Shown piece by piece: positions 1 through 64,000 of a DNA stretch of 64,000 nucleotides. The stretch's first letter is position 1. Every line of letters begins with the position of its first letter. The notes under the pieces were generated by a model that searched no databases, was not told the origin of the DNA, and saw only the letters and a program-made list of their open reading frames with translations. The stretch comes from an uncultured cyanobacterium (GTDB lineage Bacteria; Cyanobacteriota; Cyanobacteriia; PCC-9006; JAAUQQ01), in contig OY970368.1 of assembly GCA_963718615.1 (NCBI GenBank), positions 1,920,001 through 1,984,000 of the forward strand, in the 5' to 3' direction. The position numbers were made by a program, and so were the translations under genes.

Positions 1-9
1 TACTTGCAG

Positions 10-31
10 CTGCTCAACCGGAACGTTAGCG
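10..31 (+). mobile_element. Right arm of an attC-like integron cassette recombination site (cut by window edge)
   Basis: GCTCAACCGGAACGTTAGCG has an L'-like box, a short spacer and a GTTAG core (25-31). Its exact reverse complement CGCTAAC sits at 891-897, just after the arr gene, as expected for cassette ends. Confidence 0.6.
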
Positions 32-107
32 ATAGTTGCTGTAGACTTTAACGGACTCAGAACAAGAAACTAAATAGATATTCCGATAATTAGGAGACAA
101 AATAATT

Positions 108-851
108 ATGGAATTTAACCCAAACAACAATGTTGTTAAACTTTGCCTTCAAGGTATGGGCATGGAAGAAAAAGGCAAACCTGAAGAAGCAAGTAAACTC
201 TTTCTTCAAGCCTGGAACGAAGCGACATACGATTTTGAAAAATTTATTTCAGCTCATTATGTAGCCCGACATCAAAAAACTGTTTCTGACAAATTAAAAT
301 GGCTCGAAACGGCTTTGCAGTTTGCATTAAAAATAAATGACGACACTGTCAAGAGTGCTTTCCCTTCTCTATATTCAAACATTGCCAAATGCTATGAGAA
401 ATTAAGCGACCCTGATAAGGCAAAAAAGAATTATGAATTAGCAACTTCGTTTAAGGATAAACCTTCTGACAAAGGTCCTTTTTATCATGGAACGAAAGCA
501 GATTTGCAGGTTAGCGATTTGCTGACAGCAGGGAGTAATTCTAACTATAAATCTGAACTCAAAATGAATCACATTTACTTTACAGCCCTTGTTAATGGAG
601 CGGGACTAGCTGCTGCCTTAGCAAAAGGCAATGGACGTGAACGTGTTTATATCGTTGAACCGACAGGGGGATTTGAAAATGACCCGAATGTTACAGACAA
701 AAAATTTCCGGGCAATCCGGCACGCTCATATCGCTCCCAAGCACCATTAAAGATCGTTGGCGAAGTAACAGATTGGGTGAGACAAACACCTGAGGAACTC
801 CAAAAATGGCGTGAAAAATTGGCCAACAATAAAGGAGAAATTATTAATTAA
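108..851 (+). CDS. arr: NAD(+)-rifampin ADP-ribosyltransferase (Arr family) with N-terminal TPR-like helical domain
   Basis: C-terminal half has Arr motifs PFYHGTKADL, NHIYFT, VYIVEPTGGFENDPNVTDKKFPGNP.RSYRS. N-terminal ~115 aa are helical-repeat-like. RBS AGGAG upstream; AT-rich. Confidence 0.9.
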   Translation: MEFNPNNNVVKLCLQGMGMEEKGKPEEASKLFLQAWNEATYDFEKFISAHYVARHQKTVSDKLKWLETALQFALKINDDTVKSAFPSLYSNIAKCYEKLSDPDKAKKNYELATSFKDKPSDKGPFYHGTKADLQVSDLLTAGSNSNYKSELKMNHIYFTALVNGAGLAAALAKGNGRERVYIVEPTGGFENDPNVTDKKFPGNPARSYRSQAPLKIVGEVTDWVRQTPEELQKWREKLANNKGEIIN

Positions 852-967
852 TTTCTCAGATGCCCATACCATCCTCATAAACCAACGAACCGCTAACATA
901 TGTTAGTAGACATGCTTGCTGTCGCGCGATGCATGGTCGTCTCCTCGTCTTTTCAGGTTCTCGTCTC

Positions 968-1052
968 CCCATAAAGCGCGATGCACCGGAACTTTGAAGG
1001 CTGCTATGTTGCCGAGTGAGTGGTCTGCGTCCGGCGATCGCAAACGTTAGAC
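968..1052 (+). mobile_element. attC-like site (imperfect hairpin)
   Basis: GCGATGCACCGGA (978-990) pairs with TCCGGCGATCGC (1030-1041) with one extra base. Ends in a GTTRRRY core, GTTAGAC (1046-1052). Left core is degenerate (CATAAA instead of TAAC). Confidence 0.6.
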
Positions 1053-1109
1053 AGATTCCTTTTCATAAGGATACGATTCTAGTAACACACTTTTTATGGC
1101 ACAAAGCTT

Positions 1110-1262
1110 ATGAACAAGATGAATCTTGGTCTCGGTATTGGCTTAGGCGTAGGTATCGGGACTGCCATAGGTGTAGCAACGGACAACATCGGTATTGGAC
1201 TTGGTATAGGGATTGCAATCGGTGTTGCGATTGGTCTTCAAGGCAGTAACGGTGACCAATAA
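1110..1262 (+). CDS. 50-aa glycine-zipper small membrane protein (not in ORF track)
   Basis: Manual translation: MNKMNLGLGIGLGVGIGTAIGVATDNIGIGLGIGIAIGVAIGLQGSNGDQ*. Two hydrophobic GxxxG-rich segments; follows the GTTAGAC core. Confidence 0.75.
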   Translation: MNKMNLGLGIGLGVGIGTAIGVATDNIGIGLGIGIAIGVAIGLQGSNGDQ

Positions 1263-1327
1263 AGTTTGTTGCTAACCCGTCAAACTTGGGTAGATATGAT
1301 TCTGTTAGCTTGTTGTGGATTTTGTTT

Positions 1328-4300
1328 TTAGTCCGCCCTCCCCCGCTGCCCACAAACCTGCGCCGGCTCAAACCACTGCGCCAGCCCCCGCTGAACCTGA
1401 TCCGCAGCCTGCTTCGGTGTTAGTTTACCCTGCAAGACCCCTAGGGCACTATCCCCCATCAGCTCCAGTCCATTCGGCAACCCCTCCTGCAACGCCTCAG
1501 CCGTCCAGCGAATATCGGTTTGATCGCTTTGGGTGAATTTTAGAAACGCTTGCGCTGCTGGATCCTGAGGCAAATCGGTCATTCGTCGCAACGGGAAAAA
1601 ACCAGGGATAGCCGACGCAAGTTGCTGAACCACCGATTCCTGACTTAGCCATTGCAGCAGGGCCTGGGCTGCTTCTGGGTGTTCCGAGGCCGCGTTGACG
1701 CCGATGGCAAAATCTGGCTGAAACGTCACCACTGTGGGCTGTCCCTGGGGCGGCGGCACGGCAAACACGCTCCAAGCAAAGTCGGGTTTAGCCTCTTCAA
1801 TCTGGGGAATTTGCCAGGAACCGCTGATCATCATCGCGGCTTTGCCGTCATACAACAACTGACGGCTGTCCTGTTCGGTGACGATGGTGTTGTCGTCCGG
1901 CAAGAAGGGGCGTAAATCCCCAAGGGCTTTGAACGTGGCGATCGCCCTCGGGTCATTAAAACAGCGATCGCCCGACAAATAGGCCAACCGCCCTGCCCGT
2001 CCGCCGATAAAATTGGGCGCTAGGTTAAACAACAGGGTTTCTGCCACCGAGAGACTGTTTTGGGTGCTGTTGGCTAGGGGAATATAGCCCGCAGCTTTGA
2101 GGGTTTGCGCTGTTGCTAGAAATTCCTCCCAGGTTTGAGGCAGGGCCAAGTTCAGGGATTTGAACAAATTGGCGTTGTAATAAACCCCGTGGGACACCGC
2201 CATCATGGGCAGGGCGTAGAGTTCGCCTGCATCATTTTGCCAGGGTTTGAGGGCCTCCGGGTCGTAGGCTGGGGTGATTTCCTCAATTTTGGGAAAATCG
2301 TTGAGCGATCGCAGCGCCCCCTGCTGGATGAGCGTCTGCCCCGCCGAAAAGGGTGGCACAAAGAACAAATCCGGGGCCTTGCCCTCCGCCAGTTGATCTG
2401 CCAAGACCGTTTGATAATCCATTCCCCGCGTCGGCGCGAACTGGACCTCTAGCTTGGGATTCTCGGCCATAAATTTTGCCAAAAGCTGGTCAAACTCGGC
2501 TTGATCTTCGGTTCGCCAGGAGCCCAACGTTATCGTAGTCCGGCTTGCATCCATGGCCGCGAGATCCCGCGCTTGGAGCGTGGGGGTTTGGGTGGGTTGA
2601 GGGGCGGCGTTGAGTTGGCGATCGCTCCACAGCGGATAGACCCCATAGATCACCGTAAAAATCGCCACAAACACGCCCAACGCCACAGGATAAAACCGTT
2701 TTCCCAGGCGATCGATCTGCAATAAAAGCTGATCATTCTGGCGCTTGGCGGCGACGTTGGTGCCAATGGAAACAAACAGGGCAAAGAGGCAAAGGACATA
2801 CATGGCGTAAAACATGTATTCGATCGCAACCAAATACCCCACCACGGGCAAATCATTGGACAGCCGCACATGGAAAAATGATGTCGCCAGCAAAATGCTC
2901 AGCCCGCCCCCGGCCTTGGGCGCAATGCCGTCCGCCGGAATAAACAAAATCATGTAGGCGGCAACCAGGAGCAAAAACACCGGTAGCAGATTTTTCAGGA
3001 CAAAACCAACGGCGTCTCGCTGGAGATAGACCGCCACGTTGAACCGAGAATATTGAATTCGGTCATCAAATTTGGCATCCAGAAACTGGGGATCGCCCAG
3101 GGTCGAATCGTCCCGCAGCACGTCCTGGAAAAACTTGGCGCTTTTGATCCGCCAGGTGGGCAAGCCATCGAGGACCTTGGACTGTTCCAGTTTGCTGAGG
3201 ATGCTGCGGGTGCTGTTGCTGCGCATCCCGACGACATCATCGACGTAGAGCAAATCCTCGGCCTTCAGGCTTTTGTGGCGAAAGCTGACAATCAGCGTCT
3301 GTTGGTCAAAGGGATAATCCCGAAAATCAAACTCTCCCCGGAACCGACCCTTCACCCGATAGGCTCGGTAATGCATCGGTCCCAGCTCATCGGGTGTGTC
3401 GCTGGCATTCATCAGCTCTTGGGTTTCCAGCGGTTCGGCAAGATTCGTAAACTCAATGTCGTCGGCCTTAAACTCGCCGCGATAGCGAAACCAAAGATAA
3501 AAATCCACCAGGTACGAGGAATCCTTCGGGTCTAGGGCATCGATCGCATTGATATCAATCCCCGTATAAACCACCTGGACAGGCTTCATGTAGCGACTAT
3601 TCACCGGCAGCAGTTCACCCTTGACCAGGGCTGTTTTCAAATCGGCCACCTGTCGCAAATCCGTCACCGCTTGCAGTTGGAGTGCCGCCGGAATGAGCTG
3701 TCGGTCCTGGAAAATTCCCATGGGAACCGCCCGTAAGCTTTCGCCCTGGCCATCAAAATACAGATCCCCCTGGAGTCCTTTGACCGCGTTGCTGAGATTG
3801 TTGATTTGGGCGATCGCCTCCCGCAGTTTTTCCCGCCGCTGCTGCACCGATCCCCGGTTCTGCGCCAATTGAGCCCGAGCCATGGCTTCCGTCACCACAT
3901 GGGCCGCGTCGTAATAGGTGGCCGCCGCCCAAGTGGGCTGTTGACCATAGCGATCGACAAAATCCACCTGAAAATCCTGGGCCTCGCCACTGGCCACATC
4001 AAAAATGATGGGAGCCACCGCATAGAGCCCATCGGAGAAATAGCCCGGTTCCGCCTGCTCTTCTGGATAACTGGCAAAGAGCTCACTTAGGCTCTCTTTC
4101 CCCAGGGAATCTGGCCCCAAAAGCAGCGGCGTCAGCTCATTCCGTTTGAGGTCCACCACCAACGGCACCGCCACCTGATCCGGCGTTGCGATTAACAAGG
4201 CCCCCAAATCTTTGCCCTGGAGCTTATCCTGTAGCAATTCCTCAATCATCTGGGCCTGGACCTGGGCTTGGGCCTCCGGATTCTCCGCAGGCAGCACCCA

Positions 4301-4957
4301 GCGATGCTTGAGCGTGCCGCCAATCCCCTGGAATGTTGCTTCAAAGCTCTGGGCCAAGGACTGACCATAGCTGTCGTCCACATACACCAGACTGGCCTGC
4401 TGGGTCTTGAGAATGCGACTGAGGTAATGGGCCAAAAAGCTCGCCTGGGCCTGGTTGCTAAAGAGCGATCGAAAATACCACTCGTTGTCCTGGGTGACGG
4501 CCTCCGCCGTGGCCGAGCCGGTGATGGCTGGGATTTTTGCCTGTTTATAAATTTCCCCGGCGGCGATCGCCGTCGAGCTATAGTAATTGCCTAAAACCGC
4601 TAGGACCCGGCGATCGCGACTCAACACCTCCGCCTGCCGCTTCGCCACTGCCGGATCTCCCTGGTCATCAAAACTCAAGAGCCGCACCGGATGTCCCTGG
4701 ATCCCCCCCTGCTGATTTAACCGTTGGAGGTATAATTCAATGCCCCGTAGCATTTGCTCCCCATTGGCCTGCTTGGCCCCCGAAAAAGGACCGACAGCGG
4801 CAAGGTAGAGCGGCGTAGGGCGGGCAAATAAGCTGCCCAGAAGCAGAACAACTAATAGAGCGGCAATAAAGAGGCTGGCGAGACCGCGTTTTTGACGGAG
4901 CGATCGCGGCAGTGAGGCCGCCCCCTGTCCCCATAGCTTATGTATAAAATTAATCAT
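1328..4957 (-). CDS. Pentameric ligand-gated ion channel (GLIC/ELIC-like) fused to an N-terminal LIV-BP-type binding domain and a C-terminal family-1 solute-binding domain
   Basis: N-terminal TM and Venus-flytrap domain (DDQGDP, GNYYSS, WYFR). pLGIC ectodomain (VDFYLWFRY, Pro-loop FRDYPFDQQ). Four hydrophobic segments, then a sugar-type SBP (LYALP, YYNANLF, PQTWEE, MISGSW). ATG at 4957 preferred over GTG at 5116. Confidence 0.85.
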   Translation of the reverse strand: MINFIHKLWGQGAASLPRSLRQKRGLASLFIAALLVVLLLGSLFARPTPLYLAAVGPFSGAKQANGEQMLRGIELYLQRLNQQGGIQGHPVRLLSFDDQGDPAVAKRQAEVLSRDRRVLAVLGNYYSSTAIAAGEIYKQAKIPAITGSATAEAVTQDNEWYFRSLFSNQAQASFLAHYLSRILKTQQASLVYVDDSYGQSLAQSFEATFQGIGGTLKHRWVLPAENPEAQAQVQAQMIEELLQDKLQGKDLGALLIATPDQVAVPLVVDLKRNELTPLLLGPDSLGKESLSELFASYPEEQAEPGYFSDGLYAVAPIIFDVASGEAQDFQVDFVDRYGQQPTWAAATYYDAAHVVTEAMARAQLAQNRGSVQQRREKLREAIAQINNLSNAVKGLQGDLYFDGQGESLRAVPMGIFQDRQLIPAALQLQAVTDLRQVADLKTALVKGELLPVNSRYMKPVQVVYTGIDINAIDALDPKDSSYLVDFYLWFRYRGEFKADDIEFTNLAEPLETQELMNASDTPDELGPMHYRAYRVKGRFRGEFDFRDYPFDQQTLIVSFRHKSLKAEDLLYVDDVVGMRSNSTRSILSKLEQSKVLDGLPTWRIKSAKFFQDVLRDDSTLGDPQFLDAKFDDRIQYSRFNVAVYLQRDAVGFVLKNLLPVFLLLVAAYMILFIPADGIAPKAGGGLSILLATSFFHVRLSNDLPVVGYLVAIEYMFYAMYVLCLFALFVSIGTNVAAKRQNDQLLLQIDRLGKRFYPVALGVFVAIFTVIYGVYPLWSDRQLNAAPQPTQTPTLQARDLAAMDASRTTITLGSWRTEDQAEFDQLLAKFMAENPKLEVQFAPTRGMDYQTVLADQLAEGKAPDLFFVPPFSAGQTLIQQGALRSLNDFPKIEEITPAYDPEALKPWQNDAGELYALPMMAVSHGVYYNANLFKSLNLALPQTWEEFLATAQTLKAAGYIPLANSTQNSLSVAETLLFNLAPNFIGGRAGRLAYLSGDRCFNDPRAIATFKALGDLRPFLPDDNTIVTEQDSRQLLYDGKAAMMISGSWQIPQIEEAKPDFAWSVFAVPPPQGQPTVVTFQPDFAIGVNAASEHPEAAQALLQWLSQESVVQQLASAIPGFFPLRRMTDLPQDPAAQAFLKFTQSDQTDIRWTAEALQEGLPNGLELMGDSALGVLQGKLTPKQAADQVQRGLAQWFEPAQVCGQRGRAD

Positions 4958-5180
4958 GAAACTATTAATAGCGTAGAAACCTGGCTCTTTCTCTCCTTTC
5001 CAACCCTTTGCTCGCCCATCCGTATCCCTGGACAAATTTCCAGGACTGAAAGGTGAGTCTGGAAAGGTAATGACTGAAAAGGGATGACTGAAAGGCGATC
5101 GCCCCCCTGCGGGCACTCTGGAACTAGAGGCTTACTGTGCATTTCTCCCGTCGCGTATTTTCCGTTGATTCCCCGTCACC

Positions 5181-6986
5181 ATGCAGAATGCCGGACCTAT
5201 GAACCGCAAAGCAGGCCAAAAGGCAAGCAAAAAGGCAGGCCAAAAAACTGCTGAGCCGAAGAATCCAGTGCTCTCCGCCCAGGAAGCCGCCCTGCACAAA
5301 CGGGAATCCGCTAGAGCCCGTCAGGCGTTGATTAGTTTTGCGGCCCCCCTTGCCTTTGTTTCAGCCCTGATTGGCCTAGGGCTCTACTTCGTCGCTGGGC
5401 CAAAACTAGCCGTGGCCTTACCCGGTGCCATCCTCTCCCTCTCCCTGTCCTATCGTTACCCTCGGCAGGCCCTCTGGTTTTTCTTCCTTTACATGCCCTT
5501 TTCCGGTACGGTCACCTACTGGTTGGCTGGGGGAAATGCGCTGTTTCAGTTGGCCAAGGATGCTTTTTTCTTTCCGGCCTTAGTGGCGCTGATCCTGCTC
5601 TCTAAAAAAAATAAGGACGAAGAATTTTGGCAACCCAAAGGGCTCATGCCCTGGCTGATGCTGCTGATGGTCATGTGTATCCTGACGCTGCTGTTTGTCA
5701 ACTTGCCACGGGAGTTTTTGGCCGACTGTACGGAAACCACCAAACTCTTGAAGAAAGCCTGCAAAGAAGGTCAGCCCTTTGCCCAAGGTTTACTGGGGCT
5801 GAAGGTTTTTATGGGCTATGTGCCACTGGTTTTTGCCATGCAGGTGTTGATTAAGGGGCGCAAGGAGTTTTTGTTTTTTACGCGCACCCATGTGGTCCTG
5901 GCGATTAGCTGCTGTGTGCTGTGTCTGGTGCAGTATGGCATGCTCAAAACGGGCCGCTGTGCTGGAACGGATAATCTCAGCGGTGATGACCTGTTTAAGG
6001 CAACCCTAGATGCCAAATGTTTTGTCGGCGGTTCTCTGGTTTACAGTCCATCGCAAAATATGATTCGGTTGCCGGGAACCTTTGTGGCTCCCTGGCAGTG
6101 GGGCTGGTTTTTAATTGGCAATGCCTATCTCACCAGTGCTTCGGCCTTTAGCGATCCCTCAGCACTATGGCGGCTACTGGGATTTGTGGGGATGGGCACG
6201 ACCTTTGCCGGGGCGGTGATCTCGGGGCAACGAATTGCGCTGGCCTTGGTGCCAATATCGGTGATATTGCTTGTGATTTTGACGGGACAGCTCAAAAATA
6301 TTAAGCGGTTTATCCCCGTGGCCATTGGGCTTGGTGCCTTGGTGGTGGTTGGGATGACCGTTTATGCGGACTTGGTGCAAGAGCGAATTGATAGCTTTGT
6401 CAGTCGTTGGCAAGCCTCTCCGGCGACCGATATGATTGCCCATCAAATTGCTTTTGTCTGGCCCTATATCAACGATAAACCCATTGGCAATGGCTTGGGG
6501 AGTGCGATTAACTCGACCCGGATGTTTGGACCTACGATTCTGATTGAAACCTGGTTTCCTCGGGTGGCCTATGAGGTTGGGGTGATTGGGCTCATCATCT
6601 TTTTGCTGTTTGTCACGGTAATCAGCATTTTGACATTCAAAGCCTATCGATCTCTGAAGGAGAAGAACCTCCGTAGTTTTGCCGCCTGTTTTTGGGTATT
6701 TATTGTCTTTATTAGCTACCAGACCTATTATTACCCGCTGGATGTGGATCCCATTGCGGTCTATTACTGGGCTTTAATTGGAGCAGTATTCAGACTACCC
6801 GCCATTGAAAAACAAATGTTTTTAGCCGCTCAACACCCCGCCTCCGGGAACCAGAGCACTGCACCAGAGCGGCCTCGTTTTGCACCCGTCAAAGCCCGTG
6901 AGGCCGTAGAGATGAATCCAGAAATGAGCCCCAAGGCTAGCCCCAAGACCGGCCCAGAAATCAACGCAGATAAATCAACAAATTGA
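5181..6986 (+). CDS. hpsL: Hormogonium polysaccharide biosynthesis protein HpsL (O-antigen ligase/polymerase-like)
   Basis: Multi-pass membrane protein with motifs YMPFSGTVTY, RLPGTFVAPWQW and YYYPLDVDP. Confidence 0.8.
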   Translation: MQNAGPMNRKAGQKASKKAGQKTAEPKNPVLSAQEAALHKRESARARQALISFAAPLAFVSALIGLGLYFVAGPKLAVALPGAILSLSLSYRYPRQALWFFFLYMPFSGTVTYWLAGGNALFQLAKDAFFFPALVALILLSKKNKDEEFWQPKGLMPWLMLLMVMCILTLLFVNLPREFLADCTETTKLLKKACKEGQPFAQGLLGLKVFMGYVPLVFAMQVLIKGRKEFLFFTRTHVVLAISCCVLCLVQYGMLKTGRCAGTDNLSGDDLFKATLDAKCFVGGSLVYSPSQNMIRLPGTFVAPWQWGWFLIGNAYLTSASAFSDPSALWRLLGFVGMGTTFAGAVISGQRIALALVPISVILLVILTGQLKNIKRFIPVAIGLGALVVVGMTVYADLVQERIDSFVSRWQASPATDMIAHQIAFVWPYINDKPIGNGLGSAINSTRMFGPTILIETWFPRVAYEVGVIGLIIFLLFVTVISILTFKAYRSLKEKNLRSFAACFWVFIVFISYQTYYYPLDVDPIAVYYWALIGAVFRLPAIEKQMFLAAQHPASGNQSTAPERPRFAPVKAREAVEMNPEMSPKASPKTGPEINADKSTN

Positions 6987-9300
6987 GTCCTGGAATCGTT
7001 CGCGACAGTGTCCAAAACACCAGGGCAATATAGAGCAAGCCAACGGACCATTGGTACCAGGCTAAGGCTGCAATAAAGCTGGGCAACTGATAGTCGCGCA
7101 GCCGCACATCGTTGAATCCAAAACGAAACCAGTTGTTCAAGCTGAAATCATAGTAATTTAACCAACCCCAGCGCCGTTCCCAGAGGATGGGGAGATAGCG
7201 ATCGCGAAAAAACGAAAACCTCGGCACCGTCGGTAGCCGTGCAATCAGCACCCGCAACTGGCGCATCGAGCCATCTTCCACCCAGTAGCTTTCTCGGGGT
7301 CCCTCGGATCGCTGTTCTTCCCAAAATAACAATAGCAGGAGCGCCAGCGGAATTGGTCCAATCACCAGCCCTAAACTGGCCAACGTCAGTCCCGGCTGGG
7401 CGGTACCATTCCAAATCGCCCCTAGCCCAATCCCCATCATGCTCGTGAACATACTGCCCATGGCAATCAGTTCCGGCAGTTGGGGCCAAAGGTGCGGGGG
7501 ACGAATGCGATCGGCGGCCCAAAAGAGTAGGCCAAAATGGGCGATCGCCACCAATCCCACTCCCAAAACCAGTCCCACATTGCTGCCGTAGTCACTGAGG
7601 ACCAACAAGAGACTTAAAATTAAAGCTTGAAATGCTTTGCCTAGCCAGCCCTGGATCGAGCTAGAACGGGCAACGACGATGCGATCGCGCACCCGCACAT
7701 AGGTTGCCAGATCAACCGACTCTAAGCTCAGCAGTTCCGAACGGCTGTTAAAGGGATGCTCTGCGCGAAAGCGGATGATTTCTGTCCTTTGGGTCGATGA
7801 AAATCCCACTTGCCCCAGTTGTGCTGCCAAAGCCGTATTGATATTGACTCCCAGGAGTGCTTGATGCAACGCCCGTAACCGCAACCGCTGGGCTAAAAAC
7901 TCAACGGCGTTGGCATCAGCAATTTGCTGACGCTGGCGAAAGCCGGTGATCAACTCGCGCAAAACGGCCTGGTTTTCTTGCAAATTGGGCACCGATAGAA
8001 ACGGCCCAATCTGTCCTGGGCTGCCGACAATGGAAGCCTGGGGACTATCCAGGCGCAGCCCCGCTAAATTGAGGTGAGCCAGAGGATGACGACAAGCAAG
8101 ATCGGCGCAGGCAAAACTCGCCTCGCTAAAGTCCACCGTGCTCCCTAGGCTAGCTCCCCGCAGATTTACCGACTGCGAAAACTGGGCCTGCCGAAACAAG
8201 ACATTGTCCCGAAAAACCGCATTGGTGAGAAACAGCGCCGCAGAAAACCGACTGCGGAGCCAGTCTGCCGAGTCCTGCCAAAGGGTTTCCGAAAAATCTG
8301 CGTTTTTCTGAAACTGAATTCGCGAGAGGTTGGCTTTTCCCAAAAACTGCGCTTGGCTAAACCCGGCGGTTTGGCTAAATTCGCTGCCCTGAAACTGCAC
8401 GTCTGCATGAAATTGGACCTGGGAAAAACTGGCTCGATTGAGAAACAGGGCATTGCGAAAACTGACCCCTTGGCCAAAACTGGCTCCATTAAAACTCGCC
8501 GCCTTTTCAAACCGAGCCTCAGCGGCATCAAGCGATCGCTCAAATACCACCCCCCTGGCCTGCACTAAGCCCAAAAAATAGGTGTTGGCCCAGGTTACAG
8601 ATCCTGAAAATTGAGTTTGAATCAATTGCAACGATGCGGGAAAGAGCGTAATTTGACTAGGTCGCTGAAAATTTCCTAGGAGCGATCGCGATAACTGTTG
8701 AAGCTGCATCAATCGACGGCGATCGCGTCGCAACTGCTCAGACCCCGCCTCACTGAGACTGATGGCGCTCGCCAATTCTCCACTTCCCCCATCAAAGGTA
8801 ATCCGTTGACCGAGCTGCCGCAAATCAAAGTCTCCTTCAATGTGAGAGTAACTTAAATCTAGATTGACGGGTGCATTTTGTTCCTGAAGCTGAGCTCGAA
8901 TTCGGCGATAGAATGCATCTCGAAACTCGACTTGAGCAGGGCTATCTGTCCTCAGATCGATGGTAAATTGTCGTAAATTTATCGTTCGTAAGGGTGCGCT
9001 TGCAACGGTAGATTTAAGCCGTTGATTCAGAATGTCAAGAGTTAATGGTGGAGGAGAATTAGATTGATCAGGCTGAACTGATGCGGAATTTGCCACGGCA
9101 TGGGGTTGGTAGAGCGGTGCGGCGATCGCCCCAGCTCCAGGCTCACCAAGCCCGACAGACCCTGGTAATAAACATCCTAATCCTAATCCTAACCCTAACC
9201 CTAATCCCAAGCCCAAACCCCAAAACAGCAATCGTTTAAAGGGAAGAAGACCAATAGGACTTAATCTAGACTGATCGGGGGCGATCGCATTCTGATTCAT
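6961..9300 (-). CDS. Pentapeptide-repeat membrane protein with HhH-like motif and C-terminal TM domain
   Basis: A(x)F-type repeats (ARFEKAASFNGASFGQGVSFRNALF...), ComEA-like NINTA...F.SR.EL segment, several C-terminal TM helices. Confidence 0.75.
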   Translation of the reverse strand: MNQNAIAPDQSRLSPIGLLPFKRLLFWGLGLGLGLGLGLGLGCLLPGSVGLGEPGAGAIAAPLYQPHAVANSASVQPDQSNSPPPLTLDILNQRLKSTVASAPLRTINLRQFTIDLRTDSPAQVEFRDAFYRRIRAQLQEQNAPVNLDLSYSHIEGDFDLRQLGQRITFDGGSGELASAISLSEAGSEQLRRDRRRLMQLQQLSRSLLGNFQRPSQITLFPASLQLIQTQFSGSVTWANTYFLGLVQARGVVFERSLDAAEARFEKAASFNGASFGQGVSFRNALFLNRASFSQVQFHADVQFQGSEFSQTAGFSQAQFLGKANLSRIQFQKNADFSETLWQDSADWLRSRFSAALFLTNAVFRDNVLFRQAQFSQSVNLRGASLGSTVDFSEASFACADLACRHPLAHLNLAGLRLDSPQASIVGSPGQIGPFLSVPNLQENQAVLRELITGFRQRQQIADANAVEFLAQRLRLRALHQALLGVNINTALAAQLGQVGFSSTQRTEIIRFRAEHPFNSRSELLSLESVDLATYVRVRDRIVVARSSSIQGWLGKAFQALILSLLLVLSDYGSNVGLVLGVGLVAIAHFGLLFWAADRIRPPHLWPQLPELIAMGSMFTSMMGIGLGAIWNGTAQPGLTLASLGLVIGPIPLALLLLLFWEEQRSEGPRESYWVEDGSMRQLRVLIARLPTVPRFSFFRDRYLPILWERRWGWLNYYDFSLNNWFRFGFNDVRLRDYQLPSFIAALAWYQWSVGLLYIALVFWTLSRTIPGLNLLIYLR
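9176..9220. repeat. Hexamer tandem repeat (CCTAAT/CCTAAC/CCCAAR) encoding a (Gly-Leu)n run
   Basis: cctaatcctaatcctaaccctaaccctaatcccaagcccaaaccc; translates to GLGLGLGLGLGLG on the minus strand. Confidence 0.8.
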
Positions 9301-11030
9301 GATTCTACCCTTTGACCTAGCCGTTGAATGACTTCCATAATGGTGTGTCGGTTGATGGGCTTTGCTAAGTAGTCATCCATGCCTGCGGCTAAGGCTGCCC
9401 TTCGATCGGTTTCAAAGGCACTGGCACTCACTCCCACAATTCGAGGTTGGATGAAATTGGATGGGCCTAAATCGGCCTGAATAGGTTGCGAGCGAATCCA
9501 TTGGGTCACTTCCAGTCCATCCATCTCTGGCATTTGAATATCCATCAAAATCAAATCATAGAACCCCTTAGCCAACGCTCGTAAGACCTCTCTACCATTG
9601 TCGACAATCACCGGTTCGTATCCCAGTTGCTCTAGCACACGATCCATAACAATTTGATTCAGCCTATTATCTTCTGCTACTAAAATTCGCAGCGGATAGG
9701 TTTGAGCCCAGGTTTTTGAACAGAAGGGTGAGCCGGATCGCAGCGCTGGAGGTGGAGCGAAGGTCTGAGCATCAGGGCCGGTTGTCGGATTGCCCAGGCT
9801 TGATGGATTGACTAGGCTCGCTGGCAACTGCACCTCAAAGGTCGAGCCCTCACCCAAGATACTGCTAACACGAATTTCTCCACCCATGCAGTCACACAAG
9901 CGACGACAAATGGCAAGACCTAGACCTGTGCCGTCATATCTCCGCTGGCTAAACCGATCGACCTGGCGAAAGGGTTGAAAGATTGAATTGAGTTGTTCGC
10001 TTGGAATTCCAATTCCGGTATCTTGGACTGAAAATTGAAGCTGAATCTTGTCGCCATCGCCCTGTAAAATAGTCTGTACAGAAACTAAGATTGTACCGAT
10101 TTCCGTAAACTTGATTGCATTGCTAATTAGATTTAATAAAATTTGTTGAATTCGTGGTTCATCGACCATGACTAAGTCAGGGATATCGGTTTCCCAATCA
10201 ATTGTCAAGCCTAGATTTTTATCGAGCGCGCGCGGGGCGAGGATATTGGCGATCGCTTCCACACAATCTTTTAAATTACAGGGCTTTAAATTAAGTTCTA
10301 ACCGACCCGATTCAATATGAGATAAGTCGAGCAAATCACTAATAATCGCCAGCAATAGTTCTCCGCCATCACGAATGGTCTCTGCCCACTGTCGCTGGGT
10401 TTGGCTCAGGTCACTGTTCAGCAATAAACTATTCATCCCCAGAACGGCATTCAGAGGAGTTCGCAGTTCATGGCTCATCATTGCAAGAAATTCACTCTTA
10501 CTTCGGGCCGAAGCTTCAGCTGCTTCTTTGGCACGATAGAGTGCCATTTCTGTTTCTTTGCGTTCGGTAATATCATGGGTAATGCCATGCCAAGCAATGA
10601 GACCATCCCGCCAGGGAGTAGGTTGTGAGCCCACTTGCAGCCATTTGACTTGTCCAGAAGGTGTAATAATCCGCCATTCGTGGCGAAAGGGTTTGAGCTC
10701 TCCTCGTTCGAGATAGGCCACACAATCCGCTACTGCCATTTCGTAAGCCGCTCGATCCTCCGGATGAATGGCTTTATCCAACACTAGGGAGGCGTCAGCT
10801 AAGATTTGTTCTAGCGGAATTTCATAAATCTCCTCTGCGGTCTGACTCAAATATTCAAACCAAACCCGGCCATCTAGGCCATGAATCACCGTATGTAATG
10901 CCGCAGGAACTTGCTGTCCAAAGGTTTGTAGCCATTGCTTCTGCCGAATGATCTCAGCTTCTAGCGCTTCGCATGCTTGACAAGATTGGGAAGAAGAGGC
11001 TGTCAATGATTCTGATGGCTGATCATACAT
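9297..11030 (-). CDS. Hybrid sensor histidine kinase (PAS-HisKA-HATPase-REC)
   Basis: H-box MSHELRTPLN, N-box NLISNAIKFT, G boxes DTGIG and GTGLGL, receiver ILVAEDN...LMDIQMPEMDG...KP. Confidence 0.93.
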   Translation of the reverse strand: MYDQPSESLTASSSQSCQACEALEAEIIRQKQWLQTFGQQVPAALHTVIHGLDGRVWFEYLSQTAEEIYEIPLEQILADASLVLDKAIHPEDRAAYEMAVADCVAYLERGELKPFRHEWRIITPSGQVKWLQVGSQPTPWRDGLIAWHGITHDITERKETEMALYRAKEAAEASARSKSEFLAMMSHELRTPLNAVLGMNSLLLNSDLSQTQRQWAETIRDGGELLLAIISDLLDLSHIESGRLELNLKPCNLKDCVEAIANILAPRALDKNLGLTIDWETDIPDLVMVDEPRIQQILLNLISNAIKFTEIGTILVSVQTILQGDGDKIQLQFSVQDTGIGIPSEQLNSIFQPFRQVDRFSQRRYDGTGLGLAICRRLCDCMGGEIRVSSILGEGSTFEVQLPASLVNPSSLGNPTTGPDAQTFAPPPALRSGSPFCSKTWAQTYPLRILVAEDNRLNQIVMDRVLEQLGYEPVIVDNGREVLRALAKGFYDLILMDIQMPEMDGLEVTQWIRSQPIQADLGPSNFIQPRIVGVSASAFETDRRAALAAGMDDYLAKPINRHTIMEVIQRLGQRVES

Positions 11031-11102
11031 GGTATTCGTTAGGGGGTATCAATCAGGGATACATGAGCAAAAGCAAGTCTTCAAACATCGAGCAGTTATT
11101 GA

Positions 11103-12665
11103 TCAGGAACAAATCGGAGGCTCTACCCATACCGGCGCTAACGCAGGTCTAGAGGGTTGCTCTCGTCGACTGGGCGCAAGTGTCATAACGGACATCAGCG
11201 TCAGCTCCATGAGCTCTATATAGGCTTGAATATCCACTTGGCTTGAGAGGAGCATTTCTCGATATTGCTGCTTAATTTGCCCTAATTTTTGCAAGGCAGC
11301 TTCGGGGTCCGTTTGCAGTGTTTCCTGCCAATCATCCAGGAGCAATAGGGTATCAAGTACCAGTTGACGCCGTTGAGTTTCTAAAACCGATCGGCACTGA
11401 TCGCTAAAAGTTTGAGTTTTATGTTGGACCTGGGCGTAGATTTCGTCGGGAACATTGCCTGCAATAAACTGGAGCCGATTGTCTTGGCTGAGTTCTTCAA
11501 TTTCCCGGAGTGCTTCCTGGGGATCTTGTTTGAGGGCTTGGGCGAGTTCGGTAATGCGGGTTAGAGTGCGGTTGATGATGGTTTGCGATCGCCGACGCCG
11601 CCATTGTTGTAGGGCCAAACCAAATATGCTGCTGGCCAGCAGTAAGACAACCCCCGCTTGCAAATCACTGTTGCTATCCCAATAGCGCACCCAGGCTTGA
11701 CGCGGATCCCCCGTTTCATAGACTTGCATCGCCGCCGGATGGGTATAGAAGAGTCCTTGCCGGAGCAGAATCTCCGGTGAGCCGGTTTGCAGTTCTGGAT
11801 AGAAACTCGCATAGCGACGTGCGGTGGCGAGTATTGACCAAGTCAATAAACGAATCGTTTTGGGCTTAACGTCCGGTCGAGTCACCAAAACCGTTGGTGT
11901 CGCTAGGGTGGTGATGGGCTGACTGGGAATGGGGGGATTGACTCGATAAATGCCGATGGGAATGGTTGAGGCTTGGTACGTACCGGGTTGCTGAATCGTC
12001 AAAAAATTGATCAAACTAGGCGGCAGCGACAGCAAATCCAGATTGGCTGTATCCGCAAACCCCTGGCGAAGCTGGGCACTTGCCCCGAGTCGTCCGACGT
12101 AAAAGACCGCATCGAGCTGTTGCTGAGCCAATTGCTGAATGGCTTGCTCAAGACCTGCATCGCTGGCTCGAACCGGCAACTGCGCAGCCTTAAGAATTTG
12201 CTCAGCGGTAAATCGAATGCCGCTACCCGGTGTCCCAATGGCGATCGCCTTCCCCCCCAACTGTTCCAAACTTTGAGTCTGGCCTCGACGCACTAACAAA
12301 TGGCAATGCTCTTGGGCCAGAACGGCGATCGCCTGCACGTCTCCCGCTTCCATGGCCTTGGCCGCGACATCGAGCTGAACCAGGGCAAAGTCGGCCTGAC
12401 GGTTGCGCAACCGCTCCAGGTTATCCAAGGAGCCTTTCGAGGGTTCCACCGTCAGGTCTAGCTTGACCACACTACTTGCAGAGTCTTCGAGCTGCTGACC
12501 CAAGCGGTAGTAATAACCGGTTTCGGAGCCTGTGGACAGCCGCAGCCTTGGAGCCGCTGCATTGCAACTGGAAAGTCCGACGCCTAAGAGCAGGCAGATG
12601 ATGGACACTGCACGAGAAGAGAGCCAAGAACGGGGCCGACGGGGAACGGGCAGGATAGAGACCAT
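11103..12665 (-). CDS. TAXI-family solute-binding protein with C-terminal TM and helical extension
   Basis: TGSETGYYY, SKGSLDNL, DFALVQLD and IGTPGSG motifs; lipoprotein-like LSSC; TM near residue 340 followed by an alpha-helical tail. Confidence 0.75.
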   Translation of the reverse strand: MVSILPVPRRPRSWLSSRAVSIICLLLGVGLSSCNAAAPRLRLSTGSETGYYYRLGQQLEDSASSVVKLDLTVEPSKGSLDNLERLRNRQADFALVQLDVAAKAMEAGDVQAIAVLAQEHCHLLVRRGQTQSLEQLGGKAIAIGTPGSGIRFTAEQILKAAQLPVRASDAGLEQAIQQLAQQQLDAVFYVGRLGASAQLRQGFADTANLDLLSLPPSLINFLTIQQPGTYQASTIPIGIYRVNPPIPSQPITTLATPTVLVTRPDVKPKTIRLLTWSILATARRYASFYPELQTGSPEILLRQGLFYTHPAAMQVYETGDPRQAWVRYWDSNSDLQAGVVLLLASSIFGLALQQWRRRRSQTIINRTLTRITELAQALKQDPQEALREIEELSQDNRLQFIAGNVPDEIYAQVQHKTQTFSDQCRSVLETQRRQLVLDTLLLLDDWQETLQTDPEAALQKLGQIKQQYREMLLSSQVDIQAYIELMELTLMSVMTLAPSRREQPSRPALAPVWVEPPICS

Positions 12666-12790
12666 GAGCTCACATTAGATCAAGAGATCAAGGGGGCGAT
12701 CGTCCCATCAATATATCAGCCCAGCCTGTTTGTTCTAGGGTGATGGAGTGATGCAGTCGATTCAACCTCGGGCTGATGGGACGTTTAGGT

Positions 12791-14170
12791 TTACTGAAAT
12801 ACCTGCATCCCCCGAATCGAGTAGTCGAGTAGCTGCATCGGATGCAGCACAGGTAACTGCCGTCCCTGCTTAGCCAGATGCTGAGAAATTTGTACAAAAC
12901 AACCGATATTTGCAGATGCAATGACCGTTGCTCCTGTATTTAACAAATTCCTCACCTTTTGCTCACCCAACTCCGCTGCAATGTCCGGCTGCAAAATGTT
13001 ATAAATTCCCGCACTGCCACAGCAAAGTGCTGCATCTATAGGTTCGCGTAATTGTACCCCTGGAATTTGGCGCAGCAACTGTCGAGGCTGTAGGCTAATG
13101 CGTTGACCATGGAGCATGTGGCAGGCATCTTGATAGACCAGGGTTAGCGGTTCTGATTGCAAGGGCGACAGGGGTGCCGTTAAACCCACTTCCGCTAAAA
13201 ACTCTTGAACATCCTTGACCTTGGCGGCAAAGGCTTTGGCTCGTTCGGCGTAGATCGGATCATCCGCCAAAATATGACCATACTCCTTCAGCGTATGACC
13301 GCAGCCGGAGGCATTGATCAAAATCGCATCCAGATCGGGATCAAAGGCATCAATGAGCTGTCGGGCCAATGTCTGGGTTTGTTCGACCTGCCCTTGGTGA
13401 TGGGTCAAGGCACCGCAGCAGCCTTGAGTTGAGGGAACAACAATTTCACAGCCATTGGCAGAGAGGACCCGCGCCGTCGCTTCATTCACCGCTGGATTAA
13501 ACAGTCGCTGCACACAGCCCAACAGCATGCCGACGCGGTATCGCCGTTCACCCTGGGCTGGAATGACGGGAGGCAAGGAATCCGTAAAGGCTGCCGGAGG
13601 AAGCTCTGGCAACATGGCTTCCATGGCCGCGAGTTGGGGAGAGATTTTGTCGAAGATTTGGAGCGATCGCAACCCCCGCTGCAATCCCGTTTTCTGGTAC
13701 AGCCTCACCGGACGCAATAGCAACCGTAAGCGATTGGGATAGGGAAAAAGGCTAAAAATGAGCTTGCGTAACAGCCTTTCGGGGAGACTCCGGGATGAGT
13801 GGCGATCGACCTGAGCCCTTGTCGATTCAATCAACTGGTCGTAGCGGACGCCAGAGGGGCAGGTGGTCACACAGGCAAGACAGCCTAGACAAGTATCAAA
13901 ATGTCCGCTGGTGGTGTCGTTGAGCGGAATTTCCCCTTGGTTAATACTATCCATCAAATAAATCCGACCTCGGGGGGAATCCATCTCGGTACCCAAGACG
14001 CGATAGCTGGGACAGGTCGCTAGGCAAAAACCGCAGTGCACACAGGCATCGATCAGCTTTGGATCAGGGGGCGATTGTTCATCAAAACCAGAGGCTAAAC
14101 CGACGGTTGGGTCAGGAATCGCGAACTGGTTCCGCAGGGTTGCACGGTTGGACGAGTCGGTAGTTTGCAT
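12791..14170 (-). CDS. glcF: Glycolate oxidase iron-sulfur subunit
   Basis: CVHCGFCLATCP and CLGCLACVTTCP ferredoxin motifs plus two CCG domains. Confidence 0.88.
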   Translation of the reverse strand: MQTTDSSNRATLRNQFAIPDPTVGLASGFDEQSPPDPKLIDACVHCGFCLATCPSYRVLGTEMDSPRGRIYLMDSINQGEIPLNDTTSGHFDTCLGCLACVTTCPSGVRYDQLIESTRAQVDRHSSRSLPERLLRKLIFSLFPYPNRLRLLLRPVRLYQKTGLQRGLRSLQIFDKISPQLAAMEAMLPELPPAAFTDSLPPVIPAQGERRYRVGMLLGCVQRLFNPAVNEATARVLSANGCEIVVPSTQGCCGALTHHQGQVEQTQTLARQLIDAFDPDLDAILINASGCGHTLKEYGHILADDPIYAERAKAFAAKVKDVQEFLAEVGLTAPLSPLQSEPLTLVYQDACHMLHGQRISLQPRQLLRQIPGVQLREPIDAALCCGSAGIYNILQPDIAAELGEQKVRNLLNTGATVIASANIGCFVQISQHLAKQGRQLPVLHPMQLLDYSIRGMQVFQ

Positions 14171-14272
14171 CGCGATATTGGACCAAGGGGTGGAGAAAGG
14201 TTGTGGATTTAATCCCTAGGATAAGGCGATTGGGGTCTTTGGGGGTGGGGATGGGGATGAAGAAGGGAGAGT

Positions 14273-14299
14273 TGGGAATAGGGAATTGGGAATAGGAAA
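14273..14299. repeat. STRR-like heptamer repeats (GGGAATA/GGGAATT)
   Basis: tgggaatagggaattgggaataggaaa in the mtgA-glcF intergenic region. Confidence 0.5.
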
Positions 14300-14311
14300 T
14301 CGGCAAGGAGA

Positions 14312-15013
14312 TTAGGGTTTCTGGCGGTCGAGGGTGTTGAGGTAGTCGATGCCGCCGAGTTGGGCCATTTGCGCCAGGATCCAGGCTTGGCGATCGAGAA
14401 CTTCCCAGGAGGGATCCAGAACGCTGTAGAGTTCGGGGCCGGGCAGGACGGCGGCGAGGAGGGCCGCTTCGTCGGGGGTGAGGTCGCGGGGGCGAAGGTC
14501 AAAGAAGTCGCGGCTGGCGGCTCCAACGCCGAAGGTGCGATCGCCAAACTGTGCCACATTCAGATAAACGGTGAGAATCCGCTCTTTACTCCAGAACAAC
14601 TCAATCAAGATCGTAAACCAAGCCTCCAGCACTTTACGAAAAGCACTGCGACCGGACCAAAGAAAGAGATTTCTGGCAACCTGTTGGCTGATGGTGCTGG
14701 CCCCGCGCAGGCTGGAGCCTTGGTTGTAGTCTTTGAGGGCGGCTTCGATGGCCTCTAGGTCAAAGCCGTTATGGTCGGGAAAGCGTTGGTCTTCGGCGGC
14801 GATCGCCGCTAGCCCTATGACCGGATTCATGTTTTTGTAAGCGGTCCAGCGATAGTGATAGGGTCGCCCATGGCTGAGGGCGTTTTGGACCATGAAGCTG
14901 GTGGTAGGCAAGGGCAAAAAGCCCCAGGGAATGACGAGGAAAATCGACATCCAGAAGATGCTGAAAAGCGTTAAAAGCAAGCGACGCAGCAGGCGCTGGA
15001 AGGGGCGTTTCAC
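14312..15013 (-). CDS. mtgA: Monofunctional biosynthetic peptidoglycan transglycosylase
   Basis: GT51 motifs AAEDQRF, GASTISQQVARNLFL, RKVLE, YLNVAQFG. Confidence 0.9.
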   Translation of the reverse strand: MKRPFQRLLRRLLLTLFSIFWMSIFLVIPWGFLPLPTTSFMVQNALSHGRPYHYRWTAYKNMNPVIGLAAIAAEDQRFPDHNGFDLEAIEAALKDYNQGSSLRGASTISQQVARNLFLWSGRSAFRKVLEAWFTILIELFWSKERILTVYLNVAQFGDRTFGVGAASRDFFDLRPRDLTPDEAALLAAVLPGPELYSVLDPSWEVLDRQAWILAQMAQLGGIDYLNTLDRQKP

Positions 15014-15048
15014 AGGCGCTCCAAAACTTTAATCAACAAACCAACAAA

Positions 15049-16128
15049 TCAACAAATTCGCGGTAACTGCCCCCCATTGCGATAGTCAATCAGACGATTT
15101 CCCCCAATGCCAGTGTATTGGTTAACCTGTCCCAGGCGTAAAGGAGTCTCCACCCCACCTTGCTCGACCCATCCAATCTTCGCTGCCTCTGGTTCAATCC
15201 CCATGGACCTGGCTTCTTCCTGGAGCAAGTGCAGCGCTGCATCCCCCTGAGCCGCTGGTACGAACGCAATAAATCGGCCTTCATTGGCCAGATACAGGGG
15301 GTCTAGTCCCAAGATTTCACAGGCTCCCTGGACTGCTGCTGAGGTTGGAATTTGTTCTTCTAATTGTAGGGTGAGTTGTCTGCTGAGGGCAATTTCATTT
15401 AACGCGGTTGCTAACCCGCCCCGCGTCAAATCCCGGAGACAATGGATCTCAATTCTCCCCTCGATCAAAGCCTGTACCTGGCTAGAAACCGGAGCTAGAT
15501 CACTGGTCAACGTCGTTTCAAATTCTAAGCTTTCGCGCTGGGCCATAATCGCGATTTCGTGGCGACCAATGTCGCCACTGAGTAGAATCACGTCGCCGGG
15601 CTGGATCGATTGGGGGGTAATCATCCAGGGATGGTCAACCAGGCCAATGCCAGCCGTATTGATATACAACCCATCTCCTTTACCTCGCTCGACAACCTTG
15701 GTGTCGCCGGTGACGATTTGGATTTGGGCGCGATCGCTCGCGGCCTTAATCGACTGCACCACTTGCCACAGTGTTGCCAAGGCCAAGCCCTCTTCTAAAA
15801 TGAAGCTCAAGCTTAGATACAGGGGTTTAGCACCCGCCATGGCCAAATCATTGACCGTCCCATAGACAGCTAGGGAACCAATATCCCCCCCTGGGAAAAA
15901 GAGAGGTGAAACAACATAGGAATCCGTGGTAAAAGCAATTTTTCCATGGGCCAATTCTAGCCGTGCTGCATCATGTTGCCAATCCCTTTGGGAGCCAAAC
16001 GTTGCCAAAAACATTTGGTCAATTAACTGTTTCATCATCCGTCCACCTCCCCCGTGGGCCATCAACACATGGGGATATTGTTGCAACGGAATCGGACAGG
16101 TTAGGTCAAAATCAACCGGTGAAGACAT
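15049..16128 (-). CDS. hypE: Hydrogenase maturation protein HypE
   Basis: HGGGG, FTTDSYVV, GTVNDLAM, RDLTRGG, C-terminal PRIC. Confidence 0.96.
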   Translation of the reverse strand: MSSPVDFDLTCPIPLQQYPHVLMAHGGGGRMMKQLIDQMFLATFGSQRDWQHDAARLELAHGKIAFTTDSYVVSPLFFPGGDIGSLAVYGTVNDLAMAGAKPLYLSLSFILEEGLALATLWQVVQSIKAASDRAQIQIVTGDTKVVERGKGDGLYINTAGIGLVDHPWMITPQSIQPGDVILLSGDIGRHEIAIMAQRESLEFETTLTSDLAPVSSQVQALIEGRIEIHCLRDLTRGGLATALNEIALSRQLTLQLEEQIPTSAAVQGACEILGLDPLYLANEGRFIAFVPAAQGDAALHLLQEEARSMGIEPEAAKIGWVEQGGVETPLRLGQVNQYTGIGGNRLIDYRNGGQLPRIC

Positions 16129-16145
16129 CGATTAAGTATCCAAGA

Positions 16146-17354
16146 TTAAGTATCCAAAACAAAATCCGTAGGGGCTGCTGTTGACGGCAAATTGAGCTTT
16201 AGATTGGGTTGACGATAACGATAGTAGGCCGCGCAGGCTCCTTCCGATGAAACCATCGGGGCACCTAGGGGTTGATCCGGCGTACAGCGGCTGCCAAAGG
16301 CTGGACAGGTGTGGGGTTTGCGAATGCCCTGCAAAATCTGGCCACTGATGCAGTCGGAACGTTCAGTACGTTCAGCCTTTGCAAAATGTTCAGCGTTGGC
16401 CGGGATCGGGCTTAAAGGCTTACCTTGCTGCAAGAATTGCAGCAATCCTGCTTTTTGATGCACATCATAGGCCGCAAATTTTCCCCGCAGTCCCAAACCA
16501 CTGGCCGGAATTTCACCCATGCCTCGCCAAATTTGCGGCACTACTTCAAACACCTGTTGCATGAGTTGCTGAGCCGACTCATTGCCTTGCGGTCGTACCG
16601 ATCGCCCATACTGATTTTCCACCTTTGCCTCACCCGCTTCCAGTTGCCGCAGACAATGGTAAATGCCCTGTAAAATATCCACGGGCTCAAACCCCGTCAC
16701 CACAATCGGAACCTGGTAGCGCTGGGCGATCGCCCCATATTCCCCATAGCCCATCACCGTACAGACATGCCCCGCTGCCAAAAAGCCCTGGACTTGACAT
16801 TCGGAAGCTGACAAAATCGCCTCCATCGCCGGAGGTACCCGTACATGGGAAACCAAAAACGAAACATTGGTCAGTTGCAACTGTGCGGCTTGGTACACCG
16901 TCATGGCCGTAGCCGGTGCGGTTGTTTCAAAGCCAACTGCGAAGAAGATAACCTCTTTCCCAGGATTTGCCTGAGCAATTTTGAGGACATCCAGCGGTGA
17001 ATAGAGCACTCGTACATCGCCTCCAAGTGCTTTGACGCTGAGCAGATCCCCTTGGCCAGGGCTACCGGGGACCCGCAGCATATCGCCGTAGGAGCAAAGG
17101 ATAACGTTGGGCTGTTGGGCGAGGGCGATCGCTTGATCGATTGTTTCCGCAGCGGTGACACAAACCGGACAACCAGGGCCGTGAATCAGGGTGATTTCAG
17201 TCGGTAACAACTGGTCGATACCGTATTTGATAATGCTGTGGGTTTGGCCTCCACAAATTTCCATCAGCGTCCAAGGGCGAGTGGGGAGTTGGGCGATCGC
17301 TTCAACCCGTTGCTTTACCCTTGCACCGTTGCGATATTCATCCACATATTTCAT
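16146..17354 (-). CDS. hypD: Hydrogenase maturation protein HypD
   Basis: [30 protein letters not shown]. Confidence 0.97.
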
Positions 17355-18400
17355 TCCAGCCCTCCCGCCACTGACTCCAATCGATTACCCTCTCTCACCG
17401 TCCAGCTTGGATGATAGCTTTGCAGCGTTTTCATATATTGCACCCGCTCAAACTGACTAGGGTTGGGACAATTTCGCTGGCTCATGGTGCCCCGCAGTTG
17501 TGTCACGGACTCATATTCATGCTCCGTCAACCAATCTATCAGCTCCGTCTCAATACTCCGTAGATGACCGATGTTATGGCGAAGTAAAACACTCACGATT
17601 TGAACCGCACTGGCTCCTGCCATCATCAGCCGCACGACGTCTTGAGCATTATGAATCCCGCTGGTGGCGGCAAGGTCTGCTGCAATTTGACCATAGAGAA
17701 TGCCAATCCAATGCATTGGCAACCGTAGATCCTGGGGGGTGCTTAATAGCAGGCTGGGGCGAACGTCAAGTGTCTCAATGTCAATGTCGGGTTGATAAAA
17801 GCGGTTAAAAAGCACTAGCCCATTAGCTCCGGCTTCAGTCAATCGCTTAGCCATGTTGGCAGTGCTACTAAAAAAGGGACTGATTTTAACCGCTAACGGC
17901 AGTGTAACTTGGGCTTTAACCCGCCGGACGACTTCGAGATACTGTTCTTCTACCTCTGCCCCCGAACAATTCAGATCGGTGGGAATCCAGTAGAGATTAA
18001 GCTCAAGAGCATCGGCTCCTGCCGCTTGAATTTGATGGGCATAGCTGACCCATCCCCCAAGGGAAGAGCCATTGAGACTGGCAATCACCGGGATTTCTAA
18101 ACTGGCCTTAGCTTGGCGAATATGTTCAAGATAGAGCTCAGCATCAACATGAAAGTAATCAGGTTCAGGGAAATAGGTCAGGGCTTCAGCAAAGCTGTGG
18201 GTGCCATATTCTAAATGGTGATGGAGTTCCAGGGCATCCTGGTGAATTTGTTCCTCAAAAACCGAATGGAGAACAATCGCAGCGGCTCCTGCATCTTCTA
18301 GCGCTTTGAGGGTGTCGAGGTCTTCGCTTAGGGGGGCGGCGGCTCCGATGATGAGGGGCGATCGCAAATTTAAGCCGAGGTAGGTGGTGGTGATATCCAT
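17351..18400 (-). CDS. Dihydroorotate dehydrogenase-like flavoprotein
   Basis: [37 protein letters not shown]; the family typically found next to nifJ. Confidence 0.85.
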
Positions 18401-18426
18401 ACAAATGCTCTGGGATTAAGGATCGA

Positions 18427-21400
18427 TCAGGACAACGATTGGGCCGGTCGAGCCGCTAGATATTGATACAATTGCCAACGGGTATTGACGTCTGTTTGAG
18501 CCTCTTTGAGGAGTTGTTTTGCGGCATTGGGATTGCTGCGAACGAGCATCTTAAAGCGGTTTTCGCTGTACATGGCTGCTTCGATGGGGAGTTTGGGCGA
18601 TCGCGAATCTAACAGCAGTGGATTTTGCCCAGCATCAGTCCGGCGTGGATCATAGCGATACAATAACCAACGCCCAGATTCAACTGCCATCTTTTGATGT
18701 TCCATCCCCTTTTGCATATCTATTCCATGGGCAATGCAGTGGGAATAAGCAATAATCAGCGAGGGTCCATTGTAGGATTCTGCTTCCAAAAAGGCTCGCA
18801 ATGTATGTTCATCTCTGGCCCCCATGGCAACACTGGCAACGTAAACATTGCCGTAGGTCATCGCCATTAAACCCAGGTCTTTTTTGGGTGCAGGCTTACC
18901 ACCCGCCGCAAATTTGGCCACAGCTCCCCGTGGCGTAGACTTGGACATCTGGCCACCGGTATTGGAGTAAACTTCCGTATCGAGAACCAGAACATTGACA
19001 TTGCGACCACTCGCAAGAACCTGGTCAAGCCCGCCATAGCCAATGTCATAGGCCCAGCCATCTCCGCCAATGATCCAGACGCTTTTCTTGACGAAGTAAT
19101 CGGCCAGGGACTGAAGATTTTGGATTTGATTGCTCAACTGAGGCAGCAGATTAGGACTTTCTAACCATTGCGCTAAAAGATGTTTGAGCTGAATGACGCG
19201 ATCGCGCTGTTCAACAATTTCGGCCTCATCCGTTTGTTCCGCATTAATCAGACCCGCAACTAATCCTGGATCCAGGGGTGACTCTACAGCCTCAGCCAGT
19301 TCGAGCAAGAGAGCGATCGCCTGATGAATATGCTGATCCAAAGCAATCCGAAAACCGAAGCCAAATTCAGCGTTGTCTTCAAAGAGGGAGTTAGACCAAG
19401 CAGGGCCGCGTCCTTCGGCATTTTGGCTCCAGGGCGTTGTGGGTAGGTTGCCGCCGTAGATGGAGGAGCAGCCGGTGGCATTGGCGACGAGCATGCGATC
19501 GCCAAACAGTTGCGTCGCTAATTTAAGATAGGGCGTTTCCCCACAACCCGCACAGGCTCCCGAAAACTCAAACAGGGGTTCCTGCATTTGCTGCTGGCCA
19601 ATCTTGTGCAGATTAAGCTGGGTGCGATCGGGGGTGGGCAGTTGTAGGAAGAAGTCCCAGTTATCTCGTTCTTGCTCTCGCAGGGGGATCTGCGGTTCCA
19701 TGTTGATGGCTTTACGACGGGGTTCTAGCTTATTTTTGGCAGGACAAACTTCAACACAAATCCCACAGCCAGTGCAGTCTTCTGCTGCCACCTGAAGCGT
19801 AAATTTGAGCTCAGACCAAGCATGATCACGGGATTGAGTACTCTTAAAGGTTGCTGGCGCATCCACAAGTTGATCTGCGGTGTAGACTTTCGCGCGAATA
19901 ACGCTATGAGGACAGACCATCACGCATTTTCCACACTGCACACAAACCTCTGGGTCCCAGGCAGGAATTTCGCTAGCGATGTTGCGTTTTTCCCATTGGG
20001 CCGTACCCGTGGGATAGGTGCCATCACAGGGTAGAGCACTGACCGGCAACTGATCGCCATGGCGCGCCATCATCGTCCCTAGCACCTCCCGAACAAAGGC
20101 AGGCGCTTTCTCGCTGACTGGATGTTGGGCCATCCCCTGGGAATGGCTGGTGGCGATCGCTTCTGCAATTTCTAAGTCTTGGATTGGAACTTTGTAGAGA
20201 TGATCGAGGGTTTGATCAACGGCGTTGAGGTTCATCTGGACGATCGCCTCGCCCTTTTTACCGTAGGTTTTGCGGATGGATTGTTTGATTTGGGCGATCG
20301 CGTCCTCCCGAGGCAGCACCCCTGCCAAGGCAAAGAAACAGACTTGCATGACCGTGTTAATTCGACCTTTCATGCCTGCATCTGCTGCAACTCTCGATCC
20401 ATCGATCACATAAACTTGCAACTGTTTAGACTGGATGATTGATCGCAGATGAACAGGAAGTTGCTGCCAGGTTTCCTCTGGACTAAAAGGACTGTTTAAA
20501 AGGAAGATCGCACCGGATTTAGCCAATTCTAAAACTTCATAGTGATCGATAAACTCCCACTGATGACAAGCCACAAAGTTGGCCTGTTGAACGAGATAGG
20601 TAGAACGAATCGGTTCTGGCCCAAAACGCAAGTGGGAAACCGTGACCGATCCAGATTTTTTCGAATCATAAACAAAGTAACCCTGGGCGTAATTTTCAGT
20701 TTCTTCCCCAATAATCTTAATCGAATTTTTGTTTGCACCCACGGTTCCGTCCGATCCCAAACCATAGAAAATGGCTCTAACGACGGAGTCTGGCTCAATG
20801 GTAAACTCAGGATTAAAGGCTAGGGATGTGTGAGAAACATCATCGACAATGCCAATGGTAAAGTGATTCTTGGGTTTAGTCTGAGTCAGATGATCAAAGA
20901 CAGCCTTGACCATAGCAGGGGTAAATTCCTTGGAAGACAGACCATAGCGACCCCCGACAACGCGAATCTCTCGGCGATCGCTTTCCATCAGCGAATTCAC
21001 CACATCTTGATAAAGGGGTTCTCCTAAACTGCCGGGTTCCTTCGTGCGATCGAGCACGGCGATTGCTTGAACGGATGTGGGTAAAGACTCCATAAAAGCC
21101 TGCAAACTCCAAGGCCGATAGAGCCGTACTTTGACCACTCCAATCTTCTCCCCTTGGGTCAAGAGATAATCAACGGTTTCATGCACGGTTTCACAACCGG
21201 AGCCCATCAACACAATGACCCGTTCTGCCTCAGGATGCCCGTGGTAATCGAATAAATGATAGGCTCGACCGGTTAATGCTAAAAACGCATCCATCGCCGT
21301 TTGTACCCGATCTGGGCAATCGGCATAGAAGGGGTTGACCGTTTCTCGGGCTTGAAAATAGACATCGGGATTTTGGGCTGTGCCGCGCAGCACCGGACGA

Positions 21401-22035
21401 TCCGGAGTTAGCGCACGATGACGATGGGCAAAAATCGCGGCAGGATTGATCAGCGATCGCAAATCCTCATCTTCCACCAGTTCAATTTTTTGAACTTCAT
21501 GGGAAGTGCGAAATCCATCAAAGAAATGGAGGAACGGAATGCGAGTCTCGAAGGTGGCACGGGTGGCGATCGCCGCCAAATCTTGGGCCTCTTGCACTGA
21601 CGCCGAGCAGAGCAACGCACAGCCTGTACTGCGAGTTGCCATAACATCACTGTGATCCCCAAAAATCGAAAGGGCTTGGGCGGCTAGCGATCGCGCAGCA
21701 ATGTGAATGGCCATCGGCGTTAACTCTCCCGCAATCTTGTAGAGATTGGGAAGCATCAGCAACAATCCTTGAGATGCTGTAAAGGTTGTCGTTACAGCAC
21801 CCGCCTGTAGGGAACCATGCAGGGCTCCCGCGACCCCACCCTCGCTTTGAAGCTGCACGATTTGAGGCACTGTTCCCCAAAGATTGTGCTGTTGAGCTGT
21901 GGACCAAGCATCGGCCCATTCGGCCATAGGCGAGGAGGGCGTAATCGGATAAATGGCAACCACTTCGTTGAGGCGATAGGCCACCCGAGCCACGGCCTCA
22001 TTGCCATCTAGAGTTGCAAATTTTCGGTCTTTCAT
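18427..22035 (-). CDS. nifJ: Pyruvate:ferredoxin (flavodoxin) oxidoreductase
   Basis: YPITPSS, two 4Fe-4S motifs, GACAGCGE, TPP motif GGDGWAYDIG. Confidence 0.97.
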   Translation of the reverse strand: MKDRKFATLDGNEAVARVAYRLNEVVAIYPITPSSPMAEWADAWSTAQQHNLWGTVPQIVQLQSEGGVAGALHGSLQAGAVTTTFTASQGLLLMLPNLYKIAGELTPMAIHIAARSLAAQALSIFGDHSDVMATRSTGCALLCSASVQEAQDLAAIATRATFETRIPFLHFFDGFRTSHEVQKIELVEDEDLRSLINPAAIFAHRHRALTPDRPVLRGTAQNPDVYFQARETVNPFYADCPDRVQTAMDAFLALTGRAYHLFDYHGHPEAERVIVLMGSGCETVHETVDYLLTQGEKIGVVKVRLYRPWSLQAFMESLPTSVQAIAVLDRTKEPGSLGEPLYQDVVNSLMESDRREIRVVGGRYGLSSKEFTPAMVKAVFDHLTQTKPKNHFTIGIVDDVSHTSLAFNPEFTIEPDSVVRAIFYGLGSDGTVGANKNSIKIIGEETENYAQGYFVYDSKKSGSVTVSHLRFGPEPIRSTYLVQQANFVACHQWEFIDHYEVLELAKSGAIFLLNSPFSPEETWQQLPVHLRSIIQSKQLQVYVIDGSRVAADAGMKGRINTVMQVCFFALAGVLPREDAIAQIKQSIRKTYGKKGEAIVQMNLNAVDQTLDHLYKVPIQDLEIAEAIATSHSQGMAQHPVSEKAPAFVREVLGTMMARHGDQLPVSALPCDGTYPTGTAQWEKRNIASEIPAWDPEVCVQCGKCVMVCPHSVIRAKVYTADQLVDAPATFKSTQSRDHAWSELKFTLQVAAEDCTGCGICVEVCPAKNKLEPRRKAINMEPQIPLREQERDNWDFFLQLPTPDRTQLNLHKIGQQQMQEPLFEFSGACAGCGETPYLKLATQLFGDRMLVANATGCSSIYGGNLPTTPWSQNAEGRGPAWSNSLFEDNAEFGFGFRIALDQHIHQAIALLLELAEAVESPLDPGLVAGLINAEQTDEAEIVEQRDRVIQLKHLLAQWLESPNLLPQLSNQIQNLQSLADYFVKKSVWIIGGDGWAYDIGYGGLDQVLASGRNVNVLVLDTEVYSNTGGQMSKSTPRGAVAKFAAGGKPAPKKDLGLMAMTYGNVYVASVAMGARDEHTLRAFLEAESYNGPSLIIAYSHCIAHGIDMQKGMEHQKMAVESGRWLLYRYDPRRTDAGQNPLLLDSRSPKLPIEAAMYSENRFKMLVRSNPNAAKQLLKEAQTDVNTRWQLYQYLAARPAQSLS

Positions 22036-22286
22036 GATGACAACGCCTCCAGTTGATTGAGTTCTTGTAAGGTTTGTTGAGCTTCGGCCTCATCCAAAAT
22101 ACTGAGGGCAAACCCCACATGGACAATGACGTAGTCCCCCACAACGGCTTCAGGTACATAGGCAAGGCTAATTTCCTTAGCAATTCCCCCAAATTTAACT
22201 TTGCCTGTGCGATACAAAGCGCTGTCCGGCTGATGGGATGGAGGCTCGTTAATGCTAATAATTTGGCCAGGAACCGCTAAACACAT
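22032..22286 (-). CDS. hypC: Hydrogenase chaperone HypC
   Basis: MCLAVPG start and GDYVIVHVGFA. Confidence 0.96.
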   Translation of the reverse strand: MCLAVPGQIISINEPPSHQPDSALYRTGKVKFGGIAKEISLAYVPEAVVGDYVIVHVGFALSILDEAEAQQTLQELNQLEALSS

Positions 22287-24643
22287 GCAACACCTCCACC
22301 ATCAAGTTTCCAGGCTGCCCCTAGGATCTGTCCTACAGCCAAACCCCCATCATTACTGGGAATTTGCTGATGCCAATGGGGTTGAAATCCGGCGCTGCGA
22401 AGACGTTTAATAGATCGCGCCAGTAAGTAGCGGTTTTGAAAACAACCTCCCGTTAAGACAATCTGAGAAATGTCAAGATGCTGGGCGATCGCTACGATCA
22501 TCTCCACCAAAGTGTTATGAAACTTCGCCGAAACGACCCCTAATGGCTGTCGATAATCAGCCAAAATTGCAGTTAGCATCGGTTCCCAATCCAGTACCAG
22601 AACGTTATTCTGATGCATTGCTTGGTAGGGATAAAATTCTGTTGTATTGATATCGGTCGCAATCTTCTCTAGTTGCATTGCAGCCTCTCCCTCAAAACTG
22701 GAATATTGGCAAAGATTCAGGAGCGCTGCGATCCCATCAAATAAACGGCCAACACTGGACGTTAACGGTGAATTTATCCCTTGCTTTAACATCATTTTAA
22801 TTAACTTTAGTTCTTGGAATTGAAATGCATTTTTTAGGACGGGAGCTGCTTGGTCTAAGTCATCAAACAAGGCTTCTCCCAGAACAGCGTAGAGCAATCC
22901 CAAGGCTACGCGACGGGGCTCACGGGCAGCGCGATCCCCCCCTGGCAATGGAAAGGGCCGGAAATGAGCAACGCGCTCAAAGTCGGGTTGGCGACTGTTA
23001 ATCACTAAAAACTCGCCTCCCCAGGAAGTCCTATCGGCTCCATGTCCCGTACCATCCCACGCAATGCCGAGAACGGGTGGGTCTAAGGCATGCTCCACCA
23101 TTCCAGCTAAGACGTGGGCATGGTGATGTTGGATTGGCAACAATGGTATCTGCATTCGTTGACTCAGCACCTGGGCGACTTGGGTTGAAGCATAGTCTGG
23201 ATGTTGGTCGCAGGCGATCGCAATAGGTTGTGCAGCGTACAGATTGAGGAGCTGAGCGATTGTGGTCTGAAAACGATTGGCGGTTTTCACGTCATTCAGA
23301 TCTCCTAGATACTGGCTTAGAACGATGCGCCCCTGTACCGACAGCGCTATGGTATTTTTCAACTGTCCGCCTAAAGCTAAAATGCAGGGCAACGGTGCTG
23401 CCTGCCCATCTGGAATTGGGAACGGTGCATAGCCCCGTGCCCGTCGGAGAAACATAGGGCGATGGTGAATCACCCGAACTACGGAATCATCAACGGGGCG
23501 AACGATGGGACGATTATGTAGGAGAAAAACATCGGCGATCGCCTCCAATTCCTGCATCGCTTCGGCATTATCAATACAAATGGGAGCCTGGGCTCGATTA
23601 CCGCTCGTGGCGACAATTGGGCAGTCTAGTTCGGCCAACAATAGATGATGGAGGGGAGTATAGGGAAGCATCACGCCAATTGTAGATTGATGCGGTGCAA
23701 CCGTCGATGCCCATGGAATTTTAGAATCTAAGCGGGGAGTCAATAAAACAATCGGAGCCGCAGCAGAAGTGAGCAACTCGGCTTCAAGGATGGAAACCTG
23801 ACAGTCTCGCTGAACAGCCTCCAAGCTAGGATACATGACGGCAAAGGGCTTCGTGGGGCGATGTTTGCGATCGCGTAGTCGTTGCACTGCCTCCGGATTA
23901 CGGGCATCCACCATCAGATGAAATCCACCTAAGCCTTTGAGGGCGACAATTTGGCCTTGGCGAATGCGATCACCAACCTGCTGCATTAAAGTAGCTGTAG
24001 AATCAGCCTGGAGATGATGCCCTTTGGCATCCCAAAGTTCTAGCTGGGGACCACAGGTCGGACAGGCATTGGGTTGGGCATGAAATCGTCGATTGATCGG
24101 TTCGTTGTACTCCTTCTGGCAGGTTGGACAGAGGTTGAATTTCCCCATGGTCGTGTTAGGACGATCGTAGGGCAAGGCAGTCAAAATGCTATAGCGAGGC
24201 CCACAGTGAGTACAGTTCGTAAAGGGGTATTGATAACGTCGATTTTGAGGATCAAAGAGATCAATTAAACAATCAGAGCAGGTCGCCAAGTCGGGGAGAA
24301 TCCAAGCGGATTTTGGGTGAAAATTTTGAGACTGATGAAATTGGGAATGATGAATTTCAAAGCACTTATAGCCATAGGGGGGCAGTGTCCGAGTTTGAAG
24401 CTGAATAAAGCTCGAATAGGGAGGGCGATCGCCCTCTAACCGTTCCATAAAGATCGCTAGTTTTACCGGATTACCTTCCACCTCGATCTCGACACCGCGA
24501 TCGCTGTTACAAACCCATCCACTCAACTCCAGCTCTGTCGCTAAACGATAGACAAAAGGCCGAAAGCCAACCCCCTGAACCATGCCTTGAATCATCAGGT
24601 GAAGCCGATGCTGGGACGTAAGCTGGGGAGGCGTCGAGATCAT
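22277..24643 (-). CDS. hypF: Carbamoyltransferase HypF
   Basis: GMVQGVGFRP acylphosphatase domain, CxxC zinc fingers, QHHHAH, NDGGLAVGQ. Confidence 0.96.
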   Translation of the reverse strand: MISTPPQLTSQHRLHLMIQGMVQGVGFRPFVYRLATELELSGWVCNSDRGVEIEVEGNPVKLAIFMERLEGDRPPYSSFIQLQTRTLPPYGYKCFEIHHSQFHQSQNFHPKSAWILPDLATCSDCLIDLFDPQNRRYQYPFTNCTHCGPRYSILTALPYDRPNTTMGKFNLCPTCQKEYNEPINRRFHAQPNACPTCGPQLELWDAKGHHLQADSTATLMQQVGDRIRQGQIVALKGLGGFHLMVDARNPEAVQRLRDRKHRPTKPFAVMYPSLEAVQRDCQVSILEAELLTSAAAPIVLLTPRLDSKIPWASTVAPHQSTIGVMLPYTPLHHLLLAELDCPIVATSGNRAQAPICIDNAEAMQELEAIADVFLLHNRPIVRPVDDSVVRVIHHRPMFLRRARGYAPFPIPDGQAAPLPCILALGGQLKNTIALSVQGRIVLSQYLGDLNDVKTANRFQTTIAQLLNLYAAQPIAIACDQHPDYASTQVAQVLSQRMQIPLLPIQHHHAHVLAGMVEHALDPPVLGIAWDGTGHGADRTSWGGEFLVINSRQPDFERVAHFRPFPLPGGDRAAREPRRVALGLLYAVLGEALFDDLDQAAPVLKNAFQFQELKLIKMMLKQGINSPLTSSVGRLFDGIAALLNLCQYSSFEGEAAMQLEKIATDINTTEFYPYQAMHQNNVLVLDWEPMLTAILADYRQPLGVVSAKFHNTLVEMIVAIAQHLDISQIVLTGGCFQNRYLLARSIKRLRSAGFQPHWHQQIPSNDGGLAVGQILGAAWKLDGGGVACV

Positions 24644-25497
24644 TGGAATGCTTCCTCCAGCGGGAGCGCTTGCGCCAATAAACTTTGGGCCTGCAAACTT
24701 TGGGCTTCTAACTGTCGAACCTGCGAAGGTCGAGCCTGCAAGCGTTGCGCTTGCAAAAATGCTAGCCAGGAGGCCATCCCCATGCCGGTTCGTGCAGAGA
24801 GTTCAAAGATCTGAGCCTTGGGTGCCATGTGTTGGATATTAGCGATCGCAGACGCCCGATCAAATCCAACCACTTCCGCAATATCCATTTTGGTCAGAAC
24901 AACAACATCGGCGGATTGAAATGCAGTTGGGTATTTGAGCGGTTTGTCTTCGCCTTCAGTGACAGATAGGAGGACAACTCGTAGAGCTTCACCGAGATCA
25001 TAGGCAGCAGGACAAACCAAGTTTCCTACATTTTCAATAATCAGGATTTCTAGTGACTCTAGAGCTAAATGAGCTAACCCATGGGCAATGGTATCAGCCT
25101 CTAGATGGCAAGTTGTTCCTGTCGTGATCTGTAGGGCCGTCGCACCTGCTAGTCGTAATCGCTGAGCATCATTTTCAGTCGCCAAGTCACCCACAATCAC
25201 ACCGATTTTTGGCGCTTGATTCCAGCTCTTTGCTGTTTGTTCAATGAGGCTTGTTTTCCCTGAACCGGGAGAGGAGAGAATATTTAAGGTCAATAACCCT
25301 AGGGCTTCGAGGCGATCGCGATTTTGTTGGGCAAAGCGATCGTTCTTGGCTAATAAGCTTGTATGAATATTCAGGGTCTGAGTTTGATGGGGTTCGGTTA
25401 GATGCTCGATAAAGAGGGGAGAGTGATGATGATCTGGCTCCGTAGAGACATGCAGCACAGCTGCATCGATTGGTCCACATCCGCAGTTACTACACAT
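24640..25497 (-). CDS. hypB: Hydrogenase nickel incorporation GTPase HypB
   Basis: MCSNCGC, SSPGSGKT, CHLEA, ENVGNLVCP, EGEDKPLKYP. Confidence 0.96.
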   Translation of the reverse strand: MCSNCGCGPIDAAVLHVSTEPDHHHSPLFIEHLTEPHQTQTLNIHTSLLAKNDRFAQQNRDRLEALGLLTLNILSSPGSGKTSLIEQTAKSWNQAPKIGVIVGDLATENDAQRLRLAGATALQITTGTTCHLEADTIAHGLAHLALESLEILIIENVGNLVCPAAYDLGEALRVVLLSVTEGEDKPLKYPTAFQSADVVVLTKMDIAEVVGFDRASAIANIQHMAPKAQIFELSARTGMGMASWLAFLQAQRLQARPSQVRQLEAQSLQAQSLLAQALPLEEAFQ

Positions 25498-25838
25498 TAG
25501 GACACCTCCAAAGCGGCGAGTTCGAGTTCACGACCTTGCAAAATCTCGCGGCTCCAAGTTTGACAATAGGGACATTCATAACCGAAATCAATGGGCTCAA
25601 ATTCCGTCCGGCAAGCGGTGCAGTAGCAGCGGGTTGGATAGGTTTCAATCTCTAATTGAGCGGTTTCAGCGATTGTATTTCGAGTAACCACATCAAAGGC
25701 AAATCGCAGGGCATTGGGTTCTACTCCAGAACAAGTTCCAACTCGCAACGTCATTTTATGGATACGATTAGCTTGATTTCGCTTAGCATAGTTGAGTGCG
25801 ATCGCCAAAGCATTTTCCATCAATCCCACTTCATGCAT
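25497..25838 (-). CDS. hypA: Hydrogenase nickel metallochaperone HypA
   Basis: MHE start and two CxxC motifs. Confidence 0.96.
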   Translation of the reverse strand: MHEVGLMENALAIALNYAKRNQANRIHKMTLRVGTCSGVEPNALRFAFDVVTRNTIAETAQLEIETYPTRCYCTACRTEFEPIDFGYECPYCQTWSREILQGRELELAALEVS

Positions 25839-26280
25839 GGCAATTTACCTCCGCATCCATTGAAAGGTGAATGGTTTGGACCGCCCAATCAATGGCCTCC
25901 TGAGCGATGGCGGAAGGAGCCTGTCCATATTCAAACTGAATTGCTGGAATTAACAAGTGATAGGCCCCAACGATTTGGGCATGATAGAGAGTCTTTGCCA
26001 AGGACAATAAAACACCAGGATGCCAATTATGATCTAGGGTGGGTCTTGTTGTTTCAAGATCTAATCTCTGCATCACAGGTTGCGTACCGCCAATCCAGGC
26101 ATCTACAAACCAAATAACTTCTGTGGTTGCAATTTCAGCGGCCAGTTCTGGTGTGAGCTGATGCACTGCGAGCGATCGCACATTCGCCAATTTCAACGTA
26201 GCAATTTGATCCGCTACCATGGGACCGACAGCATCATCTCCTCGTAAGGTATTACCATAGCCAATGACAAGCGTTTTCAT
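25831..26280 (-). CDS. hoxW: Hydrogenase maturation protease HoxW
   Basis: [14 protein letters not shown] and HQLTPEL; directly after hoxH. Confidence 0.92.
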
Positions 26281-27701
26281 CGGTAAACCTCATCTAGGAG
26301 ATGACCATCTGCGGCAACAAGCTGAAGATGGAGCGGCATCTGCCCAGCCGCATGGGTTGAACAGGAGAGACAGGGATCAAAACAGCGGATTCCAGCTTCA
26401 ACTCGATTTAGAAATCCCTCTGGAATTTCATTACTATGAATATAATGCTTGGCAATTTGGGCTACGGTTTTGTTCATAGCCAAATTATTTTGGCCTGTGG
26501 CAATAATTAAATTTACTTTTTCAATTAGCCCATTTTCGTCAACTTGATAGTGGTGAAAGAGTGTTCCGCGTGGTGCCTCGCTGACTCCAACGGCATTCAG
26601 TTGATTAACTCCGCCATGGGATCGACAACGGGAAGATAAAACATCTGGATCATCGACCAGGGCTTGAATTTTTTCTAGACAAGCTAAAATTTCAATCAGT
26701 CGAGCATAATGGTACAAGAATGAGGAGTTAGCAACCCCGCCTGTGCGATCGCGAAGCTCCTGTAATTCTCGATCGGCTGCATCTGTTCCTATACGATTGC
26801 AGACGTTTAAGCGAGCCAGGGGACCCACACGATAGATCCCGTCAGGGTATCCTAGGGGTTGATAATAGGGAAATTTAAGATAGGACCAAGGTTCAACGGC
26901 TTCGCCTAAGAAACTCTGATAATCGTCTTCACTTAAGCCATCAGCGACGATATCGCCGTTGCTATCGGTAAAACGCAAGTGGCCATCGTAATGCTCCCAA
27001 TCTCCATTAGGCGTCACTAAGCCCATATAAAGGGAGGGAAATTGGCCAAAAATATTAATCTCGTCTTTGAGGGAATCATCGAGCATATCTTTGAAAAGAT
27101 CTAGGGCTAGCCGAATGGTCTCAAAAGCTTCTGGTAGCCGGTCAATAATCCATTGGCGACCCTCTTGGGAAAGGGGCGATCGCACTCCACCCGGAACAGT
27201 CCAAGCTGCATGAATTTTTCGAGCGCCCAGTAACTCAATGATCGTTTGTCCAAATTGTCGTAACCGGATTCCAGCCCTTGCTAAATCCGGATTAGCAGCG
27301 ATTAAACCAAACACATTGCGAGTGGCAGGATCACTATCCCAGCCCAGAAGAAAATCAGGGCTGCTAAGGTGAAAAAACGATAGCGCATGGGATTGAGTGA
27401 TCTGAGCTAAGTTCATCATCCGTCGCAGCTTATCTGCTGCGGGAGGGATTTGAACCGATAAAATTTTATCTCCAGTTTTAGCAGAAGCGATCAGATGGCT
27501 TACAGGGCAGATTCCACAAATTCGAGCCGTGATTCCAGCCATTTCTGTGAAGGGACGACCCTCACAAAATTTTTCAAAACCTCGATACTCTACGACATGA
27601 AATCGAGCATCTTGAACTGCCCCTGCTTCATCTAGAAAGATAGAGATCTTTGCATGTCCCTCAATTCGAGTCACCGGATCAATCACAATTGTTCTGGTCA
27701 T
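26277..27701 (-). CDS. hoxH: Bidirectional [NiFe]-hydrogenase large subunit
   Basis: TRIEGH, L1 motif RICGICP, L2 motif DPCLSCSTH followed by a cleavable tail. Confidence 0.97.
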
Positions 27702-27777
27702 GGCCTCCTCTTCTCACCCCCTTAAATCAACTGAATTAATATCTCTTGATTGATCAAACTTGATTGATCAATCTTGA

Positions 27778-28326
27778 TTAGCCGAACTTAATCATGTCGC
27801 GACCTTCCATCACAGGCATTTCTCCCCGCAGTAACGGCTCCAGCGTCGCCCGTATCCGATCCGCAGGGGGTGGACATCCTGGCATGTAAATCTCTACGGT
27901 CACAACCTCATGAACTGGAAGAACCTGATCTAACAACTCAGGAACAATCCCCGGTTCATGGGGTAACTGGGGTGTATGTTCTGCGAGTTCTAGATAACCA
28001 CGCTTGAGCACAGAATCTGAGCCTCCCAACATATTACGCATAGCAGGTACATTGGCGGTCACCGCACAATCCCCAAAGGAAATCAATGTTTTTGTGTTTT
28101 TTCGAACCTGCTTGAGAAGCTCTAGATTGTCCTCATTGGCGACACCCCCTTCGACTAAACAAACATCGACATTTTCAGGATATGCTTTTATATCTGAGGC
28201 CACCGGACTATACACAACTTCGACCTGCTGTGCCAACTCAATCAGCCATTCATCTAAGTCTAGAAATGACATATGACAGCCAGAACATCCGGCCAACCAG
28301 ACCGTCGCAAATCTTATCTTGACCAT
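27778..28326 (-). CDS. hoxY: Bidirectional hydrogenase small subunit
   Basis: GCSGCHMS, GDCAV, PGCPP. Confidence 0.96.
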   Translation of the reverse strand: MVKIRFATVWLAGCSGCHMSFLDLDEWLIELAQQVEVVYSPVASDIKAYPENVDVCLVEGGVANEDNLELLKQVRKNTKTLISFGDCAVTANVPAMRNMLGGSDSVLKRGYLELAEHTPQLPHEPGIVPELLDQVLPVHEVVTVEIYMPGCPPPADRIRATLEPLLRGEMPVMEGRDMIKFG

Positions 28327-29030
28327 TGTTGCTTCTCCCGTGCGGTGACTAAAAAGGCTAACTTGTCGCGATCGCGTTCTTTCTCTCCGGTGGTTTCACT
28401 TTTCCGGAAGATCGCTCCAGTTGGGCAAGCATCAACACATTTCCCACAGGCCGTACAGGCTGAGACCTCTCCCCAGGGCTGATTTAATCCAGATACGATA
28501 TAGCAGTCTGGTCCTCGCTGGGCCACATCCCAAACATGAGCCCCTTCAATCTCATCACAGACTCGAACGCAGCGAGTACATAAAATACAACGGTTATGAT
28601 CGATCCCAAAGCGGGTATGGGAAACATCTACGGATCGGTCCGGAAATCGATAGGAAAAGCGAGAATGATCCATCCCAACGGCGATCGCCATATCCTGTAA
28701 TTCACAGTTACCGTTAGCAACGCAGACGGAACACACATGATTTCCTTCTGCAAACAGGAGTTCGACGGTCATGCGACGGTAGTCTTGTAACTTAGCCGTA
28801 TTGGTTTGAACTTCCATCCCTTCAGAAACTGCGGTTACACAGGCAGGCAGAAGTTTCTGGGTTCCTTTGACTTCCACTAAGCAAAGACGACAAGCTCCTA
28901 CATCTGAAACTCCATCGAGGTGACACAGGGTTGGAATGACAACTCCAGCTTCCTGCGCAGCCTGTAAAATGGTTGAGCCTTCTTCAATGGCAATATCAAT
29001 GTTGTTGATTTTAAGCGTTTTAACCGACAT
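28314..29030 (-). CDS. hoxU: Bidirectional hydrogenase diaphorase subunit HoxU
   Basis: IPTLC..GACRLC, HVCSVC, CILCTRC and CTACGKCVDACP Fe-S motifs. Confidence 0.96.
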   Translation of the reverse strand: MSVKTLKINNIDIAIEEGSTILQAAQEAGVVIPTLCHLDGVSDVGACRLCLVEVKGTQKLLPACVTAVSEGMEVQTNTAKLQDYRRMTVELLFAEGNHVCSVCVANGNCELQDMAIAVGMDHSRFSYRFPDRSVDVSHTRFGIDHNRCILCTRCVRVCDEIEGAHVWDVAQRGPDCYIVSGLNQPWGEVSACTACGKCVDACPTGAIFRKSETTGEKERDRDKLAFLVTAREKQQWSR

Positions 29031-29124
29031 TTCAACTCCTTTTTCCCTGTAGACTCAATTCCCCATTAACCCGAGTGAGAAAACTGCTTGACTAAACTGT
29101 CTAACTAATTGCTAAACTCAATTG

Positions 29125-30762
29125 TTAAACTAATACATCTAATGGATTTGTGTGGGCTGACTGCTCGGTGGTGCTTGCCACTTTCAATAATTGGACATAC
29201 TCCTCTGGGAAATATTGCAATGTGCTGAGAACTGGATTAGGAGCGCTCATCCCTAAACCGCACAAACTGGTTTCTTTCACCATATGGGCCAAAGCCTTGA
29301 GCTTCTCCAAATCTAATTGAGTGGCTTGTCCATTAATGAGTTGAGTAAGAAGTTCATACAATTGAACCGTTCCGGTGCGACAGGGAACGCATTTCCCGCA
29401 GGTTTCTTCTCGGCAAAAGTCCATGTAAAATCGGGCAACTTCGACCATACTGGTGTTTTGATCCATCACCACCATGCCCCCCGATCCCATCATCGAACCG
29501 ATCGCGACCAGCGAATCATAATCGACCGGTGTATCGAGTAAATCGGCGGGAATACAGCCTCCGGAAGGCCCCCCTGTCTGCACAGCCTTCACCGTTCCCT
29601 CTGGAACACCGCCCCCCATCTCCTCTACAATTTCCCGTAGTGTGATCCCCATGGGAACTTCAATAAGACCGTTATTTCGAATTTTTCCAGTCAGTGCAAA
29701 AATCTTAGTCCCCTTGCTTTTCTCGGTGCCAATGGCAGCATACCATTCAGCCCCTTCTCGAATAATTGGCACAATGTTGGCAAAGGACTCAACGTTATTG
29801 ATTAACGTCGGACAATGCCATAGGCCAGACTGGGCAGGATAGGGCGGACGGGTTCGAGGGTTGCCGCGATTGCCCTCCACTGAAGCGATTAAGGCGGTTT
29901 CTTCTCCACAGACAAATGCTCCTGCTCCAATTCGAATATCAACCTTGAAATCAAAGTGAGATTCAAAAATTTGACTGCCTAAAATGCCATATTTTTTCGC
30001 TTGCTGAATGGCCTTTTGTAGCCGCTGAATGGCTAGGGGATACTCCGCTCGTACATAGATAAAACCATGATTTGCCCCGACTGCATATCCAGCGATCGCC
30101 ATTCCCTCCAAAACCAAATGAGGATCACTTTCCAGTACGCTACGATCCATAAATGCACCCGGATCGCCTTCATCTCCATTACAAATCACATACTTTTGAT
30201 TACCTGTCATTTTTGCCACTGTGGCCCACTTCAAGCCTGTGGGATAGCCGCCGCCACCTCTGCCTCGTAAACCGCTACGGGTAATTTCATCGACGACCTC
30301 TGCCGCTGACTTTTCGTAGAGTGCTTTATAGAGCGACTGGTAGCCTCCAACCGCAATATAGTCTTCAATACTTTCAGGATCTAATTTGCCACTATGTTCC
30401 CGAACCACTTTGAGCTGGTGACTAAAGAAAGGATGAGCCATATCGCCTTGTACTGCAGTCGCTATACCGCCATTACAAGCATGGACAATACTCACCGCAT
30501 CCTCAGGTTTGACCTCCTCATACAACGCATTGGATGGGTCGATCTGAACCAGCGGTCCTCGCCCACAAAACCCCATACAGCCGACCCCTTTAACGTCGAT
30601 GCGATCGCTTAGATTTTCAGCTTTGACAGTATCTTTGAGATTGCTAAAAACCTCCAGTGCACTTGCAGCTCGACACCCCGTCGAAGTACAGCAATGCACT
30701 TGAATAGGCTTCCGTTTTGCTTGGGTTTCTGCTGCAATATCTAATAATCCTTGTAAATCCAT
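29125..30762 (-). CDS. hoxF: Bidirectional hydrogenase diaphorase subunit HoxF
   Basis: [36 protein letters not shown]. Confidence 0.97.
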
Positions 30763-30841
30763 ATCTCACACCTCTCAAGCATTAATGTCCCTGAATAACT
30801 CAACCCAAACCCTGCCTAGAATGACTCGAAACAGTGTAATT

Positions 30842-31366
30842 TTATGTACTTTTCCAAGCTTTAATTTGGGTGAGGACATCCGCAGGTTCCTGGCGACCCG
30901 CGACAACTCCATCACAGACCACCGCCGGTGCAATCCCACAGGCTCCAATACAGCGTGCGGTCAACAAAGAAATTTTGCCATCGGGGGTTGTTTTTCCCAG
31001 CTCAATCCCCAGCTCTTTGATCATAGCAGCAACAATTTTATCGCTACCTTTGACATAGCATGCGGTTCCTAGACAAACCACACAGGTGTGTTCCCCACTG
31101 GGTTTTAACGAAAACAAATGATAGAAGGTTGCAACTCCAAATACTTTACTAGGCGGAAGCTTTAAACCTCTGGCAATGTAAAGTAAAACATCGTCTTCCA
31201 GAAATCCGAAAGTTTCTTGAGCCTTATGCAAAACCTCGATCAATGCATCGGGCTTATACTGATTGCGCTTCATCGCTAAGTCGAGGGTCTTGAACCGACG
31301 ATCGGATTGTGCAGTAGATTTTTTCGATCCTGCGGTGTCCTTTGGCGTTGCATTTAGAGTTGGCAT
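30842..31366 (-). CDS. hoxE: Bidirectional hydrogenase subunit HoxE
   Basis: VATFYHLF, CLGTAC, RCIGACG. ATG at 31366 preferred over TTG at 31414. Confidence 0.95.
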   Translation of the reverse strand: MPTLNATPKDTAGSKKSTAQSDRRFKTLDLAMKRNQYKPDALIEVLHKAQETFGFLEDDVLLYIARGLKLPPSKVFGVATFYHLFSLKPSGEHTCVVCLGTACYVKGSDKIVAAMIKELGIELGKTTPDGKISLLTARCIGACGIAPAVVCDGVVAGRQEPADVLTQIKAWKST

Positions 31367-31661
31367 AGCTCTATTCCCATTCTCCCTAGGATTTCTCCTG
31401 CAATTTTCTGGCAATTTTCCCTGGTAATCGCCACTACCGATCTACCTTCATTGGTGGTTGCTTCAGATCAAGTAATCGACACAAACTTGAATTGATTTTT
31501 AAATTTGGGTGATTTGAGCTCAATAGATTTGCTAGGTTTATAGTACTCGACCTGACTTAAATAATCAACTTTAAATCGGCAAGCCAGTGATACAAAGATT
31601 GACATAAAATCTACAAACATTGCATTTTTTAAGTTTCACTAGAGTCAGCATTCAGAGGAAA

Positions 31662-31689
31662 GGGGTAGGGATGCAAAGTTCCCTACCCC
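31662..31689 (-). terminator. Stem-loop downstream of ppsA (terminator or mRNA-stabilising hairpin)
   Basis: GGGGTAGGGA-8 nt-TCCCTACCCC is a perfect 10-bp stem; only a short T run follows on the minus strand. Confidence 0.55.
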
Positions 31690-31722
31690 GATTTTGCCTA
31701 GTACTTTTGCAGCGCTATTAAG

Positions 31723-34233
31723 CTAAGTCTCGACTTGGGCGATCGCCAGCCGAGTTTTCAAAACAGAATCGGGATTTAAACTCATGGAATCAATCCCCTG
31801 CTCGACCAAAAACTGAGCAAACTCGGGATAATCGCTGGGGGCCTGACCACAGATACCAATCTTGCGTCCCTTGGCTTTAGCGGTTGCAATGACCTGCCGG
31901 ATTAAACTTTTCACGGCTTCGTTACGTTCGTCGAAAATATGGGCAACGAGGGCGGAATCGCGATCGAGACCGAGCGTTAACTGAGTCAAGTCATTCGAGC
32001 CGATGGAAAAACCGTCAAAGACATCCGCAAATTGTTCAGCCAAGACAACGTTGCTGGGTACTTCGCACATGACATAAACTTGCAGGCCATTCTCGCCGCG
32101 CTTCAGGCCATTCTTGGCCATTTCTTCTAGGACCCGCTGGCCCTCGGCAGGGGTGCGACAGAAGGGAATCATGGGGATCACGTTGTTAAGGCCCATCTCG
32201 TCGCGGACCTGTTTAATGGCTTGACATTCTAAGGCATAGGCATCGCGATAGTTGGGATCGTAATAGCGGGACGCACCCCGCCAGCCAATCATCGGGTTTT
32301 CCTCTGCGGGCTCAAACTGCCGCCCCCCAAGTAAATTGGCATATTCATTGCTCTTAAAGTCCGACATGCGCACGATCACGGGTTTGGGATAAAAAGCTGC
32401 CGCGATCATGGCAACGCCCTGGGCCAATTTATCAACAAAGAAATCGGGTTTGTGATCGTATTGAGCCGTGAGTTGGGCGATCGCCAATTTCACCTCAAAA
32501 TCGGTTAACTGATCAAATCGCAATAACGCTAGTGGATGGGCCTTAATTTGATTGGCAATAATGAACTCCAATCGCGCCAAACCCACCCCATCACAGGGGA
32601 TCGCGGCTAATCCGAACGCTTCATCGGGGTTACCCACATTCATCAGAATTTGAGTGCGGGTGCGGGGCAATTCATCCAGGGCAGTTTCTTCCAGCACAAA
32701 AGGCACCAATCCCGGATAAACCCGTCCGGTCTCGCCTTCAGCACAGGAAATCGTCACCGCTTGACCGCTTGCTAACACCTCCGTGGCATTGCCACAGCCG
32801 ACAATGGCTGGAATTCCCATTTCCCGAGCAATAATGGCAGCGTGGCAGGTTCTTCCCCCTTGGTTTGTGACAATCGCACTGGCCTTTTTCATAATGGGTT
32901 CCCAATCGGGATCGGTTCGGTTCGTAACCAAAACCTCACCCGCTTGAAACTCAGCAATGCGATGAACCGTTTCAATCACACGAGCCTGTCCTTGACCAAT
33001 GCGATCGCCCACGGCCCGCCCCGTGACCACCGGAGTTGGCAGATCATCCACGGTCAAGCGATAGCTCAAAAGGCGATTGCCCGATTTCTGGGACTGAACT
33101 GTTTCCGGACGGGCTTGAACAATAAAGAGCTCGCCCGTTTGGCCGTCCTTAGCCCACTCAATGTCCATGGGCGTATCCACACCCCGAACCTGAGAATAGT
33201 GATTTTCGATAATGCAGGCCCAGCGTGCCAGGGTCAAGATTTCCTCATCGTTAATGGCAAACCGATGGCGATCGCCCTCCGGCACCGAAATATTTTTCGT
33301 CAGCTTGCTGCCCCCGAGATCGTAGACCATTTTGATTTCTTTGCTGCCCAAACGCTTCGCCAAAATTGGGCGAAAGCCCGTTTGTAAGGTTGGTTTAAAT
33401 ACAAGAAACTCATCGGGATTGACGGCTCCTTGCACGACATTTTCGCCCAAACCGTAGGCCGCCGTGATCAAAGCTGCATGCTTAAATCCGGTCTCCGTAT
33501 CAATCGAAAACATGACGCCAGAGGCTGCGAGATCCGATCGCACCATCTTTTGAACGCCCACGGATAACGCGACCTCAAAATGGTCAAATCCTTTGAGCGT
33601 CCGGTAGGAAATCGCCCGATCGGTAAAGAGCGAAGCGAAGCATTTGTGACAGCATTCCAGCACCTGTTGAACACCATGGACATTCAAATAGGTTTCCTGC
33701 TGCCCCGCAAAACTGGCGTCGGGCAAATCCTCTGCGGTAGCGCTAGAACGCACCGCCACGTCAATGTCGTAATGACAAGCCCGTAGCCGATCCTGTTCCT
33801 CTGCGGGTAGACGGGGGGAGAGCTCAGTCTGGTTGGCAATTTTTGCACCGTATTGTTCACAAAGCTGGTAGTAGGCTGTGGCGATCGCCATCTCCAGATC
33901 CTTGGGAAAGGGGGTGTGCAAAATCAGCGATCGCGCCTGCTTTCCCCGCTGGCGCAAATTGTTGACATCTTCAACCTCTAGATCGGCAAAAATTTGCCGC
34001 AGTTGTGCTTCAATCCCCGCCTGTTTAATAAAATGGCGGTAGGCATAGGCCGTTGTGGCAAAGCCATTGGGGACCAAAATGCCTTGGGGCACTAATTGTT
34101 GAATCATTTCCCCCAGGGAAGCATTCTTGCCTCCCACCAGAGGGATATCGGTGATCCCCACTTCTCCAAACCCTAAAATTAAGGCTTGATCGCGGCTGGC
34201 TTCTGGAACAATACGGGGCGTGGTGTTAATCAT
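31723..34233 (-). CDS. ppsA: Phosphoenolpyruvate synthase
   Basis: VGGKNASLGE, AVRSSATAED, phospho-His motif GGRTCHAAI, SIGSNDLTQ. ATG at 34233 preferred. Confidence 0.96.
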   Translation of the reverse strand: MINTTPRIVPEASRDQALILGFGEVGITDIPLVGGKNASLGEMIQQLVPQGILVPNGFATTAYAYRHFIKQAGIEAQLRQIFADLEVEDVNNLRQRGKQARSLILHTPFPKDLEMAIATAYYQLCEQYGAKIANQTELSPRLPAEEQDRLRACHYDIDVAVRSSATAEDLPDASFAGQQETYLNVHGVQQVLECCHKCFASLFTDRAISYRTLKGFDHFEVALSVGVQKMVRSDLAASGVMFSIDTETGFKHAALITAAYGLGENVVQGAVNPDEFLVFKPTLQTGFRPILAKRLGSKEIKMVYDLGGSKLTKNISVPEGDRHRFAINDEEILTLARWACIIENHYSQVRGVDTPMDIEWAKDGQTGELFIVQARPETVQSQKSGNRLLSYRLTVDDLPTPVVTGRAVGDRIGQGQARVIETVHRIAEFQAGEVLVTNRTDPDWEPIMKKASAIVTNQGGRTCHAAIIAREMGIPAIVGCGNATEVLASGQAVTISCAEGETGRVYPGLVPFVLEETALDELPRTRTQILMNVGNPDEAFGLAAIPCDGVGLARLEFIIANQIKAHPLALLRFDQLTDFEVKLAIAQLTAQYDHKPDFFVDKLAQGVAMIAAAFYPKPVIVRMSDFKSNEYANLLGGRQFEPAEENPMIGWRGASRYYDPNYRDAYALECQAIKQVRDEMGLNNVIPMIPFCRTPAEGQRVLEEMAKNGLKRGENGLQVYVMCEVPSNVVLAEQFADVFDGFSIGSNDLTQLTLGLDRDSALVAHIFDERNEAVKSLIRQVIATAKAKGRKIGICGQAPSDYPEFAQFLVEQGIDSMSLNPDSVLKTRLAIAQVET

Positions 34234-34719
34234 TTTGACAAACTCCCATTCAAACAAATATTGTTCAAATCGCGTAATGACTAGTTTTATTATGGAGAAA
34301 AATCTAATGCAATCGATTCCTTATAAAGGCAAGGAAGAATCGTGCTAAATTAGGCTTCATCTAGTTTCTAATTAGCTCATCTCTCAATGAATGAATGATT
34401 GAATGAAATGAATCTTGGATGCAATGAATTTAGACTCTGCTCTCTTAATGACCGTTCTAAGTATACAAAAATTTTTAAATTAAATCTGGCTTCCGGGAAA
34501 GCCTTGATTTTTCTAAAGGTTTTTTGATAAACAACATTTTTGTTTCCAAAGTTTGAGATTTAAATTAGGATTAAACGGCAGGTTTTGGTGTGCGCTTAGG
34601 ATCGGCGCTTGAAAAGACGAAGTCGATACAGTCTTTTCGGATTTTTGGGTGTACGGTATTGGGATGTACGGTGTAATGAAATGTAATGAGAGAAGGGTTG
34701 CCCTAGTAGTAGAAACATA

Positions 34720-37460
34720 ATGATGAATGCCATCCCTTTGAATCAGCTGAGTCAGCCTCTTTGTCCTGATCCTGCACATGATATTTTGCGCTGCGATCGC
34801 CAACCCCTCACCCCCTTTTTTGCGCCTCAAACGGTCGCGGTGATTGGCGCAACAGAGCGATCGGGCAGTGTGGGCCGAACTCTATTGTGGAATTTAATTA
34901 GTAGCCCCTTTGGCGGAACCGTGTTTCCGGTGCATCCTACCCATGCTCAAGTGCTGGGGATCAAGGCCTACGCCACGATTAAAGATGTTCCGGAAGCCGT
35001 TGACTTAGCCGTGATTGCGGTGCCAGCCCGGCGAGTGCCTGAGATTGTGGACCAGTGCGGAGCCGCTGGGGTTAAGGGGATCATTATTCTTTCCGCTGGA
35101 TTTCGGGAAATCGGGCCAGCGGGAATTGAGCTAGAACAGGCGGTGTTGGCGGCGGCGCGACGACATTCGGTTCGGATCCTGGGGCCAAATTGTTTGGGGT
35201 TGATGTGTCCCACCAGTGGCCTCAATGCCACGTTTGCAGGGGCCATGGCCCGCCCCGGTAATGTGGGGTTTGTGAGTCAGAGCGGTGCGCTTTGTACGTC
35301 AATTCTGGACTGGAGTCTGCGGGAAAATGTCGGGTTTAGCGCCTTTGTGTCGATTGGCGCAATGCTGGATGTGGACTGGGGGGATTTGATCTATTACCTC
35401 GGGGATGATCCCGCAACCCACAGCATTGTGATTTATATGGAAGCGATCGGCAATGCGCGATCGTTTCTGTCCGCCGCTCGGGAAGTGGCCTTGAGCAAAC
35501 CCATTATTGTGATTAAGGCCGGTCGAACCCAGGTGGCGGCCCAAGCGGCAGCCTCCCATACGGGGGCAATGGCGGGGAGTGATGACGTTCTCGATGCGGC
35601 TTTCCGGCGTTGTGGGGTGCTGCGGGTGAATACGATTGATGAATTGTTTAACTTGGCGGAGGTTCTGGGCAAGCAGCCCCGTCCTCGGGGCAAACGCCTA
35701 ACGATTTTGACCAATGCAGGTGGACCGGGGGTATTGGCCACCGATGCCCTCATCCGAGGGGGGGAGAGTTGGCTCCCCTCAGTCCTGAAACCCTAGCGCA
35801 GCTGGATCAGCTATTGCCCCCCCATTGGAGCCGACAGAACCCCATTGACATTTTGGGGGATGCCACCCCGGAACGCTATGGCGCAGCCCTGGATGTCCTG
35901 GCCCAGGATCCCCACAGCGATGGCCTGCTGGTGATTCTGACGCCCCAGGCGATGACGGATCCCACAGCGACTGCTGCACAACTACAAAGCCGCACAGAGC
36001 ACTGGAAGGATAAACCCCTCTTGGCCAGTTGGATGGGGATGGAAGCCGTGGCCGCAGGCGAAGCCCAGCTCAATCAGAGCGGCATTTTTACACTGCCCTA
36101 TCCCGATGCGGCGGCTCAGGTCTTTACGCTGATGGCGAAGTATAGCGACAACCTGCGCGCCCTCTACGAAACGCCCAGCTTGGCCAAGGTTTCAGCGGTG
36201 GATGCCATTCCCATCGATAGGTTGTTGAACCAAGCGCGCCGGGAGCATCGGCTGCTGTTGAGTGAGTGGGAATCCAAACAATTGCTCCAGTCCTATGGCA
36301 TTCCGACGATCGCAACTCATCTCGCCCAGTCCGCTGATGAAGCTGTGGCGATCGCCCAAACCCTCGGTTACCCCGTAGTCCTCAAACTCCATTCCCACAC
36401 CATCACCCACAAAACCGATGTGGGCGGTGTCCAGCTCAATTTGCCCGATGAGCAAGCGGTGCGATCGGCCTACGACGGGATTCAAGCGATCGGCCAGCCG
36501 GGAGATGTGCTGGGGGTGACGGTACAACCCATGGTGACTCAGCAGGGCTATGAACTGATTATTGGCAGTAGCGTTGATCCCCAGTTTGGGCCGGTGTTGC
36601 TGTTTGGCAGTGGGGGGCAGTTGGTGGAGGTCTATCGCGATCGCGCCCTCGGTCTACCGCCGCTCAATACCACCTTGGCTCGGCGTCTGATGGAGCGGAC
36701 TCAGATTTACAAGGCTCTCCAGGGGGTGCGGGGCCAATCCAGTGTCGATTTGGCGGCGTTGGAACAGTTGCTGGTGCGATTTAGCCAGTTGGTGGTGGAA
36801 TACCCGGAAATCAAGGAAATCGAAATAAATCCTCTCTTGGCCTCTGCCGATCAGCTCTTGGCGCTGGATGCGCGGGTGGTGTTGCATGGGCCAGAAATCA
36901 CGCGGGAGCAGTTGCCCAAATCGGCGATTCGTCCCTATCCCAGCCAATATATCCAACCCTGGACCTTAAGGAATGGAACGCCGGTCACCATCCGACCCAT
37001 TCGCCCGGAGGATGAACCGCTGGTCGTGACGTTTCACCAAACCCTCTCGGAGGAAAGCGTTTATTTTCGCTATTTTCATTTGATTAATCTGCAAGCCCGC
37101 ATTGCCCATGAGCGGCTCACTCGCATTTGCTTTATTGATTACGACCAGGAAATGGCTTTGGTTGCGGAATATGTTGATCCCACGACGGAGGAGCGCAGAA
37201 TTTTGGGGGTGGCTCGCCTCAGTCGGTTGCATGGTCAAAATGCGGCGGAGTTTGGCATGTTGGTGAACGATCGCCATCAGGGTCAGGGGTTAGGAACGGA
37301 GTTGTTGCGATCGCTGTTGCACATTGGTCGAGCGGAGGGACTGGCCCAGATTTCGGCAACGATTTTGTCGGATAATCGGGTGATGCAGCATCTGTGTGAG
37401 AAGTTGGGCTTCCGGCTACAACGGCGGGGGAGTGAGGTGCAGGCGGTTTATTCGCCTTGA
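34720..37460 (+). pseudogene. Acetate-CoA ligase (ADP-forming)/GNAT (Pat-like) gene split by a -1 frameshift in a G7 run
   Basis: ORF 34720-35796 (CoA-binding, GPNCLG, SHTG) and ORF 35769-37460 (ATP-grasp HKTDVGGV, GNAT QGQGLG) join into one 913-aa frame ([12 protein letters not shown]) if G7 at 35758-35764 is G8. Confidence 0.85.
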
Positions 37461-37522
37461 TATCGATTGTTGGCGTATTCGCTGTAGAAGTGTCGATGTT
37501 TCTCACAATCCCCTAATGATCC

Positions 37523-40500
37523 TTACAAGCCGTTTCCAATCAAAATAAACGGAGCCCAGTAGTAGGGATTGCTCAGTTGCTCGTCTGTCATGGCGCTGCC
37601 AGTTTTGGTGCTGACGACTTCGATGCCAGCGCGTTTTAGGCCCACGGTGGTGTAGTTGCTGGAGATGAGTGCTTTTTGAGCTTCTTGGAGGGCTTGGGCT
37701 TTGGTCATGCCTTTCTGTAGAGCAGCGTAGAAGGCATCCATTAGCAATTGGGTGCCGCCGTCATCGACTTGCCAGAGGGAGGCTAGGGCGGCTTTGGCCC
37801 CGGCACGTTGGAATTGGTAGCCTAAGCCTAGGATTTCTTCTCCTTCACCGAAGCTGCCCCCAATGCCGGTCTCACAGGCGGAGAGGACAACCAGTTCTAC
37901 GTCGGTCATGGTGAGATCTTTAATTTCTGGGAGAGGAATCGTTTCGCCGCTGCCGAGGGCGAGGAAGGAGTTGTTGGCATCACCGACGACGAATTTGCCA
38001 TGGGTTGCAAGGTGAATGATGCTGAAGTTATTGAGCTCAGGCATAAGATTCTTGCGATCGAAAGTTTGCTCACGCAGGACTTTTGTGGGGAAAAGCTGGG
38101 CGAGCGAATCGACTTCGTTGAGGGTGAAGGGTATGCCGCCGAACCGAAAATCTTGATTTCCGACTTGGATACTGCGAGATTGGTTACCCCAGGCTCCGGC
38201 GAGGATGCGGGGCGCGGTTTGGGGGGCGGTATCCAATTCAGTCAGGGATTGGGCGACGATGTTGTTGGTGCGGTAACGCTCGGCAATCCATTGGTTGCCA
38301 TCGTACAGGGCGGCGAGGGGAATGTAGCGGAGAATACCGTCGGGGGCGTAGATAAGGGTGTCGGGGTTGGCGGCTTCGAGGTCGGCTTCGAGGGGTTTGA
38401 GCAGCCAGGTGTAAAGTTGTTGAGCTAACCGTTTAGTTTCTTTGATATTGTTGGGGGATTGCAGGGCGCTACGGTATTGGGTGACGGTTTCCCGCAGTTT
38501 TTGGGCGTCGAAGTTGTTAACGGTTCGGCGAAGGGGTGGGCTGTTGGGGGTGGTGATGATGAGTTCGAGGCGATCGGGGAGAATGAGGGGGGAGATGAGG
38601 ACGGCTTTGGTGTTGCGCAGGTTGTCGCGCAGGTTGTTGAGGTCTTCGAGGGGGACGATTTGTCGGGAGGTTTTTCGGCTGACTTGGTTGAGCAGGGTTT
38701 GGATGGGGTCGCTGTCGATGAAGGTGTTGAATTGGTGATTAAGGTCTTTTTCGAGGGCGACGAGTTGGGCGAGGCGGTTTTCTTGTTGGGGGCTGAGAGG
38801 TTGTTGGGTTTTAAGGTGTCGGAGTTGGGTGAGTTCTTGGCCGATTTGGATGGCGGTTTTTTGGAGTTCGTTGTAGCGATCGAGAATTTCTTGCTCGGGT
38901 TTGAGGATAATTAATGGATCGTTGGTTGTGCCACGGGTGTTTTTGAGGTAGTCTTCGAGCTCTTGGACTTTGAGGAGATCAAGGACTTGTTGGGCTTCGA
39001 GGATGCGGTCTTGTTGGAGGAGGAGGTCGGCGAGGGTGCGGTAGGTGTCGGAGATGGAGTTGGTGTAGGATTCTTGGATTTCGCGTTCAAGGCGGGTGAG
39101 GTTGCCGCGAATGTTTTCGTAGGTGTTGATGGCTTGTTTGTAGAAGACGATCGCCAGTTCTGGCTGTTGTTGCTGAATTTGGAGGGCTCCGAGGTGGGCG
39201 AGGGTTTGGGCTTGGGTGGGTCGATCGCCGACTTCCTGGGCAAGGGCAAGGGATTGCTGCAAGGTGGTTTGGGCATCAGCGGTTTGGTTGAGTTGGGTTT
39301 GGGCTTGGCCGATGAAGCTTTGAGTGTAGGCTATGTCTCGTTTTGCGGAAAGTTTTTGGTCAACAGCGAGGGCTTGTTGGAAGAAGTCTAGGGCTTTTTC
39401 GGGTTGGGATTGGGCTAGGTAAACTTGACCGATGCCGCTGAGGATGTTGCCTTCGCGGCTGAGGGCTCCGTTGGTTTGGGTGATGGTGAGGGCTTGTTGA
39501 TAGTAGGTGAGGGCATCGGTGGTTTTGCCTTGAGCAATATAAACTTTGGCAATAACAGTCATTAACTCAGCTTCTAGTCCTTGGGCTTTTAATTTCCGAG
39601 CTAATGAGAGGGCTTGTTCATATTTATCTAGAGCGCGCTGAAACTGGCCCAGTTTGAGATAGACGCCAGCAGTTTGTCCTGCAGATTGAATGATTTGTTG
39701 TTGATCTCCGACTGTTTTGAAGAGTTCCTCTGCTTGTTGAACATATTGAAGTGCAGTAGCATAATCTCCTTGCTCAGAATAGAGTACACCCAAGTTGACA
39801 TATACAGTTGCTTGACCCTCACGATCTTGATATTCATTATGAATTGCAAGAGCTTGTCGATAGAAACTTTCGGATTTTGCCTGTTCACCTTGAGCACCAT
39901 AAATTGAACCAATATTGTTCAATATGCTACCTATTGCACCATGAACAGAATTACTCATTCGCTGAATAGCATCAATCGAACCTTTTGTTGGCTTAAGAAA
40001 TGCTTGGAATTCTTCACCACAGTCAAAAATCTCTGGAGGCGTATCAATGCCTAAATCACAGTGTAATAGTCGCAAATTTTCTGGAGTCGGACCTTTTGCA
40101 AGCTGATTGTAAGTCTTTTGAGAAGATGCAAGAATTTCCTGAAAAACAGACAAAGCATTATCATATTGACCTTGTACAGACCAAATTTTTGCAATATTAT
40201 TCAATATGATTTCTTTTGGTTCTTCAGAGTCAATTAACAAAGCTTGCTCATAAACGGACAAGGATTTAGTATAATTACCTTGATTTTCATAGATTGAAGC
40301 AATTCTAATAAGGACGAAAGCCTTGTAAAAATCAGATGTTTTTGCGTGATAGCTTTCCAATTGTTTATTTAGAAAATCTAGTCCCTTTACATATTCTCCA
40401 CGAAACTCATAAATATTTGCTATGCCCTGAAAGAGTACCATTTCAGCAAGATCGACAACTACCTGAAAGTCTTTAGAGTAATTTTGCCCAGAATTTATAT

Positions 40501-41383
40501 TCGACTCTCTTAGTGCTTGAGAAATAGTGAGTGCATTTTTTGCTTTTAAAAGGTATTCGTCGAAGTATTCTGGTTGATTAAGTTCTTCTACCCAAGAGGC
40601 ATAAATCATAAATTCTGAAAAAAGAGCTATGGACTCATTCTCTTTTTCCTCAGATGCTTTCGCCGCTTCTCGCATTTTGGGCATAATAGCTATGGCTTCT
40701 TCATATCGCCCAGATTCTCTCAAAGCATCAACTAAGTCATCATAAGTATTGAATATTGTGTCATAAATATTTTTAGCATCTTCAGGTATCCTAGTAAGGA
40801 CTTGCTCTTGAAGTGATAGAGACTGTCGATAAACTTCGATTGCTTGTGAGTATTGCTGTTGGGCTTGAAATGAGTTGCCTATTATTCGCAGACTTGAAAT
40901 AATCCAAGACCAATTATCAATTTCCTTAAAAACTGTCAGTGCCTGTTGCGCGTGACTCAGAGAGTTGTCAAAATCCCTCTGACCAAAATAAGTGAGAGAA
41001 AGATGCATCAGAAGGGTACCTTCTTCTTCACGATCGCCCAATTCCCTCCTAATCACAAGCGCCTGCTGATAAAAATCCAACGCTTTTTCGCTCTCCTTTA
41101 GCCCAGCATAAACATCACCAATTGCTTGGAGAGAGGTAGCTTGCCCAGAGCGATCGCCCACCCGCCGAAAAATCCCCAAAGCCTGCCCAAACGTTTCTAA
41201 CGCATCCTGCCACTTCCCTTGCAGCCGTAACTCTTCCCCGGCCTGGTTCAACCGAATCGCCTTCTCTCGCTGCCCCTCTGCCGTTTGTGCCAGCGCGATT
41301 GCCTCCGGCAACCCCAACCCCGTCACGCTAAGCCCCAAGCAAGTCAAACCCAACAGTCCTCCAATCCCTAATTGAGCCTTCAT
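37523..41383 (-). CDS. Exported TPR-CHAT (caspase-like) protease #1
   Basis: Signal peptide ending ALAQ, ~40-aa TPR repeats, catalytic HLATHG and LSACETG, C-terminal PYYWAPFILIGNGL. Confidence 0.92.
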   Translation of the reverse strand: MKAQLGIGGLLGLTCLGLSVTGLGLPEAIALAQTAEGQREKAIRLNQAGEELRLQGKWQDALETFGQALGIFRRVGDRSGQATSLQAIGDVYAGLKESEKALDFYQQALVIRRELGDREEEGTLLMHLSLTYFGQRDFDNSLSHAQQALTVFKEIDNWSWIISSLRIIGNSFQAQQQYSQAIEVYRQSLSLQEQVLTRIPEDAKNIYDTIFNTYDDLVDALRESGRYEEAIAIMPKMREAAKASEEKENESIALFSEFMIYASWVEELNQPEYFDEYLLKAKNALTISQALRESNINSGQNYSKDFQVVVDLAEMVLFQGIANIYEFRGEYVKGLDFLNKQLESYHAKTSDFYKAFVLIRIASIYENQGNYTKSLSVYEQALLIDSEEPKEIILNNIAKIWSVQGQYDNALSVFQEILASSQKTYNQLAKGPTPENLRLLHCDLGIDTPPEIFDCGEEFQAFLKPTKGSIDAIQRMSNSVHGAIGSILNNIGSIYGAQGEQAKSESFYRQALAIHNEYQDREGQATVYVNLGVLYSEQGDYATALQYVQQAEELFKTVGDQQQIIQSAGQTAGVYLKLGQFQRALDKYEQALSLARKLKAQGLEAELMTVIAKVYIAQGKTTDALTYYQQALTITQTNGALSREGNILSGIGQVYLAQSQPEKALDFFQQALAVDQKLSAKRDIAYTQSFIGQAQTQLNQTADAQTTLQQSLALAQEVGDRPTQAQTLAHLGALQIQQQQPELAIVFYKQAINTYENIRGNLTRLEREIQESYTNSISDTYRTLADLLLQQDRILEAQQVLDLLKVQELEDYLKNTRGTTNDPLIILKPEQEILDRYNELQKTAIQIGQELTQLRHLKTQQPLSPQQENRLAQLVALEKDLNHQFNTFIDSDPIQTLLNQVSRKTSRQIVPLEDLNNLRDNLRNTKAVLISPLILPDRLELIITTPNSPPLRRTVNNFDAQKLRETVTQYRSALQSPNNIKETKRLAQQLYTWLLKPLEADLEAANPDTLIYAPDGILRYIPLAALYDGNQWIAERYRTNNIVAQSLTELDTAPQTAPRILAGAWGNQSRSIQVGNQDFRFGGIPFTLNEVDSLAQLFPTKVLREQTFDRKNLMPELNNFSIIHLATHGKFVVGDANNSFLALGSGETIPLPEIKDLTMTDVELVVLSACETGIGGSFGEGEEILGLGYQFQRAGAKAALASLWQVDDGGTQLLMDAFYAALQKGMTKAQALQEAQKALISSNYTTVGLKRAGIEVVSTKTGSAMTDEQLSNPYYWAPFILIGNGL
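39017..39507. repeat. ~490-bp near-identical direct repeat, copy 1 (copy 2 at 43731-44221)
   Basis: Matches 43731-44221 at a constant offset of 4714 with few substitutions; encodes the last TPRs and linker of both CHAT proteins. Confidence 0.9.
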
Positions 41384-41418
41384 CGCTATCACCCCTGTTG
41401 ATTATGGTTTACAACATC

Positions 41419-41447
41419 TATACGGTGTAACCCTAGCTAGCTATGCA
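41419..41447 (-). promoter_or_regulatory. Candidate alternative-sigma promoter TGCATA-N17-CGTATA
   Basis: About 35 nt upstream of the TPR-CHAT #1 start; the motif recurs across the island. Confidence 0.65.
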
Positions 41448-41473
41448 ATCTGGAAAGATAGAAGAGTCTGTAT

Positions 41474-41971
41474 TTAGGACAAATTCTCCTCATCCACAAG
41501 CTCCAAAACTCGCTGATATAGCTCTGTTGCTATCCAAAAACCAGCTTGATGGACTAACGCATCCAGCAAGGGTTTTACTTTTACAATAAGTCCTCGATTC
41601 TTTGCCTCAACCAATACCCCCAAAATGCCTGTAAAGCGAAGGTTCAATCGAGCTGCGACCAGGCGTCCCCGATGCTCATCCATCAAGAGTTGCTCAGCCT
41701 GAACTTCGACGGCCAAGGCGATCGCTTCTGCTTCTCCCAGATCCAACTCATGACTCAACACGTTAACCAAAGTGCGATCTTTGACGGAATGAGTTGTAAT
41801 CCAGTCAAACGTTTGCACTTCTACTGACCCTGCCACTGGAAAATTTGGGTTGGTTAATTCTCGATAAACAGCCTCAGGAATCAGAATTGTTCCATAGAGA
41901 TCTCGCAAAAGATATAGGTGAGCAATTGCCGCTAAGTTATTAATGGGGGATGTATCACTAACTACAATCAC
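41474..41971 (-). CDS. PIN-domain toxin (DUF3368-like)
   Basis: MIVVSDTSP, IPEAVYREL, LDLGEAEAI, LMDEHRGR, GILGVL. Confidence 0.88.
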   Translation of the reverse strand: MIVVSDTSPINNLAAIAHLYLLRDLYGTILIPEAVYRELTNPNFPVAGSVEVQTFDWITTHSVKDRTLVNVLSHELDLGEAEAIALAVEVQAEQLLMDEHRGRLVAARLNLRFTGILGVLVEAKNRGLIVKVKPLLDALVHQAGFWIATELYQRVLELVDEENLS

Positions 41972-42213
41972 AATCGACCCATCTCTCGCAAATTATTCAA
42001 ATCCTGTTCAAAATCTTCAACTCCGTAGTGAATCGGGATCTGACGACTGGCTAGCAGGTGCTGAAACATCACACGATGCATGCTGGCAAAGCGGCTAGCT
42101 TGGGCCAGCGTCAGCTTGTCTTTTTGAAATAGCATGACTGCGATCTCTTGACGCATTTCACTGGGAGTCATCCGAGCGACAGTCAGAATTTCGCTGGGAA
42201 TTAGAACACTCAT
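41968..42213 (-). CDS. UPF0175-family antitoxin-like protein
   Basis: 81 aa, IAVMLFQKDKLTLAQAS HTH-like segment; 4-nt overlap with the PIN gene. Confidence 0.85.
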   Translation of the reverse strand: MSVLIPSEILTVARMTPSEMRQEIAVMLFQKDKLTLAQASRFASMHRVMFQHLLASRQIPIHYGVEDFEQDLNNLREMGRL

Positions 42214-42263
42214 ATCTCACCTCCTGATCTATAACCTAGTCTAACGAAGTTTATGTCTAGCGC

Positions 42264-45200
42264 CTACAGCCCATTGCCAATCAAAATAAACGGAGCCCAA
42301 TGGAAAGGGTGTTTGGGATCAGTGCGTCCTGGAGTCGATCGCCCTGAGACAGAGGTTGGAACGATGGAGGCCCGGAACTTAGTCAAGCGAGTATTGCTAT
42401 CTTCGTTGTATAGTAAGCTAAGCTGAGCCTGCCGCAGAGCTTCGGCTTTAGTGAGTTCGCCGGAGGCCAGCAGCTCGTAGAAGCGTTGCATCAGTAGACT
42501 CGTGCTGTCGTCATTGACAGACCAAAGCGAGGCAATGACAGTTTTGGCACGACTGGCTTTGAGGAAATAGGAGCTCAGTCCTGCGATTTCTGTGCCGTCA
42601 TTGGCTTCACCTCCGAGGGCGGTTTGGCAGGCGGAGAGGACAACGAGATGGAGGTTGCTGAGACGCTCATGGAGGGTGTCGATTTCGGGGATTTTGAGAC
42701 GACTACCATCGCCCAGCACAATGTATGACTCCTGGGGTCGGCCCGGTGTAAAGGCTGCGTGGGTGGCGATGTGGAGAATGCGATGGCCAAGGAGGTTTTT
42801 CTCCAGTTGTTGGCGGGTGAAGTCTTGGTTGAGGTAGGTTTGGCCGGGGTAGATGCCGGTGGGGTCGTTGGGGGCTTGGCGGACGATGCGATCGAGTTCG
42901 TCTTCCACCGCAGGGAGAGGATCGAAGCCAGGGACCGCTTGGCTGAGGCCTAGGCCCAGAACATTGGCTTGGTTGACGGTGCCAAGGGTGTCTTCGGCAT
43001 CGGTGAGGCTGGGTGTGATGACGCTGGAGAGGGTATAGCGTTCGATCAGATACTGTTGGCCATTGAACAGGGCGGCCATGGGGATGTAGCGGGTGACGCG
43101 ATCGTTGACGAAGATCAGGTGTTTGGTTTTGCTCTGTTGCAGGGCGGATTCGAGGGGTTTGATCAGCCAGTCGTGGAGTTTTTGGCTGGTGGTTTGGAGG
43201 GCTTGGAGGTCGTTGCCGGATTGGAGTTGTTCGCGGAACTGTTGGACGGTTTTGGCTAATTCTGCTTGGGTGACGGAAACTTCGATGCTGCCCGCAGCGC
43301 CGGGGACGGCGTAGAGGAGCCAGAGTTTTTGGTCGGTGATGAAGGGATAGATTAAAACTGCATCTGGATTGGCTTTGAGCAGCTTTTCGGCTTCGCCGTT
43401 GAGGTTGTCGGGGTTTTGGAAGATGTCGTCGTCGTGGCGATTTTTGCGAACGTCGGTCTTGAAGGTTTCGACGCTTTGGGTGTACTGAGCCCTCAAGGTA
43501 CCCGACTGTGAAAACAATTGGTCTAACTCGCCACAGTTGGTTTGTTTGCATTCGGTGAGTTTTTTGCCAAAGTCAATGAGGTTGCCGTGGGCGTTGATGA
43601 CGGGTTGTTCGGCGTCGTTGTAGAGGAGTTCTGTGCCGGTCCAGGTGGCGCGGGTGTTGGTGAATTCGCGGAGTTCGGCGAGTTTGAGGAGGTCGAGGAC
43701 TTGTTGGGCTTCGCCGATGCGGCCTTGGCTGAGGAGGAGGTCGGCGAGGGTGCGGTAGGTGTCGGAGATGGAGTTGGTGTAGGATTCTTGGATTTCGCGT
43801 TCAAGGCGGGTGAGGTTGCCGCGAATGTTTTCGTAGGTGTTGATGGCTTGTTTGTAGAAGACGATCGCCAGTTCTGGCTGTTGTTGCTGAATTTGGAGGG
43901 CTCCGAGGTGGGCGAGGGTTTGGGCTTGGGTGGGTCGATCGCCGACTTCCTGGGCAAGGGCTAGGGATTGCTGCAAGGTGGTTTGGGCATCAGCGGTTTG
44001 GTTGAGTTGGGTTTGGGCTTGGCCGATGAGGCTTTGGGTGTGAGCCATTTCTCGTTTTGCGGAAAGTTTTTGGTCAACAGCGAGGGCTTGTTGGAAGAAG
44101 TCTAGGGCTTTTTCGGGTTGGGATTGGGCTAGGTAAACCTGGCCGATGCCGCTGAGAATGTTGCCTTCGCGGCTGAAGGCTCCGTTGGTTTGGGTGATGG
44201 TGAGGGCTTGTTGATAGTAGGCGAGGGCTTGCTGATAGTAGGATGGGTCTTTGGTGGTTTTGCCTTGGATGATATAGGCGCTTGCGATGGCAGTGATTAA
44301 CTCAGCTTCTAGTCCTTGCGCTTTTAATTTTCGAGCTAATGCGAGGGCTTGGTCATATTTATCTAGAGCGCGCTGAAACTGGCCTAGTTTGAGATAGACG
44401 GTGGCAGTTCCTCTTGCAGATTGGATAATTTCTTGTTGATCTCCAACTGTATCGAAGAGTTCTTCTGCTTGTTGACCATATTGAAGTGCAGTGGAATAAT
44501 CTCCTTGTTCAAAATAGCGTGCACTTAGATTGAGGTGTACAACTGCTTGGCCCGCAAGATCTTGATATTCATAATAAATTTTGAGGGCTTGTTGAGAGAA
44601 GCTTTCTGCTTTTACATACTCACCTTGAGCGCTGTAAATTGAACCAATATTATTTAAGTAAATTCCTATCGTTCGCTTAGCATAGTTTTGACCTTCTACA
44701 AGGAGCTTCTGAAGAAAGATTTTCTGAACTGTCTGATCTTCAGAATCTCCACAAAAAACTGAATAATCAGAAAGGTATTTTGAATATTCACTCTTCATTT
44801 CTTGACACCATAGCTTTATATTGCTTGAAATTAATCCTTTTTCAAAAAAATCGTACTCTTGTTGTTTATATTTAATTAATTCATGAAAGATAGACAAGGC
44901 TTTTTCATATTGGCCTTGCTTGTCGTAAATAAAGGCTATATTATTCTGTATGACCTGTGCGACTTCAAAGTGATTCGACTGAAGAGCGACTGATAGAGCT
45001 TGCTCGTAAATCAATAGAGATTGATGATAATCACCCTGATCCGAGTAGATTGCCCCGATCTGAGCAGAAGCCAGGAGTTTTTTTCCAAGAGATATCTTAT
45101 GCTGATACGTACTTAATGCATTGTTTACTAGACGCAATGATCTTTCATATTCTCCACGAAAACTGTAAATACTGGCAATTTCAAGTAATGTAGAAAACTC

Positions 45201-46451
45201 ATTTTCGACGTTTTCATCAGCCATCTTAGAGTCTATTTTGCGTAAACTTTGGGCAATATCTAGCATCTTTTGTGATTTTTCTAAAGATTGATCGTACTGT
45301 CCAAGTTGCCTCAGCCTAGTTGCCCATCCAAAGTAAATTGAGATTTCTAGATCAAGAACTTCATTCTCATCATTTTTGTTTCCAGAAGCTTTTGCTGCTT
45401 CTAGTATTTGAGGCAAAATTTCGACTGAATTTTCGTATCTATCGAGTAAGTTGTACACATTTATTAGGTGATAGCACGCAATAAAGATTGATCTATTTAC
45501 GAGGCGATTATAAATTAATTGTTCTTCTGTTGAGAGGCTGAAGAGAAATTTTCTATAAAATTCTAAGGCTTTTTGATCAGCTTCAATCGCTAACTCATAT
45601 TTTTGCTTTTGTTGATAGATTTCACCTAGTGCACTCCAAGCTGAAGCAACCTTCATGGGTCTATTAAGCTCTTGAAAGATTGCGAGAGCTTGCTGATAGT
45701 AATCAATCGCTTTGTCGTATTGCTCTAGTGCAGAGTAAGCCTCAGCCATACTGTCAAAGGAATTAGCAACCCCCATAGGTTGATTGAGTTCTTGAAAGAT
45801 TGTGAGAGCTTGCTGATAATAATCAATAGATTTGTCATATTGCTCTAGTGCAGAGTAAGCCTCAGCTCCACTAAAGAAAGAATTAGCAGCTTCAATAGGT
45901 TGATTGAGTTCTTGAAAAATCTCAAGAGCTTGCTGAAAGTAAGTAATAGCTTTGTCATATTGCCCTAACGCAACGTAAGTCTGAGCGATCTGATAGGAAA
46001 CATTAGCTTCCCATGAGCGCAATGGGGGCAAATTCAATTCTTGCGTAATCACAAGCCCCTGCTGATAAAACTCCAACGCTTGCCCATGCTCCCCCAAGTG
46101 AGAATAAACCCTACCTATTCCAAAAAGAGTCCCAGCTTCACCAGCCCGATTAGCTTTGCCAAGCTCCGAATCATCGCCCCCACCCCGCCGAAAAATCCCC
46201 AAAGCCCGCTCAAACCTCTCCCTCGCCTGCCGAAACACCTCCCCCGCCTCCTCAACCTTCCCCTGCCCCTGCAACTGCTCCCCCTGCTCCCGCAACTGCC
46301 CCCCCTCCTCAAGCAACCGCTTCCCAGCCTCCAGCCCCTCCGCCGCCGTCTGCGCCAGCACCCCCCTCTCCGGCACCCCCAACCCCGCCGTCACCCCCAA
46401 CCCCAAACAAGTCAACCCCAGCAACGCCCCAAATCCAGATTGCAACCTCAT
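42264..46451 (-). CDS. Exported TPR-CHAT protease #2
   Basis: Signal peptide ending VLAQ, TPR array, HIATHA and LSACQTA dyad, C-terminal HPFHWAPFILIGNGL. Confidence 0.92.
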   Translation of the reverse strand: MRLQSGFGALLGLTCLGLGVTAGLGVPERGVLAQTAAEGLEAGKRLLEEGGQLREQGEQLQGQGKVEEAGEVFRQARERFERALGIFRRGGGDDSELGKANRAGEAGTLFGIGRVYSHLGEHGQALEFYQQGLVITQELNLPPLRSWEANVSYQIAQTYVALGQYDKAITYFQQALEIFQELNQPIEAANSFFSGAEAYSALEQYDKSIDYYQQALTIFQELNQPMGVANSFDSMAEAYSALEQYDKAIDYYQQALAIFQELNRPMKVASAWSALGEIYQQKQKYELAIEADQKALEFYRKFLFSLSTEEQLIYNRLVNRSIFIACYHLINVYNLLDRYENSVEILPQILEAAKASGNKNDENEVLDLEISIYFGWATRLRQLGQYDQSLEKSQKMLDIAQSLRKIDSKMADENVENEFSTLLEIASIYSFRGEYERSLRLVNNALSTYQHKISLGKKLLASAQIGAIYSDQGDYHQSLLIYEQALSVALQSNHFEVAQVIQNNIAFIYDKQGQYEKALSIFHELIKYKQQEYDFFEKGLISSNIKLWCQEMKSEYSKYLSDYSVFCGDSEDQTVQKIFLQKLLVEGQNYAKRTIGIYLNNIGSIYSAQGEYVKAESFSQQALKIYYEYQDLAGQAVVHLNLSARYFEQGDYSTALQYGQQAEELFDTVGDQQEIIQSARGTATVYLKLGQFQRALDKYDQALALARKLKAQGLEAELITAIASAYIIQGKTTKDPSYYQQALAYYQQALTITQTNGAFSREGNILSGIGQVYLAQSQPEKALDFFQQALAVDQKLSAKREMAHTQSLIGQAQTQLNQTADAQTTLQQSLALAQEVGDRPTQAQTLAHLGALQIQQQQPELAIVFYKQAINTYENIRGNLTRLEREIQESYTNSISDTYRTLADLLLSQGRIGEAQQVLDLLKLAELREFTNTRATWTGTELLYNDAEQPVINAHGNLIDFGKKLTECKQTNCGELDQLFSQSGTLRAQYTQSVETFKTDVRKNRHDDDIFQNPDNLNGEAEKLLKANPDAVLIYPFITDQKLWLLYAVPGAAGSIEVSVTQAELAKTVQQFREQLQSGNDLQALQTTSQKLHDWLIKPLESALQQSKTKHLIFVNDRVTRYIPMAALFNGQQYLIERYTLSSVITPSLTDAEDTLGTVNQANVLGLGLSQAVPGFDPLPAVEDELDRIVRQAPNDPTGIYPGQTYLNQDFTRQQLEKNLLGHRILHIATHAAFTPGRPQESYIVLGDGSRLKIPEIDTLHERLSNLHLVVLSACQTALGGEANDGTEIAGLSSYFLKASRAKTVIASLWSVNDDSTSLLMQRFYELLASGELTKAEALRQAQLSLLYNEDSNTRLTKFRASIVPTSVSGRSTPGRTDPKHPFHWAPFILIGNGL
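43731..44221. repeat. ~490-bp near-identical direct repeat, copy 2
   Basis: Matches 39017-39507. Confidence 0.9.
45661..46020. repeat. Three 120-bp tandem units (recent TPR expansion)
   Basis: Units starting 45661, 45781 and 45901 share TTGAAA.AT...GAGAGCTTGCTGA...TTGTC.TATTGC...; each encodes a QY.KAI.YYQQAL.IFQELN.P-like repeat. Confidence 0.85.
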
Positions 46452-46484
46452 GTCGCTTCAGCCCCTATCGTGGTGTACAACATT

Positions 46485-46513
46485 TATACGAATTAGCCCC
46501 AGCCCGTTATGCA
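46485..46513 (-). promoter_or_regulatory. Candidate promoter TGCATA-N17-CGTATA
   Basis: Upstream of TPR-CHAT #2. Both boxes are identical to 41419-41447 while the spacer has diverged. Confidence 0.65.
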
Positions 46514-46699
46514 ATCCGGAAGCTTGATTTAGATTAACAAATCGCCTCCTTCAACCCTCTCCAATTCCCTCGATTTGCTCGTGATATTTTTGCTACCTAG
46601 ATAAAGCCTTGAAAATACTGAATTTAGCCTAAAAATCGATTTTTATCGTCCTTCGAAAAACTCAAAACGCACATCAAAATCCTCGTATTTTGTCGTTTT

Positions 46700-46728
46700 T
46701 GCATACCTAAATTGCTGATGAATAGATA
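46700..46728 (+). promoter_or_regulatory. Candidate promoter TGCATA-N17-TAGATA
   Basis: Upstream of the sigma-like gene; divergent partner of 46485-46513. Confidence 0.55.
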
Positions 46729-46858
46729 TATTTCTGTAATCGTATAAAGCTCATATTGTATAGAGATTATAGAGACTCCATTTCCCCCCTTCAAACCCTG
46801 TAGAATCGCTCTCAACCCGCATTCCTCAACCCTCATCCCCACCCTATCCCCGTTCGCC

Positions 46859-48244
46859 ATGTCAACCCATCACCAATACTGGACCCTGATCAGACTCGCG
46901 GCCAACGGCACAGGCCAGCCCCACGAACTCCCCCAAGCCAAAGCACTGCTCCGACAGCTCTGCCCCCAGGCCGAACCCGATGAAGACGTGGGCGATCGCT
47001 CCCTCCAGCGACAACTCCATGCAGCGCTCAAAGAAGCGCTTAAAACCGCCTGCTCAGACCCAGATAGCCCAGACCTCGGCCTCGCCTTCCATAGCCCCCC
47101 AAGTCAATGCTTCCGGTGCTATATCTCCCATCAAGCATTGAAAGTATGCCGAGATCTGGTGAAGCAATTTGGCGCAAACCACGGCTTCACCCTGACCGAT
47201 CTCCTGCCCATAGTGCTCAACGACGACGGCAAACCCCTCACGGGATCCTATCGACCCCTGAGCCATAAAATCCTGAGCAAATTCGATCCCCATAGCGCCA
47301 GCCTCAGCACCTGGGCCACCCGACTCATCCGCTCCAGCGAGGATTTAAACACATTTCTCAAAGAGCACGACATTCTGCTGATCAGCGACTGGGCCTTACT
47401 CAACAGTGCCAATCCAACAAAACTCACCAAAGCCCTGGGGGACTTTCATCTGCTCAGCGCCCCAGAAATCGAGCAATCCCAGCAGCTCCTAGCTGCCTAC
47501 CACCAAGTCTATCGGCAAGAGCGGATCCTGAAGGGCGATAAAGGCCGCTGCGAAGATCCCACCCCAGACCAATGCGAAGCCATTCGTCAGCACCTGCCAA
47601 ACCGCGCCATCACCGCCATAGAAGTTTTTCAGCAACTGCGCCGCTTGGCCAAGCGGCTACGGGACTATGATCTAGAGCGCTATCACGGGCAACCAGGAAA
47701 TACAGTTGAGTCCATTATTGAGACTCTTGCCCCTTCTCCTGCCCCAGAGGCCGAGCCAGAGGCGGATTTACCCTGGGCTCGGCTGACCGAAATTTATCAA
47801 GCTGAGTTTAACGCATGTCTCACCCAGGCCGTAAAGGACGTAATTGAGCAACGGCTACAGACGCTCAAGCCCCAGCAGCGGCAGAATTATCTGCAAGCCT
47901 TGCGATTCTTCTATTGTGAGGGACTCAAAATGGGTGAGATTGCACCTTGTATTGGTCTGGAAAAACAGTATCAGGTGACTCGGTTACTGAAACTGAAACC
48001 CTTTCGAGCGGAAATTCGCCATCGGGCGATCGCCTGCCTGCAACTCACGTTACGCCAACAGTTCACCGCATTACTGACTCCGGATCACCTTGTCCAACTC
48101 GATAACAATCTCGAACATCATCTGGGTCCGGAGATTGATGTCATCATTGAAACAGAGGTAAACCAGGCTCAAAACCGCAGACAGCATCGCACAAAATGCA
48201 ATCGTTTAGCCGAAGAAATTTGCCAAATTCTACATCATTTTTAG
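46859..48244 (+). CDS. Atypical sigma-70-like/HTH transcription regulator
   Basis: Region-2-like KFDPHSASLSTWATRLIR and C-terminal region-4-like HTH (LRFFYCEGLKMGEIAPCIGLEKQYQVTRLL); upstream of a DUF1822-like gene. Confidence 0.65.
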   Translation: MSTHHQYWTLIRLAANGTGQPHELPQAKALLRQLCPQAEPDEDVGDRSLQRQLHAALKEALKTACSDPDSPDLGLAFHSPPSQCFRCYISHQALKVCRDLVKQFGANHGFTLTDLLPIVLNDDGKPLTGSYRPLSHKILSKFDPHSASLSTWATRLIRSSEDLNTFLKEHDILLISDWALLNSANPTKLTKALGDFHLLSAPEIEQSQQLLAAYHQVYRQERILKGDKGRCEDPTPDQCEAIRQHLPNRAITAIEVFQQLRRLAKRLRDYDLERYHGQPGNTVESIIETLAPSPAPEAEPEADLPWARLTEIYQAEFNACLTQAVKDVIEQRLQTLKPQQRQNYLQALRFFYCEGLKMGEIAPCIGLEKQYQVTRLLKLKPFRAEIRHRAIACLQLTLRQQFTALLTPDHLVQLDNNLEHHLGPEIDVIIETEVNQAQNRRQHRTKCNRLAEEICQILHHF

Positions 48245-48474
48245 GAAAAAAACTAGGGAAAATTGATCTCAATCTAAAGCAAAATTAACCAGCTCAAGTT
48301 ACCTAATCCGAATTGATCCATCTCATAAAATTGTGATCTTAATCAATCTGTGATCCAGATCAAATGCTAATCCAACTCATTAGTGTTTAGATAACAAAAT
48401 CATCTGAGGATCAAAATTTCTAACCTGTTCACTCTTTCTAATCCATTCACGCTCACACTTCACCCTAGAAAATC

Positions 48475-49686
48475 ATGACTACCGATTCCTTTACCTTTGA
48501 GACCGACAACTTTGAGCTAGAGGGCCAAGCCATTTCTGCCGAAGCCATTTGGCTAAGGCCCGAACAAGTGGACCAAGCCCAAGCAGCGGCCAGACAAGTG
48601 CAAGACCCATCCAAACTCTGGAACGTTTACCTCAACAGTTTAGCCCGTCAGGCCTTCGAAATCTGGCTGAAAAAAAGACTCCCCCAGCACACCCCGAAAC
48701 GCTTAGAACCGATCGAATCCAGTCAAAACAGTTGGTCGTTGGATGTGAATGGGTTTCAAATTTGTCTTTTACCCCAGGGCAGTCAGCCGGATGAATTCAT
48801 TTTGATTCCTCAGGACAAAGTAGACAGCCCAACCCAAAACTCGACCCCAAGTCCAAACCAGGGGGTTCATTTTTTTGTCCTGGTGGCGATCGCCGAAGAA
48901 CAGGGATGTGTCGAAATTTGTGCGATCTTGCGCCATGACAAACTCATCCAAAACCGCGCTCTTCTCTCCCGAGACGAAGAAAACCATTATCAAGTTCCCT
49001 TCCATTGGTTTAATCCAGAACCCGAGGATTTGCTGCTGTATCTCCGTTGTGCTGAGCCCGCTGCCTTTAGCTTGGAACCAGTACCGAGCCAGCCAGATCC
49101 GAGCCAGCCAGATCTGATCCAGCCAAACCTGAGGGAAAAAGTTGTGAATACAGCCCTATGGTTAGAAGGAAAACTGGATGCGATCGCCCAAACCCTAGCC
49201 TGGACACTCCTCCCCGCGCCTCCCCTGGAATCAGCCTCAGCCTTTCGCAACCGTGCAGGGGGGATGCAAGAACTGCCCGAGGACTCCAACTATTACCGAT
49301 TGATTCGGGAATTGCGCGATCGCCATATTCCCATTCCAGCAACCGTCCGACCCGCCTATCAAGACTTTGCAATCGCCAAACAAAACGTTCGCCTCTATGC
49401 CCTGTCTTGGTCCCTCGAACTTCCGGAGGAGCAAATCGCAGAATGGATATTAGTGCTGATTGTAGGACCCACACCTGGGATTGCTTTCCCCAAGGATATT
49501 GGTTTGATTGTCGAAGATCAGAACCAGATTTTGCTCAATACTCAATTAGACGATCCAGAGCGAGATCAGTACCTGTTTGCAGAGGTAATTGGAGAGTTTG
49601 ATGAAGTTTTCCAGGTCAAACTCCAACTCAGCGATCAAGTCTTGCCTGTGGTTCCAGCCTTTACGTTTCAGCCCCATCATTCCTGA
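48475..49686 (+). CDS. DUF1822-family protein (candidate anti-sigma)
   Basis: Acidic protein with W.VYLNSLA..AF..WL, PEDLLLYLRCAEP, VNTALWL and a C-terminal beta-rich domain (EW.LVLIVGP...YLFAEVIGE.DE.F). Confidence 0.75.
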   Translation: MTTDSFTFETDNFELEGQAISAEAIWLRPEQVDQAQAAARQVQDPSKLWNVYLNSLARQAFEIWLKKRLPQHTPKRLEPIESSQNSWSLDVNGFQICLLPQGSQPDEFILIPQDKVDSPTQNSTPSPNQGVHFFVLVAIAEEQGCVEICAILRHDKLIQNRALLSRDEENHYQVPFHWFNPEPEDLLLYLRCAEPAAFSLEPVPSQPDPSQPDLIQPNLREKVVNTALWLEGKLDAIAQTLAWTLLPAPPLESASAFRNRAGGMQELPEDSNYYRLIRELRDRHIPIPATVRPAYQDFAIAKQNVRLYALSWSLELPEEQIAEWILVLIVGPTPGIAFPKDIGLIVEDQNQILLNTQLDDPERDQYLFAEVIGEFDEVFQVKLQLSDQVLPVVPAFTFQPHHS

Positions 49687-49724
49687 ATTGTAGCCTGAGT
49701 CGCAGCCTAAATTACACCCTGAAT

Positions 49725-49753
49725 TGCATAGGCGGAGTGCCTTCTAAAAGACA
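49725..49753 (+). promoter_or_regulatory. Candidate promoter TGCATA-N17-AAGACA
   Basis: 40 nt upstream of the CHAT-CHASE2 ATG; weaker -10-like box. Confidence 0.45.
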
Positions 49754-49793
49754 TATTCAGGTATCCCTGATTCCTTTGCATCTTTCATTTCCT

Positions 49794-52166
49794 ATGGCTA
49801 AGCTATCCCTGAGCATCTGGCGTGTTGAACAGACCTGTAACTTTGTTTTAGGTTGGGGAGAGGACTGTCAACTCACTGCGAATCTCAAGGTGTTCCCTAG
49901 CCTTTTAGACTACTATGGGATTTGGCAGGAGGCTTACTTAAATTTCTATCGGTCTAGTCTTCGGGGCAGAGCCCAGCAATCCGGTAGTTTTCCGACTCCC
50001 CCGGTGGATTGGCGGGTCAGGCTGGTCCAAGCGGAGGCGGAGCTGCTCAGCGAGTTTCATCGCTGGTTAAATAGCCGAGATCTCATCGATATTCGTCAGA
50101 AAATTGCAGCACTGGCGACCCCTTCAATAACCTTGCAGCAGCCAGTGGATCTTTTTTTGAGCTGCAATGATGAAGAATTGGCTCGGCTGCCTTGGGAAAC
50201 CTGGGAAATGGGTCGAGAGTTTGGTGTTGCAGGCTCCATTCGGCTCGTTCGGACACCGACCACGATCCGTCAAGAAACGCTGTCCTACCGTCGGCAGGGT
50301 AAGCTCCGACTGTTGGCGATTGTGGGTGATGACACCGGACTAGATTTTCAGCGCGATCGCGAAGCTCTCCAGTCTCTCCAATCCCTGATTGATGTGACAT
50401 TTGTGGGCTGGAAGCAGGGCAAAAAGATTGCAGCCCTACAGGAGGAAATTGTGCAAGCGATCGCCGACCCTCAGGGGTGGGATGTGCTCTTTTTTGCCGG
50501 TCATAGCAATGAAACGGCCATCACGGGGGGAGAATTGGCGATCGCCCCTCATTCCTCAATTCTGCTCCGCGAAATTGCCCCGCAACTGACTGAGGCAAAG
50601 CTACGAGGACTCAAGTTTGCACTGTTTAACTCCTGCAAGGGGATCAGTATTGCCAATGCGTTAATCGACCTGGGATTAAGTCAAGTGGCTGTAATGCGAG
50701 AACCCATTCACAATGAGGTTGCTCAGGCCTTTCTGATTGCCTTTGTGAAGGCTTTAGCTAACTACGAGGATGTTCATCAGGCCATGCGATCGGCCTGTGA
50801 GTATCTCAAGGCCAAACGGAATATCACGTTTCCCTCGGCGGCTCTGGTTCCTTCATTATTTCAGCATCCGGGGGCGGTGTCGTTTCGGCTAGAACCCTCG
50901 GGCCTCAAGTCTTGCTTGCGTCGCTGGGGGCCAACCCGGAGGGAGGCGATCGCCGTGGGGCTTTTGGCTGGCTTGAGTCTGCTCCTTCCAGTCCAGCGAG
51001 AACTCATTGAACAAAGACAGTGGGTGCAAGCTCAGTTTCGCCATCTCACTGCCCAAGGAACGAATCCAGTTTCGTCTGCTAGTGTCTCTCCACCAGTGTT
51101 GCTTGTGCAAATCGATATGGATTCGGTGGCAGACGTCGTGCCAGTTCATCCGCTCAATCGTGCCTACCTCGCCCAGTTGATTCGCCAAGCGAGTCAATTG
51201 AAAGTTTCTCGCCTGGGATTTGATTATTTAGTGGATCGAGTGACTAATCAGAAGGATGATGAATTCCTTTCTTCAGAGCTCTTGAAAGCTGAGCAAGGGG
51301 GAATGAAGATTATTTTTGCAACCCATCAAGAAAATGGTCGTTGGTTGCACCCCCATCCTAAAATTACTGAGGTGTCGCTGGATCAACTGGGTGACGTGAA
51401 ACTCTTTGGCAATCACCAGAAAGCGGTTTTACATGCCAACTTGGATCAGGAGGCCACCGCACCGCTCCCCTTGCCATTTTCCAGATTATTAGTTGGTTCT
51501 AAAAACCCGACAAACCCGGCTGAGCAAACGTTTCAAACCTCTTGGATCACATTACTATCCTATTATCTCCACCAGACTTGGCTCCATCCACTGATTGATT
51601 ATTCACTGCCTCCCAGCCAAATTTACCAACTCGTTTCGGCTAAAACATTTCTGAAGCTGTCTACGCGTGCTTCTGAGTTGAGCCGGATCAAAGACCAAAT
51701 TGTACTGATTGCCGCCGGATATACCGATGCGGGTGTGTCCGATAAGGGAGAAGACAAGAAAAAGGCTGCTCGGGCGATGCAGTTTTGGCTGCGTTCCCAT
51801 ACAACTGAGTGGGTCAATGGGGGCGAAATCCATGCCTATCACATCCATCATCTCATGAACCAGGCGTTCATCACGCCATTGCCCGATTTTTGGTTTGTGG
51901 GATTGGCGGCCCTGTTGGGGAAATGGGGCAGTTTGTCCTTCGGTCGGGGCAGGCATCGACGGGGTTACTGGCTCGGGTTGGCGGGAGGGGCTGGAGTTTA
52001 TGGTTTGGTGAGCTTGCAACTGTATGTGACGGTTCAGATTTTGTTGCCTTGGTTGTTGCCGGTGTTGGTGTTGGGGAGTTATGGGCTGGGGAGTCATGGG
52101 GGAGGCGATCGTCGCCGCTATCTACCAAATCCTAATCCTAATGGTTTAAGAGAGATAGAGACATGA
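49794..52166 (+). CDS. Membrane protein with N-terminal CHAT protease domain and CHASE2 sensor domain
   Basis: LARLPWE, FFAGHS and FNSCKG dyad; one TM; CHASE2-like PVLLVQID, NRAYLAQLI, GFDYLVD, GGEIHA; C-terminal TM helices. ATG at 49794 preferred. Confidence 0.85.
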   Translation: MAKLSLSIWRVEQTCNFVLGWGEDCQLTANLKVFPSLLDYYGIWQEAYLNFYRSSLRGRAQQSGSFPTPPVDWRVRLVQAEAELLSEFHRWLNSRDLIDIRQKIAALATPSITLQQPVDLFLSCNDEELARLPWETWEMGREFGVAGSIRLVRTPTTIRQETLSYRRQGKLRLLAIVGDDTGLDFQRDREALQSLQSLIDVTFVGWKQGKKIAALQEEIVQAIADPQGWDVLFFAGHSNETAITGGELAIAPHSSILLREIAPQLTEAKLRGLKFALFNSCKGISIANALIDLGLSQVAVMREPIHNEVAQAFLIAFVKALANYEDVHQAMRSACEYLKAKRNITFPSAALVPSLFQHPGAVSFRLEPSGLKSCLRRWGPTRREAIAVGLLAGLSLLLPVQRELIEQRQWVQAQFRHLTAQGTNPVSSASVSPPVLLVQIDMDSVADVVPVHPLNRAYLAQLIRQASQLKVSRLGFDYLVDRVTNQKDDEFLSSELLKAEQGGMKIIFATHQENGRWLHPHPKITEVSLDQLGDVKLFGNHQKAVLHANLDQEATAPLPLPFSRLLVGSKNPTNPAEQTFQTSWITLLSYYLHQTWLHPLIDYSLPPSQIYQLVSAKTFLKLSTRASELSRIKDQIVLIAAGYTDAGVSDKGEDKKKAARAMQFWLRSHTTEWVNGGEIHAYHIHHLMNQAFITPLPDFWFVGLAALLGKWGSLSFGRGRHRRGYWLGLAGGAGVYGLVSLQLYVTVQILLPWLLPVLVLGSYGLGSHGGGDRRRYLPNPNPNGLREIET

Positions 52167-52909
52167 AATTCAATGCATTTATGCTCATGGTGCCGGTTTA
52201 TTTCATGGTGAGTGTTCTGAGCCCAGGGGTGACAGTGGCGCAGGGTCAGCCTCAAGGCCGGTCGAGTCGGCTCGGTTGGGGCGAATGGTTAGCCCAACGC
52301 TTTAAGCCTAACCCTCCTTTACCTAAGAGTCCTGGTGTAACAAGGCCAGTGGAAAGGCTCTGTTTGCTGGCTCCGAATCACGAGTATCAAGACCAGGGAA
52401 ACCCCATTGAATCTAGACTTTGGCAGGATCCGGTGTTTTTTTGGACAGGCTCTGTGGCGAAGGTTGGGGTGCGGCAGGCGGGTAGTGAGGCGTTGCTCTG
52501 GACTGTCCCGGTGCAGTTGGATCCGCAGGCAGAGGTGCAGTCGCTTCGCTATGCTGGGCCGCGTCTCGAACCGGGGATGACCTATGAATGGGGGATATTT
52601 CTGTCTGCTGCGGATACGCAACCTCAGATTTTTCGAACGTTTCAGGTGATGGAGCGGGCTGAGCGGGGGCCGGTGGTTAGGGCTTGGTTGCGGGAGGAGA
52701 TTGCACTTCGTCAGACGGGGGCTTCGCCGCAGAATCGGTTGGAGCGACGGCTGGATTTTTTGTTGGAGCGGGAGCTGTTTGCTGATTTTTATCAGGAGTT
52801 GTTTTTTGGGGCTGTGCGGGGGCAGTTGCAGAGGGGAGAACAGGAGATTGTCCAAGGCATACTACAGCAATTCTGTCTTCCTCAAACTCAAATTCAAGGA
52901 TCAAAGTAA
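52163..52909 (+). CDS. Exported DUF928-like protein
   Basis: Signal peptide ending TVAQ, LCLLAP, P.FFW, LEPGMTYEWGI; 4-nt overlap with the CHASE2 gene. Confidence 0.65.
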   Translation: MKFNAFMLMVPVYFMVSVLSPGVTVAQGQPQGRSSRLGWGEWLAQRFKPNPPLPKSPGVTRPVERLCLLAPNHEYQDQGNPIESRLWQDPVFFWTGSVAKVGVRQAGSEALLWTVPVQLDPQAEVQSLRYAGPRLEPGMTYEWGIFLSAADTQPQIFRTFQVMERAERGPVVRAWLREEIALRQTGASPQNRLERRLDFLLERELFADFYQELFFGAVRGQLQRGEQEIVQGILQQFCLPQTQIQGSK

Positions 52910-52966
52910 GAACCCAATTAAATGGCTACGATCTCATGCGATCTAATTTTAACGGAGTAGACAACC

Positions 52967-55900
52967 ATGACTCAGGGGACAAGCATGAAAATAGTTTTTT
53001 TAGGTTCGATAGCAGCAATAATTGTTTTGTTTCTGGCCATTGGTTTAGAGGGAAATGATGGAGTAGCTTGGGCTATAAAGCCAGCCATAGAAAGTAAAAT
53101 ATTGGCACAACAATCTCAAAAAAATCAGGCAGATGAGTTATTACAGTTGGGGATTGAGCAAGCTAATCGTAATCAGTTGCGAGAAGCATTACAGAGTTGG
53201 AAACAGGCGCTAGAACTTTATCGTCAAATCAGCGATCGCCAAGGCGAGGCAAGACTATTGGGTAACCTAGGACATGTATATCTGAGCTTTGATGAATATG
53301 AGGACGCGATCTACCTATATTATCAATCTCTGCACATCTGGCGTGAAATCCGCGATAGCCAAGCTGAAGCAAAAGTGCTGAATCATCTAGGTCTTGCATA
53401 CCGTGGATTAGGAGAATATGAAGGGGCGATTCGTTCCTATCAAAAATCTCTAAAAATCTCGCGTGAAAGCCGCGATCGCCAGAGCGAAATAATGACTTTA
53501 GGTGACTTACGAGCGAGCTACGACGACTTAGATCAGTACGAAAGAACGACTAATTTGCGTCAGCAACCACTGACAGCCAACCGTAAGCTCATTGATCTTT
53601 TTGGTGAAGGGGTTTCTTCGGGTGACTTGTCACCTGTATATAACAATTTAGAAGAATATAAGCAGGCGCTTGAGCTTCATCAAAAATCCTTGGTAATTGC
53701 CAATGAAATCCGCGATCGCCCGCTCCAAGCTAGAGCCTTGAGACATTTAGGGAGTATTCATCTGAGATTAGGCGAATACGAACAGGCAATCAATTTGCAT
53801 CAACAATCTCTAGAGATTGCACGTGAAACTCGCGATCGTCAACTTGAAGCCAGATTGTTGGGGCATTTAGGTAATGTTTATCTGAGTTTAGGTGAATATG
53901 AACGAGTAATTAATTTGCATCAGCAATCGCTAAAGATCGCACGTGAAACTCACGATCGCAAACTTGAAGCCAGAGCCCTGATTGGGTTCGGCAATGCCTA
54001 CTTTTATACCTGTCAAGCCCAGAATGATTCAAGTCAGTGTAAGCTTGCATTCGACCTCTACCAGCAATCTCTGACGATTGCCCAGGAAATTCACGATCGC
54101 CAAGGTCAAGCTGCTGCTTGGAATAATTTGGCAAATTCCTCCCTGCACTTGGGTCAAAATAAACCTGCGATCGACTTTCTTCAACAATCCCTAGAGATTG
54201 CGCGTGAAATTAACGATCGCCAAATTGAAGCAGATTCCCTACACAGCTTGGGTCTTGCCTATGCCAATCAGAAAGATCACACTACGGCTCTCAGCCACTT
54301 TCAACAGGCTCTGATGCTGTTCAAAACCATCGGTGCCCGTGAAGGAGAAGGACTGACCCTCAGCGATCTGGGACGCACCTTCAATGATCTCAATCGCCCT
54401 CAACTGGCCATCATCTTCTACAAGGCATCTGTCAATGTTCGCGAGGCCATCCGAGGGGATATCCAAGGGCTCTCCCTGGAAGAACAACAGTCCTATACCA
54501 ACACCATTGCCGATAGCTATCGCGCCCTAGCAGACCTGCTTCTGCAACAAAATCGTATCCCTGAGGCTCAACGTGTTCTCGACCTACTTAAACTCCAAGA
54601 ACTCGATGATTACTTCCAAGGCATCCAACGCAGTGCCGACAGCCAAACCGGCGTAGGTTCCTCGAAAGCCGAACAAGATATCCTCAATCTCTACATCAAC
54701 CACATTCTTGCCGCCGAAGAACTCGCCAGCCTCACCAAGCGCCCCCCCAAAGACCTCAGCAACCCAGAACGTCAACGTCTGGAAGTACTCCAAGCTGAAC
54801 AAGGCCAAATTTCTCGCGACTTTTCCCAATTTCTCGAACGCGAAGATGTCACCACTGCCCTCAAAGCCCTTAACGCCCACTCAGAAGCCCGAGAAGCCCT
54901 CGAACCTAGACATTTCAAACGACTCAAAGACGACCTGGCTAAACTGCCCCAGCGCAGCGCTCTGCTTTATCCGTTGATTCTGCGCGATCGCCTCGAACTT
55001 GTCCTTGTCTTACCCAACCTAGACCCTGTCCATGTCTCCGTCTCCGTTAGCGCTGAGGAGCTCAACCAACTTATTGTTGCCTTTAGCCAAGACCTCAGCC
55101 GCCCCAATAGCAACCCCCTGCCCCCTGCCCAACAGCTTTACCGTTTGCTAATCAAGCCCCTTGAGCCAGCCCTCAGTGGAGCCCAAGTTACCCACTTATT
55201 CTACGCCCCCGACGGAGCCTTGCGCTATATTCCCCTCGCTGCCCTCCACGATGGGAATGGCCCTAATAATGGGCAATGGTTAACCGAGCGATTCACCCTC
55301 AGCAACATCACCGCTGCTTCTCTCACCGACTTTGCGAGTAACCCCGATCGCAACCTTCGCCTCTTTGCAGGGGCCTGTGCCCAATGCAGCTTTAGTTTCG
55401 AGATCAACGGACGTCCCTACCACTTTCGTGACCTACCCGCGACCCAAACCGAAGTCGAAACCCTAGCCCAAGCCTTTCGTGAGAAAACTGTCCTACTCAA
55501 CCGTGAATTTAGCCCCGCCCAGCTCAAACTCAATTTGGGCTACTACAACTTACTCCACCTTGCCACCCATGGGGCTTTTGTTGAGGGAGACCCAAGGGAA
55601 TCCTTCATTGTGTTTGGAGATGGCAGCCGCGCTAGCCTACGCGAAATCCGCGAAACTTGGGATTTGAGTCGTCAGGAACTGGTTGTGCTCAGTGCCTGCC
55701 AAACGGCTGTGGGGGGATCGCAATTGGGCAATGGGGTGGAGATTTTGGGATTAGGCTATCAAATGCAAGCTTCTGGGGCCAAGGCAACTTTGTCGTCCCT
55801 CTGGCTTGTTAGCGATACAGGAACCCAACGGTTGATGAATCAGTTTTATGCAGCTTTGTTGCAGGGAGATCGCCCCCTCACCAAACCCCAAGCCCTACAA

Positions 55901-56062
55901 CAAGCTCAACGAGCCTTGATCACTGGCAAGTTTGAGGCTGGCCATGATGAGGAACGCGCTTCCGTGGTTGGGGTGGGCGATCGTTCCAGCCAATCAAAGG
56001 AGAACAACCTCAGCCACCCCTACTACTGGGCACCGTTTATCTTGATTGGTAATGGGCTTTAG
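52967..56062 (+). CDS. Exported TPR-CHAT protease #3
   Basis: Hydrophobic N-terminus, 40-aa TPRs, HLATHG and LSACQTA, C-terminal HPYYWAPFILIGNGL; RBS GGAG. Confidence 0.92.
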   Translation: MTQGTSMKIVFLGSIAAIIVLFLAIGLEGNDGVAWAIKPAIESKILAQQSQKNQADELLQLGIEQANRNQLREALQSWKQALELYRQISDRQGEARLLGNLGHVYLSFDEYEDAIYLYYQSLHIWREIRDSQAEAKVLNHLGLAYRGLGEYEGAIRSYQKSLKISRESRDRQSEIMTLGDLRASYDDLDQYERTTNLRQQPLTANRKLIDLFGEGVSSGDLSPVYNNLEEYKQALELHQKSLVIANEIRDRPLQARALRHLGSIHLRLGEYEQAINLHQQSLEIARETRDRQLEARLLGHLGNVYLSLGEYERVINLHQQSLKIARETHDRKLEARALIGFGNAYFYTCQAQNDSSQCKLAFDLYQQSLTIAQEIHDRQGQAAAWNNLANSSLHLGQNKPAIDFLQQSLEIAREINDRQIEADSLHSLGLAYANQKDHTTALSHFQQALMLFKTIGAREGEGLTLSDLGRTFNDLNRPQLAIIFYKASVNVREAIRGDIQGLSLEEQQSYTNTIADSYRALADLLLQQNRIPEAQRVLDLLKLQELDDYFQGIQRSADSQTGVGSSKAEQDILNLYINHILAAEELASLTKRPPKDLSNPERQRLEVLQAEQGQISRDFSQFLEREDVTTALKALNAHSEAREALEPRHFKRLKDDLAKLPQRSALLYPLILRDRLELVLVLPNLDPVHVSVSVSAEELNQLIVAFSQDLSRPNSNPLPPAQQLYRLLIKPLEPALSGAQVTHLFYAPDGALRYIPLAALHDGNGPNNGQWLTERFTLSNITAASLTDFASNPDRNLRLFAGACAQCSFSFEINGRPYHFRDLPATQTEVETLAQAFREKTVLLNREFSPAQLKLNLGYYNLLHLATHGAFVEGDPRESFIVFGDGSRASLREIRETWDLSRQELVVLSACQTAVGGSQLGNGVEILGLGYQMQASGAKATLSSLWLVSDTGTQRLMNQFYAALLQGDRPLTKPQALQQAQRALITGKFEAGHDEERASVVGVGDRSSQSKENNLSHPYYWAPFILIGNGL

Positions 56063-56102
56063 GACGTGAATTTCAAGAACGTCAGTCTCATCGTAGATTG
56101 AC

Positions 56103-57068
56103 TTAAAACCACGGTATCCTGAACTTGTTTCGGACTCGCCCAGCTCCTGACTGCGCTCGCGACTTCAATTCCTCATCTAGATTCTTAATTACATCCCGAT
56201 CCTCGGGCTCTGCCTTTGGCACGTAGGGTTCTTTGAGAGGTTCTGCTACAGCATTTTCTTTTTGTAGTTGCAGATCAACTCCCTTCTTCTGGGCCTCACT
56301 CTCAAAAGTACCAATCGGAATTCCATAGTTAAACCCTGACTTAAACAAGGCAGATATCTCTTCTGCTGATTCATGTTCGAGATTCAACCTTTGTGATAGG
56401 CCGATTGGATCCTCAGCTCCACCGAGTCCATGAATGCCGATCACGCGTCCCGAAGAGTCGAAGATGCCACTACCACTCATGCCTGCTCGTGTCACATTGT
56501 CGTATGAAACCTCGTAGCCGCCTATAGGAGACTCCAGAAATCCGGATATATTACCGCCGGTGAACTGTCGAATTATTTGCGGATCAGTCGTTTTCATCTC
56601 AGCCATTGCAATAATCGCGTCAGGTTTTGGCCATCCAGAGATAAAGATAGACTGCCCTTCTTTCAGCCTTGCCACACTAATTTTGGCAGTAGGGTATTTT
56701 TCTTTTGTAGTAAATTTAGCAATCGCAAGATCGACTGCTGACAAAAACTTGATCTCCTCATAACTCACTTCATAGGTTTTTCGATCAGGAGTCCTCAATT
56801 GATAATCCTGTCGATGACGCAGCACATGCTCATTGCTTAAGACGAAATACTGATCTCCGTCTTTAGCAATAATGACACCTGAGCCTTGATCTTCTTTACG
56901 ATCTTTTCCCCGGATCAGAACGGTAACCTCGCGGGCAATATCATTGACTTCTTCACCGCTGAGAGCTTGTGCTCTTTGAGGAAGGGTGACAATCAGCGTA
57001 CTGGCGATCGCAACTCCAAAGACGGTCGTGGAAGCATACTTGAATAAACTCATACCTATTGACCTCAA
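56103..57068 (-). CDS. Exported trypsin-like serine protease
   Basis: Signal peptide ending AQA; triad motifs LSNEHV, DLAI, GMSGSG; VIGIHG. Confidence 0.88.
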   Translation of the reverse strand: MRSIGMSLFKYASTTVFGVAIASTLIVTLPQRAQALSGEEVNDIAREVTVLIRGKDRKEDQGSGVIIAKDGDQYFVLSNEHVLRHRQDYQLRTPDRKTYEVSYEEIKFLSAVDLAIAKFTTKEKYPTAKISVARLKEGQSIFISGWPKPDAIIAMAEMKTTDPQIIRQFTGGNISGFLESPIGGYEVSYDNVTRAGMSGSGIFDSSGRVIGIHGLGGAEDPIGLSQRLNLEHESAEEISALFKSGFNYGIPIGTFESEAQKKGVDLQLQKENAVAEPLKEPYVPKAEPEDRDVIKNLDEELKSRAQSGAGRVRNKFRIPWF

Positions 57069-57201
57069 GCAATTAACAGATTTTTTCTTGGACTAAAGCA
57101 CTAAAAACGTTGGGTAGAGCACTCGCTTGCACAAGAGTTTACACGATTTATAGTAAAAGCTCCTGAGTCGAGAACACCGTGCTCATTCACCAATGTCTAC
57201 C

Positions 57202-57229
57202 TATAAGGTTGAACCTCAAAGTTTATGCA
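57202..57229 (-). promoter_or_regulatory. Candidate promoter TGCATA-N16-CTTATA
   Basis: In the intergenic region upstream of the trypsin gene, on the coding strand. Confidence 0.5.
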
Positions 57230-57292
57230 GTCAGATGCCTGCTTCAAAAAACAAAGGAACATTGACAATGCGTAGCTGGTTCGCTTCATCCT

Positions 57293-59527
57293 TCAGGGCT
57301 CACCAACCTCAAGTATCACTGAAAACACAGCAAGTGAATCAGTACTGATTGTCTTTCGAGTATCAGCACGTTGTACTCCGGCCCGAGTACTCACATCACT
57401 TACAATGTGGTCGACTAGATCGACCACCGTATCTTCACTTTCACCTGAAGAACGAGTTGTTTCTTCATTAAAACTAAGGTGACTTCCTCTTTGTAGGCCT
57501 CGACCCCTTGCAATTGTTTTCATCGCTTGTAATGCTTCTTTGAGTGGTTTTGTACTTGTAATCACCAATAATTCAGTGAAGCCAGCAGGGCCAACTAATC
57601 TCAGCTCAACAGGGACTTTACCTCCTTTCTTCTCGACCAGTGCAGCGGCTTCCGGCGCAGCCCAATCGACTGGATGTAGGAGATCCAGAGATCCATCATC
57701 AGAAATGACCATGACCCCCATAAACAGGTTTTCAATTGGGTCGTTATTTTTAACTGTTACATCAATTAAAGTCCCAGGCTTATAGGGCTTGGAAAAATCA
57801 ATTTGTCGACTGATCACATCACCCGAGCCTGCGGAACGACTCCCCAGGGTTCCCCTAGGACCATCTCCCTCCTTCACAGCAATGTCTACATCAACCTTTA
57901 CATTGTGAGACGCATCATTGAGCAACTCCTTCAAAATTTTCCCCGCTAATAGCATCTTCAGCCGAGGCCGTAACCGCCCAATCGTCGCCTCGATCGGCTC
58001 ATTGGGACCACCCAAGAACGATCGCGTCACAGGCGTTGCACTCTGACTCAATAGGCCCACACTGCCTGGGGGAACAGAAATGTCAATATTACGTTGCTGG
58101 GCTTGCTTGACCGCTTCTGGTGTTAGACGACCCAATAAAATATCGACGGGTTGAGATTGATCAACAATGACAGGCTCAATCCGGTTGATTTTGCGCAGGG
58201 CCTGCTGCGCTGTAGCTAAATTCCTACCCAAAGAAGGGTCTAACCCAACCTTGAGACTTAGGTTAGCAGGAATAATGCGCAGCTTTTCTCGCATGAGGCT
58301 ACCTTCACCCACCGTTTGACTCGGAGCCTCCACCAACCGACCATAGCCCTTCAGACCCAGTCGGCTAGTTTGTTCAACTTCCCCTAAAGGATTGCCATTT
58401 TCATCAATTAAGTCAAACTTTGCTCCCTTCTCAAAGGATTTGAGATTTCCAGAAGAGACTCCTCCCAGCCAAAACTCAACATTTTGCCCATCGACTTTCT
58501 GAAGAACGGCATCTGCTGAAGGCCGTTGGTCAGAAAGAAAATAGATAGGTTGTAACTCAAAGGCAGGATTTGCGGTAAAGGAGAGAGGATTCTGGGTTAG
58601 TCCAGAGGACTCCGCTACATCGCGGGTAATGAGTGCTAGCCGGTTGAAACTTTGTTGTAGCGATTCGCTGCTGGGTAACTGCCAAAGATAGCGTGTTAGC
58701 AGATACGTGAATGCTCCAGCATAGAAATCTCCAAAGGGCATATCAGCCGCAAGTTGATTTGCTTCCGCTGATCCTAGGGCCATCCCTCTTGCAATCCCCT
58801 TGACCCGTTCTGCTTGGAACTGTTCCGGCGAAAGATTGAGTTTGGTTAACCACTGTTCTTGAAAATTGAGTTCCTGTTCACTGGGTTTGGCCTCTGCTGC
58901 CCCAGATCTCGGTTCTATATTGCGAAACACTAAGTTTCCCCTGGTTCCCCCCCCTGAGTGACAGCTATCGAGCACCATCGTGAAGAAATCAGTATTTACG
59001 GCTCGACTGAGTAAGAAAAGTGTCTTACCCATGATGTCGTTGGCAATATTTCCCGATGCAAGACGAGTATCTGAGGGTACCAACGTTCCGTTGAGACCAC
59101 CCTCTGCTGTTGGGATAGGATTGGGATCAACAACGCGAGAACCGTGACCAGAGTAGTGGAAGACCACAATATCACCGGGTGCTGCTTGTTTAATTAGGTG
59201 CTCGTCAAAAGCCGTTAAAATATTTTCGCGGGTTGGCTTTTGTTGCGCTTCATCGCTGAGGATTAGAATGTCCTTAGGATTAAAGCCATAGCGATGCACC
59301 AAAAGTTGGCGCTGCATTTCCACATCCGTTAGGCAGCCTTGGAGATTGCGGATAGAGTCTTTGTACTGGTTTACACCAACTAACAAAGCCAGCTTTCGCC
59401 CCGTAGGCTGAGCCAAAACGCGACCATAGTGTTCGCTTTGTTGAAAGAAGTTTGCTTCATGTAGGCCCAATGCTGCCAGGGTGGAACCAGCAATCTGGAG
59501 AAAGTGGCGACGCTTTATCGAGGTCAT
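57293..59527 (-). CDS. Caspase-family (C14) protease with twin-arginine signal and C-terminal beta-rich domain
   Basis: KLALLVGVNQY, LQGCLTDV, HYSGHG, LDSCHSG. Start MTSIKRRHFLQ has RBS AGGAG, so ATG at 59527 is preferred over 59632. Confidence 0.9.
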   Translation of the reverse strand: MTSIKRRHFLQIAGSTLAALGLHEANFFQQSEHYGRVLAQPTGRKLALLVGVNQYKDSIRNLQGCLTDVEMQRQLLVHRYGFNPKDILILSDEAQQKPTRENILTAFDEHLIKQAAPGDIVVFHYSGHGSRVVDPNPIPTAEGGLNGTLVPSDTRLASGNIANDIMGKTLFLLSRAVNTDFFTMVLDSCHSGGGTRGNLVFRNIEPRSGAAEAKPSEQELNFQEQWLTKLNLSPEQFQAERVKGIARGMALGSAEANQLAADMPFGDFYAGAFTYLLTRYLWQLPSSESLQQSFNRLALITRDVAESSGLTQNPLSFTANPAFELQPIYFLSDQRPSADAVLQKVDGQNVEFWLGGVSSGNLKSFEKGAKFDLIDENGNPLGEVEQTSRLGLKGYGRLVEAPSQTVGEGSLMREKLRIIPANLSLKVGLDPSLGRNLATAQQALRKINRIEPVIVDQSQPVDILLGRLTPEAVKQAQQRNIDISVPPGSVGLLSQSATPVTRSFLGGPNEPIEATIGRLRPRLKMLLAGKILKELLNDASHNVKVDVDIAVKEGDGPRGTLGSRSAGSGDVISRQIDFSKPYKPGTLIDVTVKNNDPIENLFMGVMVISDDGSLDLLHPVDWAAPEAAALVEKKGGKVPVELRLVGPAGFTELLVITSTKPLKEALQAMKTIARGRGLQRGSHLSFNEETTRSSGESEDTVVDLVDHIVSDVSTRAGVQRADTRKTISTDSLAVFSVILEVGEP

Positions 59528-59625
59528 GGGGGAATGCTCCTGAGAATGACAAATGACATTTGCAAATAACGTTTGGTAGTGCGCCTTTCGCTCGTTATGG
59601 TTAGTCTCTTTTACAAGCAAAAGCA

Positions 59626-59654
59626 TATTCATCTGGACGTTCTAGAGATATGCA
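59626..59654 (-). promoter_or_regulatory. Candidate promoter TGCATA-N17-TGAATA
   Basis: About 100 nt upstream of the caspase ATG. Confidence 0.55.
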
Positions 59655-59731
59655 ATGAGGCCTTGCGGAGACAAAACAAAGGCTGATCCCAAGACAACTG
59701 TAGCCAGCTTCAACAAGGCTTTACGCATTTT

Positions 59732-59760
59732 TGCATAACAGGACATGCCGTCTCCGTACG
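59732..59760 (+). promoter_or_regulatory. Candidate promoter TGCATA-N17-CGTACG
   Basis: 43 nt upstream of the cyclase ATG; divergent partner of 59626-59654. Confidence 0.6.
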
Positions 59761-59803
59761 TACAAGGCAAAAGCAGGACGAAAGCGTTGAGGAGAGTCAG
59801 AGC

Positions 59804-60697
59804 ATGGCAGCTATCTATAACGATCAACAGAAGGGAGTGGGACGTCCCCTGGTAATTAGGTATCAGAAGTTACCTCACCAATCCTTCAATCGCCATTTTT
59901 GGTGCAATCTAGGCACGATTGCCCTCTCCATCTCCCTGCCTCAGCTCATTCCCCAAGGATTTCTAGGGTTGCCTGTTGCGATACAAAACTTCAGCAACCT
60001 GCTTCAGACGGTTCATCCCATGGTGTGGATGCTATCAGTGGTTCTGCTCGTTGCCCTGCCCCTTAATATTGCCCATCGACTACGCTGCCATCCTCTGACT
60101 TTGCCCGCTGCGATCGCCCCAGACCTCCAACCCATCTCCCATCCCATCGCCTATTCCTACGACCAAGTCACCGTCATGTTTGCCGATTTAGTTGGGTTTA
60201 CCCCGCTGTCGGCTCAAATGGCCCCAGACCAATTGTTTGAACTGCTCAACTTGATTTTTTCGACCTTTGATCAACTGGTCGATCACCATCAGCTTGAAAC
60301 CATCAAAACCGTTGGCGATGCCTATATGGTGGCGGGAGGGCTGCCGGGAACCCCGGAACAGCATGCAGATGCCATGGTGGCGTTAGCGTTGGATATGCAA
60401 GAGGCGATCGCCCAAATTCGTCAAATCACCGGTAAAAATCTCTATTTGCGGATTGGTATCCATACAGGGCCTGTGGTTGCTGGCGTCATAGGGTTGAAAA
60501 AGTTGAGCTATGACCTCTGGGGCGATACGGTGAATATTGCGAGCCGCATGGAGTCGCAGGGAATTGTTGGAGGGATTCAAATGAGTGAGCATACTTATCA
60601 GTTATTGCAAGGGTCTTATGGGGTGCGATCTCTAGGCTGTAAGGAAATTAAGGGGAAGGGAGAAATGCAAACCTATACCGTTAATCCCTATGTCTGA
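59804..60697 (+). CDS. Class III adenylate cyclase with short hydrophobic N-terminus
   Basis: FADLVGFT, IKTVGDAYM, RIGIHTGPV, YDLWGDTVNIASRMES; Lys/Asp specificity residues point to ATP. Confidence 0.9.
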   Translation: MAAIYNDQQKGVGRPLVIRYQKLPHQSFNRHFWCNLGTIALSISLPQLIPQGFLGLPVAIQNFSNLLQTVHPMVWMLSVVLLVALPLNIAHRLRCHPLTLPAAIAPDLQPISHPIAYSYDQVTVMFADLVGFTPLSAQMAPDQLFELLNLIFSTFDQLVDHHQLETIKTVGDAYMVAGGLPGTPEQHADAMVALALDMQEAIAQIRQITGKNLYLRIGIHTGPVVAGVIGLKKLSYDLWGDTVNIASRMESQGIVGGIQMSEHTYQLLQGSYGVRSLGCKEIKGKGEMQTYTVNPYV

Positions 60698-60729
60698 TTG
60701 CTTGGTTCCCAGGAAATACTCGGGTTTGC

Positions 60730-60766
60730 GGGGTCACTAAGCTATGACAGATAGCAGGGTGACCCC
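60730..60766. terminator. Hairpin between convergent cyclase and RTX genes
   Basis: GGGGTCAC...GCTAT-loop-ATAGC...GTGACCCC. Confidence 0.5.
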
Positions 60767-60789
60767 ACAGCGAGTAACCTCGATGAACC

Positions 60790-61560
60790 TTAAACAAAAT
60801 TAAAGTCTCGGGCAATGTCCACCGTTCCCCAATCCGCATCCTGAACAATGCCAATCAGCCAACCTTGGTAGTAAATGCCTGTATCATACGTTGAGCTACC
60901 AACATTGTAATTGCCCACACCCAGCGTATACAGGCTGGAATTACCCACGACTTCGATCCGGTCGGTGGAGTAGGGGTCAACGCCGCCACTATAGAACGGA
61001 TCCCAATCGACAATGATATCAACGCCTTCCCAGAGGCGGAGGGCAAAGGTATCTGAGCCCATGCCACCGACTAAGGTGTCGTTACCGTAGCCACCATTCA
61101 GATAGTCACGACCATTGCCGCCGATTAGATAGTCTTGACCATTATCGCCGTATAGACAGTCGTTGTCGTTGCCGCCGAAGAGCCAGTCATCGCCGCCGCC
61201 GCCAAACATCACGTCATTGCCATTTCCTCCGTAGAGCGTATCATTGCCGGGGCCAAGGCCAAGAAAGCCATCGCTGCCGCCAAACATCCAATCATCGCCA
61301 TCCCCTCCGTCTAGGAGGTCGTGACCATCACCGCCATCCATCCAGTCATTACCGGCATCACCGTAAAGATTATCTTCGCCGCTGCCACCGTAAATTGAAT
61401 CATGGCCGGAACCACCGAATGCAAGATCGTTACCGCCATTGCCAAAGATAGTGTCGTTGCCGCCATTACCGTAAAGCGTGTCATTTTGGGGGAACCAACC
61501 GAGAAAGCCGTCGCTGCCTTCTAGGGTATCTGCGCCAAAACCACCGTGATAAACTGCCAT
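60790..61560 (-). CDS. RTX (hemolysin-type) calcium-binding repeat protein
   Basis: Many GGxGxDxLx nonapeptides; RBS AGGAG. Confidence 0.9.
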   Translation of the reverse strand: MAVYHGGFGADTLEGSDGFLGWFPQNDTLYGNGGNDTIFGNGGNDLAFGGSGHDSIYGGSGEDNLYGDAGNDWMDGGDGHDLLDGGDGDDWMFGGSDGFLGLGPGNDTLYGGNGNDVMFGGGGDDWLFGGNDNDCLYGDNGQDYLIGGNGRDYLNGGYGNDTLVGGMGSDTFALRLWEGVDIIVDWDPFYSGGVDPYSTDRIEVVGNSSLYTLGVGNYNVGSSTYDTGIYYQGWLIGIVQDADWGTVDIARDFNFV

Positions 61561-61703
61561 CGGAAAACTCCTGATTTTTGTTGTGGATTGTTTGAGAATT
61601 CACAGCCGATCTCTTGATGTTGAAGATTGAGAAATTCAACAGTTAGAGAATGTTTCTAAAGGAGAGTGCTGGGTGAATAGGAGCTTGTTTGCTCTTGCTA
61701 TTC

Positions 61704-61732
61704 TGTACTTAGAGTTGTTGATTGGCTATGCA
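61704..61732 (-). promoter_or_regulatory. Candidate promoter TGCATA-N17-AGTACA
   Basis: Upstream of the RTX gene on its coding strand. Confidence 0.55.
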
Positions 61733-61900
61733 GTTTTAATCGATTTTTTATGATTCACTTTTTCTAAAAGACTTGCTGGCTGTAGCTTCTATGATTTTCA
61801 AGAGATAACGAATTCAAAATAGATCGAAGCCTAGGGAACTTTTGATGGGTAATTTTGTCTTTTTAGGGATTTGCGATCGCCCAAGAATTCTTCTGAAATC

Positions 61901-61928
61901 TGCATAGCTTCCCAAGGAACTACAGATA
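61901..61928 (+). promoter_or_regulatory. Candidate promoter TGCATA-N16-CAGATA
   Basis: 32 nt upstream of the ATG at 61961; divergent partner of 61704-61732. Confidence 0.5.
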
Positions 61929-61960
61929 TTGATCCTAGAAACATTCACAGTGTCAACTTC

Positions 61961-62359
61961 ATGAACATGATTCAGAACTTAGTGCAGAACGTATTCGGGG
62001 CTTCCCATCAGCAGAATGAAGCGATCGCCCAAAGCTTAAAGACCGGAGGTCTCTATTCCTTCACCCAGCGAGGCAAAAGGGGGCCTTTTGGGATTGTCAA
62101 AATCTTGGTGCTAGAGCCTAAAATTGTTCATGTTCGTGTCTATAACCCCTGCTTTTCTGTTCGTCCGACGGTGGTTGAAGACTTAGATCAAGGCGTGGAA
62201 TCCTTACTCTCTGACTGGACGATTGGGCATCTGCCTTTAGCCTTGAACGAGTTTGTGAAAGCATGGCAGCCCGTGCTGTTGGTGGAAACCAGGGTGGAGG
62301 AAGAGGAATTAGAAGGCTACAATATCTGGAAAGAAGATCAAGGGGGGGTGTTTAGTTAA
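61961..62359 (+). CDS. Hypothetical protein (132 aa)
   Basis: Globular-looking ORF (GIVKILVLE..VHVRVY, IGHLPL, ELEGYNIW). ATG at 61961 preferred over TTG at 61871. Confidence 0.7.
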   Translation: MNMIQNLVQNVFGASHQQNEAIAQSLKTGGLYSFTQRGKRGPFGIVKILVLEPKIVHVRVYNPCFSVRPTVVEDLDQGVESLLSDWTIGHLPLALNEFVKAWQPVLLVETRVEEEELEGYNIWKEDQGGVFS

Positions 62360-62480
62360 TTGACGTTACCCCACCGTCGCCCTACCGTTCTGTACCTTGC
62401 GTAAGTAGGTAAGGGACTATGGGGGATGGTAGGATTGTGGGGGATGGTAGAATAGAGAAGAGGTGTTGAGGGGTAAAGCT

Positions 62481-63476
62481 ATGACGTTGTATCTCCAAGA
62501 TAAGTATATTAACCTCCTCACTGACTTTGGCTTTAAGAGAGTCTTTGGTACAGAGCCAAACAAGCACCTGTTGATTGACTTTCTGAATACGCTATTGCCA
62601 GCCAATCGCCAGATTCAGGATGTCACGTTTAAGAACAATGAGAATGTTGGTAATACGTCTGTAGACCGTAAGGCAATTTTTGATATTTACTGTCAAGGTG
62701 AGAATGGTGAGCGTTTTATCGTTGAACTCCAAAAGGCGAAACAAAACTTTTTTAAGGATAGAAGCGTTTTTTATGCAACTTTTCCAATTCAGGAGCAAGC
62801 GCTGAAGGGAGACTGGAATTTCAAACTAGCTCCGGTCTATGCGGTTGGGATCCTAGATTTCATTTTTGATGATCACAAGCATTCAACGACTCTGGTTCAC
62901 ACGGTTGATCTGAAAGATCAAAATTGCCAGGTGTTCTATGACAAACTAAAGTTTATTTATATTGAATTGCCTAAATTCAAGAAGGCAGCTAATGAGTTGG
63001 AGAGCCATAGTGATAAGTGGTTGTTTGTTTTGAAGAATCTGGCTGAGTTGAGCGATCGCCCGCAATCTCTACAAGAGGATGTGTTCAATGAACTGTTTAA
63101 CGTAGCAGAAATTGCGAATTTTTCAGCCGTTGAGCTAGATAATTATCAAGCGAGTTTAAAATACTACCGTGATCTCAATAATGTAGTGGATACCTCTCGG
63201 GAAGAAGGTCGAGCGGAAGGTCGAGCGGAAGGTCGAGCAGAAGGTCGGGCAGAAGGTCGAGCGGAAGGTCGGGTTGAAGGTAAGCAATCGCTGATTTTCC
63301 AGCAACTGGCTTTGAAGTTGGGTGAGATTCCTGAAGACACGGCTTCCCAGCTAGCTCAGCTTTCTTCCGAGGCGTTGAATGAGTTAGGGATTGCGGTGTT
63401 TGGATTTGAGGCGATCGCAGATCTCCAAGAATGGCTGAGATCAAGACCTTCTACAACCCATTCCCAATCAGAATAA
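62481..63476 (+). CDS. Rpn-family PD-(D/E)XK nuclease/putative transposase with DUF4351-like C-terminus
   Basis: TDFGFKRVFG, FDIYC, FIVELQ, FIYIELPKF, (EGRA)n linker, L..W tail. Confidence 0.88.
   Translation: MTLYLQDKYINLLTDFGFKRVFGTEPNKHLLIDFLNTLLPANRQIQDVTFKNNENVGNTSVDRKAIFDIYCQGENGERFIVELQKAKQNFFKDRSVFYATFPIQEQALKGDWNFKLAPVYAVGILDFIFDDHKHSTTLVHTVDLKDQNCQVFYDKLKFIYIELPKFKKAANELESHSDKWLFVLKNLAELSDRPQSLQEDVFNELFNVAEIANFSAVELDNYQASLKYYRDLNNVVDTSREEGRAEGRAEGRAEGRAEGRAEGRVEGKQSLIFQQLALKLGEIPEDTASQLAQLSSEALNELGIAVFGFEAIADLQEWLRSRPSTTHSQSE
63204..63281 (+). repeat. 12-bp tandem repeat GAAGGTCGRGCR (about 6 copies) encoding (EGRA)n
   Basis: Read directly from the sequence. Confidence 0.85.
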
Positions 63477-64000
63477 AGGCGGACCAGTAGTAGGGATGGC
63501 TAAGGTCGATGCTGGGGTTGAGGGGTTGGTTTTTGGCGATGACCTCGATTCCGGCACGGAAGTGGGCTAGGTCGGTGAGTTGTACGTTGCCTTCGATGAA
63601 GTCGCGGCTGACCTGTTGCAGGGCGGCCACTTTTGTGGTGCCGGGTTTTCCGAGATAGTTGTAGAAGCGTTGCATGTAGGCTCCGGTGGCGGGGTCGTTG
63701 ACTTGCCAGAGGGAGGCGATCACGGCTTTTGCGCCGCGTTGGAGGAAGGCGTTGCTGATGCCTGCGATTTCGATGCCGTCTTGGTCGCGACGGTCTCCGA
63801 GGGCGGTTTCGCAGGCGGAGAGGACGACTAGATGCACATTGGCGAGATCATCAAGGGTGTCGATTTCGGCGACGGGGAAGTGGCTGCCATCGCCGAGGAC
63901 GAGGAAGGATTTGCCGATATCGCCGGGTTCAAATTTGCCGTGGGTGGCGAGGTGGAGGATGTCGTGGCCGCTGAGCTGGGTTTTGATGCGGGTGGCGGTG
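63451..64000 (-). CDS. C-terminal part of CHAT protease #4 (runs off the window)
   Basis: Frame stays open to the window edge: ILHLATHGKF, LSACETA, ASLWQVND, HPYYWSAFILIGNGL. Confidence 0.9.
   Translation of the reverse strand, partial: TATRIKTQLSGHDILHLATHGKFEPGDIGKSFLVLGDGSHFPVAEIDTLDDLANVHLVVLSACETALGDRRDQDGIEIAGISNAFLQRGAKAVIASLWQVNDPATGAYMQRFYNYLGKPGTTKVAALQQVSRDFIEGNVQLTDLAHFRAGIEVIAKNQPLNPSIDLSHPYYWSAFILIGNGL

Follow-up and report, generated by a model that had tools for sequence, protein, structure and literature searches.

Within bacterial cells, signals arising at the envelope can be converted into changes in transcription by regulated proteolysis of membrane anti-sigma factors, as in the RseA/DegS/RseP logic, where an envelope signal leads to proteolysis and a dedicated ECF sigma factor is freed. 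Protease-released sigma factors also occur in type III CRISPR systems, and passages of bioRxiv 10.1101/2023.06.23.546230 describe the switches Csx29(TPR-CHAT)-Csx30-CASP-sigma, CalpL-CalpT-CalpS, and SAVED-CHAT/PCaspase. EACC2-caspase proteins, including CHASE2 forms, adjoin genes for an ECF sigma factor and DUF1822, and passages of the paper reporting them propose that a stimulus activates the protease and leads to sigma-mediated transcription (Kaur, Iyer, Burroughs, and Aravind, eLife 2021, PMC8195603). Both the sigma/DUF1822/EACC2-caspase(-CHASE2) neighborhood and the signaling proposal, and with them the core idea developed below, are already known from these passages; the core was computer-predicted in 2021, and no laboratory test of it was found in the literature. 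A metacaspase-CHASE2 protein of Trichodesmium erythraeum has also been described, with its protease predicted to lie in the cytoplasm (Asplund-Samuelsson et al. 2012, PMC3501461, in the passages considered).

Gene content and related systems

The DNA analyzed here (the window) is a stretch of 64,000 nucleotides from an uncultured cyanobacterium. At positions 46859-56062 it carries five co-oriented genes, D-E-F-G-H, encoding sigma-like, DUF1822, CHAT-TM-CHASE2, divergent DUF928, and TPR-CHAT proteins. These are flanked by three further CHAT genes (A, C, and O), a trypsin-like gene, and a caspase gene with a Tat motif (Table 1); the open frame of O reaches 1552 amino acids when followed beyond the window. 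Pfam and profile evidence confirms this gene set, which had been proposed in a sequence-only reading of the window. Several details of that reading also hold: catalytic motifs, said to be kept by all of the proteases, are found in seven of seven (by motif inspection, and for F by eye and alignment); the export signals that it listed correspond, for A, C, G, H, and I, to a hydrophobic N-terminus and, for J, to a Tat-type motif, from which export is predicted; and the reported lack of CRISPR components agrees with a search of the whole window, which found no CRISPR-like array, and with three domain scans (8, 10, and 10 ORFs), which found no cas domain among the scanned ORFs.

Table 1. Positions of genes and sequence elements in the window.
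Feature	Position	Strand	Description	Evidence
A	37523..41392	-	TPR-CHAT paralogue, hydrophobic N-terminus; link to core putative	Pfam TPR + CHAT, CHAT E 2.7e-62
C	42264..46451	-	TPR-CHAT paralogue, hydrophobic N-terminus, divergent from D; link putative	Pfam TPR + CHAT, 2.6e-60
D	46859..48244	+	Divergent sigma-70-like protein, 461 aa	Foldseek, hhalign via paralogue
E	48475..49686	+	DUF1822 protein, 403 aa, predicted D partner	Pfam DUF1822 E 1e-26
F	49737..52166	+	Constant N-terminal module + caspase/CHAT, TM, CHASE2, C-terminal TMs; 809 aa	Pfam
G	52163..52909	+	Predicted exported divergent DUF928 protein, 248 aa	Profile comparison, orthologues
H	52967..56062	+	TPR-CHAT with hydrophobic N-terminus, 1031 aa	Pfam CHAT 3.4e-64 + TPR
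I	56103..57068	-	Trypsin-like serine protease, predicted exported	Pfam Trypsin_2
J	57293..59632	-	Peptidase_C14 caspase with RRHFLQ Tat-type motif	Pfam
O	63451..64000	-	3' (C-terminal) part of long TPR-CHAT gene running past window end	Pfam
TGCATA-N17-CGTATA	41419..41447	-	Upstream of A	
TGCATA-N17-CGTATA	46485..46513	-	Upstream of C	
TGCATA-N16-CTTATA	57202..57229	-	Relaxed form, upstream of I	
TGCATA-N17-CGTACG	59732..59760	+	Relaxed form, upstream of K	

The likeness to the EACC2-caspase systems, as passages of PMC8195603 present them, lies in a constant N-terminal module joined to a caspase-like domain, in a C-terminus that varies, TM-flanked CHASE2 being one form, and in the adjacent sigma-like and DUF1822 genes. 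DUF928, the exported TPR-CHAT, the D:E binding prediction, paralogous multi-copy cassettes, and a promoter element are seen here and are absent from those passages, and the present locus has extra proteases nearby. In the type III CRISPR switches, again from the passages cited, cleavage of a partner by a protease, caspase-family or other, frees or alters a dedicated sigma factor, a logic that is predicted by analogy here; however, this locus has no cas genes, array, SAVED, or cOA sensor, its input would be a predicted periplasmic CHASE2, and Pfam relates E to no named anti-sigma factor. With RseA/DegS/RseP-type regulation it would share the conversion of an envelope signal into sigma release by proteolysis, but the receptor itself would carry the protease, as a caspase-like domain in the cytoplasm, and E, the presumed anti-sigma factor, shows nothing convincing as a membrane segment, its single weakly hydrophobic stretch (134-152) containing two Glu residues. 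The T. erythraeum protein has the same order of an N-terminal caspase-like domain, one TM, CHASE2, and three TMs, whereas passages of PMC3501461 handle the protein alone, without sigma, DUF1822, or DUF928 partners.

Conservation of the core genes

Conservation was assessed in 40 loci, namely those around D homologues from other genomes and the second copy in this genome. E was found in 38, in 37 of them immediately after D; the N-terminal protease module of F occurs in 30, with the CHASE2 form in 25, and G directly follows F-CHASE2 in 18 of these 25. The D-E-F(-G) core is a widely conserved cyanobacterial module, and the co-occurrence on which the earlier reading depended is found for the core genes. 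Detectable G is missing from seven F-CHASE2 loci, one of which (L056) stops 21 bases past F. D occurs without the F module in 10 of the 40 loci, nine of them with E; three of the 10 are on short contigs, and others continue with unrelated genes. Such pairs indicate that D-E can work without F. This genome has seven DUF1822 loci, and four of the other six are preceded by a D-like gene, which in one case is split into two ORFs. The F-type N-terminal module is elsewhere joined to nSTAND1, WD40, Peripla_BP_6, or CHASE2, in agreement with Kaur et al.

G itself has no match in Pfam, and its assignment comes from its orthologues, 8 of 19 of which match Pfam DUF928, and from comparison of the G-family profile with the DUF928 profile of this genome (hhalign 96.4%, E 1.3e-9). 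Its start overlaps the F stop by 4 nt, which suggests translational coupling. The AF2 model has a disordered stretch (28-63) that includes the invariant R61, followed by an Ig-like sandwich and a helical bundle. Within this genome, distances of ≤3 kb separate 11 of the 17 DUF928(-like) genes from a CHASE2 domain, 10 of the 19 CHASE2 genes from DUF928, and 8 of the 17 DUF928(-like) genes from a canonical (high-scoring) CHAT domain. This genomic association of DUF928 with CHASE2 and with exported CHAT genes recurs across the genome and is absent from passages of PMC8195603. Among the related loci, a canonical CHAT gene is present in 13/25 with F-CHASE2 versus 2/15 others. The TPR-CHAT protein H carries motifs at His 868 and Cys 911 and an N-terminal hydrophobic segment at 9-27.

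Predicted partners and candidate mechanism

D has no match in Pfam, and its sole direct match, TIGR02937, scores 18.7 bits, under the cut-off of 42.9. It is labeled sigma-like because Foldseek, given its AF2 model (pLDDT 87.9), ranks sigma factors from RNA polymerase holoenzymes highest (best E 0.033), and because it aligns (hhalign 94.9%) with a paralogue that passes Pfam Sigma70_r4, a family passed by three D paralogues. The hhalign match of D to sigma-70 is collinear from region 2 through region 4; against this genome's own sigma-70s, the D profile reaches a probability of only 44.5%. There are 147 cyanobacterial homologues, and the source-named ones among the best 10 are all ‘hypothetical protein’. 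Fold and profile comparisons point to D as a sigma-like protein, probably a very divergent sigma-70-type factor.

A fold model predicts that D binds E. Modeling of this sigma:DUF1822 pair, a check put forward in the sequence-only reading, gives an ipSAE of 0.66 (runs 0.71, 0.66, and 0.65), compared with 0.00 for the best of three controls. The mark is reached by 58/80 solved complexes and 2/110 mismatched pairs, counts that hold roughly here since custom alignments were used. The runs have at least 37% of contacts in common, with partner pLDDT at least 67. Among the listed interface residues are W49 of E, the sole invariant column of its family, and in D the family-invariant N182 and C231, the nearly invariant A179, H215, and R219, and residues adjoining invariant W178, Y218, and R222. 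No known anti-sigma domain is found in E by Pfam.

In F, Pfam places CHAT at residues 138-353 (34.1 bits; cut-off 24) and CHASE2 at 419-723 (47.6 bits). The CHAT domain precedes the first hydrophobic segment, the order given in the earlier reading, and RRWGPTRRE lies before that segment; the H256/C300 dyad, unchanged in 38/38 aligned sequences, is predicted to sit on the cytoplasmic side of the CHASE2 receptor.

With a little less than even confidence, we read D-E-F-G-H as one CHASE2-form copy of the conserved EACC2-caspase/sigma/DUF1822 module. D would be a sigma-70-type factor held by its predicted partner E, and F a receptor with CHASE2 outside the cytoplasmic membrane and the caspase-like CHAT inside; gene association suggests that the exported DUF928 protein G may act with CHASE2 as co-sensor or ligand. 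A signal would turn on the F protease, and E would be cut, or D freed otherwise, by analogy with Csx29-Csx30-sigma and CalpL-CalpT-CalpS. D might then redirect transcription, conceivably including TGCATA-N17-CGTATA sites before neighboring TPR-CHAT genes. That F could cut DUF1822, and that TPR-CHAT could process DUF928, are steps that we purely infer. Weighing against the module reading are the curated sigma models that D fails, the D-E pairs lacking F, and the missing anti-sigma domain in E.

Alternative explanations and the upstream element

A conflict or programmed-death system after Kaur et al. is a somewhat unlikely alternative, in which the F caspase would be the effector, self-activating and cutting many proteins to cause growth arrest or suicide on invasion, with the sigma factor adding a secondary response. 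Passages of PMC8195603 group EACC2-caspases with apoptosis-like systems, and those of bioRxiv 10.1101/2023.06.23.546230 report many proteins as targets of the PCaspase of a type III-B system; moreover, the F-type module is found joined to STAND NTPases with WD40 repeats, which are typical of conflict systems, and the island includes a DUF3368 (PDC-S70-like) gene and, upstream of it, an 81-aa ORF. Yet PADLOC models match none of D, E, F, and G, the CHASE2 sensor would face the periplasm, whereas phage nucleic acid appears in the cytoplasm, and several paralogous copies per genome are more like parallel signaling channels. A further unlikely reading makes D an ordinary helix-turn-helix regulator, or a degenerate, non-functional sigma relic, and E a co-factor and no inhibitor, with F signaling otherwise, for example by self-cleavage that frees its own N-terminal domain. 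Such a role would fit D falling below Pfam and NCBIfam sigma cut-offs, the sighting of region 2 in D paralogues only at E about 0.1, a length far beyond that of ECF sigmas, and the D-E pairs that lack F, but the Foldseek matches to sigma chains, the ordered hhalign match, and the three Sigma70_r4 paralogues argue against it.

The sequence-only reading had proposed one envelope-spanning cascade of all seven proteases, with the TPR-CHATs, trypsin, and Tat-caspase processing DUF928, which would act on CHASE2 so that the inner CHAT cuts DUF1822, sigma is freed, and the island is induced. CHAT clustering at the island exceeds chance, as 6 of the 50 CHAT matches of the genome fall within 32 kb and about 0.26 are expected; the cascade also draws on the canonical CHAT genes near DUF928 and F-CHASE2, and on R61 of G, a possible processing site before the folded domain. 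However, A, C, and O are paralogous, so the clustering may reflect tandem duplication, G is not detected in every F-CHASE2 locus, and the cleavage steps are ones that we only infer. Searching the 40 related loci at E≤1e-3 turned up no homologue of I, J, or K (a cyclase); by this comparison the trypsin, Tat-caspase, and cyclase are neighbors in this genome only, and the seven-protease cascade is no conserved system. We consider it quite improbable. The core of the earlier pathway is supported, with co-occurrence, predicted D:E binding, the invariant cytoplasmic-side dyad, and the DUF928 ties in its favor, and it is the single cascade that is set aside in preference for the EACC2-caspase/sigma/DUF1822 module.

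The exact TGCATA-N17-CGTATA element has three copies in the 6.1 Mb genome, all within the island, the third being at the 5' end of the O gene, 4.1 kb beyond the window; with the relaxed forms before I and K, this would favor the cascade. Because A and C have paralogous upstream regions, the elements there represent a single event. The operon of D itself has no exact element upstream, and the lack of any in the 40 related loci weighs against both the cascade and the proposed use of these sites by D. TGCATA alone, put forward earlier for a reporter, shows no enrichment in the window (17 copies versus 28.2 expected). Among 20 relatives, TGCATA-N17-CGTATA occurs at five sites in four genomes, and at four of these the downstream ORFs were scanned: they encode a VanZ-like protein, a DUF1400 hydrolase, and a NADAR protein, with one ORF unassigned.

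The conserved core and its known relatives

The gene set described from the sequence alone, five co-oriented core genes with flanking proteases, is confirmed by ORF calls and Pfam matches. The core consists of a sigma-like gene (D), a DUF1822 gene (E), a CHAT-TM-CHASE2 gene (F), a DUF928-like gene (G), and a TPR-CHAT gene (H). As also read from the sequence, all seven proteases keep their catalytic residues: the CHAT His/Cys motifs in A, C, H, O, and F, YSGHG and DSCHSG in the caspase J, and the His, Asp, and GMSGSG of the trypsin-like I. Export signals had been claimed for A, C, G, H, I, and J, and hydrophobic, signal-like N-termini were found in A, C, G, H, and I, and RRHFLQ in J; these assignments are readings of hydrophobic N-termini and of this motif. 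A scan of 46300-57300 for sigma-70-type promoters and terminators gave nothing exceeding shuffled sequence.

Genes of the island (window 37523-64000), from ORF calls and Pfam
Gene	Position	Strand	Description
A	37523-41392	-	TPR-CHAT, left of core
C	42264-46451	-	TPR-CHAT, left of core
D	46859-48244	+	Sigma-like (putative), 461 aa
E	48475-49686	+	Pfam DUF1822, E 1e-26
F	49737-52166	+	CHAT residues 138-353 (34.1 bits), CHASE2 419-723 (47.6 bits)
G	52163-52909	+	248 aa; ATG shares 4 nt with F stop
H	52967-56062	+	TPR repeats and CHAT, E 3.4e-64
I	56103-57068	-	Trypsin-like, right of core
J	57293-59632	-	Peptidase_C14 caspase
K	59804-60697	+	Class III nucleotide cyclase, Guanylate_cyc E 6.4e-62; hydrophobic N-terminal segment
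L	right flank		RTX-repeat protein
N	62463-63476	+	PD-(D/E)XK_2 transposase-like, with DUF4351
O	63451-64000	-	CHAT gene, 3' part inside window; runs off its end

The core formed by D-E-F-G(-H) is a genuine module and is conserved. Of 401 genomes sampled from the phylum, 65 contain a match to a profile of D. Stretches of 20 kb were taken around 40 strong matches, one being a second copy in this genome and the other 39 coming from elsewhere; three of the stretches lie on short contigs. The ORFs of these loci were searched with the window proteins; since these genomes are relatives of one another, the counts serve as description and cannot be treated as independent trials. The expected co-occurrence was seen: E is present in 38 of the 40 loci (directly after D in 37) and the N-terminal module of F in 30, and most loci have the order D-E-F. 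The F module is joined to CHASE2 in at least 25 loci, Pfam finding CHASE2 in two more, and G directly follows this form of F in 18. A canonical CHAT gene occurs in 13 of the 25 F-CHASE2 loci, compared with 2 of the 15 others. The F module is absent from 10 loci, some of which continue with genes of unrelated kinds (pentapeptide, RlaP, AraC, TonB receptor). Gene order is not fixed: the second D-subfamily copy of this genome (L065, 5648070-5668065) comes after F-type CHAT-CHASE2 and DUF928 genes with no DUF1822 gene nearby, and in one other genome (L031) the genes run E-F-G-D.

The caspase-CHASE2 protein F has a constant N-terminal module and a caspase-like domain with catalytic His and Cys. Residues 1-395 recruited 36 ORFs across the related and own-genome loci, and H256 and C300 are invariant in all 38 aligned rows of the module. 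Its first ~130 residues are likened to EACC2 by description, as neither Pfam nor NCBIfam has an EACC2 profile. The C-terminus is variable: among seven F-module homologues, Pfam recognized nSTAND1 in four (one with WD40), Peripla_BP_6 in one, CHASE2 in one, and nothing in one. This agrees with the account of Kaur, Iyer, Burroughs and Aravind (eLife 2021, PMC8195603), whose passages on these proteins describe a constant EACC2 domain, a caspase, and a variable C-terminus (CHASE2 with TM helices, STAND NTPases, and others), and propose that sensing activates the autopeptidase, with a final step via a sigma factor. F shares with that system its caspase-like His/Cys domain, its TM-flanked CHASE2 C-terminus, and the adjoining DUF1822 and sigma-like genes. 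This kind of core is thus already known by computation, and the locus is a further member of an experimentally untried kind; a full-text literature search (CHAT, sigma factor, cyanobacteria, CHASE2) found no experimental study of the module.

The placement of the CHAT domain of F ahead of its first transmembrane segment holds. Because the protease precedes the first hydrophobic segment, with RRWGPTRRE just ahead of it, the protease is likely to be cytoplasmic and the CHASE2 domain external. The same topology was predicted for a Trichodesmium protein in the relevant part of Asplund-Samuelsson et al. 2012 (PMC3501461).

Protease-released sigma factors are established in type III CRISPR systems, according to the pertinent sections of bioRxiv 10.1101/2023.06.23.546230. 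The CHAT systems among them (Craspase, SAVED-CHAT) differ from the present locus in being tied to cas genes or a CRISPR array and to a cOA or target-RNA sensor. In line with the sequence-only reading, no cas or SAVED domain was found in the 28 ORFs scanned and no CRISPR-like array in the window. PADLOC gave no match for D, E, F, or G.

The sigma-like protein and its predicted complex with DUF1822

The protein D has no Pfam match, Sigma70_r2 included, and scores 18.7 bits against TIGR02937, below the cut-off of 42.9. Its family comprises 147 cyanobacterial proteins, and every one of the best 10 that has a name in its source is annotated 'hypothetical protein'. Searched against PDB sequences, the D profile had no significant match (best E 0.087; a SigF fragment, E 0.15). 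With an AF2 model of D (pLDDT 87.9), the top Foldseek matches were sigma factors in polymerase holoenzymes, although these are weak (best E 0.033, TM ~0.2-0.3). The D-family profile aligned with the sigma-70s of this genome from region 2 to region 4 in order (hhalign 44.5%, E 2.3e-4), and with a D-like paralogue over 240 columns that include the region-4 HTH of the latter (hhalign 94.9%, E 4.3e-8). That paralogue is one of three D-like proteins, encoded ahead of other DUF1822 genes, that score above the Sigma70_r4 cut-off of 24.1 bits (29.3, 24.4, and 34.3). Region 2 is matched in paralogues only weakly (E 0.09 and 0.47). From the Foldseek, hhalign, and paralogue results together, D is accepted as a putative sigma-like protein in which region 2 is unproven. 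Some ORFs of ~395 aa that the D profile matched weakly were initially taken for housekeeping sigma factors; their position immediately ahead of the best DUF1822 matches rules this out and marks them as D-like paralogues.

For E, Pfam recognizes DUF1822 alone and no anti-sigma domain, and NCBIfam gives no match. A complex of the sigma-like and DUF1822 proteins, which the proposed chain supposes, is predicted with an ipSAE of 0.66 (runs 0.71, 0.66, and 0.65; best of three controls 0.00). The runs have at least 37% of contacts in common, and partner pLDDT is at least 67. In the tool's calibration, 58 of 80 solved complexes attain the mark used, as do 2 of 110 mismatched pairs; this calibration is only approximate for D:E because our own alignments were used. 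On the E side the predicted interface includes W49, the sole invariant residue of E; on the D side it includes the invariant N182 and C231, the nearly invariant A179, H215, and R219, and neighbours of the invariant W178, Y218, and R222. Only the N-terminal half of E contacts D in the prediction. A Pro/Gln-rich, low-complexity linker (E ~200-225) separates the two halves, and the C-terminal half may be free for another partner. The claim that E would work like an anti-sigma factor rests on its adjacency to D and on this predicted complex, and D:E binding, as modelled, is the best-supported step of the proposed chain.

The DUF1822 family is found in 272 of the 401 sampled genomes, with several copies per genome. 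Putative DUF1822 proteins, each a weak, single Pfam match (E 1e-4 to 1e-17), also occur in many genomes of ~2 Mb that belong to a different family of this phylum.

DUF928, CHASE2, and CHAT genes across the genome

For the window copy of G, Pfam gave nothing at E values up to 10, and a word-based homologue search with it returned only G itself. Among its orthologues, 8 of 19 match DUF928 (PF06051) at E<=0.01 (best 1.2e-6), and the G-family profile aligns with nine DUF928 domains of this genome over 143 columns (hhalign 96.4%, E 1.3e-9). We therefore read G as a probable divergent subfamily of DUF928. Its model has a signal peptide, a disordered segment (28-63), an Ig-like sandwich (67-162), and a helical bundle (165-238), and Foldseek gave only generic Ig-like matches to it (best, the MtxA C-terminal domain, E 5e-4). 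Invariant residues of G include C67, C238, and R61, the last in a 'GGSR' stretch in the disordered segment just N-terminal to the Ig-like domain.

The genome has 50 CHAT matches (27 strong), 16 Pfam DUF928 genes, seven DUF1822 loci, and 19 CHASE2 matches. Four of the other six DUF1822 loci have a D-like gene upstream (one split into two ORFs) and four an F-type gene downstream, with CHASE2 in three of these four; in two of the three, a DUF928 gene comes straight after F. When G is counted, there are 17 DUF928 or DUF928-like genes. Within 3 kb, 11 of them have a CHASE2 domain, 11 a CHAT domain, 14 one or the other, and eight a high-scoring canonical CHAT domain. Several of the CHASE2 partners are without any CHAT domain. 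Of the 27 strongest CHAT proteins, no fewer than 16 are hydrophobic at the N-terminus. Two same-strand triads (4915888-4918824 and 2065391-2068289) consist of a canonical CHAT gene, a DUF928 gene, and a gene for a 587-aa CHASE2 protein; since neither has a sigma or DUF1822 gene, they suggest that CHAT-DUF928-CHASE2 is a unit with other outputs. From the neighbourhood counts, the triads, and the hydrophobic CHAT N-termini, DUF928 is therefore a genomic link between exported CHAT proteases and CHASE2 receptors, which fits the outer arm of the sequence-only reading and falls short of proving it. In the literature, a WD40 survey mentions one CHASE2-DUF928 adjacency.

Possible working of the module, a candidate promoter, and neighbouring genes

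Conservation and the predicted D:E binding give partial support to the sequence-only interpretation, for the core and not for the wider cascade. The best reading of the core is a protease-gated sigma factor; taken as a whole chain it is held tentatively, as somewhat short of an even prospect, and both cleavage steps in it are inferred. That all seven proteases act in one wider cascade is improbable: such a system is not conserved, as none of the 40 loci contains a homologue (E<=1e-3) of the trypsin I, the caspase J, or the cyclase K. It is also unlikely, when taken jointly, that DUF928 proteins are Spaetzle-like pro-ligands of CHASE2 receptors, which exported TPR-CHAT proteases would cut at the 'GGSR' Arg before they engage CHASE2, in many parallel periplasmic channels of which the D-E-F-G-H channel would have a caspase-released sigma factor as its output.

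If the protease-gated sigma reading is true, the core would be an envelope-to-transcription route in which a caspase-family protease, rather than a site-1/site-2 pair, frees the sigma factor and no CRISPR input is involved. The module is abundant in cyanobacteria, and the DUF928-CHASE2-CHAT association may provide a role for three large families currently without one. The new elements here are the predicted D:E interface, the divergent DUF928 assignment, this genome-wide association, and an island-specific bipartite element. The locus offers handles in the predicted interface, on invariant residues of both families, in C300, in the invariant DUF928 Arg, and in a candidate target promoter.

The hexamer TGCATA alone is not enriched in the window (17 observed, 28.2 expected). 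Four TGCATA sites have a common second box 16-17 nt downstream, and the exact TGCATA-N17-CGTATA occurs three times in the 6.1-Mb genome, always in the island, upstream of A and of C and at the 5' end of O; ~0.3 exact elements are expected by chance, given 1277 TGCATA sites in the genome. Relaxed forms lie upstream of I and K (for K, TGCATA-N17-CGTACG), and there is no exact copy ahead of D. A and C have paralogous upstream regions, and the O site resembles the others in little besides the two boxes and a spacer GGG. The exact element was not found in the 40 related loci, where TGCATA-N17-CGTA occurs once in 750,139 bases. It is present at five sites in 4 of 20 relatives; the ORFs downstream of four of these sites were scanned and comprise a VanZ-like gene, a DUF1400 hydrolase, a NADAR gene, and one ORF left unassigned. 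The element is a local candidate promoter and no established regulon mark.

Several neighbouring genes can be described separately. Between the paralogues A and C, a DUF3368 (PIN-like) gene (41474-42213, minus strand) matches the PADLOC candidate PDC-S70 (E 2.2e-66) and has an 81-aa ORF upstream with a 4-nt overlap; the two are likely to be an inserted toxin-antitoxin pair. To the left of 37.5 kb are metabolic genes (PEP-utilising enzyme, acetyl-CoA ligase/GNAT, hydrogenase, HypF, PFOR), and those at 18427-30762 (minus strand), encoding pyruvate:ferredoxin oxidoreductase, HypF, a NiFe-hydrogenase large subunit, and a HoxF-like diaphorase subunit, bear no relation to the island. On the right, the cyclase K has weak PADLOC PycC matches (best 3.3e-15). 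Beyond the window, O continues in a frame of ~1550 aa, followed by another TPR-CHAT gene and then a TPR gene. PD-(D/E)XK_2 transposase-like genes with DUF4351, of the same type as N, also adjoin D-E cassettes in this genome and one other (L075:10357-11454 and L037:15573-16813).

Follow-up and report, generated by a model that had tools for sequence, protein, structure and literature searches.

The closest described relatives of the locus analyzed here are the EACC2-caspase neighborhoods with an ECF sigma factor and DUF1822 reported by Kaur, Iyer, Burroughs and Aravind (eLife 2021; PMC8195603), which comprise the same gene set, i.e. a sigma factor, DUF1822 and a protein joining an N-terminal domain and a caspase/CHAT domain to CHASE2; these authors proposed that protease activation leads to sigma-dependent transcription of many genes. 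The main text uses neither 'promoter' nor 'regulon', its passages on these neighborhoods name neither targets nor an anti-sigma role or cut site, and a promoter of the module catalogued there in 2021 was not found in the portions of the literature consulted. In Anabaena PCC 7120, sigma-HetZ is a divergent ECF-type factor with N-terminal, internal and C-terminal insertions, an architecture that the predicted sigma here may share, its promoter is likewise bipartite with a 16-17 nt spacer and a conserved A at -10, and the sigma-HetZ/PatU3/HetF system also has an adjacent soluble partner gene and a CHAT protease (PMC13342950; PMC9457339). However, the boxes differ (TGCATA/TA here vs. TCCGGA/TGnA for sigma-HetZ), HetZ helix residues R291, D294, Y295 and Q298 correspond by alignment to Y, T, R and K here, and sigma-HetZ belongs to a developmental core circuit (PMC13342950; PMC9457339), whereas the module here is a patchy, often plasmid-borne accessory (19 plasmid records) with protease targets. 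DdvS/DdvA of Myxococcus xanthus also pairs an ECF sigma that runs a local island with a CHAT domain in the release mechanism, but DdvA is an anti-sigma that spans the membrane and has, in the periplasm, a TPR-CHAT portion whose active site is incomplete (PMC11506125); at the present locus, the putative anti-sigma is a soluble protein, CHAT belongs to a distinct, predicted membrane sensor that has both dyad motifs and, in contrast to DdvS/DdvA, no CRISPR or CBASS genes were found among the island proteins scanned. Actinobacterial ECF54 likewise lies beside subtilases and a TPR-CHAT protein, but DUF1822, CHASE2 and TGCATA are absent from the part of the supplement searched (PMC7826278).

The window, i.e. 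the whole 64,000-nucleotide stretch from an uncultured cyanobacterium (GCA_963718615.1 OY970368.1:1920001-1984000), carries the following island genes, for which the labels of the first-pass annotation proved correct:

37523 to 41392, minus: TPR-CHAT protease 1, with an N-terminal hydrophobic stretch; predicted target
42264 to 46451, minus: TPR-CHAT protease 2; predicted target
46859 to 48244, plus: sigma70/ECF-like factor of 461 aa, by weak profile and fold matches
48475 to 49686, plus: DUF1822 protein (PF08852), candidate soluble anti-sigma, without a motif copy of its own
49737 to 52166, plus: CHAT-CHASE2 sensor-protease; real start probably ATG 49794
52163 to 52909, plus: exported DUF928-like protein, its gene overlapping the stop codon of the sensor gene
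52967 to 56062, plus: TPR-CHAT protease 3, without its own site, probably co-transcribed from 49725
56103 to 57068, minus: trypsin-like protease; predicted target
57293 to 59632, minus: caspase-family (C14) protease whose leader is twin-Arg-like (RRHFL), with ATG 59527 as the probable real start; predicted target
59804 to 60697, plus: class III nucleotide cyclase, membrane-anchored; predicted target
60790 to 61560, minus: small RTX calcium-binding repeat protein; predicted target
61961 to 62359, plus: 132-aa hypothetical protein with ~10 distant relatives; predicted target
63451 to 64000, minus: 3' end of a 1545-aa TPR-CHAT gene, with its promoter copy outside the window at 68096 (minus)

As in the Kaur-type neighborhoods, the sigma gene adjoins DUF1822, and the sensor joins CHAT (PF12770, residues 138-353) to a C-terminal CHASE2 domain (PF05226, 419-723), with hydrophobic helices at its C-terminus and motifs AGHS and NSCK of a His255/Cys299-type dyad. 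The ~120 residues ahead of CHAT may form an EACC2-type region; Pfam and NCBIfam scans listed no EACC2 model. In the inferred topology, the CHAT domain is cytoplasmic, and CHASE2 would sense outside. The DUF928-like protein has a hydrophobic stretch at its N-terminus and no match in a Pfam scan; PF06051 occurs in 12-21% of its Atlas neighbors' members, a recognition below threshold.

The first-pass annotation had claimed nine copies of a bipartite motif, TGCATA with a loose second box 16-17 nt downstream, defining an island-wide regulon. All nine have the coordinates, strands and spacings it gave, with T or C preceding each; four further sites, three of them outside the window, fit a looser post hoc pattern:

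41419 to 41447, minus: promoter copy TGCATA-N17-CGTATA of TPR-CHAT 1; predicted +1 near 41411
46485 to 46513, minus: promoter copy of TPR-CHAT 2; predicted +1 near 46477
46700 to 46728, plus: promoter copy of the sigma gene, putatively autoregulatory; predicted +1 near 46736
49725 to 49753, plus: promoter copy of the CHAT-CHASE2 sensor gene, probably also serving the two genes behind it
57202 to 57229, minus: promoter copy (N16) of the trypsin-like gene
59626 to 59654, minus: promoter copy of the caspase gene
59732 to 59760, plus: promoter copy of the adenylate/guanylate cyclase gene
61704 to 61732, minus: promoter copy of the RTX-repeat gene
61901 to 61928, plus: promoter copy (N16) of the 132-aa hypothetical gene
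46719 to 46746, plus: extra copy TGAATA-N16-CGTATA that lies ahead of the sigma gene, overlaps its TGCATA site and is absent from the first-pass list
68096, minus (window numbering, beyond the window): extra copy, 1545-aa TPR-CHAT gene
72858, minus (window numbering, beyond the window): extra copy TGCATG, TPR-CHAT gene split by IS1
72908, plus (window numbering, beyond the window): extra copy GGCATA, S8 protease gene

Counting the three sites beyond the window, the island extends over ~38 kb. Each of the three divergent intergenic regions indeed holds an outward-facing motif pair, and 72858 (minus) and 72908 (plus) form a fourth. Searching the window with TGCATA-N18/19-DAYR yielded 10 matches vs. 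2.13 expected (100 shuffles, maximum 6); the tenth, at 23426 (plus), is preceded by G and sits inside the ORF at 22277-24643, so the statement that genes in the left 37 kb have no upstream copy holds. Genome-wide, the first-pass pattern has 81 matches, of which 10 fall in a single 26.9-kb stretch (0.36 expected), an enrichment over genomic background that is post hoc since the pattern was derived from these same sites; outside the island, 27-kb windows starting at a match never held more than 3. As an independent test, a weight matrix trained on other loci only was used to rank the 4938 genes of this genome, placing seven island genes at ranks 2, 4, 14, 29, 56, 81 and 92, and other motif-bearing genes at 224, 250, 807 and 1079; the 61901 site was overlooked (rank 4414), probably because the ORF start is over-long. 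Outside the hexamer, the two CHAT promoters share 51% identity, in keeping with the relatedness noted earlier. Among the nine window sites plus 68096, all other pairs have flanks of 16-39% identity, and the sites are therefore not one repeat.

Much of the case for a promoter comes from other genomes. For the de novo search, we took the 300 nt preceding each of 45 family genes (44 from foreign loci plus the second paralogue of this genome), leaving out seven near-duplicates and the window's own gene. TGCATA was the most enriched hexamer, present in 22/45 regions (shuffle mean 4.1, maximum 11; antisense 5) and again in 33/61 held-out loci (antisense 5, shuffle mean 4.3), so the enrichment against a shuffled background extends to other loci; about half of the family members lack a recognizable site within 300 nt. 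In 51 of 73 sites, a TA begins 19 nt past the hexamer, and ahead of non-sigma genes in the same loci, a correctly placed TA follows 22/62 upstream TGCATA vs. 11/191 genic ones (P 3e-8). The second box proposed in the first pass is loose as described, and its conserved core is refined to an A, in most cases part of a TA, that follows the hexamer by 20-21 nt. Sigma-HetZ promoters have their A-10 in the same register, and we accordingly number this A -10. With this numbering, relatives show a pyrimidine at -1 in 48/58 and a purine at +1 in 51/58 sites; the YR step is found in 48/67 correctly spaced sites vs. 9/70 wrongly spaced ones and 22% of 7845 lone -10-like words. The second box reads AGAnnTA in relatives; unlike this consensus, the island's -10 boxes are CGTA-like variants, AGAnnTA-type sites have only 3 matches in this genome, and YR stands at the exact predicted start register in only 5/13 island sites.

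The motif also follows the family across genomes. Comparing TGCATA-N14/15-AGANNTA with an N11/12 control spacing, we counted 265 vs. 98 matches in 20 carrier genomes (training sites included), 86 vs. 27 in 14 held-out carriers and 99 vs. 113, i.e. no enrichment, in 36 genomes without the family; nine genomes with clade-B-type sigmas only showed no enrichment of the clade-A pattern either (41 vs. 36). 'Island-wide' describes the regulon of this genome but is not general, as sites are dispersed in some genomes (49 in G002). Related genomes in these comparative counts are not independent.

The product of 46859-48244, which the first-pass annotation had named as reader of the motif, is weakly sigma70-like. 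Its predicted structure (pLDDT 90.7) comprises an N-terminal extension, a putative sigma2 (~46-171), an inserted helical domain (~175-279), a flexible linker, a sigma4 HTH (region 4, ~358-383; helix KQYQVTRLL, 369-377) and a C-terminal extension. TIGR02937 matches with E 0.001 and 18.7 bits, below the cut-off of 42.9; model residues 46-171 fit SigA domain 2 best (Z 7.3, thus <8; rmsd 3.1; 99 aligned), and both fold-search lists contain many sigma chains, with a weak best Foldseek E of 0.021. The HTH also aligns with a DeoR-type HTH (E 0.024), and Atlas neighbors of the protein carry Sigma70_r4. A cognate -35/-10 signal upstream of the own gene is present in the family. Membership in the HetZ family was ruled out: the HetZ model NF037963 matched three other loci of this genome and not this gene, and hhalign against HetZ gave a probability of 1.5% over 44 columns, with the HTH alone aligning. 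The model has extra segments at HetZ's three insertion places; PDB searches offered no HetZ chain for comparison.

Conservation upstream of homologues, the start signature, the carrier-only enrichment and the clade-linked box change bear out the earlier proposal of a promoter that ties unrelated genes together, and the motif is very probably the -35/-10 promoter of this predicted divergent sigma70-family factor. We infer that the protein reads it directly: region 4 would recognize YTGCATA as the -35 box, positions -11/-10 would be those of the conserved (T)A, and transcription would start ~10 nt after the A. It is a motif of this sigma subfamily specifically: this genome has six further sigma-DUF1822 loci, and TGCATA is missing upstream of the sigma gene in every one of them.

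Other readers of the box have to be weighed. It is improbable that the island sites are read in trans by the second paralogue (G000:C1:5653055) or by any of this genome's six further sigma-DUF1822 modules, with the local gene a mere target; four other DUF1822-linked sigmas do give weak matches to the family profile, and a CGTATA-type site adjoins such a module (C1:2941804), but the sites are concentrated round the local sigma gene, the other sigma genes lack upstream TGCATA, and the region-4 helix typical of TGCATA loci, QYQVTR, is found in the local protein vs. PSNVSR in the paralogue. Binding by a core-genome sigma or conventional transcription factor (HetZ, SigJ/SigF or an activator) is disfavored still more strongly: the geometry equals that of sigma-HetZ promoters, hexamer bases 1, 3 and 6 match TCCGGA and the genome has three HetZ-type genes, but many of the 36 genomes without the family, which show no enrichment, have HetZ, the island shows no enrichment of the HetZ promoter pattern (1 match vs. 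0.41 expected), the SigJ box is GGGaAtacT, and the motif is one-directional and changes with the sigma clade. To chance or gene duplication, i.e. a loose pattern fitted afterwards and swollen by paralogous CHAT promoters, we give practically no weight; the pattern does derive from these sites, the CHAT promoters are related and the -10 box is loose, but de novo recovery elsewhere, held-out replication, and spacing and start-site controls refute this reading, and most flanks are unrelated.

With the local factor as the reader, sigma would drive transcription of its own gene, of the operon headed by the CHAT-CHASE2 sensor and of genes for TPR-CHATs, caspase, trypsin, S8, RTX protein and cyclase, and would therefore act in positive feedback; the predicted targets include a set of mostly exported proteases. 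The adjacent DUF1822 protein probably keeps sigma inactive. In support of binding, the predicted sigma-DUF1822 complex scored 0.72 vs. 0.00 for the best of 3 controls (116/157 solved pairs but 2/215 mismatched pairs reach the mark), with at least 38% of contacts common to runs and a partner pLDDT of at least 67; the interface-conservation figure relies on the same alignments as this prediction. By analogy with HetF-PatU3-HetZ, an outside signal at CHASE2, perhaps with the DUF928-like protein, might activate the cytoplasmic CHAT, which would cut DUF1822 after a conserved Arg and set sigma free, a step to which we give even odds. The most likely purpose would be a response to damage at the cell surface, to predators or to competitors, or else the turnover of extracellular protein. 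Taken as a whole, this explanation, with sigma promoter, DUF1822 hold, CHASE2-CHAT release and protease regulon, is likely, and the catalogued module would gain a predicted promoter and predicted target genes.

DUF1822 may, less probably, not be cut at all, with promoter and reader as proposed and DUF1822 serving as an adaptor, co-activator or nuclease-fold effector, or with the protease acting on itself or sigma. Kaur et al. listed DUF1822 as a TPR protein and proposed autopeptidase activation (PMC8195603), but a Pfam scan showed no TPR or CHAT in it, and our model has two soluble domains, a PD-(D/E)xK-like N domain (best Z 9.4 vs. such nucleases, rmsd 4.0, 134 aligned) and an Ig-like C domain, with a loop carrying Arg (R258). 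This nuclease-like fold, the lack of significant similarity to PatU (hhalign probability 0.4%, E 0.17), the absence of the loop Arg from three Val-clade DUF1822 proteins and the second paralogue in this genome, which has no adjoining DUF1822 gene, all fit an uncut DUF1822. Against it stand the predicted contact, which passes controls, the sigma-DUF1822-sensor order preserved in most loci, and the loop Arg itself, found in 41/44 DUF1822 proteins (36/44 in one column) ~145 residues from the C-terminus. PatU3 likewise has an Arg, that of its HetF cut site, ~140-150 residues from its C-terminus (PMC13342950; PMC9457339), R117 being 141 from the end, and PatU has Arg-Ser 138-154 from the end in 12/20 (those matched by pattern).

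More speculatively, and with considerable doubt, we surmise that filamentous cyanobacteria may hold many plug-in protease-gated sigma switches with their own diverging promoters (TGCATA, TGAATA, several -10 flanks), that this subfamily may turn on an exported caspase-like protease arsenal on an outside signal, and that DUF1822 and PatU may be distant homologues in which cleavage occurs at one and the same Arg loop; if true, the HetF-PatU-HetZ heterocyst switch would be a domesticated member of the same switch family. 

Differences between sigma clades speak for the promoter reading itself. The -10 flank differs by clade, with G four bases ahead of TA in 31/39 vs. 0/18. Bipartite sites were scored in 109 sigma upstream regions: hexamer position 3 was C in 42, A in 0, T in 1 and G in 1 of the 97 non-Val proteins (none, 53) vs. 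A in 5 and C in 0 of the 12 Val proteins (none, 7). In the Val clade, Tyr is replaced by Val in the region-4 helix, and the box is TGAATA, clustered near the own gene; the TGAATA version has 39 matches vs. 9 for the control in five Val-carrying genomes and 54 vs. 50 in five other carriers. Sites are clustered round the sigma genes in G008 (8/14) and G089 (8/11). Duplicated genes lie behind many sites in these two genomes. The Val/TGAATA link represents a single evolutionary event, as 11/12 Val rows form one clade (quick tree), and no simple residue-base code applies, because C at position 3 is retained with Tyr, Phe, Asp, His and Ser. Aligned by eye and anchored on the conserved Val373, Tyr371 corresponds to E585 of sigma70, which touches position -33, the third base of the box (PMC2613000).

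The first-pass annotation had described nine copies of a bipartite motif, TGCATA followed by a loose second box, and a direct sequence check found all nine as stated. The window contains 10 matches to this pattern vs. 2.1 expected, with the sole extra (tenth) match sitting inside a gene in the left part, which bears out the earlier claim that this part is devoid of copies upstream of genes. Genome-wide (6.1 Mb), the same pattern matches 81 times, with 10 matches in 26.9 kb vs. 0.36 expected there and no more than 3 per 27-kb stretch begun at a match outside the island, this clustering count being post hoc. A looser pattern, likewise post hoc, yields 13 non-genic sites in the region, each upstream of a gene on the coding strand, among them:

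46719, + strand: second copy at the sigma gene
68096 (window numbering), - strand: motif copy beyond the window
72858 (window numbering), - strand: motif copy beyond the window
72908 (window numbering), + strand: motif copy beyond the window

In window numbering the island extends from ~37.5 to 75.3 kb, and comprises a sigma-DUF1822-CHAT/CHASE2-DUF928-like core together with five TPR-CHAT genes, one of them interrupted by IS1, and genes for a caspase, a trypsin, an S8 protease, an RTX protein and a cyclase. Most of the protease targets begin with a hydrophobic N-terminal stretch or a leader of twin-Arg-like type, suggesting that they may be exported. Three ORFs were called too long at their starts, which run into the motif; translation more likely begins at 49794, 59527 and 61961. 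Among the genes without the motif are a UPF0175 and DUF3368 gene pair (41474-42213, -) between two TPR-CHAT genes, which we take to resemble an antitoxin-toxin pair, and a PD-(D/E)XK_2 and DUF4351 gene (62463-63476, +). The IS1 element interrupting the fifth TPR-CHAT gene lies just past the window edge (L155:8767-9539).

Regions of up to 20 kb were taken around 53 matches to the family of the sigma-like 461-aa product of 46859-48244 (+). The most enriched hexamer upstream of 45 family members was TGCATA (22/45 vs. a shuffle mean of 4.1; antisense 5), and in 61 later, unseen loci it was present in 33 (vs. 4.3; antisense 5); the enrichment over shuffled background at other loci was found and replicated. 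A TA lies 19 nt after the hexamer at 51/73 sites, and among the other genes of the family loci this spacing occurs at 22 of the 62 upstream TGCATA words vs. 11 of the 191 genic ones. With the conserved A numbered -10, following the sigma-HetZ promoters of Anabaena, 48/58 family sites show a pyrimidine at -1 and 51/58 a purine at +1, and this YR step is present at 48/67 correctly spaced sites vs. 9/70 wrongly spaced ones vs. 22% of lone words. The island's own sites keep the exact YR register in only 5/13, and the window -10 boxes (CGTA, AGTA, CTTA, TAGA, AAGA, CAGA and TGAA) differ from the family AGAnnTA; a matrix built from other loci nonetheless places seven island genes within the top 92 of 4938. 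We conclude that the motif is a genuine regulatory element and very probably serves as promoter for a sigma subfamily that is uncharacterised, with predicted start sites as follows:

Predicted +1 in the window (each +/- 1-2): ~41411, 46477, 46736, 46754, 49761, 57194, 59618, 59768, 61696, 61936

Targets in the family loci include subtilases, an aspartyl protease, and TPR and CHAT proteins, as well as unrelated genes (e.g. NRPS, ribosomal L21), some of which are probably there by chance; in a Pfam scan of the target proteins, 11/30 were without a match. In some genomes the regulon is spread over many contigs and does not form one island (G002 with 49 sites, G178 with 33 and G192 with 21). The source genome also harbors four dispersed YTGCATA-N16-CCTA(G/A)A sites (G000:C1 558155+, 2410971-, 3186589+ and 5587937-), all upstream of RTX-like or exported proteins, with 4 sites at a spacing of 16 and no more than 1 at each of the other spacings from 10 to 21, and these possibly represent a second sub-regulon.

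If the motif is a promoter, a core sigma might be its reader instead of the 461-aa product. We compared the clade-A pattern with a wrong-spacing control, added because a reversed-pattern control was judged weak; the source genome was left out of these per-genome counts and G035, a weak match, was placed among the non-carriers. The ratio was 265:98 in 20 genomes carrying the family, 86:27 in 14 held-out carriers and 41:36 in 9 clade-B-only carriers, vs. 99:113 in 36 non-carriers. A core sigma is therefore an unlikely reader. DUF1822 is present in 74/80 of the counted genomes and at seven loci in the source genome, where no TGCATA was found upstream of the other DUF1822-linked sigma genes. The six further loci (near G000:C1 1753101, 2242813, 2162279, 2587524, 2940417 and 753711) are each preceded by a sigma-like gene, four of the six with a weak family-profile match, and a CGTATA-type site lies at 2941804- between one such sigma gene and its DUF1822. 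A second family member in this genome (G000:C1:5653055-5654488; helix PSNVSR) has no adjacent DUF1822, and has upstream, in the same direction, an EACC2/CHAT-type gene, along with a TGAATA-type candidate site.

The box also differs between sigma clades. Clade B shows TGCATAAGT with a pyrimidine-rich -10 flank, and a C-to-T variant at some loci of this clade gives no clean pattern, both forms being present. Sigmas with Val at the region-4 helix position Tyr371 go with TGAATA-type sites (hexamer A in 5/12, C in 0), vs. hexamer C in 42/97 and A in 0 for non-Val sigmas. In two other genomes, G008 and G089, TGAATA sites cluster round the sigma genes (8/14 and 8/11, respectively) and precede TPR-CHAT and RTX genes, with 0 and 1 TGCATA sites, respectively, which makes it an island-wide regulon in its own right, independent of the one here and with an altered box. 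By eye, Tyr371 aligns opposite E585 of sigma70, the reader of the third hexamer base (PMC2613000). The Val/TGAATA shift favors direct reading but falls short of proving the residue, because it is one event in one clade and many of the G008/G089 sites precede duplicated genes. That the promoter is read by the 46859-48244 product, as the first-pass annotation proposed, is very probable from: 1) the conservation of the motif upstream of homologues; 2) the carrier-only enrichment; 3) the shift of the box with sigma clade; 4) the start signature. Family members with a Pro helix had no bipartite site in 9/9, and motif discovery there was negative. Highly divergent members adjoining CHAT genes (L079, L080 and L078), whose genomes are small (1.7-2.7 Mb) and belong to a single family, have no recognisable motif.

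The protein itself is consistent with a sigma factor, with weak support from sequence and fold. At E 0.001 or better, 147 relatives were found, and those with a name are almost all 'hypothetical proteins' of cyanobacteria; the family occurs in 37/301 genomes of the phylum and on 19 plasmids. Its TIGR02937 match (E 0.001) is below cut-off, its Atlas neighbours carry Sigma70_r4, and its model (pLDDT 90.7) finds sigma chains as best fold matches (E 0.021; Z 7.3 for region 2), with no PDB sequence relatives at E below 0.02. In the model, additional segments precede region 2, separate it from region 4 and follow region 4, places that seem to match those in HetZ. HetZ was shown to be a sigma in 2026 (PMC13342950), and the sigma-HetZ promoter has the same geometry but a different sequence. 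Membership in HetZ was rejected, as the HetZ model matches three other genes in the source genome, and also by full-length profile comparison (1.5%). Both sigma trees are quick trees.

How the sigma might be switched is suggested by its neighbours. Complex prediction gave 0.72 for sigma with DUF1822 vs. 0.00 for the best of three controls, with at least 38% of contacts common to the runs and partner pLDDT of at least 67; the score mark used is reached by 116/157 solved and 2/215 mismatched pairs. This modeling supports binding, with predicted contact mainly between the inserted domain of the sigma (173-231) and the N domain of DUF1822, whose own model shows a nuclease-like domain joined by a linker to one that is Ig-like. 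A low-confidence DUF1822 loop has an Arg in 41/44 homologues, ~145 residues from the end (absent in three). In Anabaena, PatU3 inhibits sigma-HetZ and is cut by HetF after R117, 141 residues from its end (PMC13342950, PMC9457339). PatU membership of DUF1822 was rejected, with no significant profile match, and for this reason cleavage as in PatU3 is offered by analogy. Both dyad motifs of a CHAT protease are present in the sensor; we propose that an outside signal would pass via CHASE2 to the CHAT domain, which may cut DUF1822 to release the sigma, and that the freed sigma would feed back by transcribing its own gene as well as the sensor operon.

To our knowledge, the trigger or regulator of many cyanobacterial CHAT and caspase-like proteases is not known. 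Kaur et al. 2021 (PMC8195603) reported the gene neighbourhood and predicted that signals run from protease to sigma, but their main text names no promoter, and DdvS/DdvA (PMC11506125) is a looser analogue of the module. In PMC6495340, the table of hormogonium promoters contains 17 TGCATA words, scattered and differing in position, and the table links none of them to a motif of this kind. No report of this promoter was found in the papers searched, mainly open-access main texts and in part judged by title. With a promoter defined, the catalogued sigma-DUF1822-sensor module becomes a regulon whose targets can be named and whose start sites are predicted; the promoter also points to another cyanobacterial sigma family with inserted domains, next to HetZ, and to a natural change of -35 specificity, with orthogonal, inducible promoters for cyanobacterial engineering as a possible use.

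The module is directly testable in laboratory strains, e.g. with plasmid pNPUN01 of Nostoc punctiforme and a plasmid of Tolypothrix PCC 7601, each with the sigma and several textbook sites; five sites on the two precede sigma, TPR, CHAT and S8 genes, with the YR step in 5/5. For N. punctiforme (NC_010631.1), hand calculation puts the predicted +1 at ~107,964 (NPUN_RS34160), 110,999 (NPUN_RS34170) and 118,589 (NPUN_RS34195). Two of the differences listed between Tolypothrix PCC 7712 and PCC 7601 (PMC9679502 table) fall in DUF1822 genes, both adjoining sigma-family members (plasmids CP063787 and CP063788), a possible natural experiment. On pNPUN01, the sigma gene is immediately preceded by a lanthipeptide/NHLP bacteriocin cluster (L214:816-14220), and motif-like sites occur at 254+ and 14821-.
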